Assembly: GCA_017936345.1 (NCBI GenBank) | Contig: JAGBFT010000032.1 | Location: 4,315 to 68,314 of the forward strand | Reading direction: 5' to 3' | Length of the DNA: 64,000 nucleotides | Source: Spirochaetaceae bacterium | GTDB taxonomy: Bacteria > Spirochaetota > Spirochaetia > Treponematales > Treponemataceae | Shown: piece by piece, positions 1 through 64,000 of the stretch | Layout of the letters: every line of letters starts with the position of its first letter | Numbering within the stretch: position 1 is the stretch's first letter | The notes under the pieces: generated by a model | Told to the model about the DNA's origin: nothing | Databases searched by the model: none | What the model saw: only the letters and a program-made list of their open reading frames with translations | Program-made: the position numbers and the translations under genes

Positions 1-454
1 AGGTAAATTCAACTCCCGTAAGGAGGGAATCCAAGCTATCAAAGCCAGACTTTGACTCTTCTCCGGTGTGAAATTCAAAAAGAACCTCCACGGTTTTATC
101 CATATTTGCCGCTTGTTTTTCAATTTCCTCCAGAAGCTCTATTCTATCTACAGATTGAATACAGGAGGCACAGGAAATAGCCTTTTTTACCTTATTGCGT
201 TGAAGGGAACCAATAATGTGAAGCTGCACTTCAGGTGCATGCACTCTTACCTGCTGAAATTTTTCTACCGCTTCCTGAACACGATTTTCCCCAAAAAGCA
301 AGTGGCCACTTTCCACCGCTTCCAAAACAGCTTGGGCAGGATGAAATTTACTTACTGCCACCAAGGACACAGAATTTTCACCCCTGCCAGCCCTTGCTTC
401 CGCCTCTCGGATTGAGTCTAAAACCTGATGCAATCGACTTGAAATTTCGCTCAT
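1..454 (-). CDS. yggS: YggS/PLPBP family pyridoxal-phosphate homeostasis protein (partial, runs off the window start; absent from the ORF track)
   Basis: Manual translation from ATG 454: MSEISSRLHQVLDSIREAEARAGRGENSVSLVAVSKFHP...LFGENRVQEA; VAVSK and FGENRVQE motifs; ATGA overlap with the rsmA stop. Confidence 0.9.
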   Translation of the reverse strand, partial: MSEISSRLHQVLDSIREAEARAGRGENSVSLVAVSKFHPAQAVLEAVESGHLLFGENRVQEAVEKFQQVRVHAPEVQLHIIGSLQRNKVKKAISCASCIQSVDRIELLEEIEKQAANMDKTVEVLFEFHTGEESKSGFDSLDSLLTGVEFT

Positions 455-1383
455 AACTTCACTATATAAGAATTGCTTATGTCCGACAAGTAAAGAAGGG
501 TTTCCAAGGAAAGCTCTTCTGCCCTAGACTGAGGATTAATTCCTGCTTTCTCTAAAACTTCTGTAGCCCGTTCTCCCATACCATAAAAAACTGTAAGGTT
601 ATTTTTTATGGTTTTTCTTCGAGAGGCAAATAGCCCGCGTAATAATTTCATAAAATGGCGTGGATTTTGGCAGCAAGGAAAATCCTCCTTTAATTCCATT
701 ACCACTGCCCGAGAATCCACGTTTGGACGGGGCCAAAAGCTGCCCCCTCCCAAATCAAGCAGGGGGGTAACCTTATAAGCCCAGCTACAAAGGATTGAAA
801 ACGAAGAATAATCCTTGCTGCCTACCGTTGCACACATTCTTTGGGCAACCTCTTTTTGAACGGTTACAACAGCCCGAGGAAACCGAACTCCTTCAGAAAT
901 CATATCCGCAATAATGGTGGCGGCCACGTTATAAGGGAGATTTCCAAAAAAACGCTGTGGAATACAAAGGGAAATCGATTCTTTTTTTTGGTTTTCTTCC
1001 CCCTCTCCTTTGCCCTCGTGTTTTTTTGCCTCCTCCTCTGCGTAGGGCTTCCATGTTTTAAGAACGTCTCCTAAAACAAGATTAAACCTACCCTTAGCAT
1101 GATATTCTTCAAAAAAATCACTGACACAGGCGGCAAACCCACGGTCAATTTCAAAGGCAGTAACAGAAGCTCCACGAGAAAGAATTTCATCAGTCATGGC
1201 ACCAAGACCAGGCCCTACCTCCCAGACAGTGGTGGAATCATCCACCTGCAGGGCATCAACAAGACGACGACGTACCATAGGATTGATGAGAAAATTTTGG
1301 CCGAACTTTTTTTGCATGGCCATGCCCTGCTGTTCTAAAAAAGACCTCAGAGAGGCAGGTGAATCGTAGTCAGGCTTTTTCAT
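451..1383 (-). CDS. rsmA: 16S rRNA m6,6A dimethyltransferase RsmA/KsgA
   Basis: KKFGQNFL, EVGPGLG, FEIDRG, GNLPYN, FWPRPNVDS, RRKT motifs; start moved to ATG 1383 (ATGA overlap with comEC stop). Confidence 0.95.
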   Translation of the reverse strand: MKKPDYDSPASLRSFLEQQGMAMQKKFGQNFLINPMVRRRLVDALQVDDSTTVWEVGPGLGAMTDEILSRGASVTAFEIDRGFAACVSDFFEEYHAKGRFNLVLGDVLKTWKPYAEEEAKKHEGKGEGEENQKKESISLCIPQRFFGNLPYNVAATIIADMISEGVRFPRAVVTVQKEVAQRMCATVGSKDYSSFSILCSWAYKVTPLLDLGGGSFWPRPNVDSRAVVMELKEDFPCCQNPRHFMKLLRGLFASRRKTIKNNLTVFYGMGERATEVLEKAGINPQSRAEELSLETLLYLSDISNSYIVKL

Positions 1384-2693
1384 GGTAACTCCAAGGCAGG
1401 AATTTTGGCGAAAATCTTCACCGGAATTATTGTGCAATTATACAACAGATTTACCAGATGTCCAAGAGGTTCCCCCAGGGGAGCCCACAGCAAGGAAAGA
1501 ATAATGGACACTACTCCCACCGTCATAAATAGTGAGACAAGGGGTGATACTACTACAGAGGCAACAATTCCTCCTGGCATCATGGTTCCAAGTGAAAACA
1601 AGGTAAGGGGACTTGAAAAAATCTGGGCTCCCACAGATGCACTCACAGAAGTTGCCACTGGAGCCGGCAAAAAACTATGTGTCAAGGAATCAAAAAATGG
1701 GCCCAATAGTAAAATTCCTGCAAGGGCTAAGTACGACAATTGAAAGGATAGTTGAAAAATATCAGTTGGTATAATTGCAATATGAATAAAAAAGCACAGG
1801 GCAAGTATACGGATTGTGGGAGCCCTTACACCGAACAGCCCTGTAGCCATTCCCAAAAGGCTACAAATAGTGGCACGCAATAAGGAAGGCGTAAAACCTG
1901 CAAACCAAACAAAAAGAATAATTGCAAGCAAGGATAAAATGGTTGAAAGACGGCGGCCACTCCTTTGAAAAGCTGCTGATACTAAACCTGCAAAAAAGGA
2001 CAGGTGCATACCAGACAGGGCCAGAACATGGGCTAGTCCAGCGGAGCGAAAATCATCCTTTACCGCCGAGTCCGTGTATTCACCAGAACCACATAAAAGT
2101 GCCACCAAAAGGCCGCCAGCATCCCCCCAGCCATACATGAGACGCTTAAACTGGAGCCGACATAAACCACGAAACTCCTGTACCCTGCCCCAAAAATTTT
2201 TTGGATAACCCAGCACATTGCAGTTTGTGGCATAAAAAATCGGCTCCCCTTCTTGGCTTGAATTAGTTCTTCCAGAAAGATGAACATATGCCCCCTGTTC
2301 TATCAAGCCTGTAGAAAACCCAATGGCCGCAGAATAAAGTTTTCCCGGATAATGAGCCTCTATAATTGAAGACGGAATATATACCGAAACCTTGCCAGAA
2401 GCTTGAAAGGTGGCCAAAGCCTCTCCCCTGTCCCCTGATGAGCTGACAGCACCTGCCACTTGCTGAAGTTTAACAGTACAACGATAAAATTGTCCGCTAC
2501 CAGTCTTAACTGGATTGGAAACAACTTGACACTGAAGGGCTTGAACCTGTTCTGGGGAGAGAAGACTGAGATAGGGCTCCCGATTTGCTACAGGTACAAG
2601 CCTGGAATACAACAACACAGCCATAAAAATGGCTGTAATTGTGATACAATTCTGCTGAAAAAAAAGAAGTACTTGTTTCCTATACCTTACCAC
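1380..2693 (-). CDS. comEC: ComEC/Rec2 family competence membrane protein
   Basis: AGLAHVLALSGMHL, PSLLRA, SFQLSY motifs; multiple TM segments. Confidence 0.9.
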   Translation of the reverse strand: MVRYRKQVLLFFQQNCITITAIFMAVLLYSRLVPVANREPYLSLLSPEQVQALQCQVVSNPVKTGSGQFYRCTVKLQQVAGAVSSSGDRGEALATFQASGKVSVYIPSSIIEAHYPGKLYSAAIGFSTGLIEQGAYVHLSGRTNSSQEGEPIFYATNCNVLGYPKNFWGRVQEFRGLCRLQFKRLMYGWGDAGGLLVALLCGSGEYTDSAVKDDFRSAGLAHVLALSGMHLSFFAGLVSAAFQRSGRRLSTILSLLAIILFVWFAGFTPSLLRATICSLLGMATGLFGVRAPTIRILALCFFIHIAIIPTDIFQLSFQLSYLALAGILLLGPFFDSLTHSFLPAPVATSVSASVGAQIFSSPLTLFSLGTMMPGGIVASVVVSPLVSLFMTVGVVSIILSLLWAPLGEPLGHLVNLLYNCTIIPVKIFAKIPALELP

Positions 2694-3889
2694 TTTAATC
2701 CTGCCAGTGCGGTACGGGCAGCTGTAGTGATTGCTTCTGGATATGGTAGATAGGTAACGTACAAAAGATTGTCGAATGCAGCCTTATCACCTAGTGCCCC
2801 CAAAGAATTAATCACTGCCAAAAGAACCTCTTCGTTTACAGAGGCAGGCTCTTGGGCAGCGGCCAAATTGAGGACTCCAAGGTGATTTATAAGGGCAGAA
2901 ACTGAGTGGCTTGTGGCCAAACCTTCCATGCAGGAGACAATACCCAGAAATTGCTCCTGGGTGATAAGCTCTTCACTGAACTGAGTCTGTGCTATCAGGT
3001 AATAGTCAGCTACCGTTGCCGCTGCCCTTGTCCAATCAGCATCAGCAATTTGTTGAACCGCTGCCAACTGAAGGGAAATAGTGGAAGAATCAGTCTGGGA
3101 AACGTCCTCTACATTTATTATAGTAGTGGACAGAGCTTTTTCGGCCATTTCTGCCTTAAATAAGGGAGAAATTTGTTCATTTTTTTGTACCAGCAAAAAA
3201 AGTCGGTACTTTTCTAAGGAAGAATAAGTATTCTGACTAATGTGACGTAACAAGGTAGTTTGGGAGCTAGGAATGACGGCACAAAGGGCATCTTCTATAG
3301 CTTGACTAAGTTCCGGGCTTGTTCCAGAGTTCATAAGCCGGAAGAGAAGCTCAAAGGAACTAGGATCCGCCATCCTGCCTAACAAGCTAATTGCTGCAAC
3401 TGATGTAGATGAATCTTCTGCATTTGTGGCAACAGATTCCGCCACAAAGGTGTGAAGCCCCTCAAGATAGGGAGAAACCAGCCGTTTGTTGCTATCTACA
3501 GTGGCAGTCATAGCATCAAGGACAGCCACCCTTACCTGACTATCATCAAAAAGGGTAAAAATATTCCACAGCAGGGCCCCCTGGCGCTGAGTTCTAACCT
3601 GCATCAAGGGCACCGCCGCTACAGTCAACTCCTTCATACCAGAGCCTGTACCAATGAGGGGAACTGTTTCCTGAACAAATTCAAGGGCTTCTTCCGGAAT
3701 GGAAGCCACCAGTTCAGGTGAATTTGGGGAAATAGTTAAATTTTCTAAAAGAGTCGTTTTATCTTCCACAGAACCAGTTACAAAATCAATGTACTGCTGT
3801 GGAGCGGAAGTAGCAGAAATATTACAGCAGAGACTTGTAATGATTGTAAAGGTCACAAGACCCTTTTGTACATTTAATTTCCGTTTCAT
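2687..3889 (-). CDS. Exported HEAT-repeat protein
   Basis: N-terminal signal-like segment; helical repeats (AAISLLGRMAD, AVINSLGALGDKAAFDNL). Confidence 0.65.
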   Translation of the reverse strand: MKRKLNVQKGLVTFTIITSLCCNISATSAPQQYIDFVTGSVEDKTTLLENLTISPNSPELVASIPEEALEFVQETVPLIGTGSGMKELTVAAVPLMQVRTQRQGALLWNIFTLFDDSQVRVAVLDAMTATVDSNKRLVSPYLEGLHTFVAESVATNAEDSSTSVAAISLLGRMADPSSFELLFRLMNSGTSPELSQAIEDALCAVIPSSQTTLLRHISQNTYSSLEKYRLFLLVQKNEQISPLFKAEMAEKALSTTIINVEDVSQTDSSTISLQLAAVQQIADADWTRAAATVADYYLIAQTQFSEELITQEQFLGIVSCMEGLATSHSVSALINHLGVLNLAAAQEPASVNEEVLLAVINSLGALGDKAAFDNLLYVTYLPYPEAITTAARTALAGLKW

Positions 3890-4007
3890 GGAGCAATTCC
3901 TCCTTCTGCATATAAAACACAGATACCCGCAGATTGTATCACATTATTTGTTTAAAACTCAATACAACGATATGGAACAAGACCCCTCGTTGATGTAGAA
4001 TAAGAAA

Positions 4008-4722
4008 ATGGATAGAGTTTCAATTCCCCACTCTTCATTTCTGTACCTTGAGCTTTTATTTTTAGGGGCCTTAATTTTTTCCCCCTTGATGGAGTCTGTG
4101 AGGGTACTGAGCAATTTGAATTTTAATCCGCAGCAAGAATATACAGAAATCATTACGGGAGCAGTCAGCCCTTCTGTTTTTTCCACCATAATTCAGGCAA
4201 TCATTTCCTTGGGAATGTATTTGCAATTCAGGACTGAGAAAAAAAGAAAATCTCAGTTTTTTCTTCCCCTTGTTTTTTTTGCTGGTCTTCTTGGTAACAA
4301 ATAGTTTTTTTTGGAATTGGATTGCCCAAAATCAAGGTGCAGAGACTTTTCAACTACAAGAAATTAAAATTCAAAATTTATTTCTAATGATTGTTGCAAC
4401 TTCTTTTGCGGCCTTTTACGAAGAAATAGTTTACCGATGGTCTGGTCCAAAGATTCTGTGTCTTATTTTGTCGAAAAAAAATCAAAAGGATGGAGCTGAG
4501 CTTGAGAAAAGAGGCTTGCCGATAAAATGCATCTTCCTGGAGGCTCCCATGATAATTATTTTTGGACTGTCCCATGGATACGGCGGATGGATGGCAGTAG
4601 GAAATGCCCTCGTTGCAGGCACGGCCCTGCGTCTTTGTACCATAAGGACAGAAAGCCCCTTCCCGAGCTTTTTTGCCCATCTCACCTATAATTTCATCCA
4701 GTTTTTCTTGTTGTTGCAATAA
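4008..4722 (+). pseudogene. CPBP (CAAX/Abi) intramembrane metalloprotease, split by a +1 frameshift
   Basis: ORFs 4008-4304 and 4270-4722 join if one T is removed from the T8 tract at 4273-4280; the distal part has YEEIVYR, FGLSH and AHLTYN motifs. Confidence 0.7.
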
Positions 4723-4724
4723 GA

Positions 4725-5750
4725 CTACCGGGCTAGTTCCCGTAGATTGTTCCAGGTCCAGGGGCTTATTTCAAATCCATAGTTAAGCCGGCTTATTTCA
4801 AATCCATAGTTAAGCCGGCTTATTTCAAATCCATAGTTGAGAGCGCTTGTTTTATATTCTGGAATAAGATAATAGCTTGAAACACCCTGGTCTACTTGGG
4901 AATATGCCCCCTGATATATCCGTAGAATACATCTTGAGCCAAAACCTGTATCCACAGTAATTTCTCCCACTAAAGGTTGTCCTTCTGCTCTGGAAGGTAA
5001 AATCAAAGAGCCACCACGAAGACCAAGCAATCGACTTGTCTTGAAGGAAAAATCCTCTTCCGCAGGAGAAAAAATCTTTTTCTCCGGTTCAGATTCATCA
5101 AAGAATTTCATGGTTAAACCCTGCACTAGATTTTCACTGGTAATTCCCAGTAGCGGTAAAGAAACCAGGGACATATCCGCCCAGCTTTTTCCGCTGGTAG
5201 AAAGCCAAGGATAAAATTGGTCTTGTGTCTGATAAATAGGTGAATCGGGAGTTTTAAGATACACACGGTGGCCACTGTAGTTTTTATCCCCAAAGGTAAC
5301 CTGAGAAACAGTGGAGCCATCATTTAATGACAAACTGACCGTGTAGCCAGACTCCCCGTCCAATCCAAAGCTAGCAAGGGTATCCTTGTCCTGTTTTTGA
5401 GAAATAAGACTGAGAGGCCGCACCTGTTCCATTGCAACAATAAATTCTCTTATTGTAGTGGAATCCACTGGAAAAACCAAAGATTGGGACCCGACTTGTC
5501 CATCCAAGCTTTGAGTCAGCCCCTCACTGCCAAGCCAAAGACTGCCTGTCTCATTTCTTTGTAGAAAAATACTTTTACCGTTATGGGAAATCTCAACATG
5601 GGCAAGGTTGCTGGAATATTTGCTATTTGAAAGGGCTGTATCTATGGTTTCTCCCGATAGGGATTTTTTTCCCATAAAGGCAAGGAAACAAAAAAACAGA
5701 AGCATGCCGCACACCATGGAAAGAATGGCATTGTATTGTTTTTCACTCAC
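4725..5750 (-). CDS. DUF4340-like membrane-anchored protein of a Gld-type ABC operon
   Basis: Single N-terminal TM, FGLD motif, last gene after GldF/GldG-like genes; GTG start 5750 with AAGGAG SD. Confidence 0.6.
   Translation of the reverse strand: MSEKQYNAILSMVCGMLLFFCFLAFMGKKSLSGETIDTALSNSKYSSNLAHVEISHNGKSIFLQRNETGSLWLGSEGLTQSLDGQVGSQSLVFPVDSTTIREFIVAMEQVRPLSLISQKQDKDTLASFGLDGESGYTVSLSLNDGSTVSQVTFGDKNYSGHRVYLKTPDSPIYQTQDQFYPWLSTSGKSWADMSLVSLPLLGITSENLVQGLTMKFFDESEPEKKIFSPAEEDFSFKTSRLLGLRGGSLILPSRAEGQPLVGEITVDTGFGSRCILRIYQGAYSQVDQGVSSYYLIPEYKTSALNYGFEISRLNYGFEISRLNYGFEISPWTWNNLRELAR
4763..4838. repeat. 27-bp in-frame tandem repeat, ~2.8 copies (LNYGFEISR)
   Basis: GGCTTATTTCAAATCCATAGTTAAGCC at 4763 and 4790, partial copy at 4817. 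Confidence 0.95.
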
Positions 5751-7305
5751 GGGAGGACTCCTTTTGAGTACCAGCCTCTTTTCCAAGAGTTTTTTTTATC
5801 AACCTAAAAAAGAGTGCAACAAGAACTGGCAGAAGGGGTAAAACCACAAGGTTAACAGCCAAAACCTTTGGACGGCTGGCTTCCAGCTCACCCTGGGTCA
5901 CCTTGTGAAGACTGCGAGTCTGGGCGGCCTTGTTTTTTAGCTCCAGCAAGAATTCCTGACCAGAAAGTTGCAGCAGAGCCTTGGTAACAAAGTCTAAATT
6001 CCCAAGACTACCGGTATACTGTCTCATCAAGGTAGACAAAAAGTACTGACTTCCTACCACCAGCACTTGGCCGCCCCCTTCCAGGAATGCCATTCCCGAC
6101 AGCACATACTGGGAAGCCAGCTGTCCTGCCTGGGATGGGGTTTGGGGTATCATAAAGGGGTTTGTCACAAAGGGCAAATCCTTGCCAGGTTCTGGTGCTG
6201 CAAGCCAGGCAGAGGGTGTGGTAAACACCAGGGGTTCAGATTCTAAGCTAGTGAGGGTTAGAGGGGAAGCCCAGTAGAATTCCAAGTCAAAGGCACGGCG
6301 GGAAATGGGATGTTCTACAGTGTATTGGGGTAAGGCTTGAATCCACAAAGGATAATTTACCTGCTCATACACAGGGTTTTCATCCTCGCTTAAAAAAGTT
6401 GGCTGAAAACAAGAAATATCAAAGACCAATTCCTGTCCCACCTCTATTCCCCAGGAGGCCAATACAGGCAATAGCTTGTCTTCTGTTGGAGTCACTGTCC
6501 AATCATCGTATAAGGCGGCAGAATGGGCAGAAGTCATTACCAGGAGCTTTCCTCCCCTTTCTACAAAACGACGGATAGATTCCACTTGGTTCCCGGTCAA
6601 TTGGCTGCTTCCAAAAAGCATAAGGGGTATCTTTTGTCCCTCACCGGCTGCAAGCTCCTCTTCCAGCAAGATAAATTCCTGTGGGGAAAAAACAGCGGGG
6701 AAAAAACCAGCAGCCTCTAGCCAAGGTACCACATCGCTATAATCCTCCTCTATAGAGAGGCCATTTCCGCTCATCAAAATCACCGGCCAGGAACCAACCT
6801 CTTCTACCAACATCAAAAGACGGGTGGCCATTTCATATTCAAGACTTTCTGCCCTTTGGGCAAAGGGAATGATAGCCACTTGATCCAAATATTCCAATAC
6901 AACAGCTGAATACACCGTTACCAGTTGAGTGCTGTTTCCCTTGGTAGATTGAATTTGCTGGGGAAAGATTCCCTGTTGCAAAAGAGAGGTTTCAAAACCT
7001 TCTTTTACAGGGTCCTTGACCTCCACCTGAACATGGGAACTATCCAGTGCATAAAGGCGAAGAAAATCCTTTACATCCCTTACGTAAGGATTGAGTTCCT
7101 CCAATTCGCTGGACAAATAATAGGTAATTCGTAGAGGTTCTGTTAAAGAGCCCAGTAATTGCTGACTCATGGAGCTGAGAGAAAATCGCTTGTCCTCCGT
7201 AATATCCCATCTAAAATACCAAAGACTAGAAAGAAGTAAAATCAAAATACCAATGAGACACCAAAGAAGACGGGACAAGGTTCTACCTGCAGCAGAAGTT
7301 TTCAT
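5743..7305 (-). CDS. GldG-like ABC transporter auxiliary component
   Basis: RWDITEDKRFSLS N-terminal motif, FVERGGKLLV, C-terminal TM. Confidence 0.85.
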   Translation of the reverse strand: MKTSAAGRTLSRLLWCLIGILILLLSSLWYFRWDITEDKRFSLSSMSQQLLGSLTEPLRITYYLSSELEELNPYVRDVKDFLRLYALDSSHVQVEVKDPVKEGFETSLLQQGIFPQQIQSTKGNSTQLVTVYSAVVLEYLDQVAIIPFAQRAESLEYEMATRLLMLVEEVGSWPVILMSGNGLSIEEDYSDVVPWLEAAGFFPAVFSPQEFILLEEELAAGEGQKIPLMLFGSSQLTGNQVESIRRFVERGGKLLVMTSAHSAALYDDWTVTPTEDKLLPVLASWGIEVGQELVFDISCFQPTFLSEDENPVYEQVNYPLWIQALPQYTVEHPISRRAFDLEFYWASPLTLTSLESEPLVFTTPSAWLAAPEPGKDLPFVTNPFMIPQTPSQAGQLASQYVLSGMAFLEGGGQVLVVGSQYFLSTLMRQYTGSLGNLDFVTKALLQLSGQEFLLELKNKAAQTRSLHKVTQGELEASRPKVLAVNLVVLPLLPVLVALFFRLIKKTLGKEAGTQKESSRE

Positions 7306-8060
7306 AGACAGCCCCTCCGCCTTGCCTTGAGAATTCCAGCTGCAATTTTAAGCAGTGCCACAGTAACTACCAGGTAAAAAACCATGTCCCGACTATCAAT
7401 AATGCCCTTTCCTGCGCTGTCAAAATGCCAGGCAAAGGATAGATTTTGGCAAAGCTGCCTGAGCCACAGGGACAGGGAAAAAAAGCGTGGAAGAAGGTGG
7501 ATACTGTTAAAAATAGCCAGGGTAACGCCAGAGAGTAGATATGCAGAAACAACTCCCGGACTTACAGAACAAAGCAGCACTCCAAGCCCACAACCAGCGG
7601 CCATAAAAAGCCCCATTCCAAAATATCCTGCCCAAAACTGAGCAAGATCCAGGCTTCCAAAGAAAGAAACGGTAATGGGAACCCCAATTCCAGGCACCAG
7701 CATAAGACAGCTACAGGTAAAGGCACCCAACCACTTGCCCACCACCAGCTGACTTTCACTTAAAGGAAGACTCTCGTCAAAAAGAAAACCACCTGCTTCC
7801 CACTGCCCCATGGTGAGGGCTGGAATTGCCAAAATTGACAAAAAGGGAATGGCAGAAAAAAAGAAATTCAAATCAGTCGTTCCAAGTCCCTGCTCAAAAA
7901 AAAGCCCGCCCAAAAAAAACTGAGCCGCACCACCTACAGTGAGCAAAACCGTTGCCAGATAAAAAGGCGATTTGGAAAGAAGGAGCTTCAATTCTTTTTT
8001 ATATAGCACAAGAACAACTTTCCACCAACAAAGAAGCCTATTCATATTCATAAATCGCAT
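7302..8060 (-). CDS. GldF-like ABC-2 permease
   Basis: KKELK, IPALTM, LPLSESQLVVGKWL, HFDSAGKGIID motifs; about six TM segments. Confidence 0.85.
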   Translation of the reverse strand: MRFMNMNRLLCWWKVVLVLYKKELKLLLSKSPFYLATVLLTVGGAAQFFLGGLFFEQGLGTTDLNFFFSAIPFLSILAIPALTMGQWEAGGFLFDESLPLSESQLVVGKWLGAFTCSCLMLVPGIGVPITVSFFGSLDLAQFWAGYFGMGLFMAAGCGLGVLLCSVSPGVVSAYLLSGVTLAIFNSIHLLPRFFSLSLWLRQLCQNLSFAWHFDSAGKGIIDSRDMVFYLVVTVALLKIAAGILKARRRGCL

Positions 8061-8216
8061 TCACTATAGCATATCCAACTAAAAAAAAACACCCTCATAC
8101 GGACCAGAAAAAAATAAATTTTTTTTTAAATTTTTTTTTCAGAATCTCAATTTTCTGTGTTATAATCAATAAACAAACAAAGTGTTTATTGACAGTTTAT
8201 ACAAAATGGAGGTTTT

Positions 8217-8777
8217 ATGAAAAGTAGGATTCGAAGTATTGTATTGATTTTGCTCTGTCTGGGTGTGACCACACCACTGCTTGCTCGAGTTTCCTTCGGT
8301 ATCTATGGAAAGGCAGGGCTGCCCCTAGGAGATTATTCAAAATTTGTGGCTGCCAATGCAGGTGGCGGAATGGGTGTGGAACTTGACCCCATATTTGTGC
8401 CAAACCTTGGTATAAGTCTCCATGCAGATTTCTACGCAGGTTTCCCAAAGGATGACCGCATCCGGTCAATCTGGGATTTCGCACTCTATGGCGGCATTTG
8501 GTATCGACTGAACTGGGGAAGCCTTGCCTTCCAACCAGAATTGAATTATGGCATTTGTATCCATAGGGTTGCCATAGAACCAGGTTGGCATGGACCAGAG
8601 GGAGCGAATGTCGATCAAATGCTGCAGCTTGCACCAGCCCTCCGTTGGACTCCTGGAAAAAAGTTCAATAACACAGCAGCCATTGATATAGCACCTTACT
8701 ATACAATGATTTTTGAGCAGACCAATCTTATTCACCAGCTGGGATTACGGATTGGATTGACCTACGCATTAAACTAA
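8217..8777 (+). CDS. Small outer-membrane beta-barrel protein
   Basis: Signal peptide, alternating amphipathic strands, C-terminal LGLRIGLTYALN; GGAGG SD. Confidence 0.65.
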   Translation: MKSRIRSIVLILLCLGVTTPLLARVSFGIYGKAGLPLGDYSKFVAANAGGGMGVELDPIFVPNLGISLHADFYAGFPKDDRIRSIWDFALYGGIWYRLNWGSLAFQPELNYGICIHRVAIEPGWHGPEGANVDQMLQLAPALRWTPGKKFNNTAAIDIAPYYTMIFEQTNLIHQLGLRIGLTYALN

Positions 8778-8793
8778 GAGCCGGAGGTATTGA

Positions 8794-10239
8794 ATGAGCA
8801 TGAAAAAAATCTTTAGGATTGTCACAACAAGCCTTGTTTGCACTGTAATTTTTGGTTTTATTGGATGCAGTGATATGCTGTCCAAGCTTGACGGTATGCA
8901 CTGGGGCACAACCTATACAGTACGCCACCTTTTGCAGGATTTAAATAGAGACAAAAACGGTGTAGAAAAAGGAAGATACACGGAAGACACTTATGAACGG
9001 GAGACCCTCCCAAACACCGTTCCCAATACCCTGACAGAGGCAAAGGCAAAGACCATTCCTGGTTTTACTCCTAGAGACTTTGAGCAGGTCATTGTTGATG
9101 GAGACGGAAGCACCACCATCGACATCTACTACGACCGTAAAGAAGTGACATTGACATTTCAAGCCAATGGAGGCTACTTTATTACAGAAAATCAAAGCGA
9201 GGAGCCTACTGAAAAACTCACTCAATTTTATGGAACCGAAGCATCCTTACCTAAGCCTCGCTATGACAAGGGGTCTTCTGATATTGAAGTCTCATTCTAT
9301 GATTTTGTACCGGTTCAGGATAATTTAAATACCTCCCCCCTCAACCCCAAAGATAGCGGCGACCGTATCAATTTTTCAGTACCAGCCACAGATGGAACCT
9401 ATCAAGCGCTCTGGGATGTTCGTGCTTCTATAGACAAGCTCGTTGGAAACAACATTCAAATCCCCAGTGGCAAGCTAAACGTAACTGGAGAGGCAACATC
9501 CGGCAACCTCAAGGCCCTTGTAAGCCAAGTAAAAGCTAACAATACAAAACAGATTGAATTGAACTTGAAGGATTTGAAACCTGAGTCTGACTCACTGGTT
9601 TTTGGAGGCGGTAGTGAAGATTCTCAGTTTGCTGACAATCCAGCCCTAACAAAGGTTGAACTTCCTGCCACAGGTAAAATTGAATTAGGAAACAATGCAT
9701 TCAAGGGATGTACCAATTTGACATCCATTACAATAGGTTCAAATGTTACAGAGGTTTCAGGAAGTGCTTTTTGGGGTTGCCACAAATTGGAATTTGATGT
9801 AGATCCAAACCACCCGAATCTAATTGCTGTACAAGACAAAAAGGCACTGCTAAGAAAAGAGGGTGATAAAGCGTACACGTTAGTCTCCTATCCCTCAGCC
9901 ACTGGTACAATTGATTTGGGAAAACTTGGATATACTATAACCACCATTGGAACATTTGCCCTGGCAGGTTTACATCATGAAACTATAACATTAAGAATTC
10001 CCCCATCTGTCAAAAAAATTGAATCTTGGGGAACCAGCCAAAGTGATTATGGAAAACTCCTAACCATTATTATGGAAGGAACGACGCCTCCAGAATTACC
10101 AGGCGAAGAACAAACATTTTCAACTTTGGGAGAAAAAGTTGAGATATATGTACCGGATGACAATCTAGAAGACTATAAAAACGGGTGGGGAAATTATGTG
10201 GGTAACATTTCTCCCATGTCAGCCTACAAGCCAGAATGA
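8794..10239 (+). CDS. Surface lipoprotein with MucBP-like, InlB-B-repeat-like and BspA-type LRR domains
   Basis: Lipobox FIGC; YTVRH..AKTIPGF..IYYDR; VTLTFQANGG; LGNNAFKGCTNLTSITIGSNVTEV. Confidence 0.75.
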   Translation: MSMKKIFRIVTTSLVCTVIFGFIGCSDMLSKLDGMHWGTTYTVRHLLQDLNRDKNGVEKGRYTEDTYERETLPNTVPNTLTEAKAKTIPGFTPRDFEQVIVDGDGSTTIDIYYDRKEVTLTFQANGGYFITENQSEEPTEKLTQFYGTEASLPKPRYDKGSSDIEVSFYDFVPVQDNLNTSPLNPKDSGDRINFSVPATDGTYQALWDVRASIDKLVGNNIQIPSGKLNVTGEATSGNLKALVSQVKANNTKQIELNLKDLKPESDSLVFGGGSEDSQFADNPALTKVELPATGKIELGNNAFKGCTNLTSITIGSNVTEVSGSAFWGCHKLEFDVDPNHPNLIAVQDKKALLRKEGDKAYTLVSYPSATGTIDLGKLGYTITTIGTFALAGLHHETITLRIPPSVKKIESWGTSQSDYGKLLTIIMEGTTPPELPGEEQTFSTLGEKVEIYVPDDNLEDYKNGWGNYVGNISPMSAYKPE

Positions 10240-10278
10240 CGGGTAAAATAAAAGCCAGCCTAGAAATGAACTGTACAC

Positions 10279-10320
10279 CAACCTTGATATGTACCCCCTT
10301 TTGGGTACATATCAAGGTTG
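10279..10320. repeat. Perfect 18-bp inverted repeat between convergent genes (bidirectional terminator or element relic)
   Basis: CAACCTTGATATGTACCC-cctttt-GGGTACATATCAAGGTTG. Confidence 0.85.
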
Positions 10321-10388
10321 AAAGCAATTTCTGGGAATGTTTTTGCCTACACAAAGACAGCAGAGGGGGGCTTTACAACCTGATAAAA

Positions 10389-11141
10389 TCAGCAGGTGAG
10401 CTTCAAAAAGGCATCCTCAAAGTTCCTTGCGCCAGTGGAAGTGACAATCTCCTGGGCCGAACCAGAAGCAACCAAACGACCTCCGCTGATGATATGCACT
10501 ATCTGGCACAGGGCCTCCACCTCCTGCATTAGGTGGGTGGAAAGCAAAATTGTCCTTTCACGACCAAGCCGTTTTATCATGTCCCGCATTTGCCGGATTT
10601 GGGCGGGATCCAAGCCAGAAACAGGCTCATCCAGCACCAACACCGGAGGATTGTGCAACAGGGCCTGGGCAAAGGAGAGGCGCTGACGGTAGCCCTTGGA
10701 TAGTTGCCCAATGGAACGATGAAACACCGCCTTCAAGTCACATTCCTCCACCACTCGCTCCACCGCCTGCCCCACAGTCTCATCGGTAAAGCTTTTGGAC
10801 GCAAACCGCAATTTACCAGCATAGTTCAAAAAATCCCCGGCGGTAAAGCTTGCTATCAGGGCAGGCTGCTCACTCACGTACCCCACCATTCCCCTCACCT
10901 CTACAGGAAAGGATTCTACATCCTTGCCCATGACTCGTACTGCACCAGAAGAAGGATAGTGAAGTCCGCAGATTGCCTTTAAAATGGTGGTTTTACCCGC
11001 ACCATTGGGTCCAAGCAAGCCCGTAACAAGACCGGGACGGGCGGTAAAGCTTACAGAATCCACCGCTAGAAATCCCTTGGAATGCTTGTCTTTAAGTTTA
11101 TTTGAGCTGTAAATCTTTGTAAAAGAATCAACTTCTACCAC
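10389..11141 (-). CDS. ABC transporter ATP-binding protein (GldA-like)
   Basis: GPNGAGKTT, LSKGYRQR, LVLDEP, STH. Confidence 0.92.
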   Translation of the reverse strand: MVEVDSFTKIYSSNKLKDKHSKGFLAVDSVSFTARPGLVTGLLGPNGAGKTTILKAICGLHYPSSGAVRVMGKDVESFPVEVRGMVGYVSEQPALIASFTAGDFLNYAGKLRFASKSFTDETVGQAVERVVEECDLKAVFHRSIGQLSKGYRQRLSFAQALLHNPPVLVLDEPVSGLDPAQIRQMRDMIKRLGRERTILLSTHLMQEVEALCQIVHIISGGRLVASGSAQEIVTSTGARNFEDAFLKLTC

Positions 11142-11168
11142 GAAAGGGCCTCTAAGAAAATACTCGTC

Positions 11169-12095
11169 TTAATCAACATAGGGTATGTCAAATACCATTC
11201 TATCTTTAGTAAGGACTGTACTGGGGAAAACATTTTTGGCCTCTTGAAGTAACAAGTCCAATTCCTTGTCTGTATACCGAGGGCTATAGTGAATTAGCCC
11301 CAGCTGCTTTACACCAGCATCCCTTGCAATAGTTGCAGCCTGTCTGGCTGACATATGTTTTTTTTCCTTAGCCTGCTCTTCCATATCCTGGGAGAACATA
11401 CTTTCACAAATCAGCAAATCGGACCCCTGTACCGCCGGGGCAATGGATGGAGTATACATAGTGTCTGTAACATAGCTAAACTTTCTGCCAGAACGTTTAG
11501 CACCCATTACCTGTTCTGGAGTTACGATGGAGCCGTCACTGGCAGTGACACTTTGTCCACGTTGCAGCCTTGACCATAGGGGTCCCACCGGTACATTCAA
11601 GGCACAGGCTGCCTGCGGATTGAACTCCCCCGGCCTATCCAGTTCCTCCAAGGTATAGCCCACACAGGGCTTGGTATGGTTCAAGGGAAAAGCCCTGATA
11701 TAAAAATCCTTTCCCTCATGAACAACACAAGGAGCTGTTATTTCTTTAACGACAACAGGATAGTTTATGTACATATCCAAAACCTTACGGCTGGTTTCCA
11801 CGTATTCTGCAACCTTTGGGGGACCATAAATATACAGGGGCTCATCCCTATCAACCTGTGAAGAAAGCATCATCAGACCTGGCAAACCAGTAATATGATC
11901 CGCATGAGTATGGCTAATAAAAATTGCGTCTATTTTCTTCCATTTTAGATTTAATCTTCTAAGAGAAACTTGGGTTCCCTCTCCACAATCAAACAAAAAA
12001 AGGTCTCCGTCACGTCTTAATAAAACTGATGTAAGATGACGGTAAGGCAAGGGCATCATCCCCCCACAACCTAAAACAAATGCCTCAAGATTCAT
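11169..12095 (-). CDS. rnz: Ribonuclease Z
   Basis: FDCGEGTQ, SHTHADH, VPVGP exosite, TDT, HYSPRY. Confidence 0.95.
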   Translation of the reverse strand: MNLEAFVLGCGGMMPLPYRHLTSVLLRRDGDLFLFDCGEGTQVSLRRLNLKWKKIDAIFISHTHADHITGLPGLMMLSSQVDRDEPLYIYGPPKVAEYVETSRKVLDMYINYPVVVKEITAPCVVHEGKDFYIRAFPLNHTKPCVGYTLEELDRPGEFNPQAACALNVPVGPLWSRLQRGQSVTASDGSIVTPEQVMGAKRSGRKFSYVTDTMYTPSIAPAVQGSDLLICESMFSQDMEEQAKEKKHMSARQAATIARDAGVKQLGLIHYSPRYTDKELDLLLQEAKNVFPSTVLTKDRMVFDIPYVD

Positions 12096-12306
12096 GGGTC
12101 TACTGTACTGTAAAAAACAATCTCTTACAAGAGAAGGAGATAAACAATAAAATTTTAACTAATGAAAAACCACAATCATGTTCTCTTGTCCCTTACACGT
12201 TTGGTAGTCCTTGAGAAAAAATTAGATTTTGTAATTAAAACAAATATTCACAATGTTGACAATTTCGTTTGACAGTTTGGCTAAATTTATTTATGATATT
12301 GTTATT

Positions 12307-13092
12307 ATGGGTATTGAATTGTTAATTGTTGATCCGCAAAATGATTTTTGTATTCCAACTGGTTCCATGTATATTAAAAACGCAGAACAGGACTGCAAGC
12401 GAATTGCAGATTTTATCCTCAGAAATATAGACGGAATTGATTCCATTCATATCACCATGGATATGCATCCCTATTATCATATTGCTCATCCACTTTTTTG
12501 GAAGGATGCAAATGGAGATGAGCCTGCAGAAAATACCCTGATTACCCATGCTGACTTTGTTTCAGGCAAGTATCGTCCTGCAGATGAATCCCTAAACAGG
12601 AGGGTGGAAGAATACCTGATAAATCTTGAGACTCGAGGTCGCTACGTATTGACAATTTGGCCCCCCCACTGTCTTTTGGCAACAGTAGGAGCCTGTGTCG
12701 AAGAGAATCTGTTGAGTGCCGCCCGCCAGTGGGAGCAACATAAGCCTGGTCGGATTATTGATTTTGTAACAAAGGCAAGCAATCCCATGACGGAGCATTA
12801 CAGTGCGATTCAGGCGGAGGTGCCAGACCCCTCGGATCCAGCCACTCGCATTAACTTCAATCTTATTGACAAATTAAAAAATAAGGATATTTTTATAGCG
12901 GGAGAGGCATTGTCCCATTGCATTTCCCATACAATTAGGGATTTGGGTATATACATCCCGGCTTCACGAATTACCCTGCTGACTGACTGCACTTCCAATG
13001 TGGAAGGCTTTGATGATATTGGCAACCACTTCCTTGTAGAATACAAGAACAAGGGTATGAAGACAGCAATATCAACAGAAGTCACCCTCTAA
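12307..13092 (+). CDS. Nicotinamidase / isochorismatase-family cysteine hydrolase
   Basis: VDPQNDF, DMH, WPPHC, GEALSHC; start at ATG 12307 downstream of TTGACA-17-TATGAT. Confidence 0.85.
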   Translation: MGIELLIVDPQNDFCIPTGSMYIKNAEQDCKRIADFILRNIDGIDSIHITMDMHPYYHIAHPLFWKDANGDEPAENTLITHADFVSGKYRPADESLNRRVEEYLINLETRGRYVLTIWPPHCLLATVGACVEENLLSAARQWEQHKPGRIIDFVTKASNPMTEHYSAIQAEVPDPSDPATRINFNLIDKLKNKDIFIAGEALSHCISHTIRDLGIYIPASRITLLTDCTSNVEGFDDIGNHFLVEYKNKGMKTAISTEVTL

Positions 13093-13098
13093 CTTCTT

Positions 13099-14373
13099 AT
13101 GTCCAAGCTCATCGTAACAGCAGAAAAGCTCGTGTTCGGTGGAGATTGTCTTGCTAGAATCAAAGGAGAATCTTCCGATGGCAAGGTCATTTTTGTATCA
13201 GGACTTATTCCCGGAGAATCAGCTGAGATAGAAATTATCGCTAGCAAAAAGAATTTTCACCGAGGAAAGCTTGTGTCCATACTGGTGCCATCTTCCCACA
13301 GGGTTGCACCACCCTGCTCCTATTACCCTGAATGTGGCGGCTGCAATTTACTCCACGTTTCAAGTGATTTTCAGGTAACATTGCGACAGCAGGTTTTAGA
13401 GGATATTTTTCAACGGGAGGGAATCCCCATTCCTGTTCTCCAAACCCTAGGAGGAGGACCCTTGGGATACCGTTGTAGAATGCAGCTTACCAATGGGGGC
13501 TTACAACAACGAGGTAAGGCACACTCCCCAATTCCCATTACAAATTGCCCCTGCGGTACAGCAGAAATCAACAGATGGCTTCAGCAGGTTCCCTTTGAAC
13601 AACGTCATCAAGGGAGAATTCAGATTTTTGGTGACTCCAGGATTCAAAGCGAAGATAAATTTTTCTGGGCTCCTACCGAAAAAGAAAAAGCTGTTTTACA
13701 GGTTACGGGAAAAACAAGCAGAAAGCTGCAAGACAAGGTTAAACGGCGATTTTCTGGAACAAGCCTGTCTGCGGCCACCACCTGCACCCTACAAATTTCC
13801 CCAAAAAAATACAAGCCAAAGATTCTCAGCTTTGATGTGCGGGGCTTTTTTCAGTCAAATCTCGGTGTACTGGAACAGACCATAGATGTTTTATTGGACT
13901 ACCTCCAGGAAATAAAGTCAAAAAGAGGAAGGCTTTCCCACGCCCTGGATATTTACAGTGGGGCTGGAACCATGTCAGTATTTTTGGCAGATTATTTTGA
14001 CCTTGTAAGCCTTGTGGAACACAATCGCGATGCCTTGGTTTTTGCAGAGCAGAACCTTCTGGGAACAAATCATCAAAGTTTTGGACTAAGTGGTGAACGC
14101 TGGGCAAGGGAATTTGGAACCAAGGTTATGGAAAGCAATTTGCCAGAACTAGCCTTTGTAGACCCGCCACGAAGTGGTATGGAGGGTGCTGTCAGGAACT
14201 TTCTAGCCCAAGGAGCCATTCCCCACATTGCCTACCTTTCTTGTGACCCCGCCACCCAAGCCCGGGATTGCAAGACCTTGGTTCAAGCCGGATATACAAT
14301 TACCAGGGTGTTTTTATTGGACTTCTACCCCAATACAGGTCATTTGGAAACCCTGGTATTTTTGGAAAAATAA
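13099..14373 (+). CDS. TRAM-domain RNA m5U methyltransferase (RlmD/TrmA family)
   Basis: CxxxxxCGGC, FFQSN, DIYSGAG, DPPRSG, SCDPAT, HLE. Confidence 0.9.
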   Translation: MSKLIVTAEKLVFGGDCLARIKGESSDGKVIFVSGLIPGESAEIEIIASKKNFHRGKLVSILVPSSHRVAPPCSYYPECGGCNLLHVSSDFQVTLRQQVLEDIFQREGIPIPVLQTLGGGPLGYRCRMQLTNGGLQQRGKAHSPIPITNCPCGTAEINRWLQQVPFEQRHQGRIQIFGDSRIQSEDKFFWAPTEKEKAVLQVTGKTSRKLQDKVKRRFSGTSLSAATTCTLQISPKKYKPKILSFDVRGFFQSNLGVLEQTIDVLLDYLQEIKSKRGRLSHALDIYSGAGTMSVFLADYFDLVSLVEHNRDALVFAEQNLLGTNHQSFGLSGERWAREFGTKVMESNLPELAFVDPPRSGMEGAVRNFLAQGAIPHIAYLSCDPATQARDCKTLVQAGYTITRVFLLDFYPNTGHLETLVFLEK

Positions 14374-14444
14374 AGTGAGTCTTTTGTATACATTGCCTAT
14401 TCCTGCTTGTTATGGTATCGTAGACAGTCTGTTGGAGCCTTTAA

Positions 14445-16268
14445 ATGAAGAAAATTTTATCTTGTGTTCTATTGTTTATTATATTTTTTCAAACCACCCC
14501 TGTCTTTTCTCAAAAAAATACTGGCAAAAAGGTCGGCAAACAGTCTGAAACTACAGGGGGAACTACGGAAGAAAATGCCATTGAACCAAATTGGCAGCTC
14601 GTAGTTGGAGGAGCACCAGTAGGAAATCCCTTGATAACAGAATATGGTTTTGCAGTTCCCCTGGAAGGAAGAACCATGGCCGCTGTGTCTGAATCTGGCA
14701 ATCTTATGTGGTTTGCAGGACTTCCTGGAGCACGAATAGCTCCCCACTCCAGTACGGGAACCGGCGACTTTTTGATTACAGTGTCTGGTGGCAACTCTGT
14801 TTCCCTCATAAATCCCAGCGGCCTCACATTGTGGAGCGCCAGGGTTCCAGCAGAAGTCATTACAACTCCGATTCAAGGGCGTGACGGTCGTATTTACGTG
14901 CAATGTCCCCAAGAAGTTGCCTGCCTTGGAATCAATGGGGTGTTAAAATGGTCAACTCCTGCAGGGGAATCAGCTGGAATTCCCCTCATAGAATTGGAGG
15001 ATGGAAGTGTTCTCCACATCCAAAAGAAAACCCTACAAGGCTGCAGTACCGCCCTCCGTTATTCTCCCTTCGGCCTGATTTTAGAAGAAATCACCTTTAG
15101 TGGCAGAGTTGTTTCTGGTGTAGGGACAAAGTACGGAGCCATACTTTTATTTGCCGATGGAAGTGTAGGTTGTGTAACCTCCACAAAAAATGAAATCCAA
15201 GATAGATGGGTTTTACCCGCAGGAACCATCAATGGTTCTGCAGCCACACGAATTTATTTGGATGGTTTTCACTCCATTTGTGCCATGGTGACTCCGTCTA
15301 GCGGACAGACTTCAATTACCTATTTCAACCTGGAGAATGGGGAGATTTCCCTTTCTACTTCAGCACCAGTTGATGCAAATAAAATCGCCTTTGGAACCCT
15401 TGACAAAAATACTCTCGTTCTTTGTGATGCAACAAAGGCTGTGGGCATTTCCTTGGATGGAACGATTTTATGGGAAAGCAATTTGCCGGGAACACTGACG
15501 TGGACACACATTCTATACCTCCCGCAAGGATATTTGGTAATGCTTGAGCAGGGTTCCTGGGTTATATCTGCCTACCGAGTGACCCAACATATTGGTCTGG
15601 ACCCCACCCCAAAAACCCCCAACCGCAGCCTTGCTTTTCCCACCTTTGTGCAAGAATCCTCTCAACGGGCGGGACTGCCTCAAGACACGTCATTTCTTTT
15701 TGGCAGACTCATTTCTCCAGAGTATATGAACGAGATTTACAGTGGATTAGCTGGGGGTGAGTACAATGACAAGGAAGGCCAATGGTTGGCCCTTCTCAAT
15801 CTTGAAATGTCCAGGCTTTTTTCAAGATATACAGTGCAAACGGTAAACCCTTCTGAAGCAAGTTTCTTTGAAGAAAACCTGGAATATTATGAAGAAATTG
15901 TACAATTGATGTCGTCCTTTGAGTCAGGCTGCTTCAACAAGGATTTGGCTCGTATTATCCGTACAGAAAATGACCCCGCAATTCTTTCCATAGCCCTAAA
16001 GGGGGCAGCAAATATCGCCTACGACCCTACCTTTGAATTACTGGAAAGCATTGAAGGCTTGCTAAAAAAATATAATTTGATTTCAAATCCACGAATTACA
16101 ACCCTCATGTGCGACGCCACCTACGAAATCTGTCGTTTTATGGGCAAGCCCGCCCTCTTTACAAAGGGACGCTATATCCTCTCCTATCTTTTGAACCAAA
16201 AACTAGACAGTCAAACCAAGGTGTACGCAACAGCTACAATGAGAAAAATAATTGCATTGGAAATGTAG
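14445..16268 (+). CDS. Exported PQQ-like beta-propeller protein with helical C-terminal domain
   Basis: Signal peptide; repeated G-x-x-x-W blade motifs (GNLMW, GLTLW, GVLKW, GTILW). Confidence 0.7.
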   Translation: MKKILSCVLLFIIFFQTTPVFSQKNTGKKVGKQSETTGGTTEENAIEPNWQLVVGGAPVGNPLITEYGFAVPLEGRTMAAVSESGNLMWFAGLPGARIAPHSSTGTGDFLITVSGGNSVSLINPSGLTLWSARVPAEVITTPIQGRDGRIYVQCPQEVACLGINGVLKWSTPAGESAGIPLIELEDGSVLHIQKKTLQGCSTALRYSPFGLILEEITFSGRVVSGVGTKYGAILLFADGSVGCVTSTKNEIQDRWVLPAGTINGSAATRIYLDGFHSICAMVTPSSGQTSITYFNLENGEISLSTSAPVDANKIAFGTLDKNTLVLCDATKAVGISLDGTILWESNLPGTLTWTHILYLPQGYLVMLEQGSWVISAYRVTQHIGLDPTPKTPNRSLAFPTFVQESSQRAGLPQDTSFLFGRLISPEYMNEIYSGLAGGEYNDKEGQWLALLNLEMSRLFSRYTVQTVNPSEASFFEENLEYYEEIVQLMSSFESGCFNKDLARIIRTENDPAILSIALKGAANIAYDPTFELLESIEGLLKKYNLISNPRITTLMCDATYEICRFMGKPALFTKGRYILSYLLNQKLDSQTKVYATATMRKIIALEM

Positions 16269-16333
16269 CACATATCGGAACTTTGTGATATAATCTTTAG
16301 AAGAAAATTGCTTAGGCATCTAATCATGGAGGA

Positions 16334-17962
16334 ATGATGACTAGAAAAAAACTACTACACTTTTTCTTTGTAACTCTTGCACTCTGCCTTGCTATTGCTC
16401 CGGTCTTTTCACTGGAAGTAGATGAGCCAGAGATCCGAAGTGTTGCCGGAGATACCGTGGAGTTCATCAACTACAATGGCCCCCACTCAGTAATCAACAC
16501 ATTGGAGCAAATTAAGAGTATTGGTACTGGTTTAGGTGTTGTTATTGCCCCTAACCGTGACGTTAGCACTACTGCTGGTGGAAGGAATCGCTACTATGTG
16601 ATTCACGCCGTTGATCCAACAACAGAAGAAAAGCTGGACGCAGACATTTTAATCATCGGCGAGGATGCAACTGTTGACCACATTAGAAACCTGCGTCACA
16701 TCATTGCGTCGTATCTCGTTGCTGCCTATGACTATTCTGAGGCTGATGCTCAGACCCTGGCTGTGTTCGTAACCGTTTATAATGCTGTGTATCGAGGAAA
16801 CATGGAAGTTTTCAACCAGCGTTATAAGAGTGTTGTAACGGATAATTTGACACCAGACAAAGCAGGTCTTTCTGTGAATTATGCAGATTGGCCAGGTAAG
16901 AGCCAGATTGTCATTCCATTGTCTTCCACAGAGGGCGGATTGGGAACTGTTGATACAACCGTCATTTCCGACAAGGAAGTTATTGATTCCATGAGAGAGG
17001 ATGATGACATGGGAATTGATGACCGGAAAGACTTGGTGGACATTAAGGAACGGGAAGCGGATTTAGCCGAAGAAAAGGCTGCCGAGGCTCAGCAAGAGGC
17101 AACTCAAGAAACTGAAAAGCTTAGAGAAGAACAGCAGGAATTGAGGGAAGCCCAGAAGGAAGCAACCGAGGCCAAGCAGGAAGCTCAGCAGGCCCAGGCA
17201 GAAGCCCAGAGAAATCCTGATGATGAACAAGCCCAGCAAAGGGCTGAGGAAGCTCAGCAGAAGGCCGACGAGGCTCAGGAGGCTGTAGACCAGCAGAAAG
17301 AAGTTGTACAAGAGCAACAGCAGGTTGTAGAAGAAAAGCAGCGGGAAGCTGAGGAGCAGCAGGAAATTGCCGACCAGAAGCGGGAGGAGGCTCGTCACGA
17401 CCGTGCTGAGATTGCAAAGGACCAGCAGAAGCTTATTGAGCAGGGATATTCAGATGCAGAGGGTGTATTTGGATTGAAGTATATTGACGACACCTATTCT
17501 GTTCTTGTCAAGCTCAACAAGGAGAACGGTAACTTAATCAAGGAATCACCTGTAACAGTGATTCGCGGTCGAACCGTTGTTCCTGCTGCCGAAAACTTTA
17601 TGGCCATTGCTGGTACCAACACAGGAAATGGTGCAGTAAAGCTGGTATTGCTTGACACTGAGGGTATGGAGATTATAGCCCAAAGCAATGAGGTTGCAGC
17701 AGAGAAGTCTGTTCTTGTAAAAGATGGTTCTGACTACTATGCCGTTATCAAGGATGGTGGAAACTGGCTGATTGGTAAGTATAACAACCAGCTGCAGCTA
17801 TTGCTGAAGTCAAAGATTGCAGTTCATGAAGCTACACCTATCACCCTAACTGATTCTGGTTTGATTGTAACGGATCCCAAGGGTATCGCTCGTTTGTTGT
17901 CTTATGATGACTTGAGCCTTGTTGATACAAGCAATCCCGTACAGGTAATCAACGAAAAATAA
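16334..17962 (+). CDS. P83/100 family spirochaete antigen
   Basis: LEVDEPE..EFINYNGPH, VDHIRNLR, TVYNAVYRG, WPGKSQIVIP; central E/Q coiled coil. Confidence 0.85.
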   Translation: MMTRKKLLHFFFVTLALCLAIAPVFSLEVDEPEIRSVAGDTVEFINYNGPHSVINTLEQIKSIGTGLGVVIAPNRDVSTTAGGRNRYYVIHAVDPTTEEKLDADILIIGEDATVDHIRNLRHIIASYLVAAYDYSEADAQTLAVFVTVYNAVYRGNMEVFNQRYKSVVTDNLTPDKAGLSVNYADWPGKSQIVIPLSSTEGGLGTVDTTVISDKEVIDSMREDDDMGIDDRKDLVDIKEREADLAEEKAAEAQQEATQETEKLREEQQELREAQKEATEAKQEAQQAQAEAQRNPDDEQAQQRAEEAQQKADEAQEAVDQQKEVVQEQQQVVEEKQREAEEQQEIADQKREEARHDRAEIAKDQQKLIEQGYSDAEGVFGLKYIDDTYSVLVKLNKENGNLIKESPVTVIRGRTVVPAAENFMAIAGTNTGNGAVKLVLLDTEGMEIIAQSNEVAAEKSVLVKDGSDYYAVIKDGGNWLIGKYNNQLQLLLKSKIAVHEATPITLTDSGLIVTDPKGIARLLSYDDLSLVDTSNPVQVINEK

Positions 17963-17970
17963 GTTAGGAT

Positions 17971-18010
17971 AAACTTGGCAGGTAACTGTAATTGTTATCT
18001 GCCGAGTTTT
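17971..18010 (+). terminator. Probable intrinsic terminator after the P83/100 gene
   Basis: GGCAGGTAAC-loop-GTTATCTGCC stem followed by GAGTTTT. Confidence 0.55.
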
Positions 18011-18062
18011 GCACAATACCGTTACCCTCAATAACCTTGTGCAACACCATTGAGTTTTTTAT

Positions 18063-18117
18063 AAAGAGCTGTCCTGTAATTGGAGTGGTTATACCTTCTT
18101 GAGGACAGCTTTTTTTT
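18063..18117 (+). terminator. Hairpin plus U8 tract in the leader of the alkD-like gene
   Basis: AGCTGTCCT...AGGACAGCT then TTTTTTT, ending 14 nt before ATG 18132. Confidence 0.6.
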
Positions 18118-18131
18118 GGGCTGAGGTAGGC

Positions 18132-18821
18132 ATGACAGAAATTCAAAGGCATCTATTCAAAATGCAGAGTATGCAATACAAGGATTTTCAGTCAAAACTC
18201 ATACCCACGATTAAAAGGGAAAATATTATTGGGGTTCCTATTCCCCAGATAAGGAATTTAGCAAAACAGCTTGTAAAAGAAAGCCCGCAAGAAGTTTCCA
18301 TTTTTTTGAAAACTTTACCCCACTCCTATTTTGAAGAAAATAATCTTCATGTTTTTATAATTAATCAGATAAAAGATTTCGATTTCTGTTGTAGAAAAGT
18401 GGAAGATTTTCTTCCCTATGTGGATAACTGGGCTACCTGTGATAGTTTACGCCCCTCAATTTTTAGGAAAAATCACCAGAGACTTTTTCCCCATATTCAA
18501 AAATGGCTGGATTCCCCCCACACCTACACTATACGTTTTGGAATTGAGTGTCTTATGACTAATTTTTTAGATTCAAATTTTAGGGGAGAATATCTGAATC
18601 ATGTGGGAAGTATTGCAAGCCAAGAATATTATGTTAGAATGATGCAGGCTTGGTACTTTGCCACGGCCCTAGCAAAACAATATCCTTCTACCCTTGCCTA
18701 TCTTCAAAGAAATACCCTAGACCCCTGGACCTTCAATAAATCCATTCAAAAAGCACTGGAAAGCCGCCGAATTCCTCAAGAAGACAAAATTATACTAAGA
18801 CAAATGAAAAAAAGAATTTAA
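18132..18821 (+). CDS. DNA alkylation repair protein (AlkD-like)
   Basis: IIGVPIPQIR, VDNWATCD, EYYVRMMQAWY, NKSIQKALESRRI. Confidence 0.85.
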   Translation: MTEIQRHLFKMQSMQYKDFQSKLIPTIKRENIIGVPIPQIRNLAKQLVKESPQEVSIFLKTLPHSYFEENNLHVFIINQIKDFDFCCRKVEDFLPYVDNWATCDSLRPSIFRKNHQRLFPHIQKWLDSPHTYTIRFGIECLMTNFLDSNFRGEYLNHVGSIASQEYYVRMMQAWYFATALAKQYPSTLAYLQRNTLDPWTFNKSIQKALESRRIPQEDKIILRQMKKRI

Positions 18822-18856
18822 CAAAACCATCCAGTTTTGACCATGCCTGTTACTTC

Positions 18857-18899
18857 AAGAAAAATCCCGCCACCAGTGAGGGAATCCCAAGGTGGCGGG
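18857..18899 (-). terminator. Terminator copy B closing the orphan cassette array
   Basis: Minus strand CCCGCCACC...GGTGGCGGG-ATTTTTCTT; shares AAGAAAAATCCCGCCACC with 22650-22667. Confidence 0.8.
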
Positions 18900-18928
18900 C
18901 GGGAACAATTACAACTAGGTATGAACAA

Positions 18929-19174
18929 CTATGAAATGTAAACAATATCACCTTCAATTCGATAGGAACTGACAATAGTAGAAACATAGGATGAACCATA
19001 GGAATATGTCCATACCCCTCTATTATTTGTAATTTTACCTCCATAACCACCATTTTCATTTACTAACAAAAAAGAAAAATCATTTGACTTAATCAACTGC
19101 TCAAGTTCTTCACCACAAGCAAACCAACTACTACAACTAAAAAGGAATAACAATATCATTTTTTTTTTCATCAT
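18929..19174 (-). CDS. Putative immunity protein 3 (exported, probably truncated)
   Basis: Signal/lipoprotein-like N-terminus; ATG overlaps (ATGA) the stop of the cassette-2 M23 tail; only 81 aa. Confidence 0.55.
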   Translation of the reverse strand: MMKKKMILLFLFSCSSWFACGEELEQLIKSNDFSFLLVNENGGYGGKITNNRGVWTYSYGSSYVSTIVSSYRIEGDIVYIS

Positions 19175-20155
19175 TGCTTGTCCCGATATGTTTCAAATAA
19201 TTTGCTTGGGTTATAAACCGTTCTCCAACTTCCGTTATACATAGAATCCTTTGAATAATCTAAACCCAAGAGAAGTTTCATTGTAGTATCTGAAAAACTG
19301 ACATTATCCTGTGTATAAACCGAATAATGAAGGTGAGCCCCTGTTGTTTTAGTGCCAGTATTACCAAATCAGTAATGTAAACTCCGTATTCTCCAGAAAT
19401 TCTTACATCATCTGAGACAAAGAAGCTTCCCGCACTCTCATAGAAAGAAGACTTCGCTTGATACAGATTGTTGAACCTGTCCTGGGCAGTGGCGGGAACG
19501 GCATTCACATTTGTTCCAAGATACATACCCTGGCTGCCAGCAATGATGCTGTCCACGGTAGAGTCATAGTACTGGGTAAAAACCTGGGTCGCAATGGTGT
19601 CGCCAGCATTTTCCATCACATGCTTCATGTCCAATGCTCTCTTGTCTGTCTTGTCCCACTGGGCATTACATATTCCGTACTTACCATCAGGATAAGATTT
19701 CCCTATCCCTGAATCTTCTAAAATACTGAATGAAATTACCTTTTCTGCCACAGAAAATTCGTTATACCCCTTTCCGCTGGTTCCGCCAAACAGAATGTTC
19801 AATAGTCCTGATTCTAGTCCGTCTGCACCAATCTGCTTGCCTTCCTTGTTTTTGATGGCCCTGCCATGCTCGTCCGTAAGCCAGCCAGAACCGTCGTTCA
19901 CCAACGTCCCATCATCCATCAGCTTCCAGTAGTCCGCGCTTGCATCATAGTTCCCCGCCACGTAACCGGCGAAGATGGACTCGTCGCCCAAGTACTGGGA
20001 AAGCTTGTAGGCGGTGATGTCCGTGGCAAGATTCTCCGTCATCTGGATTGCCTTGCCGTCATCAAGCATCCGCAGGGCAATCTGGGTGTGGGCGGTGGTG
20101 GCTGCTAGGGTTTCGGCAGCCTGCTGTTCGGCAGTGCCGATGATACCGTCTCGAT
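19171..20155 (-). pseudogene. Orphan toxin C-terminal cassette 2: shared pre-toxin repeat plus M23 peptidase with internal deletion/frameshift
   Basis: Begins 5 bp after the previous gene's stop with RDGIIGTAEQQ...DYWKLMDDG; alternative frame 19171-19368 reads FGNTGTKTTGAHLHYSVY...VYNPSKLFETYRDKQ*. Confidence 0.8.
19909..20155 (-). repeat. Pre-toxin homology repeat, copy 3 (247 bp)
   Basis: Ungapped near-match to 24731-24977. Confidence 0.95.
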
Positions 20156-20160
20156 GGAGA

Positions 20161-21171
20161 TTATTTGACAGTTCTAAATTTACCATACTCTGTATTAAAC
20201 CATTCCTCATTAACCTCAAAGACATTCTCACCATTCCATTGTGTGGATCTTGAAGGTCCAAAGCCATCATGGATGTCTTTATCTGTCCATTTGCTGTAAT
20301 CCCCATAATAATTGAAAGTATTCATGTCAAGGTAATCATACAATCTTTGAATACACAAATCTTTATATTTTCTTCCTTCATAAAAATCTAATATTTCTAT
20401 GTCAACCTCACGAACACTTTCCGGTAGTGGAATTTCATGAAAATGTACTACATCCTCAATTTCTACTTCTAGGATAAAACTAGATTGTGGAGATGTTATA
20501 CGTATTCTTTTTATCCTTCGATTATCTTTATACAAGTGGCGATTTGAAGGGTCGACATAACCATTGAGAAGTAATAAGGAGTCAAATTGCCAACCTGGGC
20601 TATATTGGAAGTGCATCCCTACAGGCTCCTTACTTGTTGCCCAAGGCTTAGCATGGATATTTCTCATTTCTCCGCCTTCCCAATATCTAGCATATACATT
20701 AGAACTCATGTCATCTGTGTTATAAATAATCTTTTCCCCATTCTTATTCTCTACTAAGTAATCAGGAACCTTCAAGGGGGAATTATTTATACTGAATTCT
20801 GAATGATAGGGATGACTATCCCATTTCTTTCTCAAAGCAGTGAAATCGAGTTTTGGATCATAGAGAGTAAACATTTTGTTTTTTGAACTAAACTCAAATT
20901 CATCTGCACCAAAGATACAATAGGTTTTTTCACCAAAAATTTCTGTACTATACCAACCATCTGCATCAAGAATAAAATCCTCAATCCTTCTTTTTTCAAA
21001 TTTTGCTCCAGATCCAATTCCTTCAACAAAATAAATATCTTCATGAACTTTCGTAATAAAAACACTACCTGTATAGCCAAGTCTATCTATATAAAATTTA
21101 TCTGCTATCTTGAATGCATATAAAACGGAAAGCATCGAAAAAATAAATAATGTACATAAAAGCTTTTTCAC
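20161..21171 (-). CDS. Putative immunity protein 2, exported, with C-terminal NADase-type glycan-binding (discoidin-like) domain
   Basis: GTG start 21171 with AGGAG SD gives signal peptide MKKLLCTLFIFSMLSVLYA; PWA..LLNGY..LYKDNRRIKRI..EILDFYEGRKYKDLCI pattern; lies directly behind cassette 1. Confidence 0.65.
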   Translation of the reverse strand: MKKLLCTLFIFSMLSVLYAFKIADKFYIDRLGYTGSVFITKVHEDIYFVEGIGSGAKFEKRRIEDFILDADGWYSTEIFGEKTYCIFGADEFEFSSKNKMFTLYDPKLDFTALRKKWDSHPYHSEFSINNSPLKVPDYLVENKNGEKIIYNTDDMSSNVYARYWEGGEMRNIHAKPWATSKEPVGMHFQYSPGWQFDSLLLLNGYVDPSNRHLYKDNRRIKRIRITSPQSSFILEVEIEDVVHFHEIPLPESVREVDIEILDFYEGRKYKDLCIQRLYDYLDMNTFNYYGDYSKWTDKDIHDGFGPSRSTQWNGENVFEVNEEWFNTEYGKFRTVK

Positions 21172-21251
21172 AAATTTACTCCTAATCATTTAGTAGTTGA
21201 TCAAGACTTCTTCCTTGACCAACTACTAATTTTAAAGTCAATATTTACTAG

Positions 21252-22579
21252 CTAAAACCATTTCAACGATCCTGATATATGATGACCAGAATGTAATCCC
21301 CACTCCTTCAACTTGCTCTGCAAATCATCGAGAGTATGCTCTTGATAAATGAAACAGCCATCTGATGTCAAGTTTGTAGATGAATGCACTAACCATCTTC
21401 CACCAGGATCATTATCAAGGGCAGCTTTATTAATCCAATCTCCATCCATAGTCCAAGCGTTGTGTATTTCCATGATATTTTCAACACAATTGTCTAAACT
21501 AAGGATTCGCAAAGAATAATCTGACATAACAGTATTTCCCTGAGTCCAACCAAAACCATGTAAATAATATGGCTGATCACGATTTATTTCTGCTTTTACT
21601 TTCTTCTGTATTTCTCCATTTTCATCCTTATATTCTTCCATAATTCTTTCAACCACATTATATACGTCCACAGACTGAACATTTCCAGGAGTATATGTAT
21701 CTAACATTTCATTGTTCAAACCATACTTACGATATGTTATCTGGTCTAACTCCCTGTATTGACTCTGCAAAGACTGCGATTTTGTCTCATACGGTTCGGA
21801 GTTCGTATTAAAGACATTTGTTTGATAATCAGATTTTCCATAAGTATATCCGGATAAGCTCCTTGTATCTCTCACCAGCGATGCCGTTACCACAAACCGC
21901 TCGTGATCATAGCTACCATCCACCTTACCAAAAGAGATATATCCCATGGTATTGTTGTCAACCAACTGGAGGCCGGCCATAGTTCCACCCTTCCAACTTG
22001 TTTCTGGAGTGTAGCTAAAACCATTCTTTTTCAACAAGGCTTCCCCTGCCAATTTGGTCAACTGCAATTCCGTCACATCATCAGGTAATTTACCACTTCT
22101 TTGGATTTTGCTTGCTTCCATGTCGGTAACGCCAAGAACATCCATCAATGTCTGTTTATCATATAAATCGGCATTTCCTAAATGTGAACCTAAAAGTTCG
22201 GCAGCTCTCTCCTTTCCTAAAACTTGAACGATTGATCCTGCAGCACTCTCCGTCACATTTTCATGGAAATCTGTACCTACAAGTTCCCATTCACCATCTT
22301 GACCCTCAGCATAATATTCTATTGTCAGATCAGTAATCAATTTGCCATCGTCATCATACTCTGCCTCTAGGAAATGGCTTCCGTCACTTCGGGAAATCAG
22401 CTTCCAATAATCCGCACTTGCATCATAGTTCCCCGCCACGTAACCGGCGAAGATGGACTCGTCGCCCAAGTACTGGGAAAGCTTGTAGGCGGTGATGTCC
22501 ATGTCCAGGTTCTCCGTCATCTGGATTGCCTTACCGTCATCAAGCATCCGCAGGGCCATCTGGGTGTGGGCGGTGGTGG
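21252..22579 (-). CDS. Orphan toxin C-terminal cassette 1: shared pre-toxin repeat plus L,D-transpeptidase-fold (Tlde1-like) tip; open frame with no credible start
   Basis: Starts TTAHTQMALRMLDD...DYWKL as in the giant protein; ends WLVHSSTNLTSDGCFI; no SD or signal peptide; downstream of a terminator. Confidence 0.75.
22396..22579 (-). repeat. Pre-toxin homology repeat, copy 2 (184 bp)
   Basis: Ungapped match to 24740-24923, 16 mismatches by manual count. Confidence 0.95.
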
Positions 22580-22649
22580 AAGAATATGTTTGCTGGTCAC
22601 AAGTCTTTTGTGGCATGGTTCTATTGTACAACGTGATGGACCAGTTGTA

Positions 22650-22682
22650 AAGAAAAATCCCGCCACCTTGCGGGGTGGCGGG
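22650..22682 (-). terminator. Terminator copy A ending the pump-toxin-immunity operon
   Basis: Minus strand TCCCGCCACC-ccgcaa-GGTGGCGGGA-TTTTTCTTT, about 20 nt after the immunity-1 stop. Confidence 0.85.
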
Positions 22683-22702
22683 AGGGGGAAAAAATTTACA
22701 AA

Positions 22703-23533
22703 TTATAAATACAAATTTATCTTATCTAAATACTTACCATACATCCACCCCTCAATCATATCCCCATGAATCTTATACCAGTACCAGGTTTCGCCATCGA
22801 TTGTTTCCGGTTCTGCAGAACGTTCTCTTACCTGTACTTCTACATTCTTGTCTACAACCCCCAGAATATCTCCCTTTAAACCCGGACTATTCCTAACTCG
22901 GACACGGTAATCATTCACATAGGCATACCACCATCCCCAAGTACTTTTTAAGTCATTTTCAAGAGAATATTGTTTTCCCTCATTTTCCACAACCTCAAAT
23001 ATCCCCTGTTCTCCATCCATTTTGAATACATATTGGGGATACAAAACCTCATCGGAGGGAGCTGGACTTGTATCAGGAGCATTAACCGGATATTCATATA
23101 TCCCATCAATACGATAAGACGGAAACCCCTTTCCATAAAACTTCTGACTTTCCCTAAAACTTTCTATTGTCTCTGAGATGTATAATACGGAATTAGGGTG
23201 ATTATGTACTACAAAGTCATAACATACATATTTTCCTGGTTGATATTGTTTTTCCACCATAAAAATGGTGAAATTGCTGAATCTTAGAGGTGTTATCAGA
23301 TATTTTGGAGACTTATAACCATTCGAATCAGACACATTTCCTAAAGAGCGTGCAAATGGAGAATTATAATACGCTTCACTTCCAACATAAGAATTTATCT
23401 CTTTCAATTCTTTCGTTCCTATGGATTGCAAATCAGAGTATTTTTTGAACACAATCGAAGGAACAAACTGCTCGCAATATGGCTGAAAAAGGATGAACAG
23501 AGACAATACCAATGTTAAAAAAATAGTTTTCAT
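22703..23533 (-). CDS. Putative cognate immunity protein 1, exported, C-terminal SH3b domain
   Basis: Signal peptide; VNDYRVRVRNSPG...WYKIH...EGWMYGKYL; ATG 5 nt after the toxin stop, SD inside the toxin gene. Confidence 0.7.
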   Translation of the reverse strand: MKTIFLTLVLSLFILFQPYCEQFVPSIVFKKYSDLQSIGTKELKEINSYVGSEAYYNSPFARSLGNVSDSNGYKSPKYLITPLRFSNFTIFMVEKQYQPGKYVCYDFVVHNHPNSVLYISETIESFRESQKFYGKGFPSYRIDGIYEYPVNAPDTSPAPSDEVLYPQYVFKMDGEQGIFEVVENEGKQYSLENDLKSTWGWWYAYVNDYRVRVRNSPGLKGDILGVVDKNVEVQVRERSAEPETIDGETWYWYKIHGDMIEGWMYGKYLDKINLYL

Positions 23534-23538
23534 TCTTT

Positions 23539-26500
23539 TTATTCTCCTTTGTTATAAGAGTGAGCTGAATCACGCTTTTTATACTGGGTTATATCGGCAA
23601 AAATAAATCTGTCGTAGTAATATTTATTATCATGGAAGATATAATCATACTCATTCCCTTTATACAAATCTTTATAAGTACCATAGCTTTCACTTTCTTT
23701 GATAGGAGAATAATTTCCCATTGCCTTTGTGTAGGCAACATCTGATAAATAATTCAAGTAAGGACTTGGTCTGACAGTATAAATATCTTCATGTGAATGA
23801 TTTCCATATCCAGAATCTCCCCATTTGCCTGAATTTCCAGTTTTACCAAGAACGGTATCAAACAAAACACTTTGCCCTTCAACAACATCGACGCTGGAGA
23901 GATGTAGTGTTCTGTAAATCAACTCATCAACAATACTATTTCCTTTGAACGTATAAGTAACATCTGTCTGAACACCGACATGTCTTCCTTGATAATTTGA
24001 GTCATCTAAATCCCCCTTAGATGCATACACCACCTTTGACGTTTCATTTTGGAATAATGGCAGAGAATCAGTGTCTGCTTCAACACTTCCATCAACACCT
24101 CGATGTGGATTCACAGAAAGATTGCCCGTTGCTCCAGTAAATGTTGTAATGTCTCTATTTACGAATGTATTTCTTGTATTCAAAACTGGCATACCACCCG
24201 TAATATAGTTCTTGGCTTTAAACTCCTCATAACTGATATATCCACCATCCGCATTTTCATAGAATTCCAAACTCTCAACTGTTGCGGGATCTGTTTCCAC
24301 ACGAAGTTCCATTCTAGCAAGCCGCGACCTCATGGAATCTCCGGGTTTTTTGTCCATAGTTCCATTCGCAACCATCTTGTCGTAAATCGTGCGTGGATTT
24401 AAATTCCTTATTGTATCAGTTTGTCCAGTTGTCGAATCAACCAAAACACGTGAATTGTATATCTCTTCATATTTTGACACATCAATAACCTTTCCATAGT
24501 TCGACTCTACATTCCAATACCAATGTTCCCTGTTGGCCAAATCATCTGATTTCGTCGTATGGTCAAAACTTGCCTCAAGCAAATCCCTGACCTTTTCCAC
24601 TTCTTCTTGGGTTGCATTCCCTCCATACATAATCTCTACCAGGCTTCCTTCCAGTCCACGTGATTTTGTCTTATAGATTAGATTGCCATTCTCGTCATAG
24701 AGGTCAGCATGACCATCATAGGTAATGCTTCCGTCATCCATCAGCTTCCAGTAGTCCGCACTTGCGTCATAACTCCCCGCCACGTAACCGGCGAAGATGG
24801 CCTCATTACCCAGCCCCTGGGAAAGTTTGTAGGCGGTGATGTCCATGTCCAGGTTCTCCGTCATCTGGATTGCCTTGTCGTCATCAAGCATCCGCAGGGC
24901 CATCTGGGTGTGGGCGGTGGTGGCGGCAAGGGTTTCACTGCCCTGCTGTTCGGCAGTACCGATGATGCCGTCACGATAGGACTCGTGGCCCAAGGCAATG
25001 GCACTGTTGTAGCTGTTGCCACTATTTACCAGCTGTATCAGGCGGCCGCCGACTCCGTTGCTGGTGGTGCGGGCGGTGAATCCAGCCTGCTCAACAAGCT
25101 CCAGCTGGTCAAGGCCGCTGGCAAGGCGGGCGGAGGTGTTCTCCTGAGTCCAGTCTCCGTACACGTAGTTGTTCCAGGCTGCATCCCCCTTCTCCTGTCC
25201 ATGGGCTGCTGTGTAGGATTCCAATGATCGTTTATCCAGGGCACGCTTTCCCAGGTCGTACAGGTTGCCGCTCAGGTCAATGCCGCCGGAGCCGATGCCG
25301 GCGCTCACTCCGTCCAGTCCGATGTTCAGCATGACTCCCCTGCCATCCAGCTTGTCCATGACCTTGCCCAGGATGTTTTGACCAGTGGAGTTGTTGCGGG
25401 CAATGCCGCTTCCCACAAGGTCAGCCAAGGCTCCGAAGCTGGCCACATTCACGCTGATGCCTCCCATGGCCTCGTAGGCTCCAGCCCAGTCACCTCCATT
25501 GAAGGCAGCATGGATTCCATAGCTGGCGGCAGTGCTTGCAGCCGATGTGGCCAGACTCATGGCTCCGCCATAGAATTTGTTCGCCTCGGCTCCCATCGCT
25601 CCGAACACTCCGCTTCCATAGGTGGAAACTCCGGTACTGGCCGCTCCAGCCACCAAGGATGACCACATACTCTTGTTTCCTATGTGGCTCATGAACATTT
25701 CCCTGTTGAAGAAATCTCCGCTGCCTATCTTGTCGAAGTCCATGCTCTGCAGCGTGGTGGTGCTGAAGGTGGACAGGGCTCCGCTGACAAGGTTGAGTCC
25801 GGCGGTGGCGGTGGCTCGTCCTACGGTGCTGGTGATGTCTGATATGGCATTCCCCGCCCAGTTGGTTCCCGCACCAATGGCAACACCCGCCGCCTTGATG
25901 GCAACCTCACGGCCAATCTCCCCGGCGGTCTTGTAGCCTCCGCCCAAGTCAATACCTGCAAAGACAACATCGTCCACATACTTCAGCCAGTCTTGGCCCA
26001 GGGCCGAGCCGACAATGTTCATGGCTATTTCGCTCACCTCCCGTAGAGTGGGTGCTGTGAAGGGCAAACCACGGTCGTCGAACAGCCGCTTGTCGTGACC
26101 AGCAAGACTCAGCTCCGCCATGCCCTTCCGGGCCTGGATGCTGTTCCAGTAGTACTCCACCAGGATGGCTCCCATCTGGCCGCTGCCAAGGTCGCTGAAG
26201 GCCGCATTTTTGGAACCGTCAGGGTCGGGGGTGCCGACCAAGTCCGGAGCCTCTCCGATGTGCTCCTCCAGCCGCCCACCTGTACCCAAGATTTCCCTTC
26301 CCCACTGCTCCAGTTCTCCTTGGGCAAGAGACAGCTGCAGCATGGCCTTTTTACCAGGATTGGCATCAATTTCTCGGAGTTGGGGACTTGTAGTCGTAAA
26401 AAATTGATACATCGGAAGATATTGCGTTTCTTTTATTGGATTAAATAAGGTGGCATCAACAACTACAGTACGACGAATGCTGCCATCCACCCGATAGCCT

Positions 26501-29500
26501 GCATCCCTAGCCAAATGGTGCTGCCAGTCCACCATGGATTGGTTTTTACTGTCAATTCCTTCCATATAACTAGCCAAAACTTCTTCCAGGATTTTCTGTC
26601 CATAACTGACAGCCTGTCGTTCCGCCAGATTGGTCATTAGGGTGGTATTCTTTTCTACCTGTTGACGAGCCAGCAGATGACTTTCCAAGCTAGAAGTACT
26701 GCCACGATTTTTTCTAATTCCAGAACCTCCCTTATTTCCAAAGCCTGTTAGAATACTAGCCCGGTTAATGAGGTCATCCAGATATGAATCGGCAAGAATG
26801 GCATCTACTGCGGCTTCAGTTTCTTCAGAGCTTATGGAACTTTCCATAGCCCTACCAAGGTATTTGATTTCCTCTTCAATACCCTCTAAATTCACTGGAA
26901 AAACAGTCTCACTAGCTTTTACCAACCCTTGTTGAATGGCGACTTTGTGACTGTTTTGAATCCACTCTTCCTTACTTTTGAGAAAATTTAAATGATTGTC
27001 TTGCCATTCGGCCTGCCTGTCCTCCAGCTCCTGCTGGAATTGCCGTCGCCACAGGCTGTACCTTTTATTCAAACTCTCCTCCACCCGTTGCCAGCTATCC
27101 TTGCCAGCTGCCAAGGTTTCCATAATCTCCCCTTCCCACAGGCTTTGGCGACGAAGCAACAGGTCCCGCTCCAGCTGCCATTGATGGCCTGACTGGTCAA
27201 CCATTCGCTCCGCTGAGTCTTGCCAGCCTGCAAGTCCTTGGCTTATGAGCAGGTCTTGTAGCCAGAGGGTATAATCCTCTGTTTTCTTTCGTATATCTAC
27301 TCTTGAATTATACAGCGACATTGCAGCATTGTAAATATTTTTTTTATGGATGAGATTGTTCCAGCCATTGGCTCCGTAGGCACGTTCGGCCAGTCTCGCA
27401 AGCTGGTTCTGTGTCTCGCCGTCCATACCGTCCAGGGACTGGTAGAGTTTTTCAAAATCCTCCATGGCAGCCTGACGTTGACTTGTAGAAAGACTTTCAT
27501 CGGTTGCCATAAATTCCAGTTGGGCAAGACGTTGCTCATCCTCTTCTGTAATAATGATACTCTTTTCAATGATTTGGTGGAAATTCATCATGGCAATCGA
27601 GGATGCCTCTTCCATGTTTAATGCCTGAAAGGCAAGCTTTTCCTCCTCTTCCTGCAGGCCAACCTTTAAGGTATTTAAAACCTCCTGCAGTGCGTCTGTT
27701 ATCTTCAATGGAGCTTCTGGGGAGACAACCATCTGGCTTATGGTGGAATCCAACAGTTGGGGAGACAGAAGGTCCTGGTATTCTTTCTTGTTTACGAGGG
27801 AATTATTTGCAAAAATCTTATCCAGGACAGTTAAAATTGACCGGGAACTAAGATTTGGTTTTCCATCGGAGGATGTAGCGGAGGCTTGTCCATCCTCTGT
27901 TGTCCCGGTTCCATAGTAGAGCTCATTCAAGATTCGCCATTGCTCCTCAAGATTTCTTTCTCCTGCAATGAGTCCACTCAACAGCTCGTTCACACGATTG
28001 GTTTCGGTTTCAACATTTTCCTTGCTGCCCCTCATCAAATCATAAATTCCATCTACAGCTGCCCCCAGGCTGATGGCAGCATCTGTGGCAACTATACCTA
28101 CTGCTGTGGCGGCAGCAGCTGCCGCCCATAACCATGGCTGAAAACAGGCGGCTGCGGCAGCCAATGCCGCAGCGGAGGCATAGGCTATGACAGCCTCAAT
28201 TATCTTTTCCTGCTGTTTGTCATACAACTCGTCCTTTACTCCGTCAAGGGCAAGCCACTTTACCAAGTCCCTTTCTTTTTGACGCCAATTGTTTTCATTC
28301 AAGAGATTTGTTTCCCTATATAAAATATAACGGGCAAGGTCATTTTCTCCGCCAGACCTTGATAAAATATAATTGTAGGCATTGGCCACTACATCACGCC
28401 TTTCGCCATTGTATCGTTGCTTTGTATCTATAGAGTGAAATTTTCTGACCTCGGGTACTTGGTCCGCCTGAAAGTCACCTGCGTTCCGAATATCAGACTG
28501 ACCATCCAAAAAATCCATTCCATTGGGAGCATAGGTTTTTAGATGAAGACTTGCCAGGAGCAGATTGTTGATATAATCATCTCCCTTGGCATAGATATCC
28601 TTGAGCCATTGACGCACATCCACTTCCGCCCTTGTTTGCTGGACGGGACCATCGACACGAACAAGGGTCTCACTGGAATTTGTAAGATATTCAGCCAGCA
28701 AATTCCTATCCAAATCACCTGTCCCTGTTTTTTTTGATGTTACGTACTCGTAATACTCTGCTGATGAACCACTGAACCTTGTCCTTTGAAGAACAGTTTC
28801 ATAGCCAAGGGTAAATACATAATCTCCTGCTCCCGTTTTTTTGATTCGAATCAATTCCAAGGCTACAGTATTCATACCCTCTGTTCCTGGGTCAGTCTTG
28901 TTTTCCATCAGTGACTCATAATCCCTGAACAGCTTTGAAACATTCATCTCATCCTTGATTTCCGCATCACGGGTTATTTCTTCCTGCTTTACAACCGCAT
29001 CAAATACTTGAGATAATATCACCTCCATAAGATAGGCATTTTCCAAGGATTTACTGTAAACATCTACCTGATCAAGATATTCTGAACCTTGCATCTGCTG
29101 GTGATTTTTCATTTGACTGAGAATATCCAGGGCATTTTGATAACGGTTTACAACCAACAATACATCGTTGTACCGCCTAAGGGGACTAGCATATTGTAAA
29201 TTATCCTGTGAATTTTCCTGTAAACTGGAGTTACCCACACTTTCAAGATAAATTCTCGTTGCCCACTGGTATTTTTCTTGGGCAATCCGATGCTGCAACC
29301 TTGACTGAACAAAGGCCTGATGCATAACTTCTTCTTTCTCAACACTTTGTTGATACATTTCCATTTTTTCTTGAATTTGAGCATGAGCCTTTTTATAGCT
29401 TTCCAGTATTTTTTGACTTTCTTGTTCCTCGATTAATACTTGTTCTTCAAAATTAATCTTTTCATTCAACAGGTTTTGCAATTCAGAATTCATCATCATG

Positions 29501-32500
29501 TACAAGTCCACCGATTGCGTCAGTTCCTCATTATAGGCTGTCACTGCCAACAATGAGTCAATTTGTTGTAAATCCAAAAGACTGTTTTCTTTCTCCTTCT
29601 GACGAGATTGGGGAAAAGCTTCTGTCAAACCTATAACCTCATAGCTGTATGGTTCGTCGCTGCAACCATACATGGTCGTAATCCACTGTTCTCCTAGACT
29701 TTGCAATTGATTCAATCTTTTGGCTCTGAATTCGCTAGGCCCCAGCATTTCCTTTACCCGCAGCCAGTCATTAGGATTCAGCAGGGAACTCCCATCTATA
29801 TCACGACACTGAGACAATAAATTTTCCAATTTAATCTGACTATTATCTTGAAGATAGTTGGCCTGCAATTCTTCCAATCCCAGTAGAAAGACCTGTTTTT
29901 CCAGGTTCAATCTTTTTCCACTTAAAATAAATTGAATATGAGAAATCTGTTCATTAGTATCGACTGGGACTGTTCCCTGGTGGGAATTCTCGTTGTTTTT
30001 CTCCAGTTGTTCGAGGTAGTCCAAGAATAAATTTTTTTCCTCCTCTTCCCACTGGGAATAAGTATCTGTAACTATAAATTGTTGGACAGTACCCAAATCC
30101 AACAGATTGCTTTCAAGCGCTTGTATATCATTTATCCCCTGCTGAATCGTGTTACGATAATCCAGGGTATCTTTATCCCAGTTGCTCTTGGCATCAGGAT
30201 TTTGAAGACACCAATGATGAACCATTGTTGTAAGCAACTGATTTAACACGGAATAAGCTCCACTATGTAAATTCATGCCGGCTTCTCTAAGTTTTTCTAT
30301 TGTGGATACGAGTTCATTCCATGTGGCATGGTTCCAAATATCTGTGTTTTCCAATAGGGTTTTGATTTCTTCCAAACTTGAACTATGTTTTTCGTTCAAT
30401 GTGGTTGCTTGCAGGTGACCAAAGGTGTCTCGTATCAACTGGTACTCGGCTGCCTCCGGTGCATTTTCCTCAACTAGCTTCCAAGACTCTGGTTCACCTT
30501 CGGTAAGAAAGACAAGGGCATCCTTGCGATATTGTAGTTCTTTACTACACTCACTGGATATATCCTTAATCTGTTGAATGAGAGCTTGAAGACTAGGTTC
30601 TTGTTGATTTGCAATATCATCATTCAATGCTTTCACCAGATTATTCAAGTTCCCACCTTCGCCTGTAAGCTCTGTGCTCTGCAAAACATCTTTTACAAAA
30701 GCTTCCAGCAACAGAAGGGTTTCCTGTAGTAAGGCTAGATTCTCCGAAGTCTGTAGACTCCCATTTTCTTCTGGTTCCGATTGTCCTTCCGGTACAGCCT
30801 CCTCCTTGGGAAAAAACACTGCAGAATCTAGGGATTGCAATTTTTCGATAATACTCCTACTAGTTTCTATCATTTCCTCCAACTGAATTTCTGTTTTTTC
30901 CCTAAAATTCCGAGGAATATTCTTTATCACCAAGTCCAATGTATCGTGAAAGGCAATATTTCCCGTTTCAAATTCCTTGAGGAAATAGGATTCTACCAAG
31001 TCACCTGTTTTTTCCTTTACTTCTTGAGAAAAAAAATCACTTAAACTGCCTAAAATTTTAACTATTTTCCCAACAACAATCTCCTTGTCAAGGCCCTTTT
31101 CTATTTCCTCAATGGCTATTATCTTATTTCTTATTTCAGCTATTTTTTTCTCACCTTCTTCTAGCTCTATTTGAATCTTATTCAATTGATTTGTCGCTTC
31201 CTTAAGGGAAATCAGATTTTCTTGGACAACCTGCTGCTGGTTTTTGTATCCCTCCAAGGCCTCTTGAAAAGCCACTTCACTTGCCATGAGTGCCTCTTGT
31301 GTTTCTGCAGCTGTTTGGGCAGAAGAAGTGATTGTGGTAGCATAGTCTTTAAGTTCCTGTGCAACCTCCAGCTCGCCTTGCCAATAGGATAAAACTCCCT
31401 CCAGCTGCTGAATTTCTGCATCCAAATCACTAGAGCTACCCTCAAAGGCAGTTGGGTCTAGGGCTTCAAGAAAATTCTTTGTAACAGTCTCAAGATTCAA
31501 AAATCCAGATGTAGCCAAGGTAAGCCACCCGTTATCCTGATGCAAAAGACTCCCACTACTTTCCCATAAGCTCAAATCAAAGGAAAGGCCAAGCATCTGT
31601 TCTATGATTGGATTGTTAAATTGGGATATAATTTGAGCCACAGGAGTATCCGGGGTATAGGACTCAGTTTTTTCAGCAATAGCCTTTAAAAGCGCCAAGC
31701 TGCCTGAATCAGCTTGTATTTTTGTCCGTAGATTTTCCAGTTTCCCTGCACTTGCATCTGTGGAAAAACCTCCCGTAGAAATGGTCGAGTTTCCGACACC
31801 TTTCATTTCCTCCAAGGTCGTTTTATCAGTCTCAAGCCTTGCCTCAAGACTCCGAATTGTATCATCAAGCTCTTCTTTGAACCATTCAATATAGGCTGCT
31901 TTCCATTGACTTATTTGTTGCTCCATTTTAGTTCTTGTGGTACTAGAGCTCATATGCTCCAAGTCTATAGTCCAGTTTCCATTGTTTTCAAGCGCAGCCA
32001 GGGCTTCATCCAGGCCTTCCAGCTCCCCAAAAGAAAACAATTGATTGTACCTTTGCGCATCTTCAGTTTTCCAATAGGAATAAACCCTTTTATATTTTTG
32101 AGCCCAATCACTGTACCAATTTTCAACACCAGTGTAACAGGAAGCCAACATGGTTCTCAGCTGATTATATATGGAGGAGGAAATCACTCCCAATTCTTCT
32201 TTCCGTTGAATTTCTTCCTGAAGAGAAAGAATGAGTTCTCTTTGAGCCTCTTGAATTTCCAGCTCCTGCTGCTCATGGGACTTGGACCACTCATCCATTC
32301 CCTTGTGAAACTCAGCGACAATCTTGTCTTCCCAATCTTGTCGAGCACGTCTAAGCTGCTGAAAAGCCTCAAGCCAGGCTGCCTCTCCTTCCTCATACAC
32401 TTCAATGGCATCCTGTTCCCACAAACTGCGCTGATACAAGAATTCTTCCTCTGCGGAATCCCATACTGCCAACCCCTCTTCCAATTGGACTTGGAAATTC

Positions 32501-33402
32501 CTTGCCCAATCTTCTCCAGAAAGCCGCATCTCTTCCACCTGCTGTGCATCAATCTCTTCCTCAAAATTGTCAAAAAGCTCTTGAAAGGAAATCTCCGTGG
32601 AAGCTTGGGCCTCTTGAATTAATTCCAGGGCAATACTATCTGCCGATTCTTTTGCACTAGCCACACGCAGAGATTTACGGTCATACAATAAGTCACCCAT
32701 CAAATCCATGGTTTCTGATTTCAAAATTAAATCGTATTCTGCAGAAAGATAGCTTTTGTAGCTGCCAATGGCCTTGGCCACCAATTCATTTGAAGTTTGC
32801 TCATCAAGACCAAGTCCCCTTATCTCATTCCGTAACAGGGCCTCATCAACAGCGGCTTCCTCCAAGTATTTTTGAACCAGCTCTTCGTTTGACTGCAGCC
32901 ACTGATTTTCAGCTTGGGAAGCCTGATTTTTATCTATCTGGCGGGTAAGGCTAACAGTTCCATCCGATTCCACTTGCTGAAACTGCCACTGACTTGTTCT
33001 TTTCTCCAAGTCTGAAGCAAACCGCTGAACATTGGGATTAGCCTCAGCTTTAAGAAGCTTATCCAAAAGCCATTCACCCAGCCGAATTTCAGTTGCTTTG
33101 CTTAAATCCTTCTGGATTGAATCCCTTTCCTTCTGCCATGTTTCTGGATCTTGCTCCAAAAGATAATTGGCAGCAGATTCCCAGGCAGCAAGGGCAACCA
33201 ACATTCCCTGTTCTGCCAGTTGTTGCCAGCGTTGTTGAGAACCCTCCAAATCAGCACGGTCTAGATATTGCTCCAAATATCTTTCACCAAGCTGACGACC
33301 AAGATACAGTTCCTGGGCAGGAACAATCATGGTTACTTGAACAAGCAGGATACAAAATGCAAGTATCCTGTACCAACTAAAGGTAGATTTCAAATCCTTC
33401 AT
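23539..33402 (-). CDS. 3287-aa exported coiled-coil polymorphic toxin with C-terminal M23 zinc peptidase domain
   Basis: Signal peptide (..MIVPA-QE); long helical body; Ala-rich hydrophobic segment; Gly-rich pre-toxin region; HRGVD (aa 3100), HL..V..GQ.V..LGKTGNSG and HSH (aa 3202). Confidence 0.85.
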   Translation of the reverse strand: MKDLKSTFSWYRILAFCILLVQVTMIVPAQELYLGRQLGERYLEQYLDRADLEGSQQRWQQLAEQGMLVALAAWESAANYLLEQDPETWQKERDSIQKDLSKATEIRLGEWLLDKLLKAEANPNVQRFASDLEKRTSQWQFQQVESDGTVSLTRQIDKNQASQAENQWLQSNEELVQKYLEEAAVDEALLRNEIRGLGLDEQTSNELVAKAIGSYKSYLSAEYDLILKSETMDLMGDLLYDRKSLRVASAKESADSIALELIQEAQASTEISFQELFDNFEEEIDAQQVEEMRLSGEDWARNFQVQLEEGLAVWDSAEEEFLYQRSLWEQDAIEVYEEGEAAWLEAFQQLRRARQDWEDKIVAEFHKGMDEWSKSHEQQELEIQEAQRELILSLQEEIQRKEELGVISSSIYNQLRTMLASCYTGVENWYSDWAQKYKRVYSYWKTEDAQRYNQLFSFGELEGLDEALAALENNGNWTIDLEHMSSSTTRTKMEQQISQWKAAYIEWFKEELDDTIRSLEARLETDKTTLEEMKGVGNSTISTGGFSTDASAGKLENLRTKIQADSGSLALLKAIAEKTESYTPDTPVAQIISQFNNPIIEQMLGLSFDLSLWESSGSLLHQDNGWLTLATSGFLNLETVTKNFLEALDPTAFEGSSSDLDAEIQQLEGVLSYWQGELEVAQELKDYATTITSSAQTAAETQEALMASEVAFQEALEGYKNQQQVVQENLISLKEATNQLNKIQIELEEGEKKIAEIRNKIIAIEEIEKGLDKEIVVGKIVKILGSLSDFFSQEVKEKTGDLVESYFLKEFETGNIAFHDTLDLVIKNIPRNFREKTEIQLEEMIETSRSIIEKLQSLDSAVFFPKEEAVPEGQSEPEENGSLQTSENLALLQETLLLLEAFVKDVLQSTELTGEGGNLNNLVKALNDDIANQQEPSLQALIQQIKDISSECSKELQYRKDALVFLTEGEPESWKLVEENAPEAAEYQLIRDTFGHLQATTLNEKHSSSLEEIKTLLENTDIWNHATWNELVSTIEKLREAGMNLHSGAYSVLNQLLTTMVHHWCLQNPDAKSNWDKDTLDYRNTIQQGINDIQALESNLLDLGTVQQFIVTDTYSQWEEEEKNLFLDYLEQLEKNNENSHQGTVPVDTNEQISHIQFILSGKRLNLEKQVFLLGLEELQANYLQDNSQIKLENLLSQCRDIDGSSLLNPNDWLRVKEMLGPSEFRAKRLNQLQSLGEQWITTMYGCSDEPYSYEVIGLTEAFPQSRQKEKENSLLDLQQIDSLLAVTAYNEELTQSVDLYMMMNSELQNLLNEKINFEEQVLIEEQESQKILESYKKAHAQIQEKMEMYQQSVEKEEVMHQAFVQSRLQHRIAQEKYQWATRIYLESVGNSSLQENSQDNLQYASPLRRYNDVLLVVNRYQNALDILSQMKNHQQMQGSEYLDQVDVYSKSLENAYLMEVILSQVFDAVVKQEEITRDAEIKDEMNVSKLFRDYESLMENKTDPGTEGMNTVALELIRIKKTGAGDYVFTLGYETVLQRTRFSGSSAEYYEYVTSKKTGTGDLDRNLLAEYLTNSSETLVRVDGPVQQTRAEVDVRQWLKDIYAKGDDYINNLLLASLHLKTYAPNGMDFLDGQSDIRNAGDFQADQVPEVRKFHSIDTKQRYNGERRDVVANAYNYILSRSGGENDLARYILYRETNLLNENNWRQKERDLVKWLALDGVKDELYDKQQEKIIEAVIAYASAAALAAAAACFQPWLWAAAAAATAVGIVATDAAISLGAAVDGIYDLMRGSKENVETETNRVNELLSGLIAGERNLEEQWRILNELYYGTGTTEDGQASATSSDGKPNLSSRSILTVLDKIFANNSLVNKKEYQDLLSPQLLDSTISQMVVSPEAPLKITDALQEVLNTLKVGLQEEEEKLAFQALNMEEASSIAMMNFHQIIEKSIIITEEDEQRLAQLEFMATDESLSTSQRQAAMEDFEKLYQSLDGMDGETQNQLARLAERAYGANGWNNLIHKKNIYNAAMSLYNSRVDIRKKTEDYTLWLQDLLISQGLAGWQDSAERMVDQSGHQWQLERDLLLRRQSLWEGEIMETLAAGKDSWQRVEESLNKRYSLWRRQFQQELEDRQAEWQDNHLNFLKSKEEWIQNSHKVAIQQGLVKASETVFPVNLEGIEEEIKYLGRAMESSISSEETEAAVDAILADSYLDDLINRASILTGFGNKGGSGIRKNRGSTSSLESHLLARQQVEKNTTLMTNLAERQAVSYGQKILEEVLASYMEGIDSKNQSMVDWQHHLARDAGYRVDGSIRRTVVVDATLFNPIKETQYLPMYQFFTTTSPQLREIDANPGKKAMLQLSLAQGELEQWGREILGTGGRLEEHIGEAPDLVGTPDPDGSKNAAFSDLGSGQMGAILVEYYWNSIQARKGMAELSLAGHDKRLFDDRGLPFTAPTLREVSEIAMNIVGSALGQDWLKYVDDVVFAGIDLGGGYKTAGEIGREVAIKAAGVAIGAGTNWAGNAISDITSTVGRATATAGLNLVSGALSTFSTTTLQSMDFDKIGSGDFFNREMFMSHIGNKSMWSSLVAGAASTGVSTYGSGVFGAMGAEANKFYGGAMSLATSAASTAASYGIHAAFNGGDWAGAYEAMGGISVNVASFGALADLVGSGIARNNSTGQNILGKVMDKLDGRGVMLNIGLDGVSAGIGSGGIDLSGNLYDLGKRALDKRSLESYTAAHGQEKGDAAWNNYVYGDWTQENTSARLASGLDQLELVEQAGFTARTTSNGVGGRLIQLVNSGNSYNSAIALGHESYRDGIIGTAEQQGSETLAATTAHTQMALRMLDDDKAIQMTENLDMDITAYKLSQGLGNEAIFAGYVAGSYDASADYWKLMDDGSITYDGHADLYDENGNLIYKTKSRGLEGSLVEIMYGGNATQEEVEKVRDLLEASFDHTTKSDDLANREHWYWNVESNYGKVIDVSKYEEIYNSRVLVDSTTGQTDTIRNLNPRTIYDKMVANGTMDKKPGDSMRSRLARMELRVETDPATVESLEFYENADGGYISYEEFKAKNYITGGMPVLNTRNTFVNRDITTFTGATGNLSVNPHRGVDGSVEADTDSLPLFQNETSKVVYASKGDLDDSNYQGRHVGVQTDVTYTFKGNSIVDELIYRTLHLSSVDVVEGQSVLFDTVLGKTGNSGKWGDSGYGNHSHEDIYTVRPSPYLNYLSDVAYTKAMGNYSPIKESESYGTYKDLYKGNEYDYIFHDNKYYYDRFIFADITQYKKRDSAHSYNKGE
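24731..24977 (-). repeat. Pre-toxin homology repeat, copy 1 (inside the giant gene)
   Basis: Matches 19909-20155 and 22396-22579. Confidence 0.95.
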
Positions 33403-36400
33403 CTATACCTCCTGTATATTTTTTACTGCAGGAAACAGCAGCAAACTAACAATGAGAGAGCCCGCCGTACCCCAAGCCATAAAAAAAGCAAGGGATGTGG
33501 CAAAGGTTCCACTTTCACTCAACAACAATGGAATTGAACCAATGATGGTGGAAAGCGAGGTCATTAAAATACTGGCAATCTTATCTTGAATATTTATCAC
33601 CATGTATTCTTTTGTAGACTGTATTAGATAAATTCCATTGTTTACAGCAAGACCTGAGACTAAAACCATACCCACAACATCACCGCTTTCCCAATTTTTT
33701 CCCAACAGGGCTAAAATGACCATGGGTAAGGCAAGGGATGCTGGAATAAGCAAGGAAACAAGAAGCGCTTCCAGGGGTTTTTCACGTAAGGCACAAAGAA
33801 TTAAAATAATCCCCATGACCACCAACAACAAGGCAAAGACCAATATCCTGTAGTGATGGAAGAGATCCTCAAGCTCTCTTGAAAAATGGTAGCTATATCC
33901 TCTATCAAGGGGCATGGTTTGTAAAAAGTCTTCAACTTGTTTTTTTGCGTCCTGGGTGCTGCCACCCATAACCTGAAGGGTAAAATAAGCGCAGGGGCTA
34001 CCATTGAGCCGATACAGGGTTCCATCCCCCGGTTGAAGTTCTATCCTTGTAAGGGCTGAAAGCGGCAGCCCCCCTGCACCGCCACTAGAACCAACCTTAC
34101 CAGACTCTACGATTGGTATGGTCAAGGAAGTAAGCTGCGATAGATTGAGCTTCGGCTGCTCTTTGGCAGATTCCGTTTTTTTAAGGTCATCCAGGGCAAA
34201 ATTTGCCCCCAGAGACTCCTCATCTTCAGAAACCAGTCCAATTACACGAATATCCTCTTCACCAGTATCTTGTATCCATTTATCCACTACAGGACCAAAA
34301 ATCAACCACCTCAGGGACTGGGCTACCTGATCAAGATTTAATCCCACACGAGCGAGCTCCTGTCTTAGGGGTTTAACAAGAACTAGTGTCTCCTCTTCCT
34401 TAAAGTTCATTACCCCCTGGACAAAGCTTTTTATTCCTCCACTTTTTTCCACACAGTGACGGGCATACCCGCGACATTTTTTTGCCTCATCACCTACCAC
34501 AGCCACTTGTATTTCATGCACCTTTTTCCCCTCGTATTCCTGCCAGTTGAGATGAAGGTAGCCGGAATCAAGATGACTGGAAATTTCTTTTATGGACTGT
34601 GTTATCTTTTGAAGAAAAGCCTTGTCATTATCTGGTTTGAGCCCAATCTCAAGACGACAAACCCCTGTCGTTATGCGACTTGTTACAAAGGTAATTCCCT
34701 GTAAATCCTGCACCTGTTGAACAAAATCCTGAACTTCCCTGTCAATCACAGCGGGAGCTGTATCTGTGGGATACTCTACAGAGGCGGTTAAAAAAGAAGG
34801 ACTATCCGCTAGGGTTAAGTTTTTTTCTGTGGTCAAAGCAAAAATTAGGGGGAGACAGGATAGACCACAAAGGAGGGCCAGAGAAGTTTTTCTTATTCTT
34901 CTTGTTATTTCACAAAGAGAAACACATCTTTTTACAAAAACTCTTTCCACAGGATAATAAAACAGCTGGGAAAAGAGTAAAAATCGACCCTGTCCTCCAA
35001 TTTCCAAGAAAACAGGGAGAAAAAATCCACCTAAAATCAAGGAATTCATAACCATCAATCCCATGGTAATAGCTATATCCCTAATTCCCCCCACTATATG
35101 GTCAAGAAAATACAATGGAATAAAAACAAATATGGTGGTAAGACTTGAAACCACCATGCTCATTTGCAAAGATGGCAGTTGGGAAAAAAAACCATTCTTT
35201 GTCCCTGTAATCCCCTGATTTCCCCACCTTCTTTGATTCCAAAATTCTGCCATAACAAAGGCTGTGTCTGCCACTATACCCAATGCAATGGTTATACCGC
35301 TTAGGGTGTGCCGGTTTAGGGAAAAGCCTAGCAGAGCAAGTTGTCCACAGGTCCAAAGAACTGTGGTGGGAAGGAAGAACAAGAGTAAAACTGTTATTCT
35401 GCCTTGAGGAAAAAAGGCTGGAACCAAAAGTAAAATGAGAAGCAGAGATTGAACCAGGGCAATAACGATATTTCTAATAATTTGAGCCAAATCGTTTCCC
35501 CTGTCGTAGAGTATCCTATAATCATCTTCAGACAGGTGGCTTTCATCAAGGATTTGGCGGCAGCGACGGGAGATTTCCAGAATATTGCCGTCATAACTAG
35601 GTTTTATCAATACAGAAAGACATTCCTCTCCGTTTAATCGGACAATTTCTTCAGGAGGCCGCTGACGGCGAACAACCTGGGCAAAGTGCTGAAATTGTGC
35701 CACACCTTTTCCCGTTTGAATGGGAAGCTGACGGATATGGTCAAGCTCTTTAATTTGAGTGCGAAAAACCAAGGGAGTGTTTTTTCCCCTTCCCTGCAAC
35801 CAAGTACCCTGGGGTATTCCATTGGCCTCCTGAATGATTTGACCCAGAGCCAGGGGATTTATATTTCCTGCCGCCATCCTGTCTGGATTAAACTGAAGGA
35901 GAATCTCATCAACACCGCCGCCTGCCACCACAACCTGAGCCACGCCCTCCACTGATTCAAATAGGGGCTTCAGATTGTTTTCCAAATAGCCTCGCAAGCC
36001 CTGACCTTTTTCCCCAGCTGGAACAGCAATATTCATTACAGAATCATTCCCCCAGGAACCAGAAGAAGAGTAGATTCGTGGCTTTTGAACCCCCTCGGGG
36101 AGGGCTTCATACAGGCTATTAACCTTGTCCCGCAAGCCGAGGTAAACTGTTTTCTGGTTTTCAGTGGGAAAAAAGTAAAAGATGCCGGACAGGTGACCAT
36201 ACTGACACTGAATTTCCATATCAAGTATTCCGGGAAGGCTCATAACTGCCTCCTCCAGCTTAAGGGCAATCAAATCCTCCATGGTTTTTGCGTCCATGCC
36301 AAAATATTCAAATTCTACAGAAAAAATATGATAGGAGGAGCCGGAGGATTGCCCCAACTCCATGTCTTTGGAAGAAAAGGCCAAGACAAGACTTATGGAG

Positions 36401-36450
36401 GCAAACATAAAAAACACTAGAACGGGACGTTGATACCAATTTTTATTCAT
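33403..36450 (-). CDS. RND (AcrB/CusA-type) permease 2
   Basis: LPEGVQKP, VEGVAQVVVAGG, RLNGEE, GIVADTA (TM4), GLAVNNGI, ILMTSLST; stop abuts the toxin ATG. Confidence 0.88.
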   Translation of the reverse strand: MNKNWYQRPVLVFFMFASISLVLAFSSKDMELGQSSGSSYHIFSVEFEYFGMDAKTMEDLIALKLEEAVMSLPGILDMEIQCQYGHLSGIFYFFPTENQKTVYLGLRDKVNSLYEALPEGVQKPRIYSSSGSWGNDSVMNIAVPAGEKGQGLRGYLENNLKPLFESVEGVAQVVVAGGGVDEILLQFNPDRMAAGNINPLALGQIIQEANGIPQGTWLQGRGKNTPLVFRTQIKELDHIRQLPIQTGKGVAQFQHFAQVVRRQRPPEEIVRLNGEECLSVLIKPSYDGNILEISRRCRQILDESHLSEDDYRILYDRGNDLAQIIRNIVIALVQSLLLILLLVPAFFPQGRITVLLLFFLPTTVLWTCGQLALLGFSLNRHTLSGITIALGIVADTAFVMAEFWNQRRWGNQGITGTKNGFFSQLPSLQMSMVVSSLTTIFVFIPLYFLDHIVGGIRDIAITMGLMVMNSLILGGFFLPVFLEIGGQGRFLLFSQLFYYPVERVFVKRCVSLCEITRRIRKTSLALLCGLSCLPLIFALTTEKNLTLADSPSFLTASVEYPTDTAPAVIDREVQDFVQQVQDLQGITFVTSRITTGVCRLEIGLKPDNDKAFLQKITQSIKEISSHLDSGYLHLNWQEYEGKKVHEIQVAVVGDEAKKCRGYARHCVEKSGGIKSFVQGVMNFKEEETLVLVKPLRQELARVGLNLDQVAQSLRWLIFGPVVDKWIQDTGEEDIRVIGLVSEDEESLGANFALDDLKKTESAKEQPKLNLSQLTSLTIPIVESGKVGSSGGAGGLPLSALTRIELQPGDGTLYRLNGSPCAYFTLQVMGGSTQDAKKQVEDFLQTMPLDRGYSYHFSRELEDLFHHYRILVFALLLVVMGIILILCALREKPLEALLVSLLIPASLALPMVILALLGKNWESGDVVGMVLVSGLAVNNGIYLIQSTKEYMVINIQDKIASILMTSLSTIIGSIPLLLSESGTFATSLAFFMAWGTAGSLIVSLLLFPAVKNIQEV

Positions 36451-39400
36451 ATTTTTCCCCTTTTTTCCTACTGAGAATTTCACCGTAAAAGGCAAAAATT
36501 ATAGGAACCGTTACCAACACAAGCAGCATGGAAAGTGAAAGCCCTCCCACAATGGCCACTGCCATGGAAGCCTGATTATTGGTTCCCATCGGGTCTATGG
36601 CAAAGGGGAAAAGAGCAAAAATAGTGGTAGAATTTGTCAGCAGCAAGGTTTGCAGTTTTGAAACGGAGGCTTTTACAATGGCAGAAGGAGAAAAGCCCCC
36701 CTGTTGCAAGACACTCTCATAAAGAATTATGCCATTGTTGACCGCTGTTCCAAAAAGCACCACCAGGGCAATTACTGTATTCATAGAAAATGTATGACCA
36801 GTTAGAAGGGTTAGGATTACGGCTCCACAAAGGGCTGGAGGCAAGGTGGCTAAAAGCAAGAGGGGAATAAGGAAGGATTCAAATTGGGAGCCCATTACAA
36901 AATAAAGCAATAACAAAGCCACAATTAGCAAAACAAGACCATTTGCCACCATTTCCTTGCTTTCTTCCTCTTGAACATTCACTAGTTTTACAGGCTCATT
37001 TTGTGCCAATTTGTCAAATTCCCCTGCCACTCCTTCTTGCAAGGCTTCTTTTTCTGGATACAAAATCACCGCCGGCTGCCTATTGTGCCTAAAAAGTATT
37101 TCTCTGGCAGGAGTTTCTTTAAAGGAACCCAGCAGACTCAATGGAACCCGTAGAGATTCAAGCTGTACATTTAGAGCGGCAAGTTCACTTGCAGTCCGCT
37201 GATGCCCTTCCTCCAGCTGAACCCGCAGGGGAATTCGTCTTCCATCCAAAAAGAAGGGAGAAGCCAAAATGCCGGCCACAAGATGATGGGTTGCCGTAGC
37301 GATTTCCAATCCATTGGTAGAAAACCGAGAGGCAGCCAACCTGTCAGGCTCAAATACCAACTGATTTCTCTGATTTTGCCCGGACATTTCCATGAGCTTT
37401 TCATTTACGAGGGGTGGAACAATTCTAAATTGGGAAAATAAGTCTGCCTTTTCTTCCAGTATTTTTCTGTCTTCCCCAGAATCCAAGAGGGTTAAAACAT
37501 AGGACTCTTCACTAATATGCAAAATCTTTGATAAAACATCTTGATTTTTTAAGACTGTTACATGGAGATTTCTTCCTTCTAGCAAGCTTTTAAAATCTTC
37601 ATAATTAAATTTAAGGTTTTTGGGAGGACAAATCATTATTTGTAAAATAAAGGGATTTTGTTCCGGTTGAGATAAATCTTGAAAATGAGAAGACTCGAGT
37701 CCACCAAAAATTGCCACTTCCATCATTCCCTGATTTTCTAGAATATGATGGATTTCACCAGAAACTCTTTCCATAGAGGAAATGCTTGAACCCAAGGGAA
37801 AATTAATTTGGAGATGCACCCTATCCTCTTTAATTTCTGGCAAAAGTCTATATTCAAGCAAGAAAAGACAGGCTGCAGACACCAGGATACAAAGTCCAAG
37901 GGGAAGGAAAATCAACTTTTTTCTACTGATGATTCTCTGTAAAAAAATCCCATATTTTTCTTCAAGTACGGTTACAAACCTGCGGTTTTGCTGAATAATT
38001 GTACCATTGCTCCCATCCACAGAAGGTTCCAATTGACTTGACAATGCTCTAAGTTTTTTTGCTGCAATGAATTGGTATAATGATGGAATATAGGAAAGGG
38101 AAAGGATACAAGAGGCGGCGATGGCTGCAATTACCCCAAGAGCAAGGTCCAGAAAAAGTTCTCCCAGTAAGCCATCTAAAAAAAACAGGGGCAAAAACAC
38201 TATCCCAGTGGTCAGGGCAGAGCCTGTATTGGACAGGGCAACCTCCAAGGTACCCTCCACCATTAGATTTTTTACTGGGTCTGGGATTGACCTTGTGACT
38301 GTGGAGGCAGCAATCGCTCTATTAGAAAGGGGACTTGTTTCCAAGGAAGATAAAGACAGGGCCTTGAGCTTTTGATTGAGATTCTCCAAAACAACAGTAC
38401 CGGCATCTACCACCATACCAATTCCCACTGCCATTCCGCAAAGGGACATCAGATTTAATGTCCGACCTGCAAGGGACAAGACCAAAATCACATGGATTCC
38501 ACAGAGGGGAATAAGGCTAGCCAAAAGAATAGATACCTTCCAACACCGCAAAAAGAACAAAATTACGGCGGCGGCTACCACCACTCCCACAAGGCACGAA
38601 ATCCCGAGGGAAACCAGGGAGTCTCGTACCTCTTGTGACAGGTCTTTTATGACAATGAACTCATAAAAATCCCCATATTGCCGCCGCAACTGATTGATTT
38701 CGTCATAAACCTGTTGGGAAAGTCTCACAGGACTGGCATCATCTCTTTTGGAAAGACTCAAACAAAGAGCTTCTTTTCCCCCATAGAAAAAAAAGCTTTC
38801 CTTTTCCTCGCTTCCTAATTCTACCTGAGCAACATCTGAAAGTCTTACCAAGCCAAGGTCTTCATACAGTAGGGGCAAATCCTCCAGGTGTTCAATTTCT
38901 TCATATAAGCCAAGGGTTTTGACCAAAAATTCCTTGTCGCCCTCAGCAATTGTTCCCACAGGATATTGGAAATTTGAACTACTGATTCTTTCACTGATGT
39001 ATTCAAGGGAAAGTTTCTTCGCTTCCATGGCATCGTAGTCCACTAAAACCTGTACCTCCTCCTTTTCCCCGCCTACGAGCTGCACGCCACCACAGGATTC
39101 CAGCCGCTGGAAACGACCCTTTATATCCTTTTCCACAAGGTATCTTCCGTACCTGAGGTCTCCATCCCTGGGAATAATTGCCACCATCATGGCTTCTCCA
39201 AGGCTTGATGGAAGAATAACCTGGGGTTTTTCACACTGGGAAGGAAGTTGATGGTAACAAAGGTCTATAAGTTCCCTACATTCCACCAAGGCAAGGTCAA
39301 TGTCAGTTCCCCAATGGAGCTCCAGATTTATCAAGGAAAGACCAGAACGAGTGACAGACTTAGATAATTTTAATCCCTGCAAGGATGCCAAGCCCTCTTC

Positions 39401-39607
39401 CAGTGGTTGAATCACCAGTTTTTCCATATCCAAGGGATCCAATCCGGGATACTGAGTAGAAATAATGATTTTTCGCTGACTCAAGATGGGAACAAAGTCT
39501 GCTTCCAGGGTAAAACAGGAAAATATTCCCCATAAGCTAGTTCCCAATAAAATTGATATGAGCGAAACGGGATGATGAACACAAAAAGAAATAAATTTTT
39601 TTGTCAT
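36443..39607 (-). CDS. RND (AcrB/CusA-type) permease 1
   Basis: YPGLDPLDMEKLVIQPLEE, GMVVDAGTVVLEN, QFES, GTAVNNGII, GGLSLS. Confidence 0.92.
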   Translation of the reverse strand: MTKKFISFCVHHPVSLISILLGTSLWGIFSCFTLEADFVPILSQRKIIISTQYPGLDPLDMEKLVIQPLEEGLASLQGLKLSKSVTRSGLSLINLELHWGTDIDLALVECRELIDLCYHQLPSQCEKPQVILPSSLGEAMMVAIIPRDGDLRYGRYLVEKDIKGRFQRLESCGGVQLVGGEKEEVQVLVDYDAMEAKKLSLEYISERISSSNFQYPVGTIAEGDKEFLVKTLGLYEEIEHLEDLPLLYEDLGLVRLSDVAQVELGSEEKESFFFYGGKEALCLSLSKRDDASPVRLSQQVYDEINQLRRQYGDFYEFIVIKDLSQEVRDSLVSLGISCLVGVVVAAAVILFFLRCWKVSILLASLIPLCGIHVILVLSLAGRTLNLMSLCGMAVGIGMVVDAGTVVLENLNQKLKALSLSSLETSPLSNRAIAASTVTRSIPDPVKNLMVEGTLEVALSNTGSALTTGIVFLPLFFLDGLLGELFLDLALGVIAAIAASCILSLSYIPSLYQFIAAKKLRALSSQLEPSVDGSNGTIIQQNRRFVTVLEEKYGIFLQRIISRKKLIFLPLGLCILVSAACLFLLEYRLLPEIKEDRVHLQINFPLGSSISSMERVSGEIHHILENQGMMEVAIFGGLESSHFQDLSQPEQNPFILQIMICPPKNLKFNYEDFKSLLEGRNLHVTVLKNQDVLSKILHISEESYVLTLLDSGEDRKILEEKADLFSQFRIVPPLVNEKLMEMSGQNQRNQLVFEPDRLAASRFSTNGLEIATATHHLVAGILASPFFLDGRRIPLRVQLEEGHQRTASELAALNVQLESLRVPLSLLGSFKETPAREILFRHNRQPAVILYPEKEALQEGVAGEFDKLAQNEPVKLVNVQEEESKEMVANGLVLLIVALLLLYFVMGSQFESFLIPLLLLATLPPALCGAVILTLLTGHTFSMNTVIALVVLFGTAVNNGIILYESVLQQGGFSPSAIVKASVSKLQTLLLTNSTTIFALFPFAIDPMGTNNQASMAVAIVGGLSLSMLLVLVTVPIIFAFYGEILSRKKGEKYE

Positions 39608-41166
39608 AGTTTGTTCACCTGACAAATACTTGTCTTACCCAATTTATTCCCCAGAGAATCACTTGTTTCCGGCGCAAGCTCCAGAGTTACCAATCCCCTT
39701 TGATTTTTATTGAGCAGCTCCAACTGAAATTTGACAGTTACAATTTTCCCTGAATTCCCACTGTCAACTTGCAGCTCCTGATTAAATTCTGGCAATTCTT
39801 TTTTAAGGAGTAAAAAATCCTCGTACAGGCTTGTATCTTCGATACCTGCACCCTCCAGTCTTTTTAAAGTAAGCTCACAACAATCATTGGCAGCCGAAAG
39901 AAGGGTATGTTCCATAAGACTAAACTCGTCCATTCCTGTGGCCTCAGAAGAAACCTTGAAAAAAAGGTTCAATTCAACTGTGCTGTGAAAGGTTTCTTGG
40001 ACAGAGGGATAGGTCTCCGGTGGCAATACCATTGACGAAAACGGATTTGAGGGAGAAAAAACCACCCGTAAATCCTGCTGCCCATCTAAATTTGTCATCA
40101 AAGCGCCCAAAAACTCCGGCGGACGGAATTTTTCCAGGGTGTAGGCAAGAGTAATCTCCTGCTCGCTTTCCAAGGCATTTCCTCCTGTATCTTCAATCCC
40201 TGGCTGAACTACAAGTCTCCAGCTTTTACCCCAAGCTTCATTTTCATCGGAATTCCACCTTGGCCTAAGCCTTAAGCTTCGCCCTCCTTTGTAGTCCCTT
40301 ACTATTTCCAGTGGCGACGCAATGGTAGAATGTCCCACTGGCTCAAGAAAAATAAAAGAGGAAACTTGGTCTAGATTTATATCCTTGGTAAACTCCAGAT
40401 AAATCCACTCATCTGGAGCTAGGGGTACAGTTCCCCCATGTTCCACCTCTTGCTGGGATACCTTAAAGCTCAGTTCAAGGGGATTTAAATCCATTTGGTA
40501 ATAGAAGCTTTTTGCCACCTCCTTTGGCAGGAAATTTCTATGGATGTCCATTACCGACGAGTCAAGAGACACAATATACCGTTGATTGTTTTCCAATTGT
40601 TTTTTAGGAATCACCCTAACACAGTGATTTCCATTGTAGTACTCCAAAAAATAGTCAAAATCAGGAGAAATTCTCAGCCCCTTTTCCAAGGACTCCTTGT
40701 CTATAGCTTGGGAAAATTCCAGCTGAATTGGAAATGAGTTTTGAACCACAACTATTTCCACTGTCAGGGTTGTCAAATTATCACGGGTGGAATGCGTATA
40801 CTCAAAGGTTTCCATCAAAGAGTGACCCCGTCCATCTTCCGTTCCAGCTTCTATCCTGATTATGTATTCACGATTTTCCTGTATTCCATAAGTAGGTACA
40901 AATTGAGCCTTGTTTCCCAAAACAGAGAGGTTTCCCTCCAGCTTTTTTCCGTCCTCTGTGACACTCAATCCATTTTTTAACGAGGAAAAATCGGGAGGAA
41001 GGGAAAATTCAATAAAAACTGTATTATTTTCTACACTACATGATACTACTTCTAGAGGTGGAAGCATAATAGTTCCACAAGAAGGTAGGAGGCATAAAAA
41101 TAGCCCCATCAAAACCATTCCCTTTATAATCTTAATCCCGTTTATAAAATCTGAATAATAAGACAT
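39604..41166 (-). CDS. Lipoprotein with tandem Ig-like (Big_5/SbsA-like) domains
   Basis: Lipobox LPSC; repeated EFS/EFT...L..N..Y...D..GN.L units. Confidence 0.65.
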   Translation of the reverse strand: MSYYSDFINGIKIIKGMVLMGLFLCLLPSCGTIMLPPLEVVSCSVENNTVFIEFSLPPDFSSLKNGLSVTEDGKKLEGNLSVLGNKAQFVPTYGIQENREYIIRIEAGTEDGRGHSLMETFEYTHSTRDNLTTLTVEIVVVQNSFPIQLEFSQAIDKESLEKGLRISPDFDYFLEYYNGNHCVRVIPKKQLENNQRYIVSLDSSVMDIHRNFLPKEVAKSFYYQMDLNPLELSFKVSQQEVEHGGTVPLAPDEWIYLEFTKDINLDQVSSFIFLEPVGHSTIASPLEIVRDYKGGRSLRLRPRWNSDENEAWGKSWRLVVQPGIEDTGGNALESEQEITLAYTLEKFRPPEFLGALMTNLDGQQDLRVVFSPSNPFSSMVLPPETYPSVQETFHSTVELNLFFKVSSEATGMDEFSLMEHTLLSAANDCCELTLKRLEGAGIEDTSLYEDFLLLKKELPEFNQELQVDSGNSGKIVTVKFQLELLNKNQRGLVTLELAPETSDSLGNKLGKTSICQVNKL

Positions 41167-42620
41167 ACATCCTCCTCAAGGTAATTTCCTGCATCAGTTT
41201 TTAGTCCAGAAGTTCCACCGGAAATTTCCAGTCGATAATAATTTTTCACATCATTTGAACTGGGGGAAAATCCAGACCAATAAAGTGAAAGTCCTGAATT
41301 TTTGTCATACGAAACCTTTTCCAAGATTGGATAATTGGCTGTTATGGGGAAAAGTGGCTCCATAGTGATTGTTCCAAGGTCATTTTGCAGGGACGCAAAA
41401 CCAAGAGGCTGGCTAAAATTGATTCTTGTAATGACAGTGGATTTTTCATCAGTGATGGCAATTTCCTTCAATGAGCCTGACTGAAAATTACAGCCTTCTG
41501 TGTCCGTCCCGTCTTCCAGAGCGTTCCCGCCATCCTCCCGACCTTCCCCTGCATCCGGTGTTTCTTCACCCAACTGAATCGAAGTAACCTGCAAAAACCG
41601 ATTGGCCACAGTAAAATAGTGATCCACATTCCGAGTCAGTTGATTTCCGGATAAATCCTTTACATCATGGGAAACAATCAGACGATACTCTTTTTCCAAA
41701 GACCAATTTTCTTCTGGAACCCATAAAAAATCCTTTCCAGAACTACACCTCTGCAATTCTCCTGCAATGTTTGGCTCAATGCTCACCCCATTTTTAACCG
41801 AATCAAAGTCCATCTCCTTTGAAAAACGCAGCAAGATCGACTGATTGTCAAAAAGCAAGCCACTGTCTTGAGCATAGACAATCAAGTCATTGTCAACAAC
41901 CGACAAGACAGGCACAACCTTTTCTACACAAGGAATTACTGTATCAATATCCCAAATAAAATTTCCCTGATACTGCTTATCGAGCAGGTATCCATCCACA
42001 TCCTCAAACTGGTTCAAAACCCAGTTGAATCTCTGATTTTTAGTCCAGGCCTCCTGAGGTACCACCAAAACCTGGCAACCGTTTTTTTCAACATAAAAGT
42101 CAAAGGGGATTTGCGGAGTCAACGAAAAGCTTTTTGAAAAACCAGGAATTGAAATGGGGCTGACAAACTCAAGCACCAGAGGTCCCCTTTCACTTGCAGT
42201 CGGTTCCGTCCATTTCAGGAGGCCGAATTTTTTTGAGGGAGCTCCGTAGAAAAAAATCCTGTAAAAATGAACGGAGTGGCTTCCCCCGGCATCAAGCTTT
42301 AGCTCGCCTTGGATTCCAATAGAATAAGCCACGCCCCTTTGCCATGGTTCCACAGGCTTTACAAAGGCCTTATTTCCTTCCAGCCTCATCTCAAAATCAA
42401 CCGATGAGGCATCTCTTTGAAATACAATAAGTTCTTTTAAGCTTTCCTTATCTGGAAGCAAGGAAAAATCGATTTCAACCTCATCTTCCAGAAAATACCC
42501 ATTATTCTCTGGAACAGAACAGCTTACCTCCAGCCTTGCAAAATCAACAAATTTGCAAGATACCATGTATGCTAAAGTATACATTATAATAAATATTCTA
42601 GATATTTTTTTAGTTGACAT
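41142..42620 (-). CDS. Lipoprotein with tandem Ig-like (Big_5/SbsA-like) domains
   Basis: Lipobox MVSC; LRFSKEMD...EYRL..VKDLSGNQL; TDAGNYL. Confidence 0.65.
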   Translation of the reverse strand: MSTKKISRIFIIMYTLAYMVSCKFVDFARLEVSCSVPENNGYFLEDEVEIDFSLLPDKESLKELIVFQRDASSVDFEMRLEGNKAFVKPVEPWQRGVAYSIGIQGELKLDAGGSHSVHFYRIFFYGAPSKKFGLLKWTEPTASERGPLVLEFVSPISIPGFSKSFSLTPQIPFDFYVEKNGCQVLVVPQEAWTKNQRFNWVLNQFEDVDGYLLDKQYQGNFIWDIDTVIPCVEKVVPVLSVVDNDLIVYAQDSGLLFDNQSILLRFSKEMDFDSVKNGVSIEPNIAGELQRCSSGKDFLWVPEENWSLEKEYRLIVSHDVKDLSGNQLTRNVDHYFTVANRFLQVTSIQLGEETPDAGEGREDGGNALEDGTDTEGCNFQSGSLKEIAITDEKSTVITRINFSQPLGFASLQNDLGTITMEPLFPITANYPILEKVSYDKNSGLSLYWSGFSPSSNDVKNYYRLEISGGTSGLKTDAGNYLEEDVCLIIQIL

Positions 42621-44028
42621 CCTGACCCTCCTTCAAAAAAGGAGATGGATTGTCTACAATCAGGTCTCCAGCTTGTAGGCCCTCCGAAATCCAAATCATT
42701 CCATCACTTTTACCCAAAACCTCAACATCTTTTTTTACCACCCTTCCTTGATGGATTATAAACACCTCGCCCATCCACTGTTTATTTTCTATTTTATTTT
42801 CACCTACTAGGGCTGATTCAGGAATGGTTGGAAATGAGGATGATTCCCGTGGTAAAATACATTTAACAAACATTCCGGGTTTCATTTCTCTGTTCTCATT
42901 TTTTAGATAGGATTTAAGGGTAAAATTGCCACTTTGAGAGTCAGCTACAGGAGAAATTTCTTTTATTGGTGCTTTAATCCTCACTCCCAAAGAGGGAACC
43001 TCCACTTCTACCGGAGAGCCAACAGAAAAATACCCAATATCCTGTTCTTGGATGGAAAAAACCGCATGGACTTCATCTATATCCATTACTGTAAGAAGTT
43101 TTTCCTTTCCACTTAAAAACTCCCCTTGCTCAAAGTAATTTACAGCCACAATTCCTTCTTTTGGGGAACGTATTACAAGATGGGATAAGGCTTCATTTAT
43201 TGATTGCAGGTTTTTTTCTGCTGAGTCTAAATTTGCCAGGGCTGAATCTAGGGCTGCCTGCAAGCTTCGGGTATTTAATGAAACTAATTGCTGCCGCCGA
43301 GTCTCTGGGTTTTCGTCCGGCATAATTCCATTTTCAAGTAAATCTTGGTTTCTAAATCCAAGAGCCTGTCTTTCGTATTCCTTCAGAGCAATTTTAAAGG
43401 CCGCTTTTTTTCCTTCTAGTGCTACCTCCTGGCTACGGTAGGCGGCAGCTGTTATACCTCCCAATGCCAGAAGTTCGCCTTGATTTTGGAGCTCCAGCTC
43501 GGCTTCTTCCAACTCGAGTCTCTGCTGTTGCAGTTGTAATTCTAGTTTTTCTAAATTAAGAAGGTTGCCTTCTACAGCAAGGCGCCCTTCTTCCAATCGG
43601 GTTTTTGCAAGATTTACCTCAGCTTGTGCGGATTTTAGAGCAGACTCTCCCTGTTGACCTTGAATTTGTAGTTGAAGATTTTCCATTTCGGCTAGGATTT
43701 GTCCTGAATATACCCTATCCCCTTCTTTTACATAAAGTTTTTTTAGAATCCCTTCCACTTGAACAGTGACATCATTTTTTTCACTATAATAAATTGTTCC
43801 AAAGCTACTTATATCTTGAAGAAGTTTTGAAGAATAAACTTCAAATTTTTCTACGGTGGAAATATTTTTTTCCTTTGATTCCAAAGCTTTCTGCTGTTCT
43901 TCTCCATCTAGGGTAAAACCAACTAAAAGCAAGATACTACAGAGAAAAATTAGAAAAAAAACAACACAGAGAACCTTGTTTTTTAGCAAAAATTTGCTGA
44001 ACAAAAATTTATTTACCAATAACTTCAT
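42610..44028 (-). CDS. RND periplasmic adaptor (MFP) with long alpha-hairpin
   Basis: N-terminal TM; LYVKEGDRVYSGQIL, IRSPKEGIV, MKPGMF, IPESAL, GLQAGD. Confidence 0.92.
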   Translation of the reverse strand: MKLLVNKFLFSKFLLKNKVLCVVFFLIFLCSILLLVGFTLDGEEQQKALESKEKNISTVEKFEVYSSKLLQDISSFGTIYYSEKNDVTVQVEGILKKLYVKEGDRVYSGQILAEMENLQLQIQGQQGESALKSAQAEVNLAKTRLEEGRLAVEGNLLNLEKLELQLQQQRLELEEAELELQNQGELLALGGITAAAYRSQEVALEGKKAAFKIALKEYERQALGFRNQDLLENGIMPDENPETRRQQLVSLNTRSLQAALDSALANLDSAEKNLQSINEALSHLVIRSPKEGIVAVNYFEQGEFLSGKEKLLTVMDIDEVHAVFSIQEQDIGYFSVGSPVEVEVPSLGVRIKAPIKEISPVADSQSGNFTLKSYLKNENREMKPGMFVKCILPRESSSFPTIPESALVGENKIENKQWMGEVFIIHQGRVVKKDVEVLGKSDGMIWISEGLQAGDLIVDNPSPFLKEGQDVN

Positions 44029-45391
44029 ATATACCTCCTGATTTTAATCCAGCCATCAACTCAATAGTCCGCAGAAGTGAATTAAGATTGTTTTGTAACT
44101 CCACAATTTCAATTTTCATAGCGGCAAGCTCCATCAGCGATTGAAGATAATCCATCTCTGTTGCTTCCCCGTTTTCTAGTTTTTGGAACAGAATTGACAC
44201 CTTTTTTTCTTGAATTTCAACAGAATCCCTAGAAAAATCACAGTTTTCCTTGGTTGTATCATAGTTGAGTAAGAGTCCTCTCATGGAGTTTCTAATTTCT
44301 TCTTCACTGGTTCCCAAGGAAAACTGCTTTTGCAGCAGTGAAATTGAAATCAAACGGTTTTGAGAAAAATATCCAATATCAGGATTAAGACTTCCAGACA
44401 CAGAATTACCAAGGCTTTCCATTTTTTCTTGATTGAATCCCATGGAGGTGGTATTGCTCAAGGAAACAAGATTATTTTTCTCAAAACTAATTTTTAGTCG
44501 CAGGGAAAAGTCTGGTTCCCGTAGGGGAAAATCAATTCCAGAAAGATTGACACTTCCTTCCAATGTAAGATTTGGTAAAAACCACCTTTTATTCATCCTT
44601 TTTTGCTGGACAAGGTTGTCATATTCCAATCTTTGTTGCTTCAAACTTGGACTGTAATTTATGGTAAGCTCCACCAAGGGGTCTAGGTAAGAGGACAAGA
44701 AGGGCTTTGCTCCAACCTCATTTCCTCGATTTTCTTTTTCAATAATAATCTCTGTTCCAAAAGGCAGACCTAAGGTTTGACGAAATATTTCTTTTTGTTT
44801 TTCCAGCTCTGCTTTTGCCAAGTTTTCCTCCTGCTCCAGCTTACGACAGGTAACGATGTAATCCAGGTAATCAATTTCTCGTACAAGCCCCAGCTCCAGC
44901 TCCTTTGCCATAATTTCTTGGCGCAAGAAACCTGATTCTTTGACATCTTTTTTTATTTTAACTACCTCTTGTTGCATTACAATGGAATTATATCCGTCAA
45001 GAATCTGTGACTTAAATTCCTCCAGACTTTGTAAATAGGATTGAAATTCATACTGACTTTGCAAGTTATTCACCTTGTATTGATTCCAAGCCGCCCCGCC
45101 GTCAAACACCAGCTGACTTAAACTGAATTGAAGAGTTTTACTTCTACTATCAGCCATTCCCTTTTTTACTGTATCTGATTCAGAATATGAGAAGCCTAGT
45201 CTGGGCAAAAAGTCCTTTACGGAAAGCCTTGCTTTTATCATATTTTCCTTAACCTTCAGTTCCTGGAAAATTTGATTTTTTGAATTTTGCAAGGCAATGG
45301 CAATGGCATCCTCACCAGAATCTACAGTAATTTGAGAAAATACAGGTAATATTAAACTGAAAATCCATAATGAACAGAGAAGCCGCTTCAT
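44009..45391 (-). CDS. TolC-family outer-membrane efflux protein
   Basis: Signal peptide; AIAIALQNS, DFLPRL, QLVFDGG, two OEP repeats; start at ATG 45391. Confidence 0.88.
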   Translation of the reverse strand: MKRLLCSLWIFSLILPVFSQITVDSGEDAIAIALQNSKNQIFQELKVKENMIKARLSVKDFLPRLGFSYSESDTVKKGMADSRSKTLQFSLSQLVFDGGAAWNQYKVNNLQSQYEFQSYLQSLEEFKSQILDGYNSIVMQQEVVKIKKDVKESGFLRQEIMAKELELGLVREIDYLDYIVTCRKLEQEENLAKAELEKQKEIFRQTLGLPFGTEIIIEKENRGNEVGAKPFLSSYLDPLVELTINYSPSLKQQRLEYDNLVQQKRMNKRWFLPNLTLEGSVNLSGIDFPLREPDFSLRLKISFEKNNLVSLSNTTSMGFNQEKMESLGNSVSGSLNPDIGYFSQNRLISISLLQKQFSLGTSEEEIRNSMRGLLLNYDTTKENCDFSRDSVEIQEKKVSILFQKLENGEATEMDYLQSLMELAAMKIEIVELQNNLNSLLRTIELMAGLKSGGIYEVIGK

Positions 45392-45891
45392 TATTCCTCC
45401 TCTAATGGAGCAAGATTTTCCCATTCTTCAATTAATTCTTCTACTAGGGATACAATATATTTTTTCTGGTATTTTACCTGTGAAATCGAAGCTTTTCCCG
45501 TTGCCAAAACTGTCTTTTGCAATAAAACCTCCTGCCCTTCATTGAGGATTTCTCCAGTGATTGCAAAGGAAGCCCTTTGTTTTACTCCTTCCCACACAGT
45601 CCGTTGATTAATTTTAAGAACCAAGTTTCCACCAATTCCTGCTTTATTACAGGTACTGTTATATGTTTTAATTTTAGAATCTATAGCTTGGCAAATCTGG
45701 CTTTGTATAAGGGAGTCTTTGACGTAGTCAATATTTACATGGATATCATTTGCCGAAAATAAAATTTCACCTGAACTAAAATTTTCCACAGGCTGAATAA
45801 AAGTATATTTTTTTACACTTGTGCAGGCTGTGAAGTTCAAAACCTGAATAAATACCAATAGATACAAACCTATTTTTTTCTTTCTAACCAT
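45391..45891 (-). CDS. Hypothetical lipoprotein
   Basis: Lipobox FTAC; GAGG SD; TAATG overlap with the TolC gene. Confidence 0.7.
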   Translation of the reverse strand: MVRKKKIGLYLLVFIQVLNFTACTSVKKYTFIQPVENFSSGEILFSANDIHVNIDYVKDSLIQSQICQAIDSKIKTYNSTCNKAGIGGNLVLKINQRTVWEGVKQRASFAITGEILNEGQEVLLQKTVLATGKASISQVKYQKKYIVSLVEELIEEWENLAPLEEE

Positions 45892-45901
45892 AATTTTCCT
45901 C

Positions 45902-46579
45902 CTATTTTTTGAGCAAGGTTTCTAAGGTTTCAAATAAAACCCTCAATTCACCATGGGCTGGAACAAGGAGCCGTGCCTGTTCCAAATGCTTTTTGGCTTG
46001 GTCTTCCATTCCCAGCACAAGCCAAAGTTTTGTCAGGTCAAGATAAACCTTTGCTCCATCAGATAGAGCCCGTTCTGCCTGTTGCAAGGAAACAAGTTGT
46101 CCGCTATAGTTTTCATTTCTTGCATCAACTATGCCCTTCAGATAATGTATTCTCCAATCTGTTTCGTTTAAGGCCAATTCTTTTTCCAAAAGAGGGGCCA
46201 CTTCATCAAATTTTTCTTGTAAAATCAGTAGACGGATATACCACAGGCGAGCATCCGTGTATTGGGGAACTCTTTTAACTAAGCGTGCTATTAGTTTCTC
46301 TGCCGTTTCATATTCATTGAGAAAAAACAGAGACTTAATCCGCAATAACTCTGCCTGAAAAAGATTTTTATCTTTTTGTAGAATAGATTCACAAAGCTCT
46401 ATGGTACGAGAAAAATCTTCTTGACTATATGAATCCAATGCGGAAAGATACAATTCATGTCCAGAACCATCTACCTTGCAGCTAAAAAAAACACCTAAAA
46501 ATAATATACACAGTGACATTACAGTGATTTTTATAAACAAAATGAAGAATCGATATACAACCACCTTGTTAATTTGCAT
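45902..46579 (-). CDS. TPR-repeat lipoprotein
   Basis: Lipobox FFSC; TPR-like helical pairs. Confidence 0.75.
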   Translation of the reverse strand: MQINKVVVYRFFILFIKITVMSLCILFLGVFFSCKVDGSGHELYLSALDSYSQEDFSRTIELCESILQKDKNLFQAELLRIKSLFFLNEYETAEKLIARLVKRVPQYTDARLWYIRLLILQEKFDEVAPLLEKELALNETDWRIHYLKGIVDARNENYSGQLVSLQQAERALSDGAKVYLDLTKLWLVLGMEDQAKKHLEQARLLVPAHGELRVLFETLETLLKK

Positions 46580-46594
46580 CCTCTCCTTGTCCCC

Positions 46595-47962
46595 CTAAAA
46601 TAAAATTGAATCCAGCAATGAATTGTTTTCTTTTTCATCACTGACCTGTGTTGCAACAAGATTCTGTATTTCTTGCCTGGCATCCCTTGCAAAAACACCT
46701 GAGGGATTGAGAGCAATTGTCTTTTTTAATGCAGGGATAAAAGCTTCCCCATTGCCCAAATCCTTTGCTACAGTCCAAAGAAGCCAGTAATAGGAAGGAG
46801 AACTTATAAAATAAGGCTCTAGCCCTACCAAAGAATCAAGGTCCCCCTTGACAATTCTTCCTTCTTTGTACCGAAGTGCTGCCTCACAATAGGTTTCTCC
46901 AAAGAATTTTTCTTCCTGATAGTCAGACTCCCCAGGAACTACCACACTATGTCCAGAATTGGTTTTGGAAATTTTATTTTCTTCCCTCATGTCAACTAAT
47001 TTTTTATATTCAGAAATCCAATTTTCTCCAGTTACAGGGCTTTCATCATCTAAACCAAGAAGTCCAAGCACATAATCTTCTCTAAGAAAACTACAGATTT
47101 TTTCTTTGTAGTCATTGTTGGTTGCAGCGTAAATTTCTTGTGCTACAAGAATGGTATCGAGGGTAACAGCGTTTCTTCTGAAAAACTCCTCCACCATGGC
47201 CTCAGCCTCATTAGTTCGCTGAACCCGAACCAAGAGTTTACCGTATCCTAGAAGATGCATGGAGGCCAAGCCCTGTGGATTTAATTTGTACGCTCTATCA
47301 TAATATTCCAGAGCATTTTCAATGGTTTCTTCTTGGACAAAATCCTCAGCTTCCGCCATGGAAAACAAAACCTGAGCCATAAGATAAAGGCTAGGAACCA
47401 CCAGTCCTTCATCCGTATTCCCCAACCTACTGCAATGATAGTCTGTCAAGGCAAGACTTGTTTTGCCATATTTTTCCGCCCCGTTTATATCATCACGAAA
47501 AAGACACAGGTAACCTAGAAGTCTATGCAAAAGCTCTAGGTCAATATCAGTAAGACCATCAGGAATATTCATTTGGGAAATTTGATTTGAAATTAAAGTT
47601 GAGTCATCACCGTCCGTAGCAGAATCCTCAAATTCCATTCCAAAACCAGCCTCATCTGCCAATGACAAAGCCCTTTGCAAATATTGCCAGCTAAGGACAT
47701 GGTTCGCCTGAGAAAAATACCACTGGGCTAAATCCAATTTTGACTTGAAATGGGCAGGATTGGCAACTTCAAATTCTATCAGGGAAGCCACCAGTTCCTG
47801 TTGTGAATTAGCCGAAAGGTAAAGTTCTTCGTAAGATTCTTGTAAGGCCCTATCACTTACCACCTGTTCCCCAGTTTGGGAACAAGAGGTAGCCACGAAA
47901 ACAACACAAGAGACCGCAAGGGTCACACAGCAAAAAATTGTTGTAAGTTTTAACTTTTCCAT
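46595..47962 (-). CDS. TPR-repeat lipoprotein, first gene of the pump-toxin operon
   Basis: Lipobox ATSC; ALEYYDRAYKLNP, LKKTIALNP. Confidence 0.7.
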   Translation of the reverse strand: MEKLKLTTIFCCVTLAVSCVVFVATSCSQTGEQVVSDRALQESYEELYLSANSQQELVASLIEFEVANPAHFKSKLDLAQWYFSQANHVLSWQYLQRALSLADEAGFGMEFEDSATDGDDSTLISNQISQMNIPDGLTDIDLELLHRLLGYLCLFRDDINGAEKYGKTSLALTDYHCSRLGNTDEGLVVPSLYLMAQVLFSMAEAEDFVQEETIENALEYYDRAYKLNPQGLASMHLLGYGKLLVRVQRTNEAEAMVEEFFRRNAVTLDTILVAQEIYAATNNDYKEKICSFLREDYVLGLLGLDDESPVTGENWISEYKKLVDMREENKISKTNSGHSVVVPGESDYQEEKFFGETYCEAALRYKEGRIVKGDLDSLVGLEPYFISSPSYYWLLWTVAKDLGNGEAFIPALKKTIALNPSGVFARDARQEIQNLVATQVSDEKENNSLLDSILF

Positions 47963-48165
47963 ACCTTACTTATAGTCTTGAATTGAAAAAAAACTGTGTT
48001 TTTTAAAAAAAAATTTGAAAAAAATTCGAAATTCAAAAAAAACATGCAGGAGCAACGCAACCTGCCTGTTTAAGATGGGTATGAAAATGGTTACTTTATA
48101 TAAACTGTCAGGAGTCCAACAGAAAATATACTTTTACAAGGGAAGGAAAACACCTTCCCAGCAAT

Positions 48166-50238
48166 CTAGAAAATAAGGCCGCCCACAAGATTTACTATCA
48201 AGGCTACCAAGTAGGCAGTGAGCATCTGAATGCCAATGGCAGCTCCCGTGGCCTTCCATGTCTTTAACTCTCGTCTCATGGCACCAACGGCTGCAAAACA
48301 AGGCATACACAGCAGGTTAAACACCATGTAGGCATAGGCTGCCTGTGGGGTACGAATATCCTCTTTTACTGTGGGAAGGGCGTTTTCATCGGCTCCTTCA
48401 AAGAGAATTCCCTCAGAATACACTCCAAAGGCTGTGTCATAGTCATAAAGGCCGCCTTCAAAGCCCATTTCTTCCAGTTCTTCCAAAGAGAACTGTCCAA
48501 AATAGTCTTCCAGATACTCAGGGCTCACATCTTCCTCGTACAGCTGGGCAAAGGTAACAACTACCATTTCCTTGGCAATCCATCCTGTAACAACACCTAC
48601 AGCAGGCCGCCAATTTCCAAATCCCAGAGGTTTAAATACAGGGGCAATAACACCGCCAATAGATGACAGGAAGCTGTCATTCATGGAACACATTACAGTT
48701 GGCTCCTCCCCAGCTTCCATGGCTGCGGCACGGTTTGTTCCGTCAAAGGAACCCAGGTTAAAGTTGGACAAAAGCCACAAAATGACAGTGGAAACCAAGA
48801 TTACTGAACCAGCCTTTTCCGCAAAGCCCTTGAGTTTTTCCCCACAATGGATGGCAACACTCTTTAGTGTAGGCAAACGATACTGGGGCAACTCCATTAA
48901 AAAATTGGACGCTGCGGACTTGTACACCACCACGTTCAAAAACAGGGATACCAAAATAGCCGTTACAATACTTACGACATAGATGGAGAACATCACCAAG
49001 GTTTGACTGCTTGCAGCAAAGAAGGTGGCAACAAACATGGCAAAGATGGGCAACTTTGCACCACAGGGCATAAAGGCCGTGATAATGGTAGTAATTTTTC
49101 TATCCTTTTCACTTTCCAGTGTACGGGTTGCCATAATTGCGGGAACACCACAACCAAATCCCATCAACAAGGGGATAAAGGAACGACCGGAAAGACCAAA
49201 CCGACGGAAAATTCTATCCATAACAAAGGCAACACGAGCCATATAACCAGAGTCTTCCAGAAAGGACATGAGTACGTAGAGCACTAAAACTAGGGGTAAG
49301 AATCCAAGGACAGCACCAATTCCCCCAAGGATTCCATCCACCACCAAGCCCATTGCCCAGTCAGCAGCACCTGCAGCCTCAAGTCCACTGGCAACCAATT
49401 CAGTAAGCCAGCCCCAGGCACCTTCTACCAAGCCGGCAATCCAAACGCCGGGGCTTGGCAGGCCGGGAATGAAGAGAAAGTTTTCACTGAAGGTACAGGC
49501 AAAGATCAAATAAACAACTACAGCAAAGATGGGCAGGGCCAACCAACGGTTGGTAAGAACCTTGTCCAACTTGTCTGAAACAGTTTCCGTTCCGATGGTT
49601 TCATCCAGGGGCTTCACTACGAATTTCTGGGAAAGCCCTTCAATAAAGGTGTAGCGAAGATCGGCCCTAATCTCTTCCGGATCACTGTCCTTGCTGGAAG
49701 CTGCCGCAAGTATTTTATCGTATACATCGAGTTTGGCAGGCTTTGCACCGTTTTTGATAGTGGCCGCCACAGCCTCCATCAACTCAGCAATTCCCTTGCC
49801 GCTTCTTGCAACAATTGGAACAACAGCTACACCAAGAGCCTTGGAAAGCCCATCAGCATCAATTTTAATTCCCCGTTTTTCCACCTCATCCATCATGTTC
49901 AAGGCAAGAACAGTGGGAGTACCAGTTTCCATAATCTGCATGGAAAGATAAAGGTTTCTTTCAATGCAGGTAGAATCAAGAATATTTATCACACAGTCAG
50001 GCTTTTCGTTAACAATGTAGTCCCTGGCAATCACCTCTTCTGCAGAATATGGTGAAAGAGAATAGGTTCCAGGAAGGTCAAGAATCTTGTACTGGGAATC
50101 CTTTTTATAGGTTCCCTCCTTTTTATCCACTGTAACACCAGGCCAGTTTCCCACATGCTGCTTAGAGCCAGTAAGCTCATTGAATAGACTGGTTTTTCCA
50201 CAGTTCGGATTTCCGGCAAGAGCAATTGTATACGACAT
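48166..50238 (-). CDS. feoB: Ferrous iron transporter B
   Basis: GNPNCGKT, VGNWPGVTV, DLPG, NMMD, EDSGYMAR, GFGCGVP. Confidence 0.97.
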   Translation of the reverse strand: MSYTIALAGNPNCGKTSLFNELTGSKQHVGNWPGVTVDKKEGTYKKDSQYKILDLPGTYSLSPYSAEEVIARDYIVNEKPDCVINILDSTCIERNLYLSMQIMETGTPTVLALNMMDEVEKRGIKIDADGLSKALGVAVVPIVARSGKGIAELMEAVAATIKNGAKPAKLDVYDKILAAASSKDSDPEEIRADLRYTFIEGLSQKFVVKPLDETIGTETVSDKLDKVLTNRWLALPIFAVVVYLIFACTFSENFLFIPGLPSPGVWIAGLVEGAWGWLTELVASGLEAAGAADWAMGLVVDGILGGIGAVLGFLPLVLVLYVLMSFLEDSGYMARVAFVMDRIFRRFGLSGRSFIPLLMGFGCGVPAIMATRTLESEKDRKITTIITAFMPCGAKLPIFAMFVATFFAASSQTLVMFSIYVVSIVTAILVSLFLNVVVYKSAASNFLMELPQYRLPTLKSVAIHCGEKLKGFAEKAGSVILVSTVILWLLSNFNLGSFDGTNRAAAMEAGEEPTVMCSMNDSFLSSIGGVIAPVFKPLGFGNWRPAVGVVTGWIAKEMVVVTFAQLYEEDVSPEYLEDYFGQFSLEELEEMGFEGGLYDYDTAFGVYSEGILFEGADENALPTVKEDIRTPQAAYAYMVFNLLCMPCFAAVGAMRRELKTWKATGAAIGIQMLTAYLVALIVNLVGGLIF

Positions 50239-50254
50239 AAATTTTCCTCCAAAC

Positions 50255-50272
50255 AGTTAGACAATGCTAACT
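50255..50272. promoter_or_regulatory. Palindromic operator-like site upstream of feoB
   Basis: AGTTAG-N6-CTAACT. Confidence 0.6.
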
Positions 50273-50293
50273 TACAGTTAAAAAAAATAATTC

Positions 50294-50512
50294 TTACTCA
50301 ACCTGAATAGAAGCCGCCTCATCCTTTCTGAGACTCAACTGATATCCACGTAAGGTTACCTCAATAGGATCTCCCAAAGGAGCTATCCTAATCAACTTGA
50401 CAGTGACACCGGTAGTAATTCCCATGTCCATAATACGGCGCTTAAAAGCACCTTCTGCATTAATTGCAACAACCTTACCTATTTGCCCAGGCTGCAATTC
50501 CCGCAAAGTCAT
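50294..50512 (-). CDS. feoA: Ferrous iron transport protein A
   Basis: RRIMDMGIT, APLGDP, LSLRKDEA. Confidence 0.95.
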   Translation of the reverse strand: MTLRELQPGQIGKVVAINAEGAFKRRIMDMGITTGVTVKLIRIAPLGDPIEVTLRGYQLSLRKDEAASIQVE

Positions 50513-50543
50513 TTATTTATCCTCCAAAAATAATGTACCAAAT

Positions 50544-50756
50544 CTATGCAACTAAAATCTTTTGGGCAAGCCCGCGATTCAATGCCAGACGAACTCCCTT
50601 TACCAAGAGGATGATTCCGGCAGAATTTTCTCCCACAACAGTAACCCTTTGACCAGGTACAAAGCCCAACTCTATCAAGTGCTGCTTCATTTCTCCGGCA
50701 CCAACCAAAGAGGTTACACTTCGTGTCTCACCTTTCAAAACCATTGCCAAGGGCAT
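50544..50756 (-). CDS. feoA: FeoA family protein
   Basis: MPL, HLIELGFVPG, RLALNRGLAQKI. Confidence 0.9.
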   Translation of the reverse strand: MPLAMVLKGETRSVTSLVGAGEMKQHLIELGFVPGQRVTVVGENSAGIILLVKGVRLALNRGLAQKILVA

Positions 50757-50767
50757 ACATACCTCCT

Positions 50768-50819
50768 GTTAGAATTCTCTAACTAAAGTTAGCATAACGT
50801 AACTAATTGAAATTGTCAA
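50768..50819 (-). promoter_or_regulatory. sigma70 promoter of feoAAB overlapped by DtxR-family-like operator palindromes
   Basis: TTGACA (50819-50814)-17-TATGCT (50796-50791); GTTAG-N6-CTAAC at 50768-50783; TAAAGTTAGCATAACGTAA at 50784-50802. Confidence 0.7.
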
Positions 50820-50967
50820 GTTAATTTAGGGTAACAATATAAAAAAATATCAATATTTTTTTACATTTAAAAAAATATCGCTTTAAAAACTCAAATTTTA
50901 CAGGAAATTATAGTTTATCCCAGCAATTTTCCCTGAAACCAGAAATTGGTTCAAACAGGATTTTCCC

Positions 50968-51708
50968 TCACCCAACAAGCAAATCCTTTGCCACTACAAA
51001 AATCCCAGAAAGTACCAGGGCTGGCAGATAGTCAGCTGTTTTAATCCTTGCTATACCAATGAGATTCAAGCCAATCATAATGATAAGGACACCACCGGCA
51101 GCTCCAAGCTCCGCCAAAAGAATATCGTTGACATAGGGTGCAACCAAGGCTGCCAACAAGGTCAAGCCTCCTTGATACACCAAGACCGACAGGGCGGAAA
51201 AGGCTGAACCAATACCCAGGGCAGCGGCAAAAACTATGGCCATAAATCCATCCAACACAGACTTAGTGAAGATTATGGTATAATCCCCATCTATGCCAGC
51301 CTTGAGAGAACCGAGGATAGCCATGGCTCCCACACAAAAAAGCACAGAGGAATTTAAAAACCCATAGGCAAAATTACTGGCCCCCGTTTCATCCCCATCT
51401 CCTTCCGTGGCTGCCGTCTTGCTGGTAGCAGATTTTCGTAACACCAATCTCCCCAAGGCATCTCCGACCATAAGAATTCTACCGTCAATATCCATCCAGG
51501 AACCAATGATTCCACCAGTGATAATTGCCATAGCCAAAAAGATAATGTTATCGTAGGCCAGAGCCATTTCCATGCCGATAACAACCGTTACAACTCCAGC
51601 TCCAGTCTGCACAACCTTAGACAGGTTATCGCTAATTTTCTTTGAAAAAACAACCCCAATAAGGGAGCCAATGATTATAGCAATGCAGTTGACAAGGACA
51701 GCTAACAT
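50968..51708 (-). CDS. DUF554 family membrane protein
   Basis: GF..SSVLFCVGAMAILGS, KSVLDG, VYQGG. Confidence 0.88.
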   Translation of the reverse strand: MLAVLVNCIAIIIGSLIGVVFSKKISDNLSKVVQTGAGVVTVVIGMEMALAYDNIIFLAMAIITGGIIGSWMDIDGRILMVGDALGRLVLRKSATSKTAATEGDGDETGASNFAYGFLNSSVLFCVGAMAILGSLKAGIDGDYTIIFTKSVLDGFMAIVFAAALGIGSAFSALSVLVYQGGLTLLAALVAPYVNDILLAELGAAGGVLIIMIGLNLIGIARIKTADYLPALVLSGIFVVAKDLLVG

Positions 51709-52892
51709 ATTTTCTTCCTGACAAAGAAATAAAATAAAACTCCTAGCAAGGGGAAAATTGAAAACGAAATAAATACAGGGGGATAGCCAAAGGAGTCAAT
51801 CATCCATCCACCAAGGCTATTTCCCATTACACTGGCAAGTCCAATGGCAAAGATAGAATAGAGACTCATACTTATCATAAGCTTTCCCTTGGGAGCATAC
51901 TGGGAAACAAAAACCACTGCCGCAGGATGATATAGTCCGTAAGTGATGGAATTCAGCAACTGTCCCAACACAGCCCCCGCCATATTTGGGAAAATTATAT
52001 AGAGCAACAAGCGAACTGTTACCATGGCAGTACAAAAAACAAGGATTTTAAGGGAACCATAGCGACGCAAAAACCTTCCAGAAAAGAACATAAAAGGAAT
52101 TTCTGAACCAGCCGAGATAGCACTCAGAGCACCCGTAGCGTCGGAATGAAGGAACTCCATCATGTACAGGGCAAACATCTTGGTGGCAGGTGTCAATCCA
52201 AAAAAACCAAGGAAGAGCAGCAACAAGCCAAGCCAAAATGCTGGTGGAAATTCGGCCACCAGCTCTCTTAATGTTTCTTTTTTAGGAGCGGCTGTATTTT
52301 GCAAGTCTGCCGGAGAAACCTCACTGGAAGAAGGAGCAATAACCAAAGATTTTTTTTCGTAGGAAGAAAAAATACCAGGAACAAGAAATAAGGAAAGGGT
52401 AAACAGTCCTGCAGCCAGAACCATCCCAATCATGTATTGCCCTGCAGTTCCAGCAGGAACAAACTTTTGCAGGAGCAGGGTCATAATAACATAGCCAACA
52501 GAGCCTGCTACCCGAACCTTGCCGTAATCATTGCACCTGTCACCCAAAACCTTGTTGGTCAAGGAATCAGAAAGAGGGACAGCACCCTTATATCCCAAGG
52601 AATAGAGGGATAAAAAAACAGCAGTGGCCCCAAACCCAAGGAATTTTACCATTGGAAGTGGAATTGCCACCATGAGAAGCCCCATAAAAACAAGGGGCAA
52701 TCCATATTTCCCGCTTCTTTCAATAGCGGGGCTAATGATAAGGGGCAGAACAACTCCTGCACCCTCAAAAATCCCAAGGAGAAACCCCACCTGGGTGGCT
52801 GTGTACCCCATTCCCGTCAAGACAACCGGAAGATATACAGCAACAACACCATATATAGCAAAGAGAAAAAATAATGGCAGTGCTAAAACCAT
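51702..52892 (-). CDS. MFS transporter
   Basis: About 12 TM segments; YGKVRVAGSVGY, SEIPF. Confidence 0.88.
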   Translation of the reverse strand: MVLALPLFFLFAIYGVVAVYLPVVLTGMGYTATQVGFLLGIFEGAGVVLPLIISPAIERSGKYGLPLVFMGLLMVAIPLPMVKFLGFGATAVFLSLYSLGYKGAVPLSDSLTNKVLGDRCNDYGKVRVAGSVGYVIMTLLLQKFVPAGTAGQYMIGMVLAAGLFTLSLFLVPGIFSSYEKKSLVIAPSSSEVSPADLQNTAAPKKETLRELVAEFPPAFWLGLLLLFLGFFGLTPATKMFALYMMEFLHSDATGALSAISAGSEIPFMFFSGRFLRRYGSLKILVFCTAMVTVRLLLYIIFPNMAGAVLGQLLNSITYGLYHPAAVVFVSQYAPKGKLMISMSLYSIFAIGLASVMGNSLGGWMIDSFGYPPVFISFSIFPLLGVLFYFFVRKKIC

Positions 52893-52895
52893 AAT

Positions 52896-53390
52896 TTATT
52901 CCAGAACTTGAGAACCTCTACCCATAGCAGTAAGACCAGTACGTACCAATTCTTTGATACCGTAGGGTTCAAGCAAACGAATCAAGCTAGCAACCTTGTC
53001 TTCGCTACCTGTCACTTCAATTACAACAGATTCTACACCAACATCCACAATTCGGGCTCGGAAAATATTGGCAGTTTGAATAACCCCCGCACGATGGGAT
53101 TCATCGGCCCCCACCTTGATGAGAGCCATTTCCCGCACTACAGTTTCAGAGGCCAGGCAATGCTGAATGGAAATAACCTCCACCAACTTTGCCAGCTGCT
53201 TTGTAATTTGGTCCAGAATATACTCGTCGCCACTTACCACAATGGTCATACGGGACTGACCGGGATTGTAGGTCTCACCAACGGTAAGGCTGTCGATATT
53301 ATAGCCTCGACGACTAAAAAGCCCTGAAACACGGCTCAAAACACCGGCATGGTTTTCCACCAGAACAGAAAGCACATATCGCTCCATCAC
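52896..53390 (-). CDS. ilvN: Acetolactate synthase small (regulatory) subunit
   Basis: LSVLVENHAGVLSRVSGLFSRRGYNIDSL, QITKQLAKL, ELVRTG. Confidence 0.95.
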   Translation of the reverse strand: MMERYVLSVLVENHAGVLSRVSGLFSRRGYNIDSLTVGETYNPGQSRMTIVVSGDEYILDQITKQLAKLVEVISIQHCLASETVVREMALIKVGADESHRAGVIQTANIFRARIVDVGVESVVIEVTGSEDKVASLIRLLEPYGIKELVRTGLTAMGRGSQVLE

Positions 53391-55360
53391 ACACTCCTTT
53401 CCTTGTATACACCAAGCAACCGAACCTCATCGGCCTTGGCTCCAAGAGCAGAAATTGCATCTTCCAGTACAGATTTGCCATCCTCCGGCAACTGTAGGTC
53501 TACATAGAACATATACCGCCAAGGCTCACCCATAATTGGACGGGATTCCAAACGGGTCATGTTTAAAGATTTTTCGTGGAACACACCAAGACATTCATAC
53601 AGGGCACCGCTCTTATTCTTTGCAATAAAGACAAGGGAAGCCTTGGCAACTTCGTTGGTGGCGGCACAACAAGAGGGTCCACATACTGTTGGATTGTAAA
53701 CATCTTCCACTGCAGCACGATGTTTTTCTCCATCCTTTTGGGTAATTACCACAAAGCGGGTGTAGTTTCGAGGATTCAACTCAATACCAGTGGCCAACAC
53801 CTCAAGATTGTAGTAATCTGCCGCCACATTGGAAGCTATAGCTCCGTTTTCCACAGAGGCTTCCTTTGCAACAAACTCAGCGGCGGTGGCAGTGGAGGCG
53901 GAATCCACGTGAATCCACTGGGGATACCTATCCAGAAAGTCCTTGCACTGGGGGAACCCATGAGGATGAGAATACACCCTTTTGATGGAATCCAGGGTAG
54001 CACCCCTTACCCCCAGCAGGGCGTGCTCAATCCGTAGTGTATAGGCACCACAAATACTGACATCATCGAAACGGAAAAGATTGTCGTAGTTGTCGTACAC
54101 AGAACCCGCCAAGCTGTTTTCCAAAGGAATCATTCCATAGTCAGCACGCCCCTCAGCCACCGCTTGGAACACATCCCGGAAGGAGTCAAAGCCAACAGCC
54201 TCCACCTCATCAAAATACAGGTTGATTGCCTGCTCCGCATAGGCTCCATGGTTGCCAGAATAGGCACAAGTCATCTTGTCACCATTTGTTTCAGAGGGAG
54301 TGGCAGTCTTGGCCTTAACCAGGGGACGAACTCGAGTAACCTCCTTGCCTACAACGGGTGCCAAAACATCAATATCACGCATCAATTTTTCAAACTGCTC
54401 GGGATACATGGTTTGAGCCGCATCAGACACAGCCTTTTCTGGCTGGCAGTGGACCTCCACAATAATTCCGTCAGCTCCAGAGGCAATGGCAGCCAATCCC
54501 ATGGGCGGAACCTTGTCTCGCAAGCCAACCGCATGGCTTGGGTCAATGATAATGGGCAGGTGGGTTAAAGAACGTAAAACTGGAACGGCAGAAATATCCA
54601 AAGTATTTCTAGTAGCCTTTTCGTAGGTACGGATTCCCCGCTCGCAAAGGATTACATCATCAGTACCAGAGGACAAAAGATACTCTGCAGCCATGAGCCA
54701 CTCTTCAATCGTGGCGGAAAGCCCACGTTTCAAGATAACAGGTTTTCCTAGGGCTCCCACCTTTTTCAATAGCTCAAAGTTCTGCATATTTCGGGCGCCA
54801 ATCTGGTACACGTCTACATAATCCCTCATCACCGGGATATGCTCCGCAGAGACAATTTCTGTCACAATAGGCAAACCATAGGCATCACCAGCCTGGCGAA
54901 GAATCTTAACACCTTCTTCTCCCAAACCTTGGAAGGCATAGGGACTAGTGCGAGGCTTAAAGGCTCCACCACGAAGCATGGCAGCACCAGCAGCAGAAAC
55001 ACGGGCCGCAACAGACATCATCTGGTCAAGGCTCTCCACCGCACAAGGCCCTGCGATGGACAGCACCTTGTTTCCGCCGATACGGATTGTCTGACCACGA
55101 TTATTCTTGACCTCCACCACCGTGTTTTCCTTTTTGTACTCACGGCTGGCCATTTTATAAGGCTTGGAAATGGGAATCACCCGTTCTACCCCGGGAAGAA
55201 TCTCCACCTCCCTGGGGTCAATGGAAAGCTTTCCCACGGCACCAAAGATGGTGTCCTCCTCACCAGCAATCTCATTGACCTTAAAATTGTTCCGAATGAG
55301 AAAGCTCTTTAAATCCTGCTTGTCCTTTTCTGGAATACCCTTTTGTAAAACTATAACCAT
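53387..55360 (-). CDS. aroF-pheA: Fusion: type I-beta DAHP synthase plus prephenate dehydratase-ACT
   Basis: IAGPC, KPRTSPY, GARNMQN, ERGIR, DPSH; then GAYAEQA, PLENS, SHP, NYTRF, LESRP; start at ATG 55360 with SD. Confidence 0.9.
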   Translation of the reverse strand: MVIVLQKGIPEKDKQDLKSFLIRNNFKVNEIAGEEDTIFGAVGKLSIDPREVEILPGVERVIPISKPYKMASREYKKENTVVEVKNNRGQTIRIGGNKVLSIAGPCAVESLDQMMSVAARVSAAGAAMLRGGAFKPRTSPYAFQGLGEEGVKILRQAGDAYGLPIVTEIVSAEHIPVMRDYVDVYQIGARNMQNFELLKKVGALGKPVILKRGLSATIEEWLMAAEYLLSSGTDDVILCERGIRTYEKATRNTLDISAVPVLRSLTHLPIIIDPSHAVGLRDKVPPMGLAAIASGADGIIVEVHCQPEKAVSDAAQTMYPEQFEKLMRDIDVLAPVVGKEVTRVRPLVKAKTATPSETNGDKMTCAYSGNHGAYAEQAINLYFDEVEAVGFDSFRDVFQAVAEGRADYGMIPLENSLAGSVYDNYDNLFRFDDVSICGAYTLRIEHALLGVRGATLDSIKRVYSHPHGFPQCKDFLDRYPQWIHVDSASTATAAEFVAKEASVENGAIASNVAADYYNLEVLATGIELNPRNYTRFVVITQKDGEKHRAAVEDVYNPTVCGPSCCAATNEVAKASLVFIAKNKSGALYECLGVFHEKSLNMTRLESRPIMGEPWRYMFYVDLQLPEDGKSVLEDAISALGAKADEVRLLGVYKERSV

Positions 55361-55379
55361 ATTTTTTTCCTCATGTTGA

Positions 55380-57893
55380 CTACATTTCTGGATTCCAGGA
55401 AACAGTGCGAAGAATGTCCGCAAAAACACCCGCCGCTGTTACCCCGGCTCCTGCTCCATACCCCATGATGGACAGGGGAATGGGATTGTACCGCTGGGTA
55501 TGGAACACAAAGGCGTTCTCCCCGCCCTTCACTGTGTACAATGGATGGTCAGCATCAACCTCCATCATTCCCACACTACATTTTCCTTCCTTGATGGAAG
55601 CTGCCATACGAAGAACCTTGCCCTCTGCCTTCAACCGGCTCATCAATTCCGAGAAGTAATCATCCACCTTGGGCAGGTTGGACAGGAATTCATCCACAGA
55701 GCCTGAATCGTCAAAATCCTCCGGAAACACCTTGTGAATGACAATGTCTTCCATTTCAACTGCCATTCCAGACTCACGGGCAATAATAAGAGCCTTGCGA
55801 GCCACATCAAGACCAGCCAGGTCATCACGGGGATCCGGTTCTGTGTATCGTTTTTCCCGGGCTTCCAGCACAGCCTGGCTAAAGGTAGCCCCCTCATCCA
55901 GTCGGCCAAAGATGTAAGACAGGGAGCCGGACATAATTCCGTTGAAGCCCTTCAGCCTGTCACCACTGGCAAAGAGGTTCTGAAGGGTGTCAATAATGGG
56001 CAGCCCCGCACCTACGTTTGTCTCATATAAGAACAGACGACGCATCCTATTGGCTGTACGGCGCAGCTTGTTGTAATAATCCATGGACATGGAATTTGCC
56101 CGTTTGTTAGGAGTGGCAATATGCATTCCTGCCTCAAGAATATCGATGTACCGCTCAGGCAAATCGTAGCTGGCGGTGCAGTCCACAAAGACGGGATTCA
56201 GGGGCTTTGTCTGGCGAACATATTCCAAGATGGCCTCCAACGAGGTGGGCTGTCCCCTTGAAGAAACCATATCCCGCCAATTCGTCAGATCCAATCCTTT
56301 GGAGTTGATGTCAGCGGGAGCCACCAGCATCTTGTCCATGGTGGCAATGGCCATGACACGAATGTCAATGCGCTGGGAAAGAAGCTCCTGCTGCTGCTCG
56401 CAAATCTGGTCCAACAGGCATCCCCCGATAGTACCGGCACCAAAGGCGAACACCTCAATGGTCTGGGCCGTGTTGAAGAAGAATCTATGGGCAATACGAA
56501 CGGCAGTATCTCCATCCCTTCCGGAAATAACAACACTGATTGAACGCTCAGAAGAACCCTGTGCAATGGCAAGGATATTGATATCCTGAGAAGCCAAGGA
56601 ATTAAAGAAGGTGCCCGCAACTCCCCTCTTCTCCTTCATGCCGTCTCCAACAATGGAAACAATGGCACAATTTTCCTGCACCTCGATTACGTTCAACAGC
56701 CGTTCCCGCAACTCCAGCTCAAATTCAGCGGAAAGAATGTCCATTACCAGATGGGCCTGGGACTGGCGTACACAGAAGGTAATGGTGTACTCGGAGCTTG
56801 ACTGGGTAATCAAGAGGATTGAAACACCACCACGACTAACCGCGGCAAAGATTCGTGCCGCCATACCGCTGCGTCCCTTCATGCTTGAACCAGAGACACT
56901 AACCATGGCCGTATTCTTCAGGCAGGAAATACCCCGCACAGGTCCCACAGTCTCCGAGGAGCTGAAGGGGCCTTGGGCAATTCTTGTACCACGGGCAGAA
57001 GGATTGTGGCTATTGAGACTCCAAGCCTCAATTCCCTTGGAAGCCAAGGGCGCAAGGGTTTTTGGGTGCAATACCTTGGAACCAAAAAAGGAGAGCTCCA
57101 TGGCTTCTTCGTAGGTCATATTCTCCACTAAAATTGCATCCGGAACAATGCGGGGGTCGGCAGTAAAGATACCGTCCACATCAGTCCAGAACTCCACCCT
57201 CTTTGCACCCAGGGAAGCGCCCACAATGGCGGCGGAAAAATCCGAGCCATTACGCCCTAACAGACCGGGAACGGACTTTGTATCCTGAAACTTTGAGCGC
57301 CAAGAACAGATAAATCCGGGGAACAATAATATCCTTGTGGAACGATGGGATTCACCGTCACGGTAGGGGGCAAAGGCTTGGGTAGTGCGGCCATAGTCCA
57401 AGTCCCCTTCCTTCTGGTTGCCTGTGGTAAAGATAAAGTTTCTGGAATCAAGGAAGTCCACCTTCTGTCCCCTCGCCACCAAAACAGACTCAACGATGGG
57501 AACACAGAGCAACTCTCCACATCCCATAATTCTACAGTGAACGGAATCAGGGCATTCTCCAAAGGCAGAGACCGCTTCCAACAGACGCTTGTACTCAGCA
57601 AGGAGAGGCTCCAAACGTTGCATAACATTTTGTGGAATGAAGGAAGGCAGCTGTGTAGCAATTTCTACACAAATATCGTGATGAATTCTCCGTATATTTT
57701 CCACAAAGGGACCAGCAGGAGAACCTGCCGTGCAGCCATCAATGCTTTCCTGCAGCTTGTTGGAGACACCAGCCACTGCAGAAACAACAACACTAATGCG
57801 GTCTGTCTCCGAGCGGGAAACCATAATGTCCGTTGAATCAAGGATTCTTCGGGCACTTCCCATGGAGGTGCCGCCAAATTTTAGGGTCAACAT
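55380..57893 (-). CDS. thrA: Bifunctional aspartate kinase / homoserine dehydrogenase
   Basis: KFGGTS, GRNGSD, TDVDG, two ACT domains, GAGTIG, ETNVGAGLP, EPDPRDDL. Confidence 0.96.
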   Translation of the reverse strand: MLTLKFGGTSMGSARRILDSTDIMVSRSETDRISVVVSAVAGVSNKLQESIDGCTAGSPAGPFVENIRRIHHDICVEIATQLPSFIPQNVMQRLEPLLAEYKRLLEAVSAFGECPDSVHCRIMGCGELLCVPIVESVLVARGQKVDFLDSRNFIFTTGNQKEGDLDYGRTTQAFAPYRDGESHRSTRILLFPGFICSWRSKFQDTKSVPGLLGRNGSDFSAAIVGASLGAKRVEFWTDVDGIFTADPRIVPDAILVENMTYEEAMELSFFGSKVLHPKTLAPLASKGIEAWSLNSHNPSARGTRIAQGPFSSSETVGPVRGISCLKNTAMVSVSGSSMKGRSGMAARIFAAVSRGGVSILLITQSSSEYTITFCVRQSQAHLVMDILSAEFELELRERLLNVIEVQENCAIVSIVGDGMKEKRGVAGTFFNSLASQDINILAIAQGSSERSISVVISGRDGDTAVRIAHRFFFNTAQTIEVFAFGAGTIGGCLLDQICEQQQELLSQRIDIRVMAIATMDKMLVAPADINSKGLDLTNWRDMVSSRGQPTSLEAILEYVRQTKPLNPVFVDCTASYDLPERYIDILEAGMHIATPNKRANSMSMDYYNKLRRTANRMRRLFLYETNVGAGLPIIDTLQNLFASGDRLKGFNGIMSGSLSYIFGRLDEGATFSQAVLEAREKRYTEPDPRDDLAGLDVARKALIIARESGMAVEMEDIVIHKVFPEDFDDSGSVDEFLSNLPKVDDYFSELMSRLKAEGKVLRMAASIKEGKCSVGMMEVDADHPLYTVKGGENAFVFHTQRYNPIPLSIMGYGAGAGVTAAGVFADILRTVSWNPEM

Positions 57894-57923
57894 AAAAACC
57901 TCTCAAACTGAAGGATAAAAAAC

Positions 57924-59189
57924 TTATTCTGTCGGGCGCTTTTTGAAGGAAGCGCTATCAAGGATAGCCTGCCCCTTGCCGACCTGCTGCTCCATCATGG
58001 CCCGAACCTTCAAGGGAAGTCCTACCAAGGTAATAAAGCCCTGGGCATCCTGATGGTTATACAACTCGCCAGTGGTAAAGGAAGCAATGCTTTCGTTGTA
58101 CAGACTGTACGGTGAATGGGAACCCGCTCCACGGATGGAGCCCTTGTACAGCTTGAGCTTAACCCAACCAGTTACATTTTCTTGGGTCTTGTCCACAAAG
58201 GCCATGAGGGAATCCATCAAGGTGGTAAACCATTTGCCATCGTAGATGAGCTCACTCATGCGATGGGAGACCAGCTGCTTGTAGTGATAGGTGTCACGGT
58301 CAAGGCACAGATGGTCCAGCATCTGGTGGGCAAAATACAGAATCGAACCACCGGGAGTTTCATACACACCACGGCTTTTCATCCCAACAAAGCGGTTTTC
58401 GCAGATGTCCACCAACCCAACACCGTTTCTTCCACCAATCCTATTTAATTCAGTCATCAAGTCCAAGGCACCCATCCTCCTGCCGTTTACAGCCACAGGA
58501 ATTCCTGCCTCAAAGTCGATGGTTACATACTCACCGGAATCCGGAGCCTCCTCCGGCACGGTTGTGAGCTTGAGCATATGCTTGTAGTCAGGCTCGTTTT
58601 CTGTTTGCTCCAGCTCCAATCCCTCGTGAGACAGATGCCAGATATTTTCGTCACGGCTGTAGGACTGGTCCTTTTTCATAGGAACGGGAATACCACGTTC
58701 CTCCAGGAACCTGATTTCAGCTTCCCGGCTGTCCATATTCCATTTGGGGTCACGCCACGCCGCGATAACCTGCAAGTCAGGAGCAAAGGCCTTGATAGCC
58801 AGCTCAAACCGCACCTGGTCATTGCCCTTTCCAGTTGCACCGTGACAAATGGCCACAGCCTTCTCCTGGCGGGCATACTCTACAAGAATCTTTCCGATGA
58901 GGGGACGAGCTGTGGATGTACCCAGGAGGTATCTATCCTCGTAAATGGCATTGGCTTTGACAGCAGGCCAAATATACTCCTCAATGTACTCTTGGCGAGC
59001 ATCAACCACATGGCAGGCAGATGCCCCTGTATCCAGGGCTCTCTGCTTTATGGTCTTCCAATCATCACCCTGTCCCACATCAACACAGACAGCAATGACA
59101 TCGTAATCGTAATTTTCCTTAAGCCAGGGGATGATTACCGTAGTATCAAGTCCACCAGAATATGCAAGAACAACCTTTCCTTTGCCCAT
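57924..59189 (-). CDS. argG: Argininosuccinate synthase
   Basis: AYSGGLDT, HGATGKGNDQVRF, KSRGVYETP; start at ATG 59189 with SD. Confidence 0.97.
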   Translation of the reverse strand: MGKGKVVLAYSGGLDTTVIIPWLKENYDYDVIAVCVDVGQGDDWKTIKQRALDTGASACHVVDARQEYIEEYIWPAVKANAIYEDRYLLGTSTARPLIGKILVEYARQEKAVAICHGATGKGNDQVRFELAIKAFAPDLQVIAAWRDPKWNMDSREAEIRFLEERGIPVPMKKDQSYSRDENIWHLSHEGLELEQTENEPDYKHMLKLTTVPEEAPDSGEYVTIDFEAGIPVAVNGRRMGALDLMTELNRIGGRNGVGLVDICENRFVGMKSRGVYETPGGSILYFAHQMLDHLCLDRDTYHYKQLVSHRMSELIYDGKWFTTLMDSLMAFVDKTQENVTGWVKLKLYKGSIRGAGSHSPYSLYNESIASFTTGELYNHQDAQGFITLVGLPLKVRAMMEQQVGKGQAILDSASFKKRPTE

Positions 59190-59335
59190 ATCAATCCTCT
59201 TCAATTGTCAAAAAAAACTGATTCAGTATATCATTCTGATAAATTTGATACAAGCGAAAAGCAGGAAGAAAATTAGTAATTTGAAATTCAATGAAGTGTC
59301 ACTAAAAAATGAGCCCAATCAGAGGCTCTCAACCA

Positions 59336-59378
59336 CCAATCAGGCTCTTTTAGCTTGCCAATCAGGCTCTTTTAGCTT
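59336..59378. repeat. 21-bp direct repeat x2 at the blc 3' end
   Basis: CCAATCAGGCTCTTTTAGCTT at 59336 and 59358. Confidence 0.85.
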
Positions 59379-59913
59379 ATTTTGATTGAACTGTCCAAAC
59401 CAGATTGTCAATGTCGAATCCCAGGGACTCCGCCAGAATCAAATATTCTGTCAGTACATCAGAGGGGATTGTTGGAGTCCTGCTTAAAATCCAAAGATAA
59501 TTCAAGTTATTTCCAGACACAAGGGCATACTGGTAGTCCTCATCCAAGGCCAAAATATTGTATCCACCATAAAAAGGTCCAAAAAAAGACACTTCCAGAG
59601 CACCTACAGAAGGACTTCCCCTAAATCGGGCCCGTCCTTCCGCTTGCTGCCAGGCATTTTTCGCATAGTTAAAGCCTCTGTTTATAACGTTTACCGAGCC
59701 ATCCACATTCAAGGAATAGTCTGCCGTTACCTGACTAAGATTTTTTTCAAAGGTAAAATCAAAACGAGCAACCTCATACCATTTTCCCAAATACCGCTGC
59801 AAGTCAAAATTCTCTACTGGTTCTGCACCCTTAGGCATAGAAGCACATCCTGCAAGAATCATGGCGGTCAAAACTGACAGCACAGAAAAAAAAAGAAATC
59901 CCTTCTTGTTCAT
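59377..59913 (-). CDS. blc: Lipocalin lipoprotein
   Basis: LAGC lipobox; FDLQRYLGKWYEVAR, VSFFGPFYG, LWILSR. Confidence 0.93.
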   Translation of the reverse strand: MNKKGFLFFSVLSVLTAMILAGCASMPKGAEPVENFDLQRYLGKWYEVARFDFTFEKNLSQVTADYSLNVDGSVNVINRGFNYAKNAWQQAEGRARFRGSPSVGALEVSFFGPFYGGYNILALDEDYQYALVSGNNLNYLWILSRTPTIPSDVLTEYLILAESLGFDIDNLVWTVQSK

Positions 59914-60116
59914 AATTCATCACCTTTACTGGTTTTGCGTTGGATTTACGGGAAGGCCACAGAAAGCCTTCCCACACTGAAAAGTATAGGAGAATTCGCA
60001 CGCAAAAAAAAAGAAGTGGATTTTATATGGGAGAAATTTATAAGGGATTTAAAAATGCAGAACAAAGGGAATTATCTTGGCCTCGCAGATACTTGCGGAC
60101 AGTAAAAAATTCCCTT

Positions 60117-60938
60117 CTAAACGGACATGGTTCTCTGGGCTATTCTTTTTAAGGAGCGCAAGGCCTTCGACTCCAATTTGCGAACAGTTTCGGTAGAACA
60201 ACCAATTCTACCGCCTATCTGCCGCAGGGTACGGCACTTGACGGCATCCCTGTCAAAGCTGAACCGATAGTAAATAACCTGTCGCTCAGCCCTGGGCAGA
60301 GTATCTACCATACGGCGGATATCCTCTGCCACAAGGTTGCGGAAGCCAGTTTGCTCCACAGAAGACCTCTCATCCTCCAGGACATCCTCGCAGGTAAGCC
60401 CCTCACCCTTCTTTAACTCTGAATGAATGCTGGAGCAGGCAAAGCTGTAGGTCAGGGTCTCCCTGACAAAGGACTCACTTACATCCAGGTAGGCAGCCAC
60501 CTCGCCAAGGGAAGGCTCCCTCCCCAGCATCATTTGTAAATAGGTTTGAGTCTTCTTTACCCTACGCACCTCCTCTTCCTTTCTGGAGGGAAGGTAAATG
60601 ATGGGAACCTTTTGTTGGAGGTATCTAAGAATATATTGGGTAATCCAAGGATAGGCATAGGTTGAAAAGCGCACATTAAAACTCCGGGAGAATTTATTTA
60701 CTGCCATCATAAGCCCCATGTTGCCTTCCTGAATCAAGTCCAGCAACAGATGCTCGTCCCGTGTATGTTTTTCCGCAATGCTAACCACCAGCTTCAAGTT
60801 GGAGTTTATCAGCTTTTGCCGGGCCTCATCACTTCCCTTGCTGATTTCATTGGCGAGACTCATTTCTTGTTCATGGGTCAACACCTCGTAATGACGAACC
60901 TGAGCCAAATACATTTCAATCATACTTTCCTGTGCCAT
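60117..60938 (-). CDS. sigma70-family factor lacking region 1.1 (RpoS-like)
   Basis: Region 1.2 YL..LTHEQE; NLKLVVSIA; DLIQEGNMGL; RFSTYA; region 4 TLRQIG..ETVRKLESKAL. Confidence 0.88.
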   Translation of the reverse strand: MAQESMIEMYLAQVRHYEVLTHEQEMSLANEISKGSDEARQKLINSNLKLVVSIAEKHTRDEHLLLDLIQEGNMGLMMAVNKFSRSFNVRFSTYAYPWITQYILRYLQQKVPIIYLPSRKEEEVRRVKKTQTYLQMMLGREPSLGEVAAYLDVSESFVRETLTYSFACSSIHSELKKGEGLTCEDVLEDERSSVEQTGFRNLVAEDIRRMVDTLPRAERQVIYYRFSFDRDAVKCRTLRQIGGRIGCSTETVRKLESKALRSLKRIAQRTMSV

Positions 60939-60965
60939 TCAGTCCTCCAGCCTTGCAATCATTCA

Positions 60966-60982
60966 AGCAAGAACCATGCCAA
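60966..60982 (-). promoter_or_regulatory. sigma54 (-24/-12) promoter of the sigma factor gene
   Basis: Minus strand TTGGCATGGTTCTTGCT (GG-N10-GC), 27 nt before the ATG, GGAGG SD between. Confidence 0.8.
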
Positions 60983-61555
60983 CTTTTAAAAATAAGTGGA
61001 GAAAATATCAAAAAAGTATATAACTTGTTATATTATTATAAAATAAAATATAAACTGGTTTATCTTACCCCAGCCTTAAGAAAATAGTACTGTATAAAAA
61101 TTCATAACAAAAACAAACAGAAATATAAACATTGAAAATATCTGTATTATTTTTTCTACACCAAAATGAACCTGTCTATTTTTCTATAATAACGAACACT
61201 CATTTCAATAAAATAATTATTTAACAGATACATAGTTACCACCCCCTGCATTGCGACAAAAAAAACAGCTTTTCCCATCATGTACCCCCTCAAAATAATT
61301 AGTTGTTTTATATATAGATAAAAAAATACTTTTTATTCATAAGTTTTTTTTCATCTTTTTTATGAAAAAAATAAAAATAATTGAAGAAAACCAATTTTTT
61401 TTTGATTTTTACTTTATTTTTTTCTTGACAGTTTCCAGCGTGAATACTAGCATGGGAATGTATGTATTTTCTGTAAACGAAGCTTGTTTTACTGTATGAA
61501 AAAATATACAGAGGAAAAATAAGGCTTGCAGTGTAATTTTTAGGAGGAAGATAGT

Positions 61556-62767
61556 ATGGAATTACGAAAGGCTTATATCGTAAGCGCAAAACGTACAGCT
61601 ATTGGTGGATTTCTGGGGGGACTGTCCTCAGTAAAGCCAAGGGAGTTTGGTGCAGAGGTCATCAAGGCTCTGTTGGCTGACGCAGGCGTAAAGCCTGGGG
61701 ATGTAGACGAGGTTATCTGCGGCAACGTTCTTGGAGCTGGTGTTGGACAGAGCATTGGACGCACAGCCTCCTTGGAGGCAGGTATTCCTGACACAGTTTG
61801 TGCACACACAACCAACATGGTCTGTGGCTCCGGCATGCGCACCGTCATGGAGGCCGTGATGACCATTCAGGCTGGGCAGGGTGACCTTGTTGTTGCCGGT
61901 GGAATCGAGTCCATGTCACAGGCTCCCTACCTGGTTCCCGCCAACACACGCACAGGAAACAAGATGGGTTCATGGAAGGCCGTGGACCACATGATTTACG
62001 ATGCCCTTACAGATGCCCGCCTGGACATCCACATGGGTGTGACAGCAGAGAACATCGCCAAGAAATACAGCATCAGCCGCGAGGAGCAGGATAAATTTGC
62101 CTATGCCTCCCAGCAGAAGGCCATTGCCGCCCAGGATGCAGGCAAGTTCAAGGAAGAGATTGTTCCCATCACCATCGCCACCAAGAAGGGCGATGTCATC
62201 TTCGACACCGACGAGCATATCAACCGTGGAACCACTCCCGAAAAATTGGCAAAGCTCAAGCCAGCCTTCATCAAGGACGGAAGCGTGACAGCCGGAAACG
62301 CATCCGGAATCAACGACGGAGCATCCTTTGTGCTGGTTGCCAGCGAGGATGCCGTGAAGAAGTACGGCCTCAAGCCCCTCTGTGAGATTGTGGGCATCGG
62401 CCAGGGCGGTGTCGACCCCAGCGTCATGGGTCTTGGTCCCACCCCCGCCATCCGCAATGCACTGAAATACGCAGGCGTGAAGCTTGCCGACATCGAGGTA
62501 GTGGAGCTGAACGAGGCCTTTGCCGCCCAGTCCCTTGGTGTAATCCACGAGTTGGTGGAGGAGCATGGCGTTAACAAGGAAGAATTCATGGCCAAGACCA
62601 ATGTGAACGGCGGTGCCATTGCCTTGGGTCACCCTGTTGGAGCTTCTGGAAATAGAATTATCGTTACATTGATTCACGAGATGATTCGTTCTGACAAGAA
62701 ACTGGGTCTTGCCTCATTGTGTATCGGTGGTGGACAGGGAACTGCCATTATCCTCAAGCGGGACTAA
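61556..62767 (+). CDS. Acetyl-CoA C-acetyltransferase (thiolase) 1
   Basis: VCGSG, NEAFA, GHPVGASG, LCIGGG. Confidence 0.96.
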   Translation: MELRKAYIVSAKRTAIGGFLGGLSSVKPREFGAEVIKALLADAGVKPGDVDEVICGNVLGAGVGQSIGRTASLEAGIPDTVCAHTTNMVCGSGMRTVMEAVMTIQAGQGDLVVAGGIESMSQAPYLVPANTRTGNKMGSWKAVDHMIYDALTDARLDIHMGVTAENIAKKYSISREEQDKFAYASQQKAIAAQDAGKFKEEIVPITIATKKGDVIFDTDEHINRGTTPEKLAKLKPAFIKDGSVTAGNASGINDGASFVLVASEDAVKKYGLKPLCEIVGIGQGGVDPSVMGLGPTPAIRNALKYAGVKLADIEVVELNEAFAAQSLGVIHELVEEHGVNKEEFMAKTNVNGGAIALGHPVGASGNRIIVTLIHEMIRSDKKLGLASLCIGGGQGTAIILKRD

Positions 62768-62794
62768 GCCAACATTTTTTAGGAGATTGATTTT

Positions 62795-64000
62795 ATGGAA
62801 GCAAAGAAGGTATATGTTGTAGGTGCAAAGCGCACCGCTGTGGGAAATTTCTTGGGAACCATTTCTGGAGTTCACCCAAAGGTGCTGGGTTCCACTGTTG
62901 TAAAGGAGCTTCTGGCCTCCTCCGGTGTCAAGCCTGAGACTGTAGACGAGGTTATTTGTGGAAACGTTCTGGGCGGCGGCCTGGGACAGAACATAGGCCG
63001 CACCATTGCACTGGAGGCCGGCATCCCCGAAACCGTGTGTGCCCACACCACCAATATGCTCTGTGGTTCCGGCATGCGTACTGTGATGGAAGCAACAATG
63101 TCCATCCAGGTGGGCTTCAACGACATCGTTGTTGCCGGTGGTGTGGAGTCCATGTCACAGGCTCCCTACCTGATTCCTGCCAACACACGTACAGGAAACA
63201 AGATGGGTTCATGGAAGGCAGAGGACCACATGCTCCACGATGCATTGGTTGACACCCTGTACAACATCCACATGGGTGTAACCGCCGAAAACATTGCGGA
63301 AAAGTACAAGATTGGTCGCCAGGAGCAGGACGAATTTGCCATGGGCTCCCAGAAGAAGGCTATCGCCGCCCAGGATGCAGGCAAGTTCAAGGAGGAAATT
63401 GTTCCCATCGTCATCCCCTCCAAGAAGGGTGACATTGTGTTTGACACAGACGAATTCCCCAATAGAAACACCAGTGTAGAGAAGCTCGGCAAGCTGAAGC
63501 CAGCCTTTATCAAGGATGGTACTGTAACAGCCGGCAATGCCTCTGGCATCAACGACGGCGCATCCTTTATGGTGCTGGCCAGCGAGGATGCTGTCAAGAA
63601 GTATGGTCTCAAGCCCATCTGTGAGGTTGTTGCTTATGGCCAGGGCGGTGTTGACCCCCGTGTCATGGGTCTTGGTCCCACTCCCGCCATCCGCAAGGCA
63701 TTGAACAGTGCCGGAATGAAGCTGGCTGACATGGAAATCATCGAGCTGAACGAAGCCTTTGCCGCCCAGTCCCTGGGTGTCATCCACGAGTTGGTGGAGG
63801 AGCATGGTGTGGACAAGGCTGAGCTGATGGCAAAGACAAATGTAAACGGAAGTGCCATCGCTCTTGGTCACCCCGTTGGAATTTCTGGAAACAGAATTAT
63901 GGTTTCTATGATCCACGAGATGAAGAGAACTGGCAAGAAGCTGGGATTGGCTTCACTCTGTATCGGTGGTGGACAGGGAACTGCTGTCATCCTGAGAATG
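62795..64000 (+). CDS. Acetyl-CoA C-acetyltransferase (thiolase) 2, stop just beyond the window; absent from the ORF track
   Basis: AGGAG SD, ATG 62795 [17 protein letters not shown]; [26 protein letters not shown]. Confidence 0.93.

Follow-up and report, generated by a model that had tools for sequence, protein, structure and literature searches.

RND pumps are known as exporters of small molecules and lipids, and where proteins are secreted by way of TolC, the motor is held to be of the ABC type. Type I secretion systems (HlyBD-TolC and those of the giants LapA and SiiE, with CdzAB-CdzCD as a further example) encode a TolC and adaptor (MFP) machine beside the cargo gene, and the heteromeric HAE-1 pump MdtABC is encoded by two adjacent RND genes together with an MFP and an outer membrane factor. 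A precedent for Sec transport followed by TolC comes from MacAB-TolC, which exports enterotoxin II according to the relevant passages of PMC8277102; the same passages put known periplasm-to-TolC cargoes at no more than about 10 kDa. Polymorphic toxins (CDI/CdiA, Rhs, MafB, LXG, TANFOR; PMC3482391) combine a giant carrier, a variable tip and an adjacent partner gene with a pre-toxin protease-like domain or Hint, and with orphan tip/partner cassettes bearing a recombination anchor. In the part of Zhang et al. 2012 (PMC3482391) that was searched, TolC, RND and T1SS are mentioned 0 times.

Here we analyze positions 18857..47962 (minus strand) of a 64,000-nt stretch of spirochete DNA (the window). 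The locus shares with polymorphic toxins the giant carrier, the variable tip, the adjacent partner gene and the anchored orphan cassettes, and has a zincin-like candidate for the pre-toxin domain, but its carrier belongs to no known trafficking or repeat family and is linked to an RND tripartite machine. As in type I secretion, TolC and a long-hairpin MFP lie beside a giant cargo gene; in contrast, an RND pair (ACR_tran) stands in place of the ABC transporter, and the cargo starts with a Sec-type signal, while its C-terminus, the place of the signal in type I cargo, is variable. The proposed route from Sec to the periplasm and on to a tripartite pump would be shared with MacAB-TolC, although the latter pairs an ABC motor with a peptide cargo and the former an RND motor with proteins of 300-480 kDa. 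The machine differs from MdtABC in sequence (about 25% identity), in its additional TPR and Ig-like lipoproteins, in a 179-aa MFP hairpin and in its tie to the giant. We found no description of a giant protein with an RND machine in the literature, in agreement with the earlier note on this DNA, which knew of no described system with such an architecture. The toxin-cassette logic follows a known pattern, and the novelty lies in the family of the carrier and in the machine.

Organization of the locus

Eleven minus-strand ORFs, running from 47962 to 22703, make up one operon, with successive intergenic gaps of +15, +10, -34, -20, -11, -25, -22, -53, 0 and +5 nt. The first three genes encode TPR protein 1 (46595..47962; 455 aa), a probable lipoprotein with weak TPR matches and conservation limited to part of the phylum; TPR protein 2 (45902..46579; 225 aa; PF14559, E 2e-10), a probable lipoprotein and core component that adjoins the pump in nearly all loci examined; and a small probable lipoprotein (45391..45891; 166 aa) with no Pfam or NCBIfam match and with orthologs in close relatives. 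They are followed by a TolC-like outer membrane factor (OEP; 44009..45424; PF02321, E 2e-21), the MFP or periplasmic adaptor (42610..44028; TIGR01730, 181.8 bits against a cut-off of 94.9), two Big_5 Ig-like probable lipoproteins (41142..42620 and 39604..41166; both PF13205), which are paralogs with 28% identity, RND subunit 1 (36443..39625; PF00873, ACR_tran, E 2e-141) and the more divergent RND subunit 2 (33403..36495; PF00873, ACR_tran, E 3e-77). The last two genes encode a predicted giant carrier-toxin of 3287 aa (23539..33402), with no match in Pfam or NCBIfam, and its putative cognate immunity protein (22703..23533), exported, with a hydrophobic N-terminus and a C-terminal SH3b domain (SH3_3, PF08239).

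This layout bears out the earlier note, which had described eleven closely packed or overlapping same-strand genes (here, gaps of -53 to +15 nt), the RND-2 stop abutting the ATG of the giant (gap 0) and a terminator after the last gene. The latter is a terminator-like hairpin of 10 pairs with a T-tail (22658..22683, minus strand); three such sites were found in the sequence versus 3.3 in shuffles, so that the evidence for the hairpin is its position and not the count. A promoter scan performed at chance level, and metatranscriptome libraries from one study yielded scattered contigs over the giant, the RNDs and the cassettes, which cannot show transcription or its level.

Pfam and NCBIfam scans of the 15 locus proteins revealed no ABC ATPase, CdiB, VgrG/PAAR or Rhs, confirming the claimed absence of CdiB, T6SS and T1SS ABC carriers at the locus. 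Type I secretion was rejected on the ACR_tran (not ABC) inner-membrane components, the absence of RTX-type repeats and the N-terminal signal-like segment of the giant. A CDI assignment was likewise discarded, the giant lacking filamentous haemagglutinin repeats or a TPS domain (0 Pfam matches); a CdiB/ShlB search matched 0 of 5 genomes and its positive control also went unmatched. Neither a YD/Rhs core nor PAAR/VgrG is present at the locus, and VipB was absent from all five near-complete carriers in a search whose positive control worked, leading us to reject a Rhs/T6SS effector. Secretin was absent from three of the same number of near-complete carriers.

Domains of the giant protein

The window giant has a mass of about 370 kDa, and its homologs comprise 3,000-4,500 residues (300-480 kDa). 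It begins with a predicted Sec signal peptide (aa 1-29; 33316..33402), with a hydrophobic segment at aa 8-35, and an N-terminal hydrophobic segment is present in 109/117 long homologs. Homolog alignments define a conserved, Trp-rich N-terminal domain (aa 11-433; 32104..33372) that serves as family marker. A hydrophobic Ala-rich hairpin (aa 1733-1787; 28042..28206) lies within an E/Q/K-rich, likely helical stalk, and the Pfam scan found no repeat family in the protein. The conserved pre-toxin trunk (aa 2361-2900; 24703..26322) consists of a Gly/Ala-rich part followed by a domain resembling zincins (aa about 2732-2842), in which His-Glu is invariant and the second His of HExxH is missing. The trunk model has a pLDDT of 57 overall and about 80 in the zincin-like domain, with trunk residues 84-242 unmodelled; that domain matches deuterolysin structurally (Z 7.2, rmsd 4.4, 105 aligned). 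PT-HINT, a candidate for the pre-toxin position, was found in two other giants (G236 and P0022).

The variable tip (23542..24702) is a predicted M23 (LytM-type) peptidase: it carries M23 motifs in its sequence (H3100xxxD and H3202xH) and has no Pfam match, and it clusters with PF01551-bearing tips. GC content is 0.59 in the trunk and 0.38 in the tip. PDB sequence searches with tip and trunk profiles gave nothing useful, Foldseek returned no match at E<=0.001 for the models of the trunk or the cassette 1 tip, and the ESM Atlas provided leads only under 0.9 for the trunk and none for the N-terminal domain.

The suggested check against TIGR04388 ("Lepto_longest") did not bear out membership. Both are giant spirochete proteins with variable ends, and weak N-terminal similarity points to a remote relationship. 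However, against a family cut-off of 45 bits, NCBIfam scans of the window giant, the G154 giant (first 2864 aa) and the G236 giant gave no match even at E 0.01, the 4.2-4.5k-aa Leptospira-type giants tested were likewise unmatched, and G047 and G305 yielded 0 matches; where TIGR04388 proteins occur alongside these giants in a genome, they are encoded by ORFs of their own. Two genomes, G154 and G112, have such an ORF at a distance of 4-12 kb from a second, paralogous copy of this pump. Presumably, LA_3725 also falls in TIGR04388. That protein has been noted as Hint-bearing (PMC4751964).

Orphan cassettes and exchange of tips

Downstream of the operon, on the same strand, lie two orphan cassettes sharing with the giant a recombination anchor (24731..24977 in the giant), which belongs to a 247-nt repeat family with three copies (24731, 22387, 19909; 77-100% identity) whose homology starts abruptly inside the cassettes. 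The cassette 1 tip (21252..22631) joins the anchor to a YkuD-fold domain (L,D-peptidase/Tlde1-like) with a His..Ser-x-Gly-Cys motif. Its model (pLDDT 74) has YkuD-fold proteins as all of its top 20 structural matches (Z 5.5-7.8; next 2.6), and fold and catalytic His/Cys thus predict a YkuD/Tlde1 L,D-peptidase. While fold and motif are those of the T6SS effector Tlde1 and other YkuD enzymes, this tip is fused to a giant trunk and its partner carries a discoidin domain. That partner, the exported, putative immunity protein of cassette 1 (20161..21189), has an NADase-type discoidin domain (PF25302 and NF047619, above cut-off); a complex prediction for the pair (score 0.00) was uninformative and carries no weight here. 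Cassette 2 is decayed: its tip (19170..20155), anchor plus M23 domain, shares 84-97% identity with the M23 tip of homolog P0007, but an internal loss has removed about 100 residues and the frame shifts near 19368. Its partner (18929..19174) is truncated to 81 aa and resembles, at 38% identity, a portion of an SH3b partner of 275 aa from G019. The start-less alternative C-termini with exported partners described by the earlier note are confirmed, with the decay of cassette 2 as a correction. Arrays contain up to six cassettes (G047).

A search with the N-terminal domain identified 475 representatives of the giant family. The predicted variability of C-termini was found among homologs: near-identical giants bear unrelated tips. 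For P0002, identity is 97-100% over aa 1-2400 and 22-29% after 2600; in a cluster that includes Treponema socranskii proteins, 8/9 members match P0105 at 84-99% identity along 2500 aa, falling to 15-20% at the C-terminal end. The 117 long homologs, some truncated, fall into 37 tip clusters, and tip classes comprise M23, NlpC/P60, M15, Endonuclea_NS_2, PT-HINT, PF15607 and the YkuD fold; in Treponema-like genomes most tips are predicted peptidoglycan hydrolases. Partners covary with tips: the NADase-discoidin partner follows 15/17 YkuD tips versus 0/23 other tips. Furthermore, 34/35 partners have a hydrophobic N-terminus, compared to 273/683 background ORFs.

These sequences show that recombination at conserved anchors in the trunk swaps both tips and partners. 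With variable C-terminal enzyme domains, a tip-covarying downstream partner and orphan cassettes homologous to the carrier, the family very probably constitutes a new polymorphic toxin class, in which architecture suggests putative toxicity for the tips and immunity for the partners.

Association of the giant with a specialized pump

Using the profile of Big_5 Ig-like lipoprotein 1 as marker for the pump, we assessed the co-occurrence proposed beforehand. Giant homologs are present in 80/401 Spirochaetota genomes, and the Ig protein in 79 of these 80 against 22/321 others, across at least 19 family labels, tallies that overstate independence because the genomes are related; for that reason no weight is placed on Fisher P values. 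Carriers amount to about a fifth of sampled species and include Leptospira as well as the oral treponemes T. socranskii and T. parvum. The giant lies within 20 kb of the pump in 43/74 placeable cases, and adjacency is kept despite inversion or reordering in six genomes (G088, G154, G236, G411, G290, G394). With the queries used, three genomes (G001, G018, G025) have lost both the giant N-terminus and the pump orthologs, keeping only cassettes. Elsewhere the giant is not linked to the pump (G019, G112, G282 and G311; partly so in G045). In 13 genomes examined, many of them fragmented and two with a degenerate RND2, the pump has no giant nearby; neither the giant N-terminal profile nor TIGR04388 matched in any of five pump-only genomes tested. 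As a control, the Ig pair was found beside 2/75 sampled RND loci, both from Leptospiraceae; this sample, from an RND1 scan of 2/64 parts of the contig collection, consists mostly of generic RNDs and does not prove a restriction to spirochetes.

The pump is specialized, as indicated by two RND orthologue groups (RND1, RND2) and a fixed MFP hairpin: the segment between the lipoyl halves is exactly 179 aa in 16/16 system MFPs, compared to 22-74 aa in four generic MFPs. The 23 RND2 rows form one branch with a support of 100 (FastTree), in a tree that leaves RND1 monophyly unsupported either way. The RNDs display HAE-1-type features (ACR_tran architecture, TM4 Asp, TM11 Arg), and RND1 has MdtB as best PDB match. 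In RND1, the TM4 Asp and TM11 Arg/Lys are kept in 17/17 rows; the TM10 Lys is mostly Asn in system RNDs, likewise in 2/3 control RNDs.

Proposed mechanism and alternatives

Taken together, these data suggest that the giant, its interchangeable tips and their exported partners are inherited together with a specialized RND-RND-MFP-TolC machine, which is probably its outer-membrane exporter. Sec is predicted to deliver both giant and partner to the periplasm, and the partner would there protect the wall of the producing cell; given the Sec-type signal, the pump would take the giant from the periplasm and not from the cytoplasm. The TPR and Ig-like lipoproteins may hold or load the giant, and the heteromeric RND pair, with its proton-relay Asp, may power the movement of the giant along the long-hairpin MFP and out through TolC. 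A helical stalk of roughly 2,300 aa would then either be displayed or be released, and neighbouring bacteria would come under attack from the tip, which in most cases is a peptidoglycan hydrolase. The repurposed RND pump serving a giant antibacterial protein put forward by the earlier note is thus supported by co-occurrence and tip variability: the two genomic patterns that the note named as counting against it, giants mostly lacking the pump genes and invariant C-termini, were looked for and did not appear. Its association of toxin and pump stands, refined to periplasmic pick-up after Sec and to tips that are mostly predicted peptidoglycan hydrolases. Passage through the pump is itself an inference, and we favor export from the periplasm through this machine, if with some reserve: the giant exceeds by far the cargoes known for this route, and pump-only genomes and unlinked cases exist.

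The cargo size and the pump-only genomes would fit a pump that serves the toxin other than as a channel, by anchoring or assembling the stalk, loading vesicles or exporting a needed lipid or small molecule, as befits the known substrates of RND pumps. Co-occurrence and synteny accommodate this reading equally well, but no biosynthetic gene occurs at the locus in any region examined, and the invariant long MFP hairpin and the missing secretin or T6SS in several carriers favor a conduit, so that we rate it as unlikely, though a serious contender.

The prevalence of predicted peptidoglycan hydrolases among Treponema-like tips, and the SH3b or discoidin domains of the partners, could also indicate a self-directed periplasmic wall remodeller on an envelope-spanning machine, with partners as regulators. 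We deem this improbable in view of the nuclease, PF15607 and Hint-preceded tips, the orphan cassette arrays, the low-GC tips, the swapping within species and the patchy presence of the family. We give no more credence to the idea that, rather than being an anti-kin weapon, the giant is exported as an adhesin or as a foraging enzyme directed at dead or prey walls or at eukaryotes: giant size, helical stalk and gut and sediment habitats agree with it, as does the killing of fungi in lysates by the Leptospira-specific toxin tip PT8 (bioRxiv 2021.10.19.465003), for which no carrier was seen, yet strict tip-partner class pairing and the build-up of orphan partners are typical of kin conflict. Finally, an ordinary efflux pump lying beside a toxin gene by chance or hitchhiking, as pump-only and unlinked cases might suggest, is largely refuted and barely credible given the near-universal co-occurrence across families, the adjacency surviving rearrangement, the co-loss in three genomes and the absence of the Ig pair beside 73 sampled non-Leptospiraceae RND loci.

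Implications

Returning to export through the pump, the balance tips slightly towards a secretion system of the spirochetes' own, in which a proton-driven heteromeric RND pair, a fixed-length adaptor, TolC and Ig/TPR lipoproteins would thread 300-480 kDa toxins, and a paralogous copy would serve the Leptospira TIGR04388 giants. Cultured carriers make this reading directly testable. If true, a phylum-wide RND machine tied to giants would add a protein-secretion route for bacterial warfare, assign a function to orphan giant ORFs, introduce new toxin-partner pairings such as a YkuD tip with a discoidin partner, and provide spirochetes with a long-missing interbacterial weapon.

Architecture of the giant and its locus

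Re-reading of the sequence confirmed the eleven genes, their overlaps and the terminator-like hairpin described in the earlier note. The downstream tip/partner cassettes it reported are also present and share a 247-nt repeat family with the 3287-aa carrier-toxin (the giant; window 23539..33402, minus strand), although cassette 2, an M23 tip with an 81-aa partner, is decayed. Pfam and NCBIfam scans assigned TolC, RND-type MFP, two Big_5, two ACR_tran and TPR proteins and returned no match for the giant. Every part is single-copy in its own 75%-complete genome, except for three generic RNDs. Alike GC-rich hairpins (window 18895-18860 and 22683-22658) end the last cassette and the main operon, and contigs of related strains part from the window near 22682-22687, which suggests that their cassettes are arranged differently. 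The flanking housekeeping genes (16334-17962 and 48166-50238; Borrelia_P83 family protein and FeoB) and the amino-acid biosynthesis genes further upstream are ordinary. The Borrelia_P83 gene and the named homologs (Treponema sp., Spirochaetia) assign the host to Spirochaetota.

The giant begins with a signal-peptide-like segment, as do 109 of 117 long homologs, and is predicted to be Sec-exported. A conserved Trp-rich domain (aa 11-433) follows, then a long, probably helical E/Q/K-rich region and a hydrophobic Ala-rich hairpin (aa 1733-1787). Beyond the hairpin comes a trunk rich in Gly and Ala, which carries the variable C-terminal tip. The last trunk domain has an invariant His-Glu and lacks a second His; its model superposes on deuterolysin (Z 7.2, rmsd 4.4, 105 aligned), with several other zincins among the matches, and a zincin-like fold, possibly with a processing role, is predicted. 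Trunk-coding DNA (24703-26292) has a GC content of 0.59, versus 0.45 for the genome and 0.43 elsewhere in the carrier, which suggests that this recombining segment originated in another lineage. A profile search with the N-terminal domain retrieved 475 representatives (50% clustering); of the 20 for which names were returned, every one with a stated taxon was a spirochete (T. parvum, T. socranskii, Leptospira sp. and Spirochaetota MAGs).

Tip exchange and tip-partner pairing

The C-terminal variability for which the earlier note proposed a search was found. The homolog P0002 is 97-100% identical to the window giant over 2400 aa and 22-29% identical thereafter, and in one cluster, which includes T. 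socranskii proteins, differences from P0105 are confined to the last about 450 aa in 8 of the 9 members compared, demonstrating tip exchange. Genome G014, in which the N-terminal domain is 62% identical, holds a cassette that matches the tip and partner of cassette 1 at 97-99% identity, indicating that cassettes move between lineages. The 117 long proteins (some of them truncated ORFs) form 37 tip clusters, with 29 M23-like, 21 YkuD-like and 15 papain-like tips by motif, plus singletons. Pfam confirmed M23 in 10 of 44 tips (E<0.05), as well as NlpC/P60, M15, Endonuclea_NS_2 and PT-HINT (5 of 14 whole proteins matched, these four families covering 4 proteins) and PF15607. For the cassette 1 tip (model pLDDT 74), the best 20 structural matches are all YkuD-fold enzymes, including Tlde1a, with Z falling from 5.5 to 2.6 after them, and the alignment shows conserved His and Cys. 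The window giant's own tip carries M23 motifs, yet has no Pfam match. Most tips are predicted to be peptidoglycan hydrolases.

Genes following tips encode a hydrophobic N-terminus in 34 of 35 cases, versus 273 of 683 in the background, fitting periplasmic self-protection. Partner class tracks tip class: in a tally with two tips classed by eye and G049, G017 and G058 left out (no partner ORF picked), 15 of 17 YkuD-type tips, as against 0 of 23 others, have a NADase-type discoidin domain encoded one or two genes further on. YkuD-type tips without this partner occur in G005 and G031; partners of other tips are of SH3b, LRR, TPR, MORN, RCC1 or unknown type. The tip-partner pairing is demonstrated; we infer toxicity of the tips and immunity by the partners. 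Tips and partners have a GC content of 0.33-0.39, versus 0.45, and cassettes number six in G047 and three in G301. A contig end in genome G000 (C121:51382-57541) holds a cluster of exported orphan genes, one of NADase-discoidin and one of SH3b type like the window partners, with an apparent Rhs-core fragment (judged by eye), and is possibly a poly-immunity locus.

Co-inheritance with a specialised pump

The earlier note's proposed association of giant and pump was assessed in a sample of 401 Spirochaetota genomes, comprising the window's own and others of 90% completeness or more, using the giant N-terminal domain (E<=1e-15) and the first Big_5 Ig-like protein (E<=1e-20) as markers. The giant domain occurs in 80 of 401 genomes, spanning at least 19 family labels. 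Co-occurrence was borne out: the Ig protein is present in 79 of these 80 versus 22 of 321 others, the lone exception being a 510-contig assembly, although all co-occurrence and synteny tallies are inflated by kinship of the genomes. Among 74 genomes with both places listed, the two lie within 20 kb in 43, far apart on one contig in 2, and on different contigs in 29, mostly perhaps through assembly fragmentation; G019 and G311 are truly unlinked. The giant adjoins the pump in 20 loci read, and Leptospira-like and other distant genomes keep this adjacency with altered order or orientation.

As counter-evidence, the pump lacks a nearby giant in 13 genomes; none of five tested pump-only genomes matches the giant N-terminal-domain profile, and none of five matches TIGR04388. 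G176 has a weak giant-domain match elsewhere. In G261 (L072), G176 (L074) and G113 (L079-L080) the pump operon has a degenerate RND2 or other broken components, lacks an adjoining giant and is possibly decaying after cargo loss. G001, G018 and G025 carry only N-terminally truncated trunk-tip cassettes, and window-locus queries found no Ig or RND2 orthologs there (weak Ig match of 7e-13 in G018). The complete genomes G001 (L001-L002) and G018 (L005-L006) hold 800-1280-aa trunk-plus-tip cassettes with partners and no carrier N-terminus, suggesting relics or reservoirs.

The pump itself is specialised. RND2 sequences group on a single branch with support 100. RND1 sequences fall on two well-supported branches separate from six controls, and the branching of RND1 and RND2 is mirrored. 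The TM4 Asp and TM11 Arg/Lys are kept in 17 of 17 RND1 sequences and the Asp in 15 of 17 RND2 sequences, making a proton-driven motor plausible. All 16 system MFPs have exactly 179 aa separating their lipoyl halves, versus 22-74 aa in four generic ones. An Ig pair adjoins RND in 2 of 75 RND loci sampled across prokaryotes, both Leptospiraceae. Among five near-complete carrier genomes, secretin is absent from three and VipB from all.

Relationship to TIGR04388

The NCBIfam scan does not place the giant in TIGR04388, the Leptospira giant-protein family against which the earlier note suggested comparing it. TIGR04388 proteins in G154 and G411 are separate ORFs of 2.2-2.7k aa, and they show weak N-terminal similarity to the giant's family. 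G154 and G112 each hold a second, paralogous copy of the pump, located 12 kb (G154) and 4 kb (G112) away from such an ORF (51 and 40 bits, respectively; cut-off 45). This second pump, which includes an Ig protein of 1225 aa, was observed at G154 C1:341000-375000 (L090-L091) and in G112 (L096-L097). Its tie to TIGR04388 giants is a lead only, because one TIGR04388 ORF of G411 has just a lone generic RND nearby. LA3725 and the OMF LA3733 are both listed in PMC2387172, and LA_3725 has a Hint domain according to PMC4751964; the relevant passages of either paper draw no link between them.

A candidate export route

RND proteins of known pumps capture substrates from the periplasm. The RND pair would drive the giant through MFP and TolC; the protein would then either be set free or stay attached through its N-terminal domain. 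The closest precedent, as outlined in PMC8277102, is Sec followed by MacAB-TolC for enterotoxin II, a route whose cargoes reach about 10 kDa at most. A full-text literature search (listings and abstracts, with subscription journals mostly outside its coverage) returned no description of a giant-RND system. The passages available from the Zhang 2012 polymorphic-toxin survey (PMC3482391) do not mention TolC, RND or T1SS, and in those from Nachmias et al. (bioRxiv 2021.10.19.465003) the trafficking domains listed do not include the giant's, and TolC and RND do not appear. The latter describes a Leptospira tip, PT8, whose carrier, given in its supplement, may be relevant to TIGR04388-type carriers.

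Taken together, these data indicate that the system is very probably a polymorphic toxin and, with only slightly less assurance, that the giant is functionally coupled to the pump; that the pump is its channel is somewhat favoured. We conclude that these loci represent a real, phylum-wide new class of polymorphic toxins with a candidate RND-based secretion system.

Follow-up and report, generated by a model that had tools for sequence, protein, structure and literature searches.

The swapping of toxin tips through a conserved block is already established for rhs and cdi. In the orphan cdiA-CT/cdiI loci treated in parts of PMC3150448, a giant gene with a variable tip is followed by downstream orphan tip/immunity pairs, the boundary peptide is conserved, and modules are shared boundary-to-boundary between strains. 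The spirochaete locus analyzed here, located in a 64,000-nucleotide stretch of DNA from Spirochaetaceae bacterium (the window; contig JAGBFT010000032.1), resembles CDI in these features. However, CdiB, haemagglutinin repeats, and VENN are absent from it, its boundary coincides with the end of a predicted zincin-like domain, and its tips are mostly predicted wall enzymes with partners predicted to be exported. Similarly, excerpts of PMC3967940 describe homologous recombination between main and orphan Salmonella Rhs genes via a near-identical block, where a prior duplication would keep the old immunity gene. A comparable block is present here, although YD repeats, DPxG, and a type VI domain are absent from the giant, and the homology spans 184-247 bp at 88-95% identity, compared with 522 bp at 95% in Salmonella rhs. 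The locus is also like the polymorphic toxins in the main text of PMC3482391, with a constant N-terminal body, toxin-then-immunity order, cassettes, and an LD-peptidase tip with H, S, and C. In that main text, "M23" occurs 0 times and Tox-LD-peptidase is listed without spirochaetes; no RND/TolC-linked route is mentioned in excerpts from it.

No paper on a spirochaete system of this kind was found in a search covering few subscription journals. Spirochaete giants with variable C-termini are known from Leptospira as TIGR04388 (Lepto_longest). Membership in TIGR04388, whose family threshold is 45 bits, was rejected, as there was no match at E<=10 in this genome and none in ten homologous giants. 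Pfam and NCBIfam gave no family for the giant protein as a whole, nor did any known toxin-delivery domain appear among their matches. TpsA/haemagglutinin repeats, PT-VENN, and CdiB had no Pfam/NCBIfam match in the giant or its neighbours; YD/RHS repeats and the Rhs core likewise had none, and the boundary differs from DPxG. The family, for which no Pfam/NCBIfam model was found, appears to be undescribed.

Results

The original prediction that one pre-toxin segment occurs three times was reproduced in its coordinates, lengths, and mismatch counts. Copy G in the giant gene aligned ungapped with copy D over 247 bp with 30 mismatches (87.9% identity) and with copy P over 184 bp with 16 mismatches, while the two cassette copies, P and D, were 95.1% identical across 184 bp. 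The cassette copies are offset from the giant gene by 2344 bp and 4822 bp. The longest perfect runs between copies were 50, 27, and 84 bp, and self-BLAST gave 263-311 bits, compared with 31 bits for the best of 50 shuffles. Only these three copies were found in the whole assembly (G000, 75% complete).

Such repeats could be assembly artefacts or chance similarity, as the genome is fragmented and incomplete and no contig examined spans a whole block, so that the module order is without independent proof. However, the copies vary at 22 core sites, and each has unique flanks. All three modules were present in DNA runs X1, X3, X4, and X5, which come from four studies, on separate contigs, some of which terminate within a block. 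In X1, a possible source of the assembly, depth was 20-23 over unique parts and 34-36 over collapsed block pieces. Furthermore, repeat-bearing arrays of equal layout were observed in G047, G018, G001, and G327, whose assemblies comprise between one and four contigs. An artefact or chance origin is therefore extremely improbable, and the concern that raw reads would expose the repeats as artefacts is largely ruled out by the runs, the depth, and the unique flanks. Separately, a joint at 17962-22633 in X3 was rejected as a rearrangement junction, its support amounting to 30 letters; uncovered parts in X8 and in the RNA run X15 prove nothing.

The giant protein consists of a hydrophobic N-terminus, which is likely a Sec signal, a long, acidic stalk containing a hydrophobic segment (aa ~1733-1786), a Gly/Ala-rich region, the pre-toxin domain, and the tip. 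The pre-toxin domain contains an invariant H-E-x-x-R-x-G (HESYRDG at 24987-24967) and terminates in Y-D-x-S-x-D-[YF]-W (24771-24748). HExxR was found in 31/31 aligned sequences and 148/150 representatives, and an E and an H further downstream are likewise invariant. The best Z score of the model was 7.4, to deuterolysin (rmsd 4.5, 104 aligned), and most of the 50 matches listed in the structure search were zincin-like; Foldseek returned nothing for this model at E<=0.001, and the ESM Atlas gave no usable match for the domain or the giant's N-terminus. According to the model, one half of the predicted zincin-like domain is encoded by the repeated block. Peptidase activity is doubtful because the motif is HExxR instead of the zinc motif HExxH.

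The motif DYWKL had been put forward as the family boundary, with all three copies diverging just after it. KL came next in only 17/36 and 75/145 copies, and judging from the alignments, Y-D-x-S-x-D-[YF]-W marks the boundary instead of DYWKL. Divergence just after DYWKL holds for the proximal copy, whereas the giant and the distal copy still share KLMDDG. A loose "DG..L.DE.G" hairpin also runs on for ~25 codons past the boundary in many tips. The pre-toxin tract was 94-95% identical at the amino acid level in two other species, whose stalks were 50-57% identical, and its four-fold-site divergence was 0.05-0.11, compared with 0.57-0.61. From these values, the tract was likely exchanged horizontally.

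Table 1. Features of the locus, in coordinates of the window.
Feature	Position	Strand	Description
Upstream operon	33403..47962	(-)	Directly adjoins the start of the giant gene; candidate machinery for export or assembly
Giant gene	23539..33402	(-)	3287 aa; variable C-terminal tip
High-GC pre-toxin tract	24748..26200	(-)	GC3 0.7 vs 0.4 in stalk
Pre-toxin domain	24748..25311	(-)	Predicted zincin-like fold (model pLDDT 85)
Block copy G	24731..24977	(-)	C-terminal half of pre-toxin domain; putative recombination handle
Tip CTg	23539..24747	(-)	402 aa; linker and M23-like peptidase
immG	22703..23533	(-)	Hydrophobic N-terminus, SH3b domain; predicted immunity protein
Terminator-like hairpin	22658..22683	(-)	3' of immG
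Block copy P	22396..22579	(-)	184 bp; without H-E residues or signal peptide
Block-to-block tract	20073..22456	(-)	CTp-immP and block ends; 94.4% identical in G014, another species
Orphan tip CTp	21252..22403	(-)	383 aa; predicted C-terminal L,D-transpeptidase fold
immP	20161..21171	(-)	AGGAG site; hydrophobic N-terminus; predicted immunity protein
Block copy D	19909..20155	(-)	247 bp; begins 6 bp past immP stop codon
Orphan tip CTd	19171..19925	(-)	M23 family; broken in this strain
immD	18929..19174	(-)	Partner gene, 81 aa
Second hairpin	18857..18900	(-)	Closes array

The tips of the locus are predicted cell-wall enzymes, with M23 peptidase and L,D-transpeptidase folds. CTg contains the motifs HxxxD and HxH (HRGVD at 24105-24091 and HSH at 23799-23791) and matched PF01551 at E=0.0048 with 17.5 bits, under the curated cut-off of 28.7. 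For CTp, no match was obtained in Pfam, in a PDB sequence search with its alignment, or with Foldseek at E<=0.001. Its model (middling, with pLDDT 66.6) fitted the L,D-transpeptidase (YkuD) fold with a Z of 8.3 (rmsd 3.9, 121 aligned); the top 20 structural matches all had this fold, and the next row had a Z of 3.0. His340, Ser347, and Cys350 were invariant in 9/9 family members, and the modelled CTp thus combines the L,D-transpeptidase fold with the His/Ser/Cys motif. immP carries a discoidin-like domain (PF25302/NF047619); a predicted complex between the CTp domain and immP scored 0.00 and gave no verdict. CTd lacks ~99 codons compared with its homolog, with a frame change at ~19368/19369; this homolog forms the tip of P0004, which is a full-length giant of a related species. 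immD is probably a truncated form, since three other runs have extra sequence at 18933/18935.

Next, we compared tips on the same stalk. Eleven full or near-full proteins with 98.2-100% identical stalks showed five tip types, and CTg was absent in 7/11. At least two tip types were found in 8/8 clusters at 90% identity, and the notion that homologs might never vary past the boundary therefore fails. A crossover in the block that loads a new tip and its partner onto the stalk, as proposed originally, was supported by two proteins of the same species, P0021 and P0022, whose stalks match that of the cluster representative at 99.2% and 98.5% identity; both end in CTp (99.2% and 97.1% identical). 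The computed stalk-CTp fusion is in frame, and its length of 3268 aa is that of P0022. P0021 and P0022 were taken from assemblies, where mis-joins across the repeat are possible; the tips of P0015, P0017, and P0018/19 are immune to this worry because they are absent from this locus. In P0016 and P0020, CTg was observed as an orphan, starting with an immP-end/block-head reading, and in L007, as judged from a 55-bp contig overlap, CTp is an orphan that follows a giant bearing a different tip.

The block variants had also been called mosaic. All of the shared peptides named there were confirmed, but the pattern alone is no evidence, because any biallelic site must split 2:1 when three sequences are compared; a runs test on block sites gave p=0.0015 raw and p=0.38 after neighbouring sites were merged. 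Four-gamete incompatibility was detected in 10/36 site pairs among 13 blocks, and 19/22 block minority alleles were seen in other genomes. The four-gamete pairs are better support for in-block recombination than the three-copy mosaic.

Modules were also compared across species. Nucleotide identity with G014 was 93.3% for CTp and 96.9% for immP, whereas the flanking genes were less similar (P83, 78%; PQQ gene, 72%), and four-fold-site divergence was 0.18 and 0.06, respectively, compared with 0.49-0.64. Both tract ends fall inside block copies. This is the pattern given for cdi orphans in the Fig. S4 legend of PMC3150448, where a shared module ends in the boundary regions.

The family comprises 730 clusters at 50% identity, and tips were annotated by a Pfam scan of 72 representatives, with NlpC/P60 in 3/72, M15 in 2/72, and no Pfam match in 58. 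M23 was found in 12/33 tips, of which 7 exceeded the cut-off, and the tip of P0008 matched Ntox44. A downstream ORF was present for 29/36 tips, most misses lying at contig or locus ends. Partner type tracked tip type, such that a discoidin-like partner followed 9/9 CTp-family tips and 0/20 other partnered tips, kin here being not independent. The pre-toxin domain is patchy, occurring in 19/61 relatives and 17/301 phylum genomes. The operon upstream of the giant encodes two TPR proteins, an unknown protein of 166 aa, a TolC-like protein, a membrane-fusion protein, two Ig-like (Big_5) proteins, and two RND permeases, and an RND-TolC operon usually adjoins family members.

Discussion

We propose that this is probably a predicted antibacterial polymorphic-toxin locus of a Treponema-like spirochaete from the gut, in which homologous block recombination likely exchanges tip-plus-partner modules on the giant. 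A conserved N-terminal body with interchangeable C-termini, a cognate gene directly 3' of the tips, orphan cassettes homologous to the main gene, and tips in known toxin folds (Ntox44, M23, NlpC/P60, M15, and L,D-transpeptidase, with many tips without assignment) were all found. The moving unit would consist of the 3' part of one block, the tip, the partner gene, and the 5' part of the next block, and it would move by homologous crossover between block copies. Within a genome, this may occur by reordering after duplication or by excision and re-insertion, whereas import from other Treponema species could use the whole ~1.5-kb pre-toxin tract as homology. The locus shows both ends of such a swap in natural strains, as one module is an orphan here and the main tip there.

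That tips change mainly by plain deletion of 2344 or 4822 bp between the block copies of one genome, the route originally proposed, is less probable, at about one chance in four. The direct repeats are in register, the fusion would be in frame with a length that is observed, and parts of PMC3150448 report such a deletion at a cdi locus. Nevertheless, CTg as an orphan behind immP represents reordering without loss, 4/5 tips on this stalk are not the main tip of this genome and three are not in its array, and one module is common to two species. Moreover, deletion would lose immG, and in this strain the 4822-bp event would place a defective tip on the stalk. In contigs of 8 of the 24 listed runs, no block-to-block junction of the kind left by direct deletion was found. 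Reordering plus import is thus the better fit. Alternatively, the giant might be a scaffold carrying interchangeable enzymes that remodel the cell's own wall, the partners being regulators or substrate-binding subunits. Most identified tips are indeed peptidoglycan enzymes, the SH3b or discoidin-like domains of the partners could bind wall polymers, and the giant has a signal-like N-terminus without a known toxin-delivery domain. We regard this reading as improbable, since unrelated catalytic folds substitute for each other between near-identical strains, one tip belongs to the toxin family Ntox44, orphans decay, the domain is patchy, and the tip-then-partner order is that of the polymorphic toxins in the main text of PMC3482391.

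As a toxin system, the giant is predicted to be exported via its signal peptide, its tip to cut or mis-link a competitor's peptidoglycan by M23 or L,D-transpeptidase-type chemistry, and the exported partner to shield its owner. More speculatively, the zincin-like domain might free the tip, either at the D[YF]W boundary or close to it, and the giant might be exported through the neighbouring RND-TolC machinery. Treponemal RND/TolC systems are treated as small-molecule efflux only in parts of PMC8407342. A spirochaete-specific weapon that combines a ~370-kDa protein, dedicated RND-adaptor-TolC delivery with Ig-like/TPR helpers, processing by an atypical HExxR zincin-like domain, and peptidoglycan-enzyme tips traded between Treponema species via the repeated block is a tentative idea, with the odds against it; if true, efflux-pump architecture would serve as a protein-toxin export route. 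If confirmed, the locus would represent a competition system for gut and other spirochaetes as well as a source of new peptidoglycan enzymes and their matching inhibitors, and protein export via an RND-TolC complex would become a testable question.

Lacking a signal peptide, the orphan tips would remain silent, but expression of the partner genes may still occur. A promoter-like site with 10/12 matches lies past the immG hairpin (22651-22623); promoter-like sites overall numbered 14, compared with 18.4 in shuffles. The hairpin that closes the array has 18 identical bases in common with the hairpin at 22650-22667.

Repeated block and layout of the array

The block shared by the giant gene (copy G) and the proximal and distal cassettes (copies P and D) was located as listed in the table. 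G differed from D by 30 mismatches over 247 bp and from P by 16 over 184 bp, and P differed from D by 9. Self-matches scored 263-311 bits versus a best of 31 bits in 50 shuffles; the coordinates, lengths, and mismatch counts of the original prediction were reproduced. A search of the assembly for further block copies found none beyond these three. All three modules were present in sequencing runs of four studies, and in a possible source run the pieces of collapsed block reached a depth of 34-36, up from ~20. Since the run contigs break within blocks, this evidence confirmed the modules, not their order. A single contig of run X3 linked 17962 to 22633, on 30 letters. The repeats of relatives were longer (~0.26 to 2.4 kb), indicating that the pre-toxin region as a whole serves as the recombination handle, of which 184-247 bp is the portion duplicated in this genome.

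On the minus strand, the array reads giant with its tip CTg, partner gene immG, terminator-like hairpin, block P, tip CTp, immP, block D, tip CTd, immD, and second hairpin. The immG partner has SH3b and the immP partner is discoidin-like; the giant and all three partners have hydrophobic N-termini, which are absent from the orphan tip ORFs. The hairpins formed one family, located 3' of partner genes in several species and travelling with modules. The host is a spirochaete, with a P83/100 gene close by and the nearest loci labelled Treponema or Spirochaetales. An MFS-like gene was observed beside P83 in genomes G014 (another species) and G009, in place of the DNA-alkylation-repair gene.

Positions of features in the window, and of hairpins at two further loci
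Feature	Position	Strand	Remark
Block G	24731-24977	-	within 3287-aa ORF
Block P	22396-22579	-	
Block D	19909-20155	-	
Hairpin	22658-22683		
Hairpin	18857-18900		
Hairpin, locus L002	12359-12439		
Hairpin, locus L051	1-110		
DNA-alkylation-repair gene (PF08713)	18099-18821	+	between P83/100 and array end
TPR-TPR-unknown-TolC-adaptor-Ig-Ig-RND-RND operon	33403-47962	-	adjoins giant; kept beside giant in distant spirochaetes
DAHP synthase and prephenate dehydratase domains, fused	53387-55429	-	one 680-aa ORF
BspA-type leucine-rich-repeat protein	8794-10239	+	481 aa

Probable tip exchange on near-identical stalks

The giant's cluster comprised 14 members, 11 of which were at least 3000 aa long and had a stalk identity of 98.2-100% to the representative. 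CTg formed the end of four of these long members (one being the window's own) and CTp the end of two (P0021 and P0022, at 99.2% and 97.1%); one was truncated within a CTp-type tip, two had a 67% CTp relative, and two had other tips. P0022 is 3268 aa long, as calculated for a crossover between the giant and CTp. Assemblers can mis-join sequences across repeats, which might account for P0021 and P0022; tips that this locus lacks are not open to this objection. Furthermore, CTg in P0016 and P0020 was preceded by the immP-end and block-head reading that here precedes CTd, which is the reciprocal order. At least two tip types were found within each of the eight clusters examined.

A mosaic of the three copies had also been proposed as a sign of recombination. 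The pattern was real, but with three sequences it is not diagnostic; its sites clustered at p=0.0015 when taken raw and at p=0.38 once neighbours were merged. Stronger signs came from a comparison of 13 blocks, where 10 of 36 informative pairs showed four gametes, and from the occurrence of 19 of 22 minority alleles in other genomes, some derived from diverged copies and possibly homoplasious.

Tract shared across species

A tract of 2384 bp, with one end within block P and the other within block D, was 94.4% identical in G014, whose flanking P83 and PQQ genes were 78% and 72% identical. Four-fold-site divergence from G014 was 0.18 for CTp and 0.06 for immP versus 0.49-0.64 for neighbours and stalk, so the shared CTp-immP tract stems from recent transfer and not from protein constraint alone. 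The last ~1.5 kb 5' of the boundary (24748-26200) was also near-identical across species (four-fold-site divergence 0.05-0.11), with a GC3 of 0.71 versus 0.41. Genome G007, with a stalk GC3 of 0.76, resembles a possible donor lineage for this GC-rich tract.

Pre-toxin domain and boundary motif

The block encodes the C-terminal half of a conserved domain. Across 31 aligned copies, its H, E, R, G, later E and H, and then Y, D, and W were invariant. The domain model was confident (pLDDT 85), and its structural neighbours were mostly zincin-like, with a best Z of just 7.4. HExxR, not HExxH, was present in 148 of the 150 best representatives, which are those nearest the model, so this conservation is partly built in. 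Both orphans begin 3' of the H-E. Autoprocessing by the HExxR domain is speculative and rather doubtful.

The boundary motif was Y-D-x-S-x-D-[YF]-W. Across 36 loci, counted without one duplicate row and one stopping short of the motif, DYW occurred in 31 and DFW in five, with KL next in 17; in the best 150 representatives, the counts were 119 and 26 (missing in five), and KL followed in 75 of 145.

Tips and partners

CTg has M23 motifs, with a sub-threshold Pfam match. His, Ser, and Cys were invariant in 9/9 CTp relatives, and the top 20 structural rows for the CTp model (pLDDT 66.6) were all of the L,D-transpeptidase fold (Z 8.3-5.2; next row 3.0). The discoidin-like partner accompanied 9/9 CTp-family tips versus 0/20 other tips having a partner. 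CTd matched the M23-bearing tip of giant P0004 in two pieces (84% and 97%), between which ~99 codons are missing and the frame changes; other runs had additional sequence at this point, and likewise in immD. The distal cassette is therefore in decay in this strain. Tips were two-part, with linker and catalytic end recombining separately (L007 3046-4296, L049 10828-11922, L002 10655-11707), as in a CTg-like linker joined to a different catalytic end. The tips are predicted, with good probability, to attack the peptidoglycan of competitors, and the partners to protect. One giant (P0008) ends in Ntox44, an RNase-type family, so some tips would have to enter the cytoplasm.

Mechanism and relation to known systems

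Beyond the observed repeats, layout, tip polymorphism, and sharing across species, a RecA-type crossover within the block very probably transfers tip-partner modules, reordering or importing them oftener than plainly deleting them. The locus appears to work in the same way as the orphan arrays of cdi (PMC3150448) and rhs (PMC3967940), and it has the genomic hallmarks of polymorphic toxin systems (PMC3482391). Membership in CDI, Rhs, and TIGR04388 was rejected, the defining features of each being absent. Searches of the literature outside subscription journals, and outside the 2012 supplement, turned up no account of this spirochaete family. The mechanism is one already known and has good support at this locus, whereas the spirochaete family is apparently undescribed.

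Family spread and upstream operon

The profile search gave 730 clusters at 50% identity, and the domain was present in 19 of 61 relatives and 17 of 301 phylum genomes. Among the best 150 of the 730, 124 tips sorted into 31 groups; Pfam, applied to 72 of these 150, matched M23 (7), NlpC/P60 (3), M15 (2), and, weakly, unrelated families (2), with no match for 58.

An Ig-like gene from the RND-TolC operon upstream was found in 17 of 19 genomes having the domain, counts that include kin and are not independent; in the two exceptions the regions retrieved contained nothing but fragments, and four genomes had the gene without a domain match. Operon and giant were neighbours in 7 of 9 further loci and in most earlier loci, but not in G019 or L005. 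The operon is a candidate export machine; export of the giant itself via RND-TolC is a speculative and less than likely extension. No Ig-like gene match was obtained in G001 and G018. In these one-contig genomes, the regions fetched (G001:C1 ~2342000-2350000; G018:C1 ~2735000-2753000) held only fragments and tip/partner pairs, and the loci are possibly immunity-keeping remnants.
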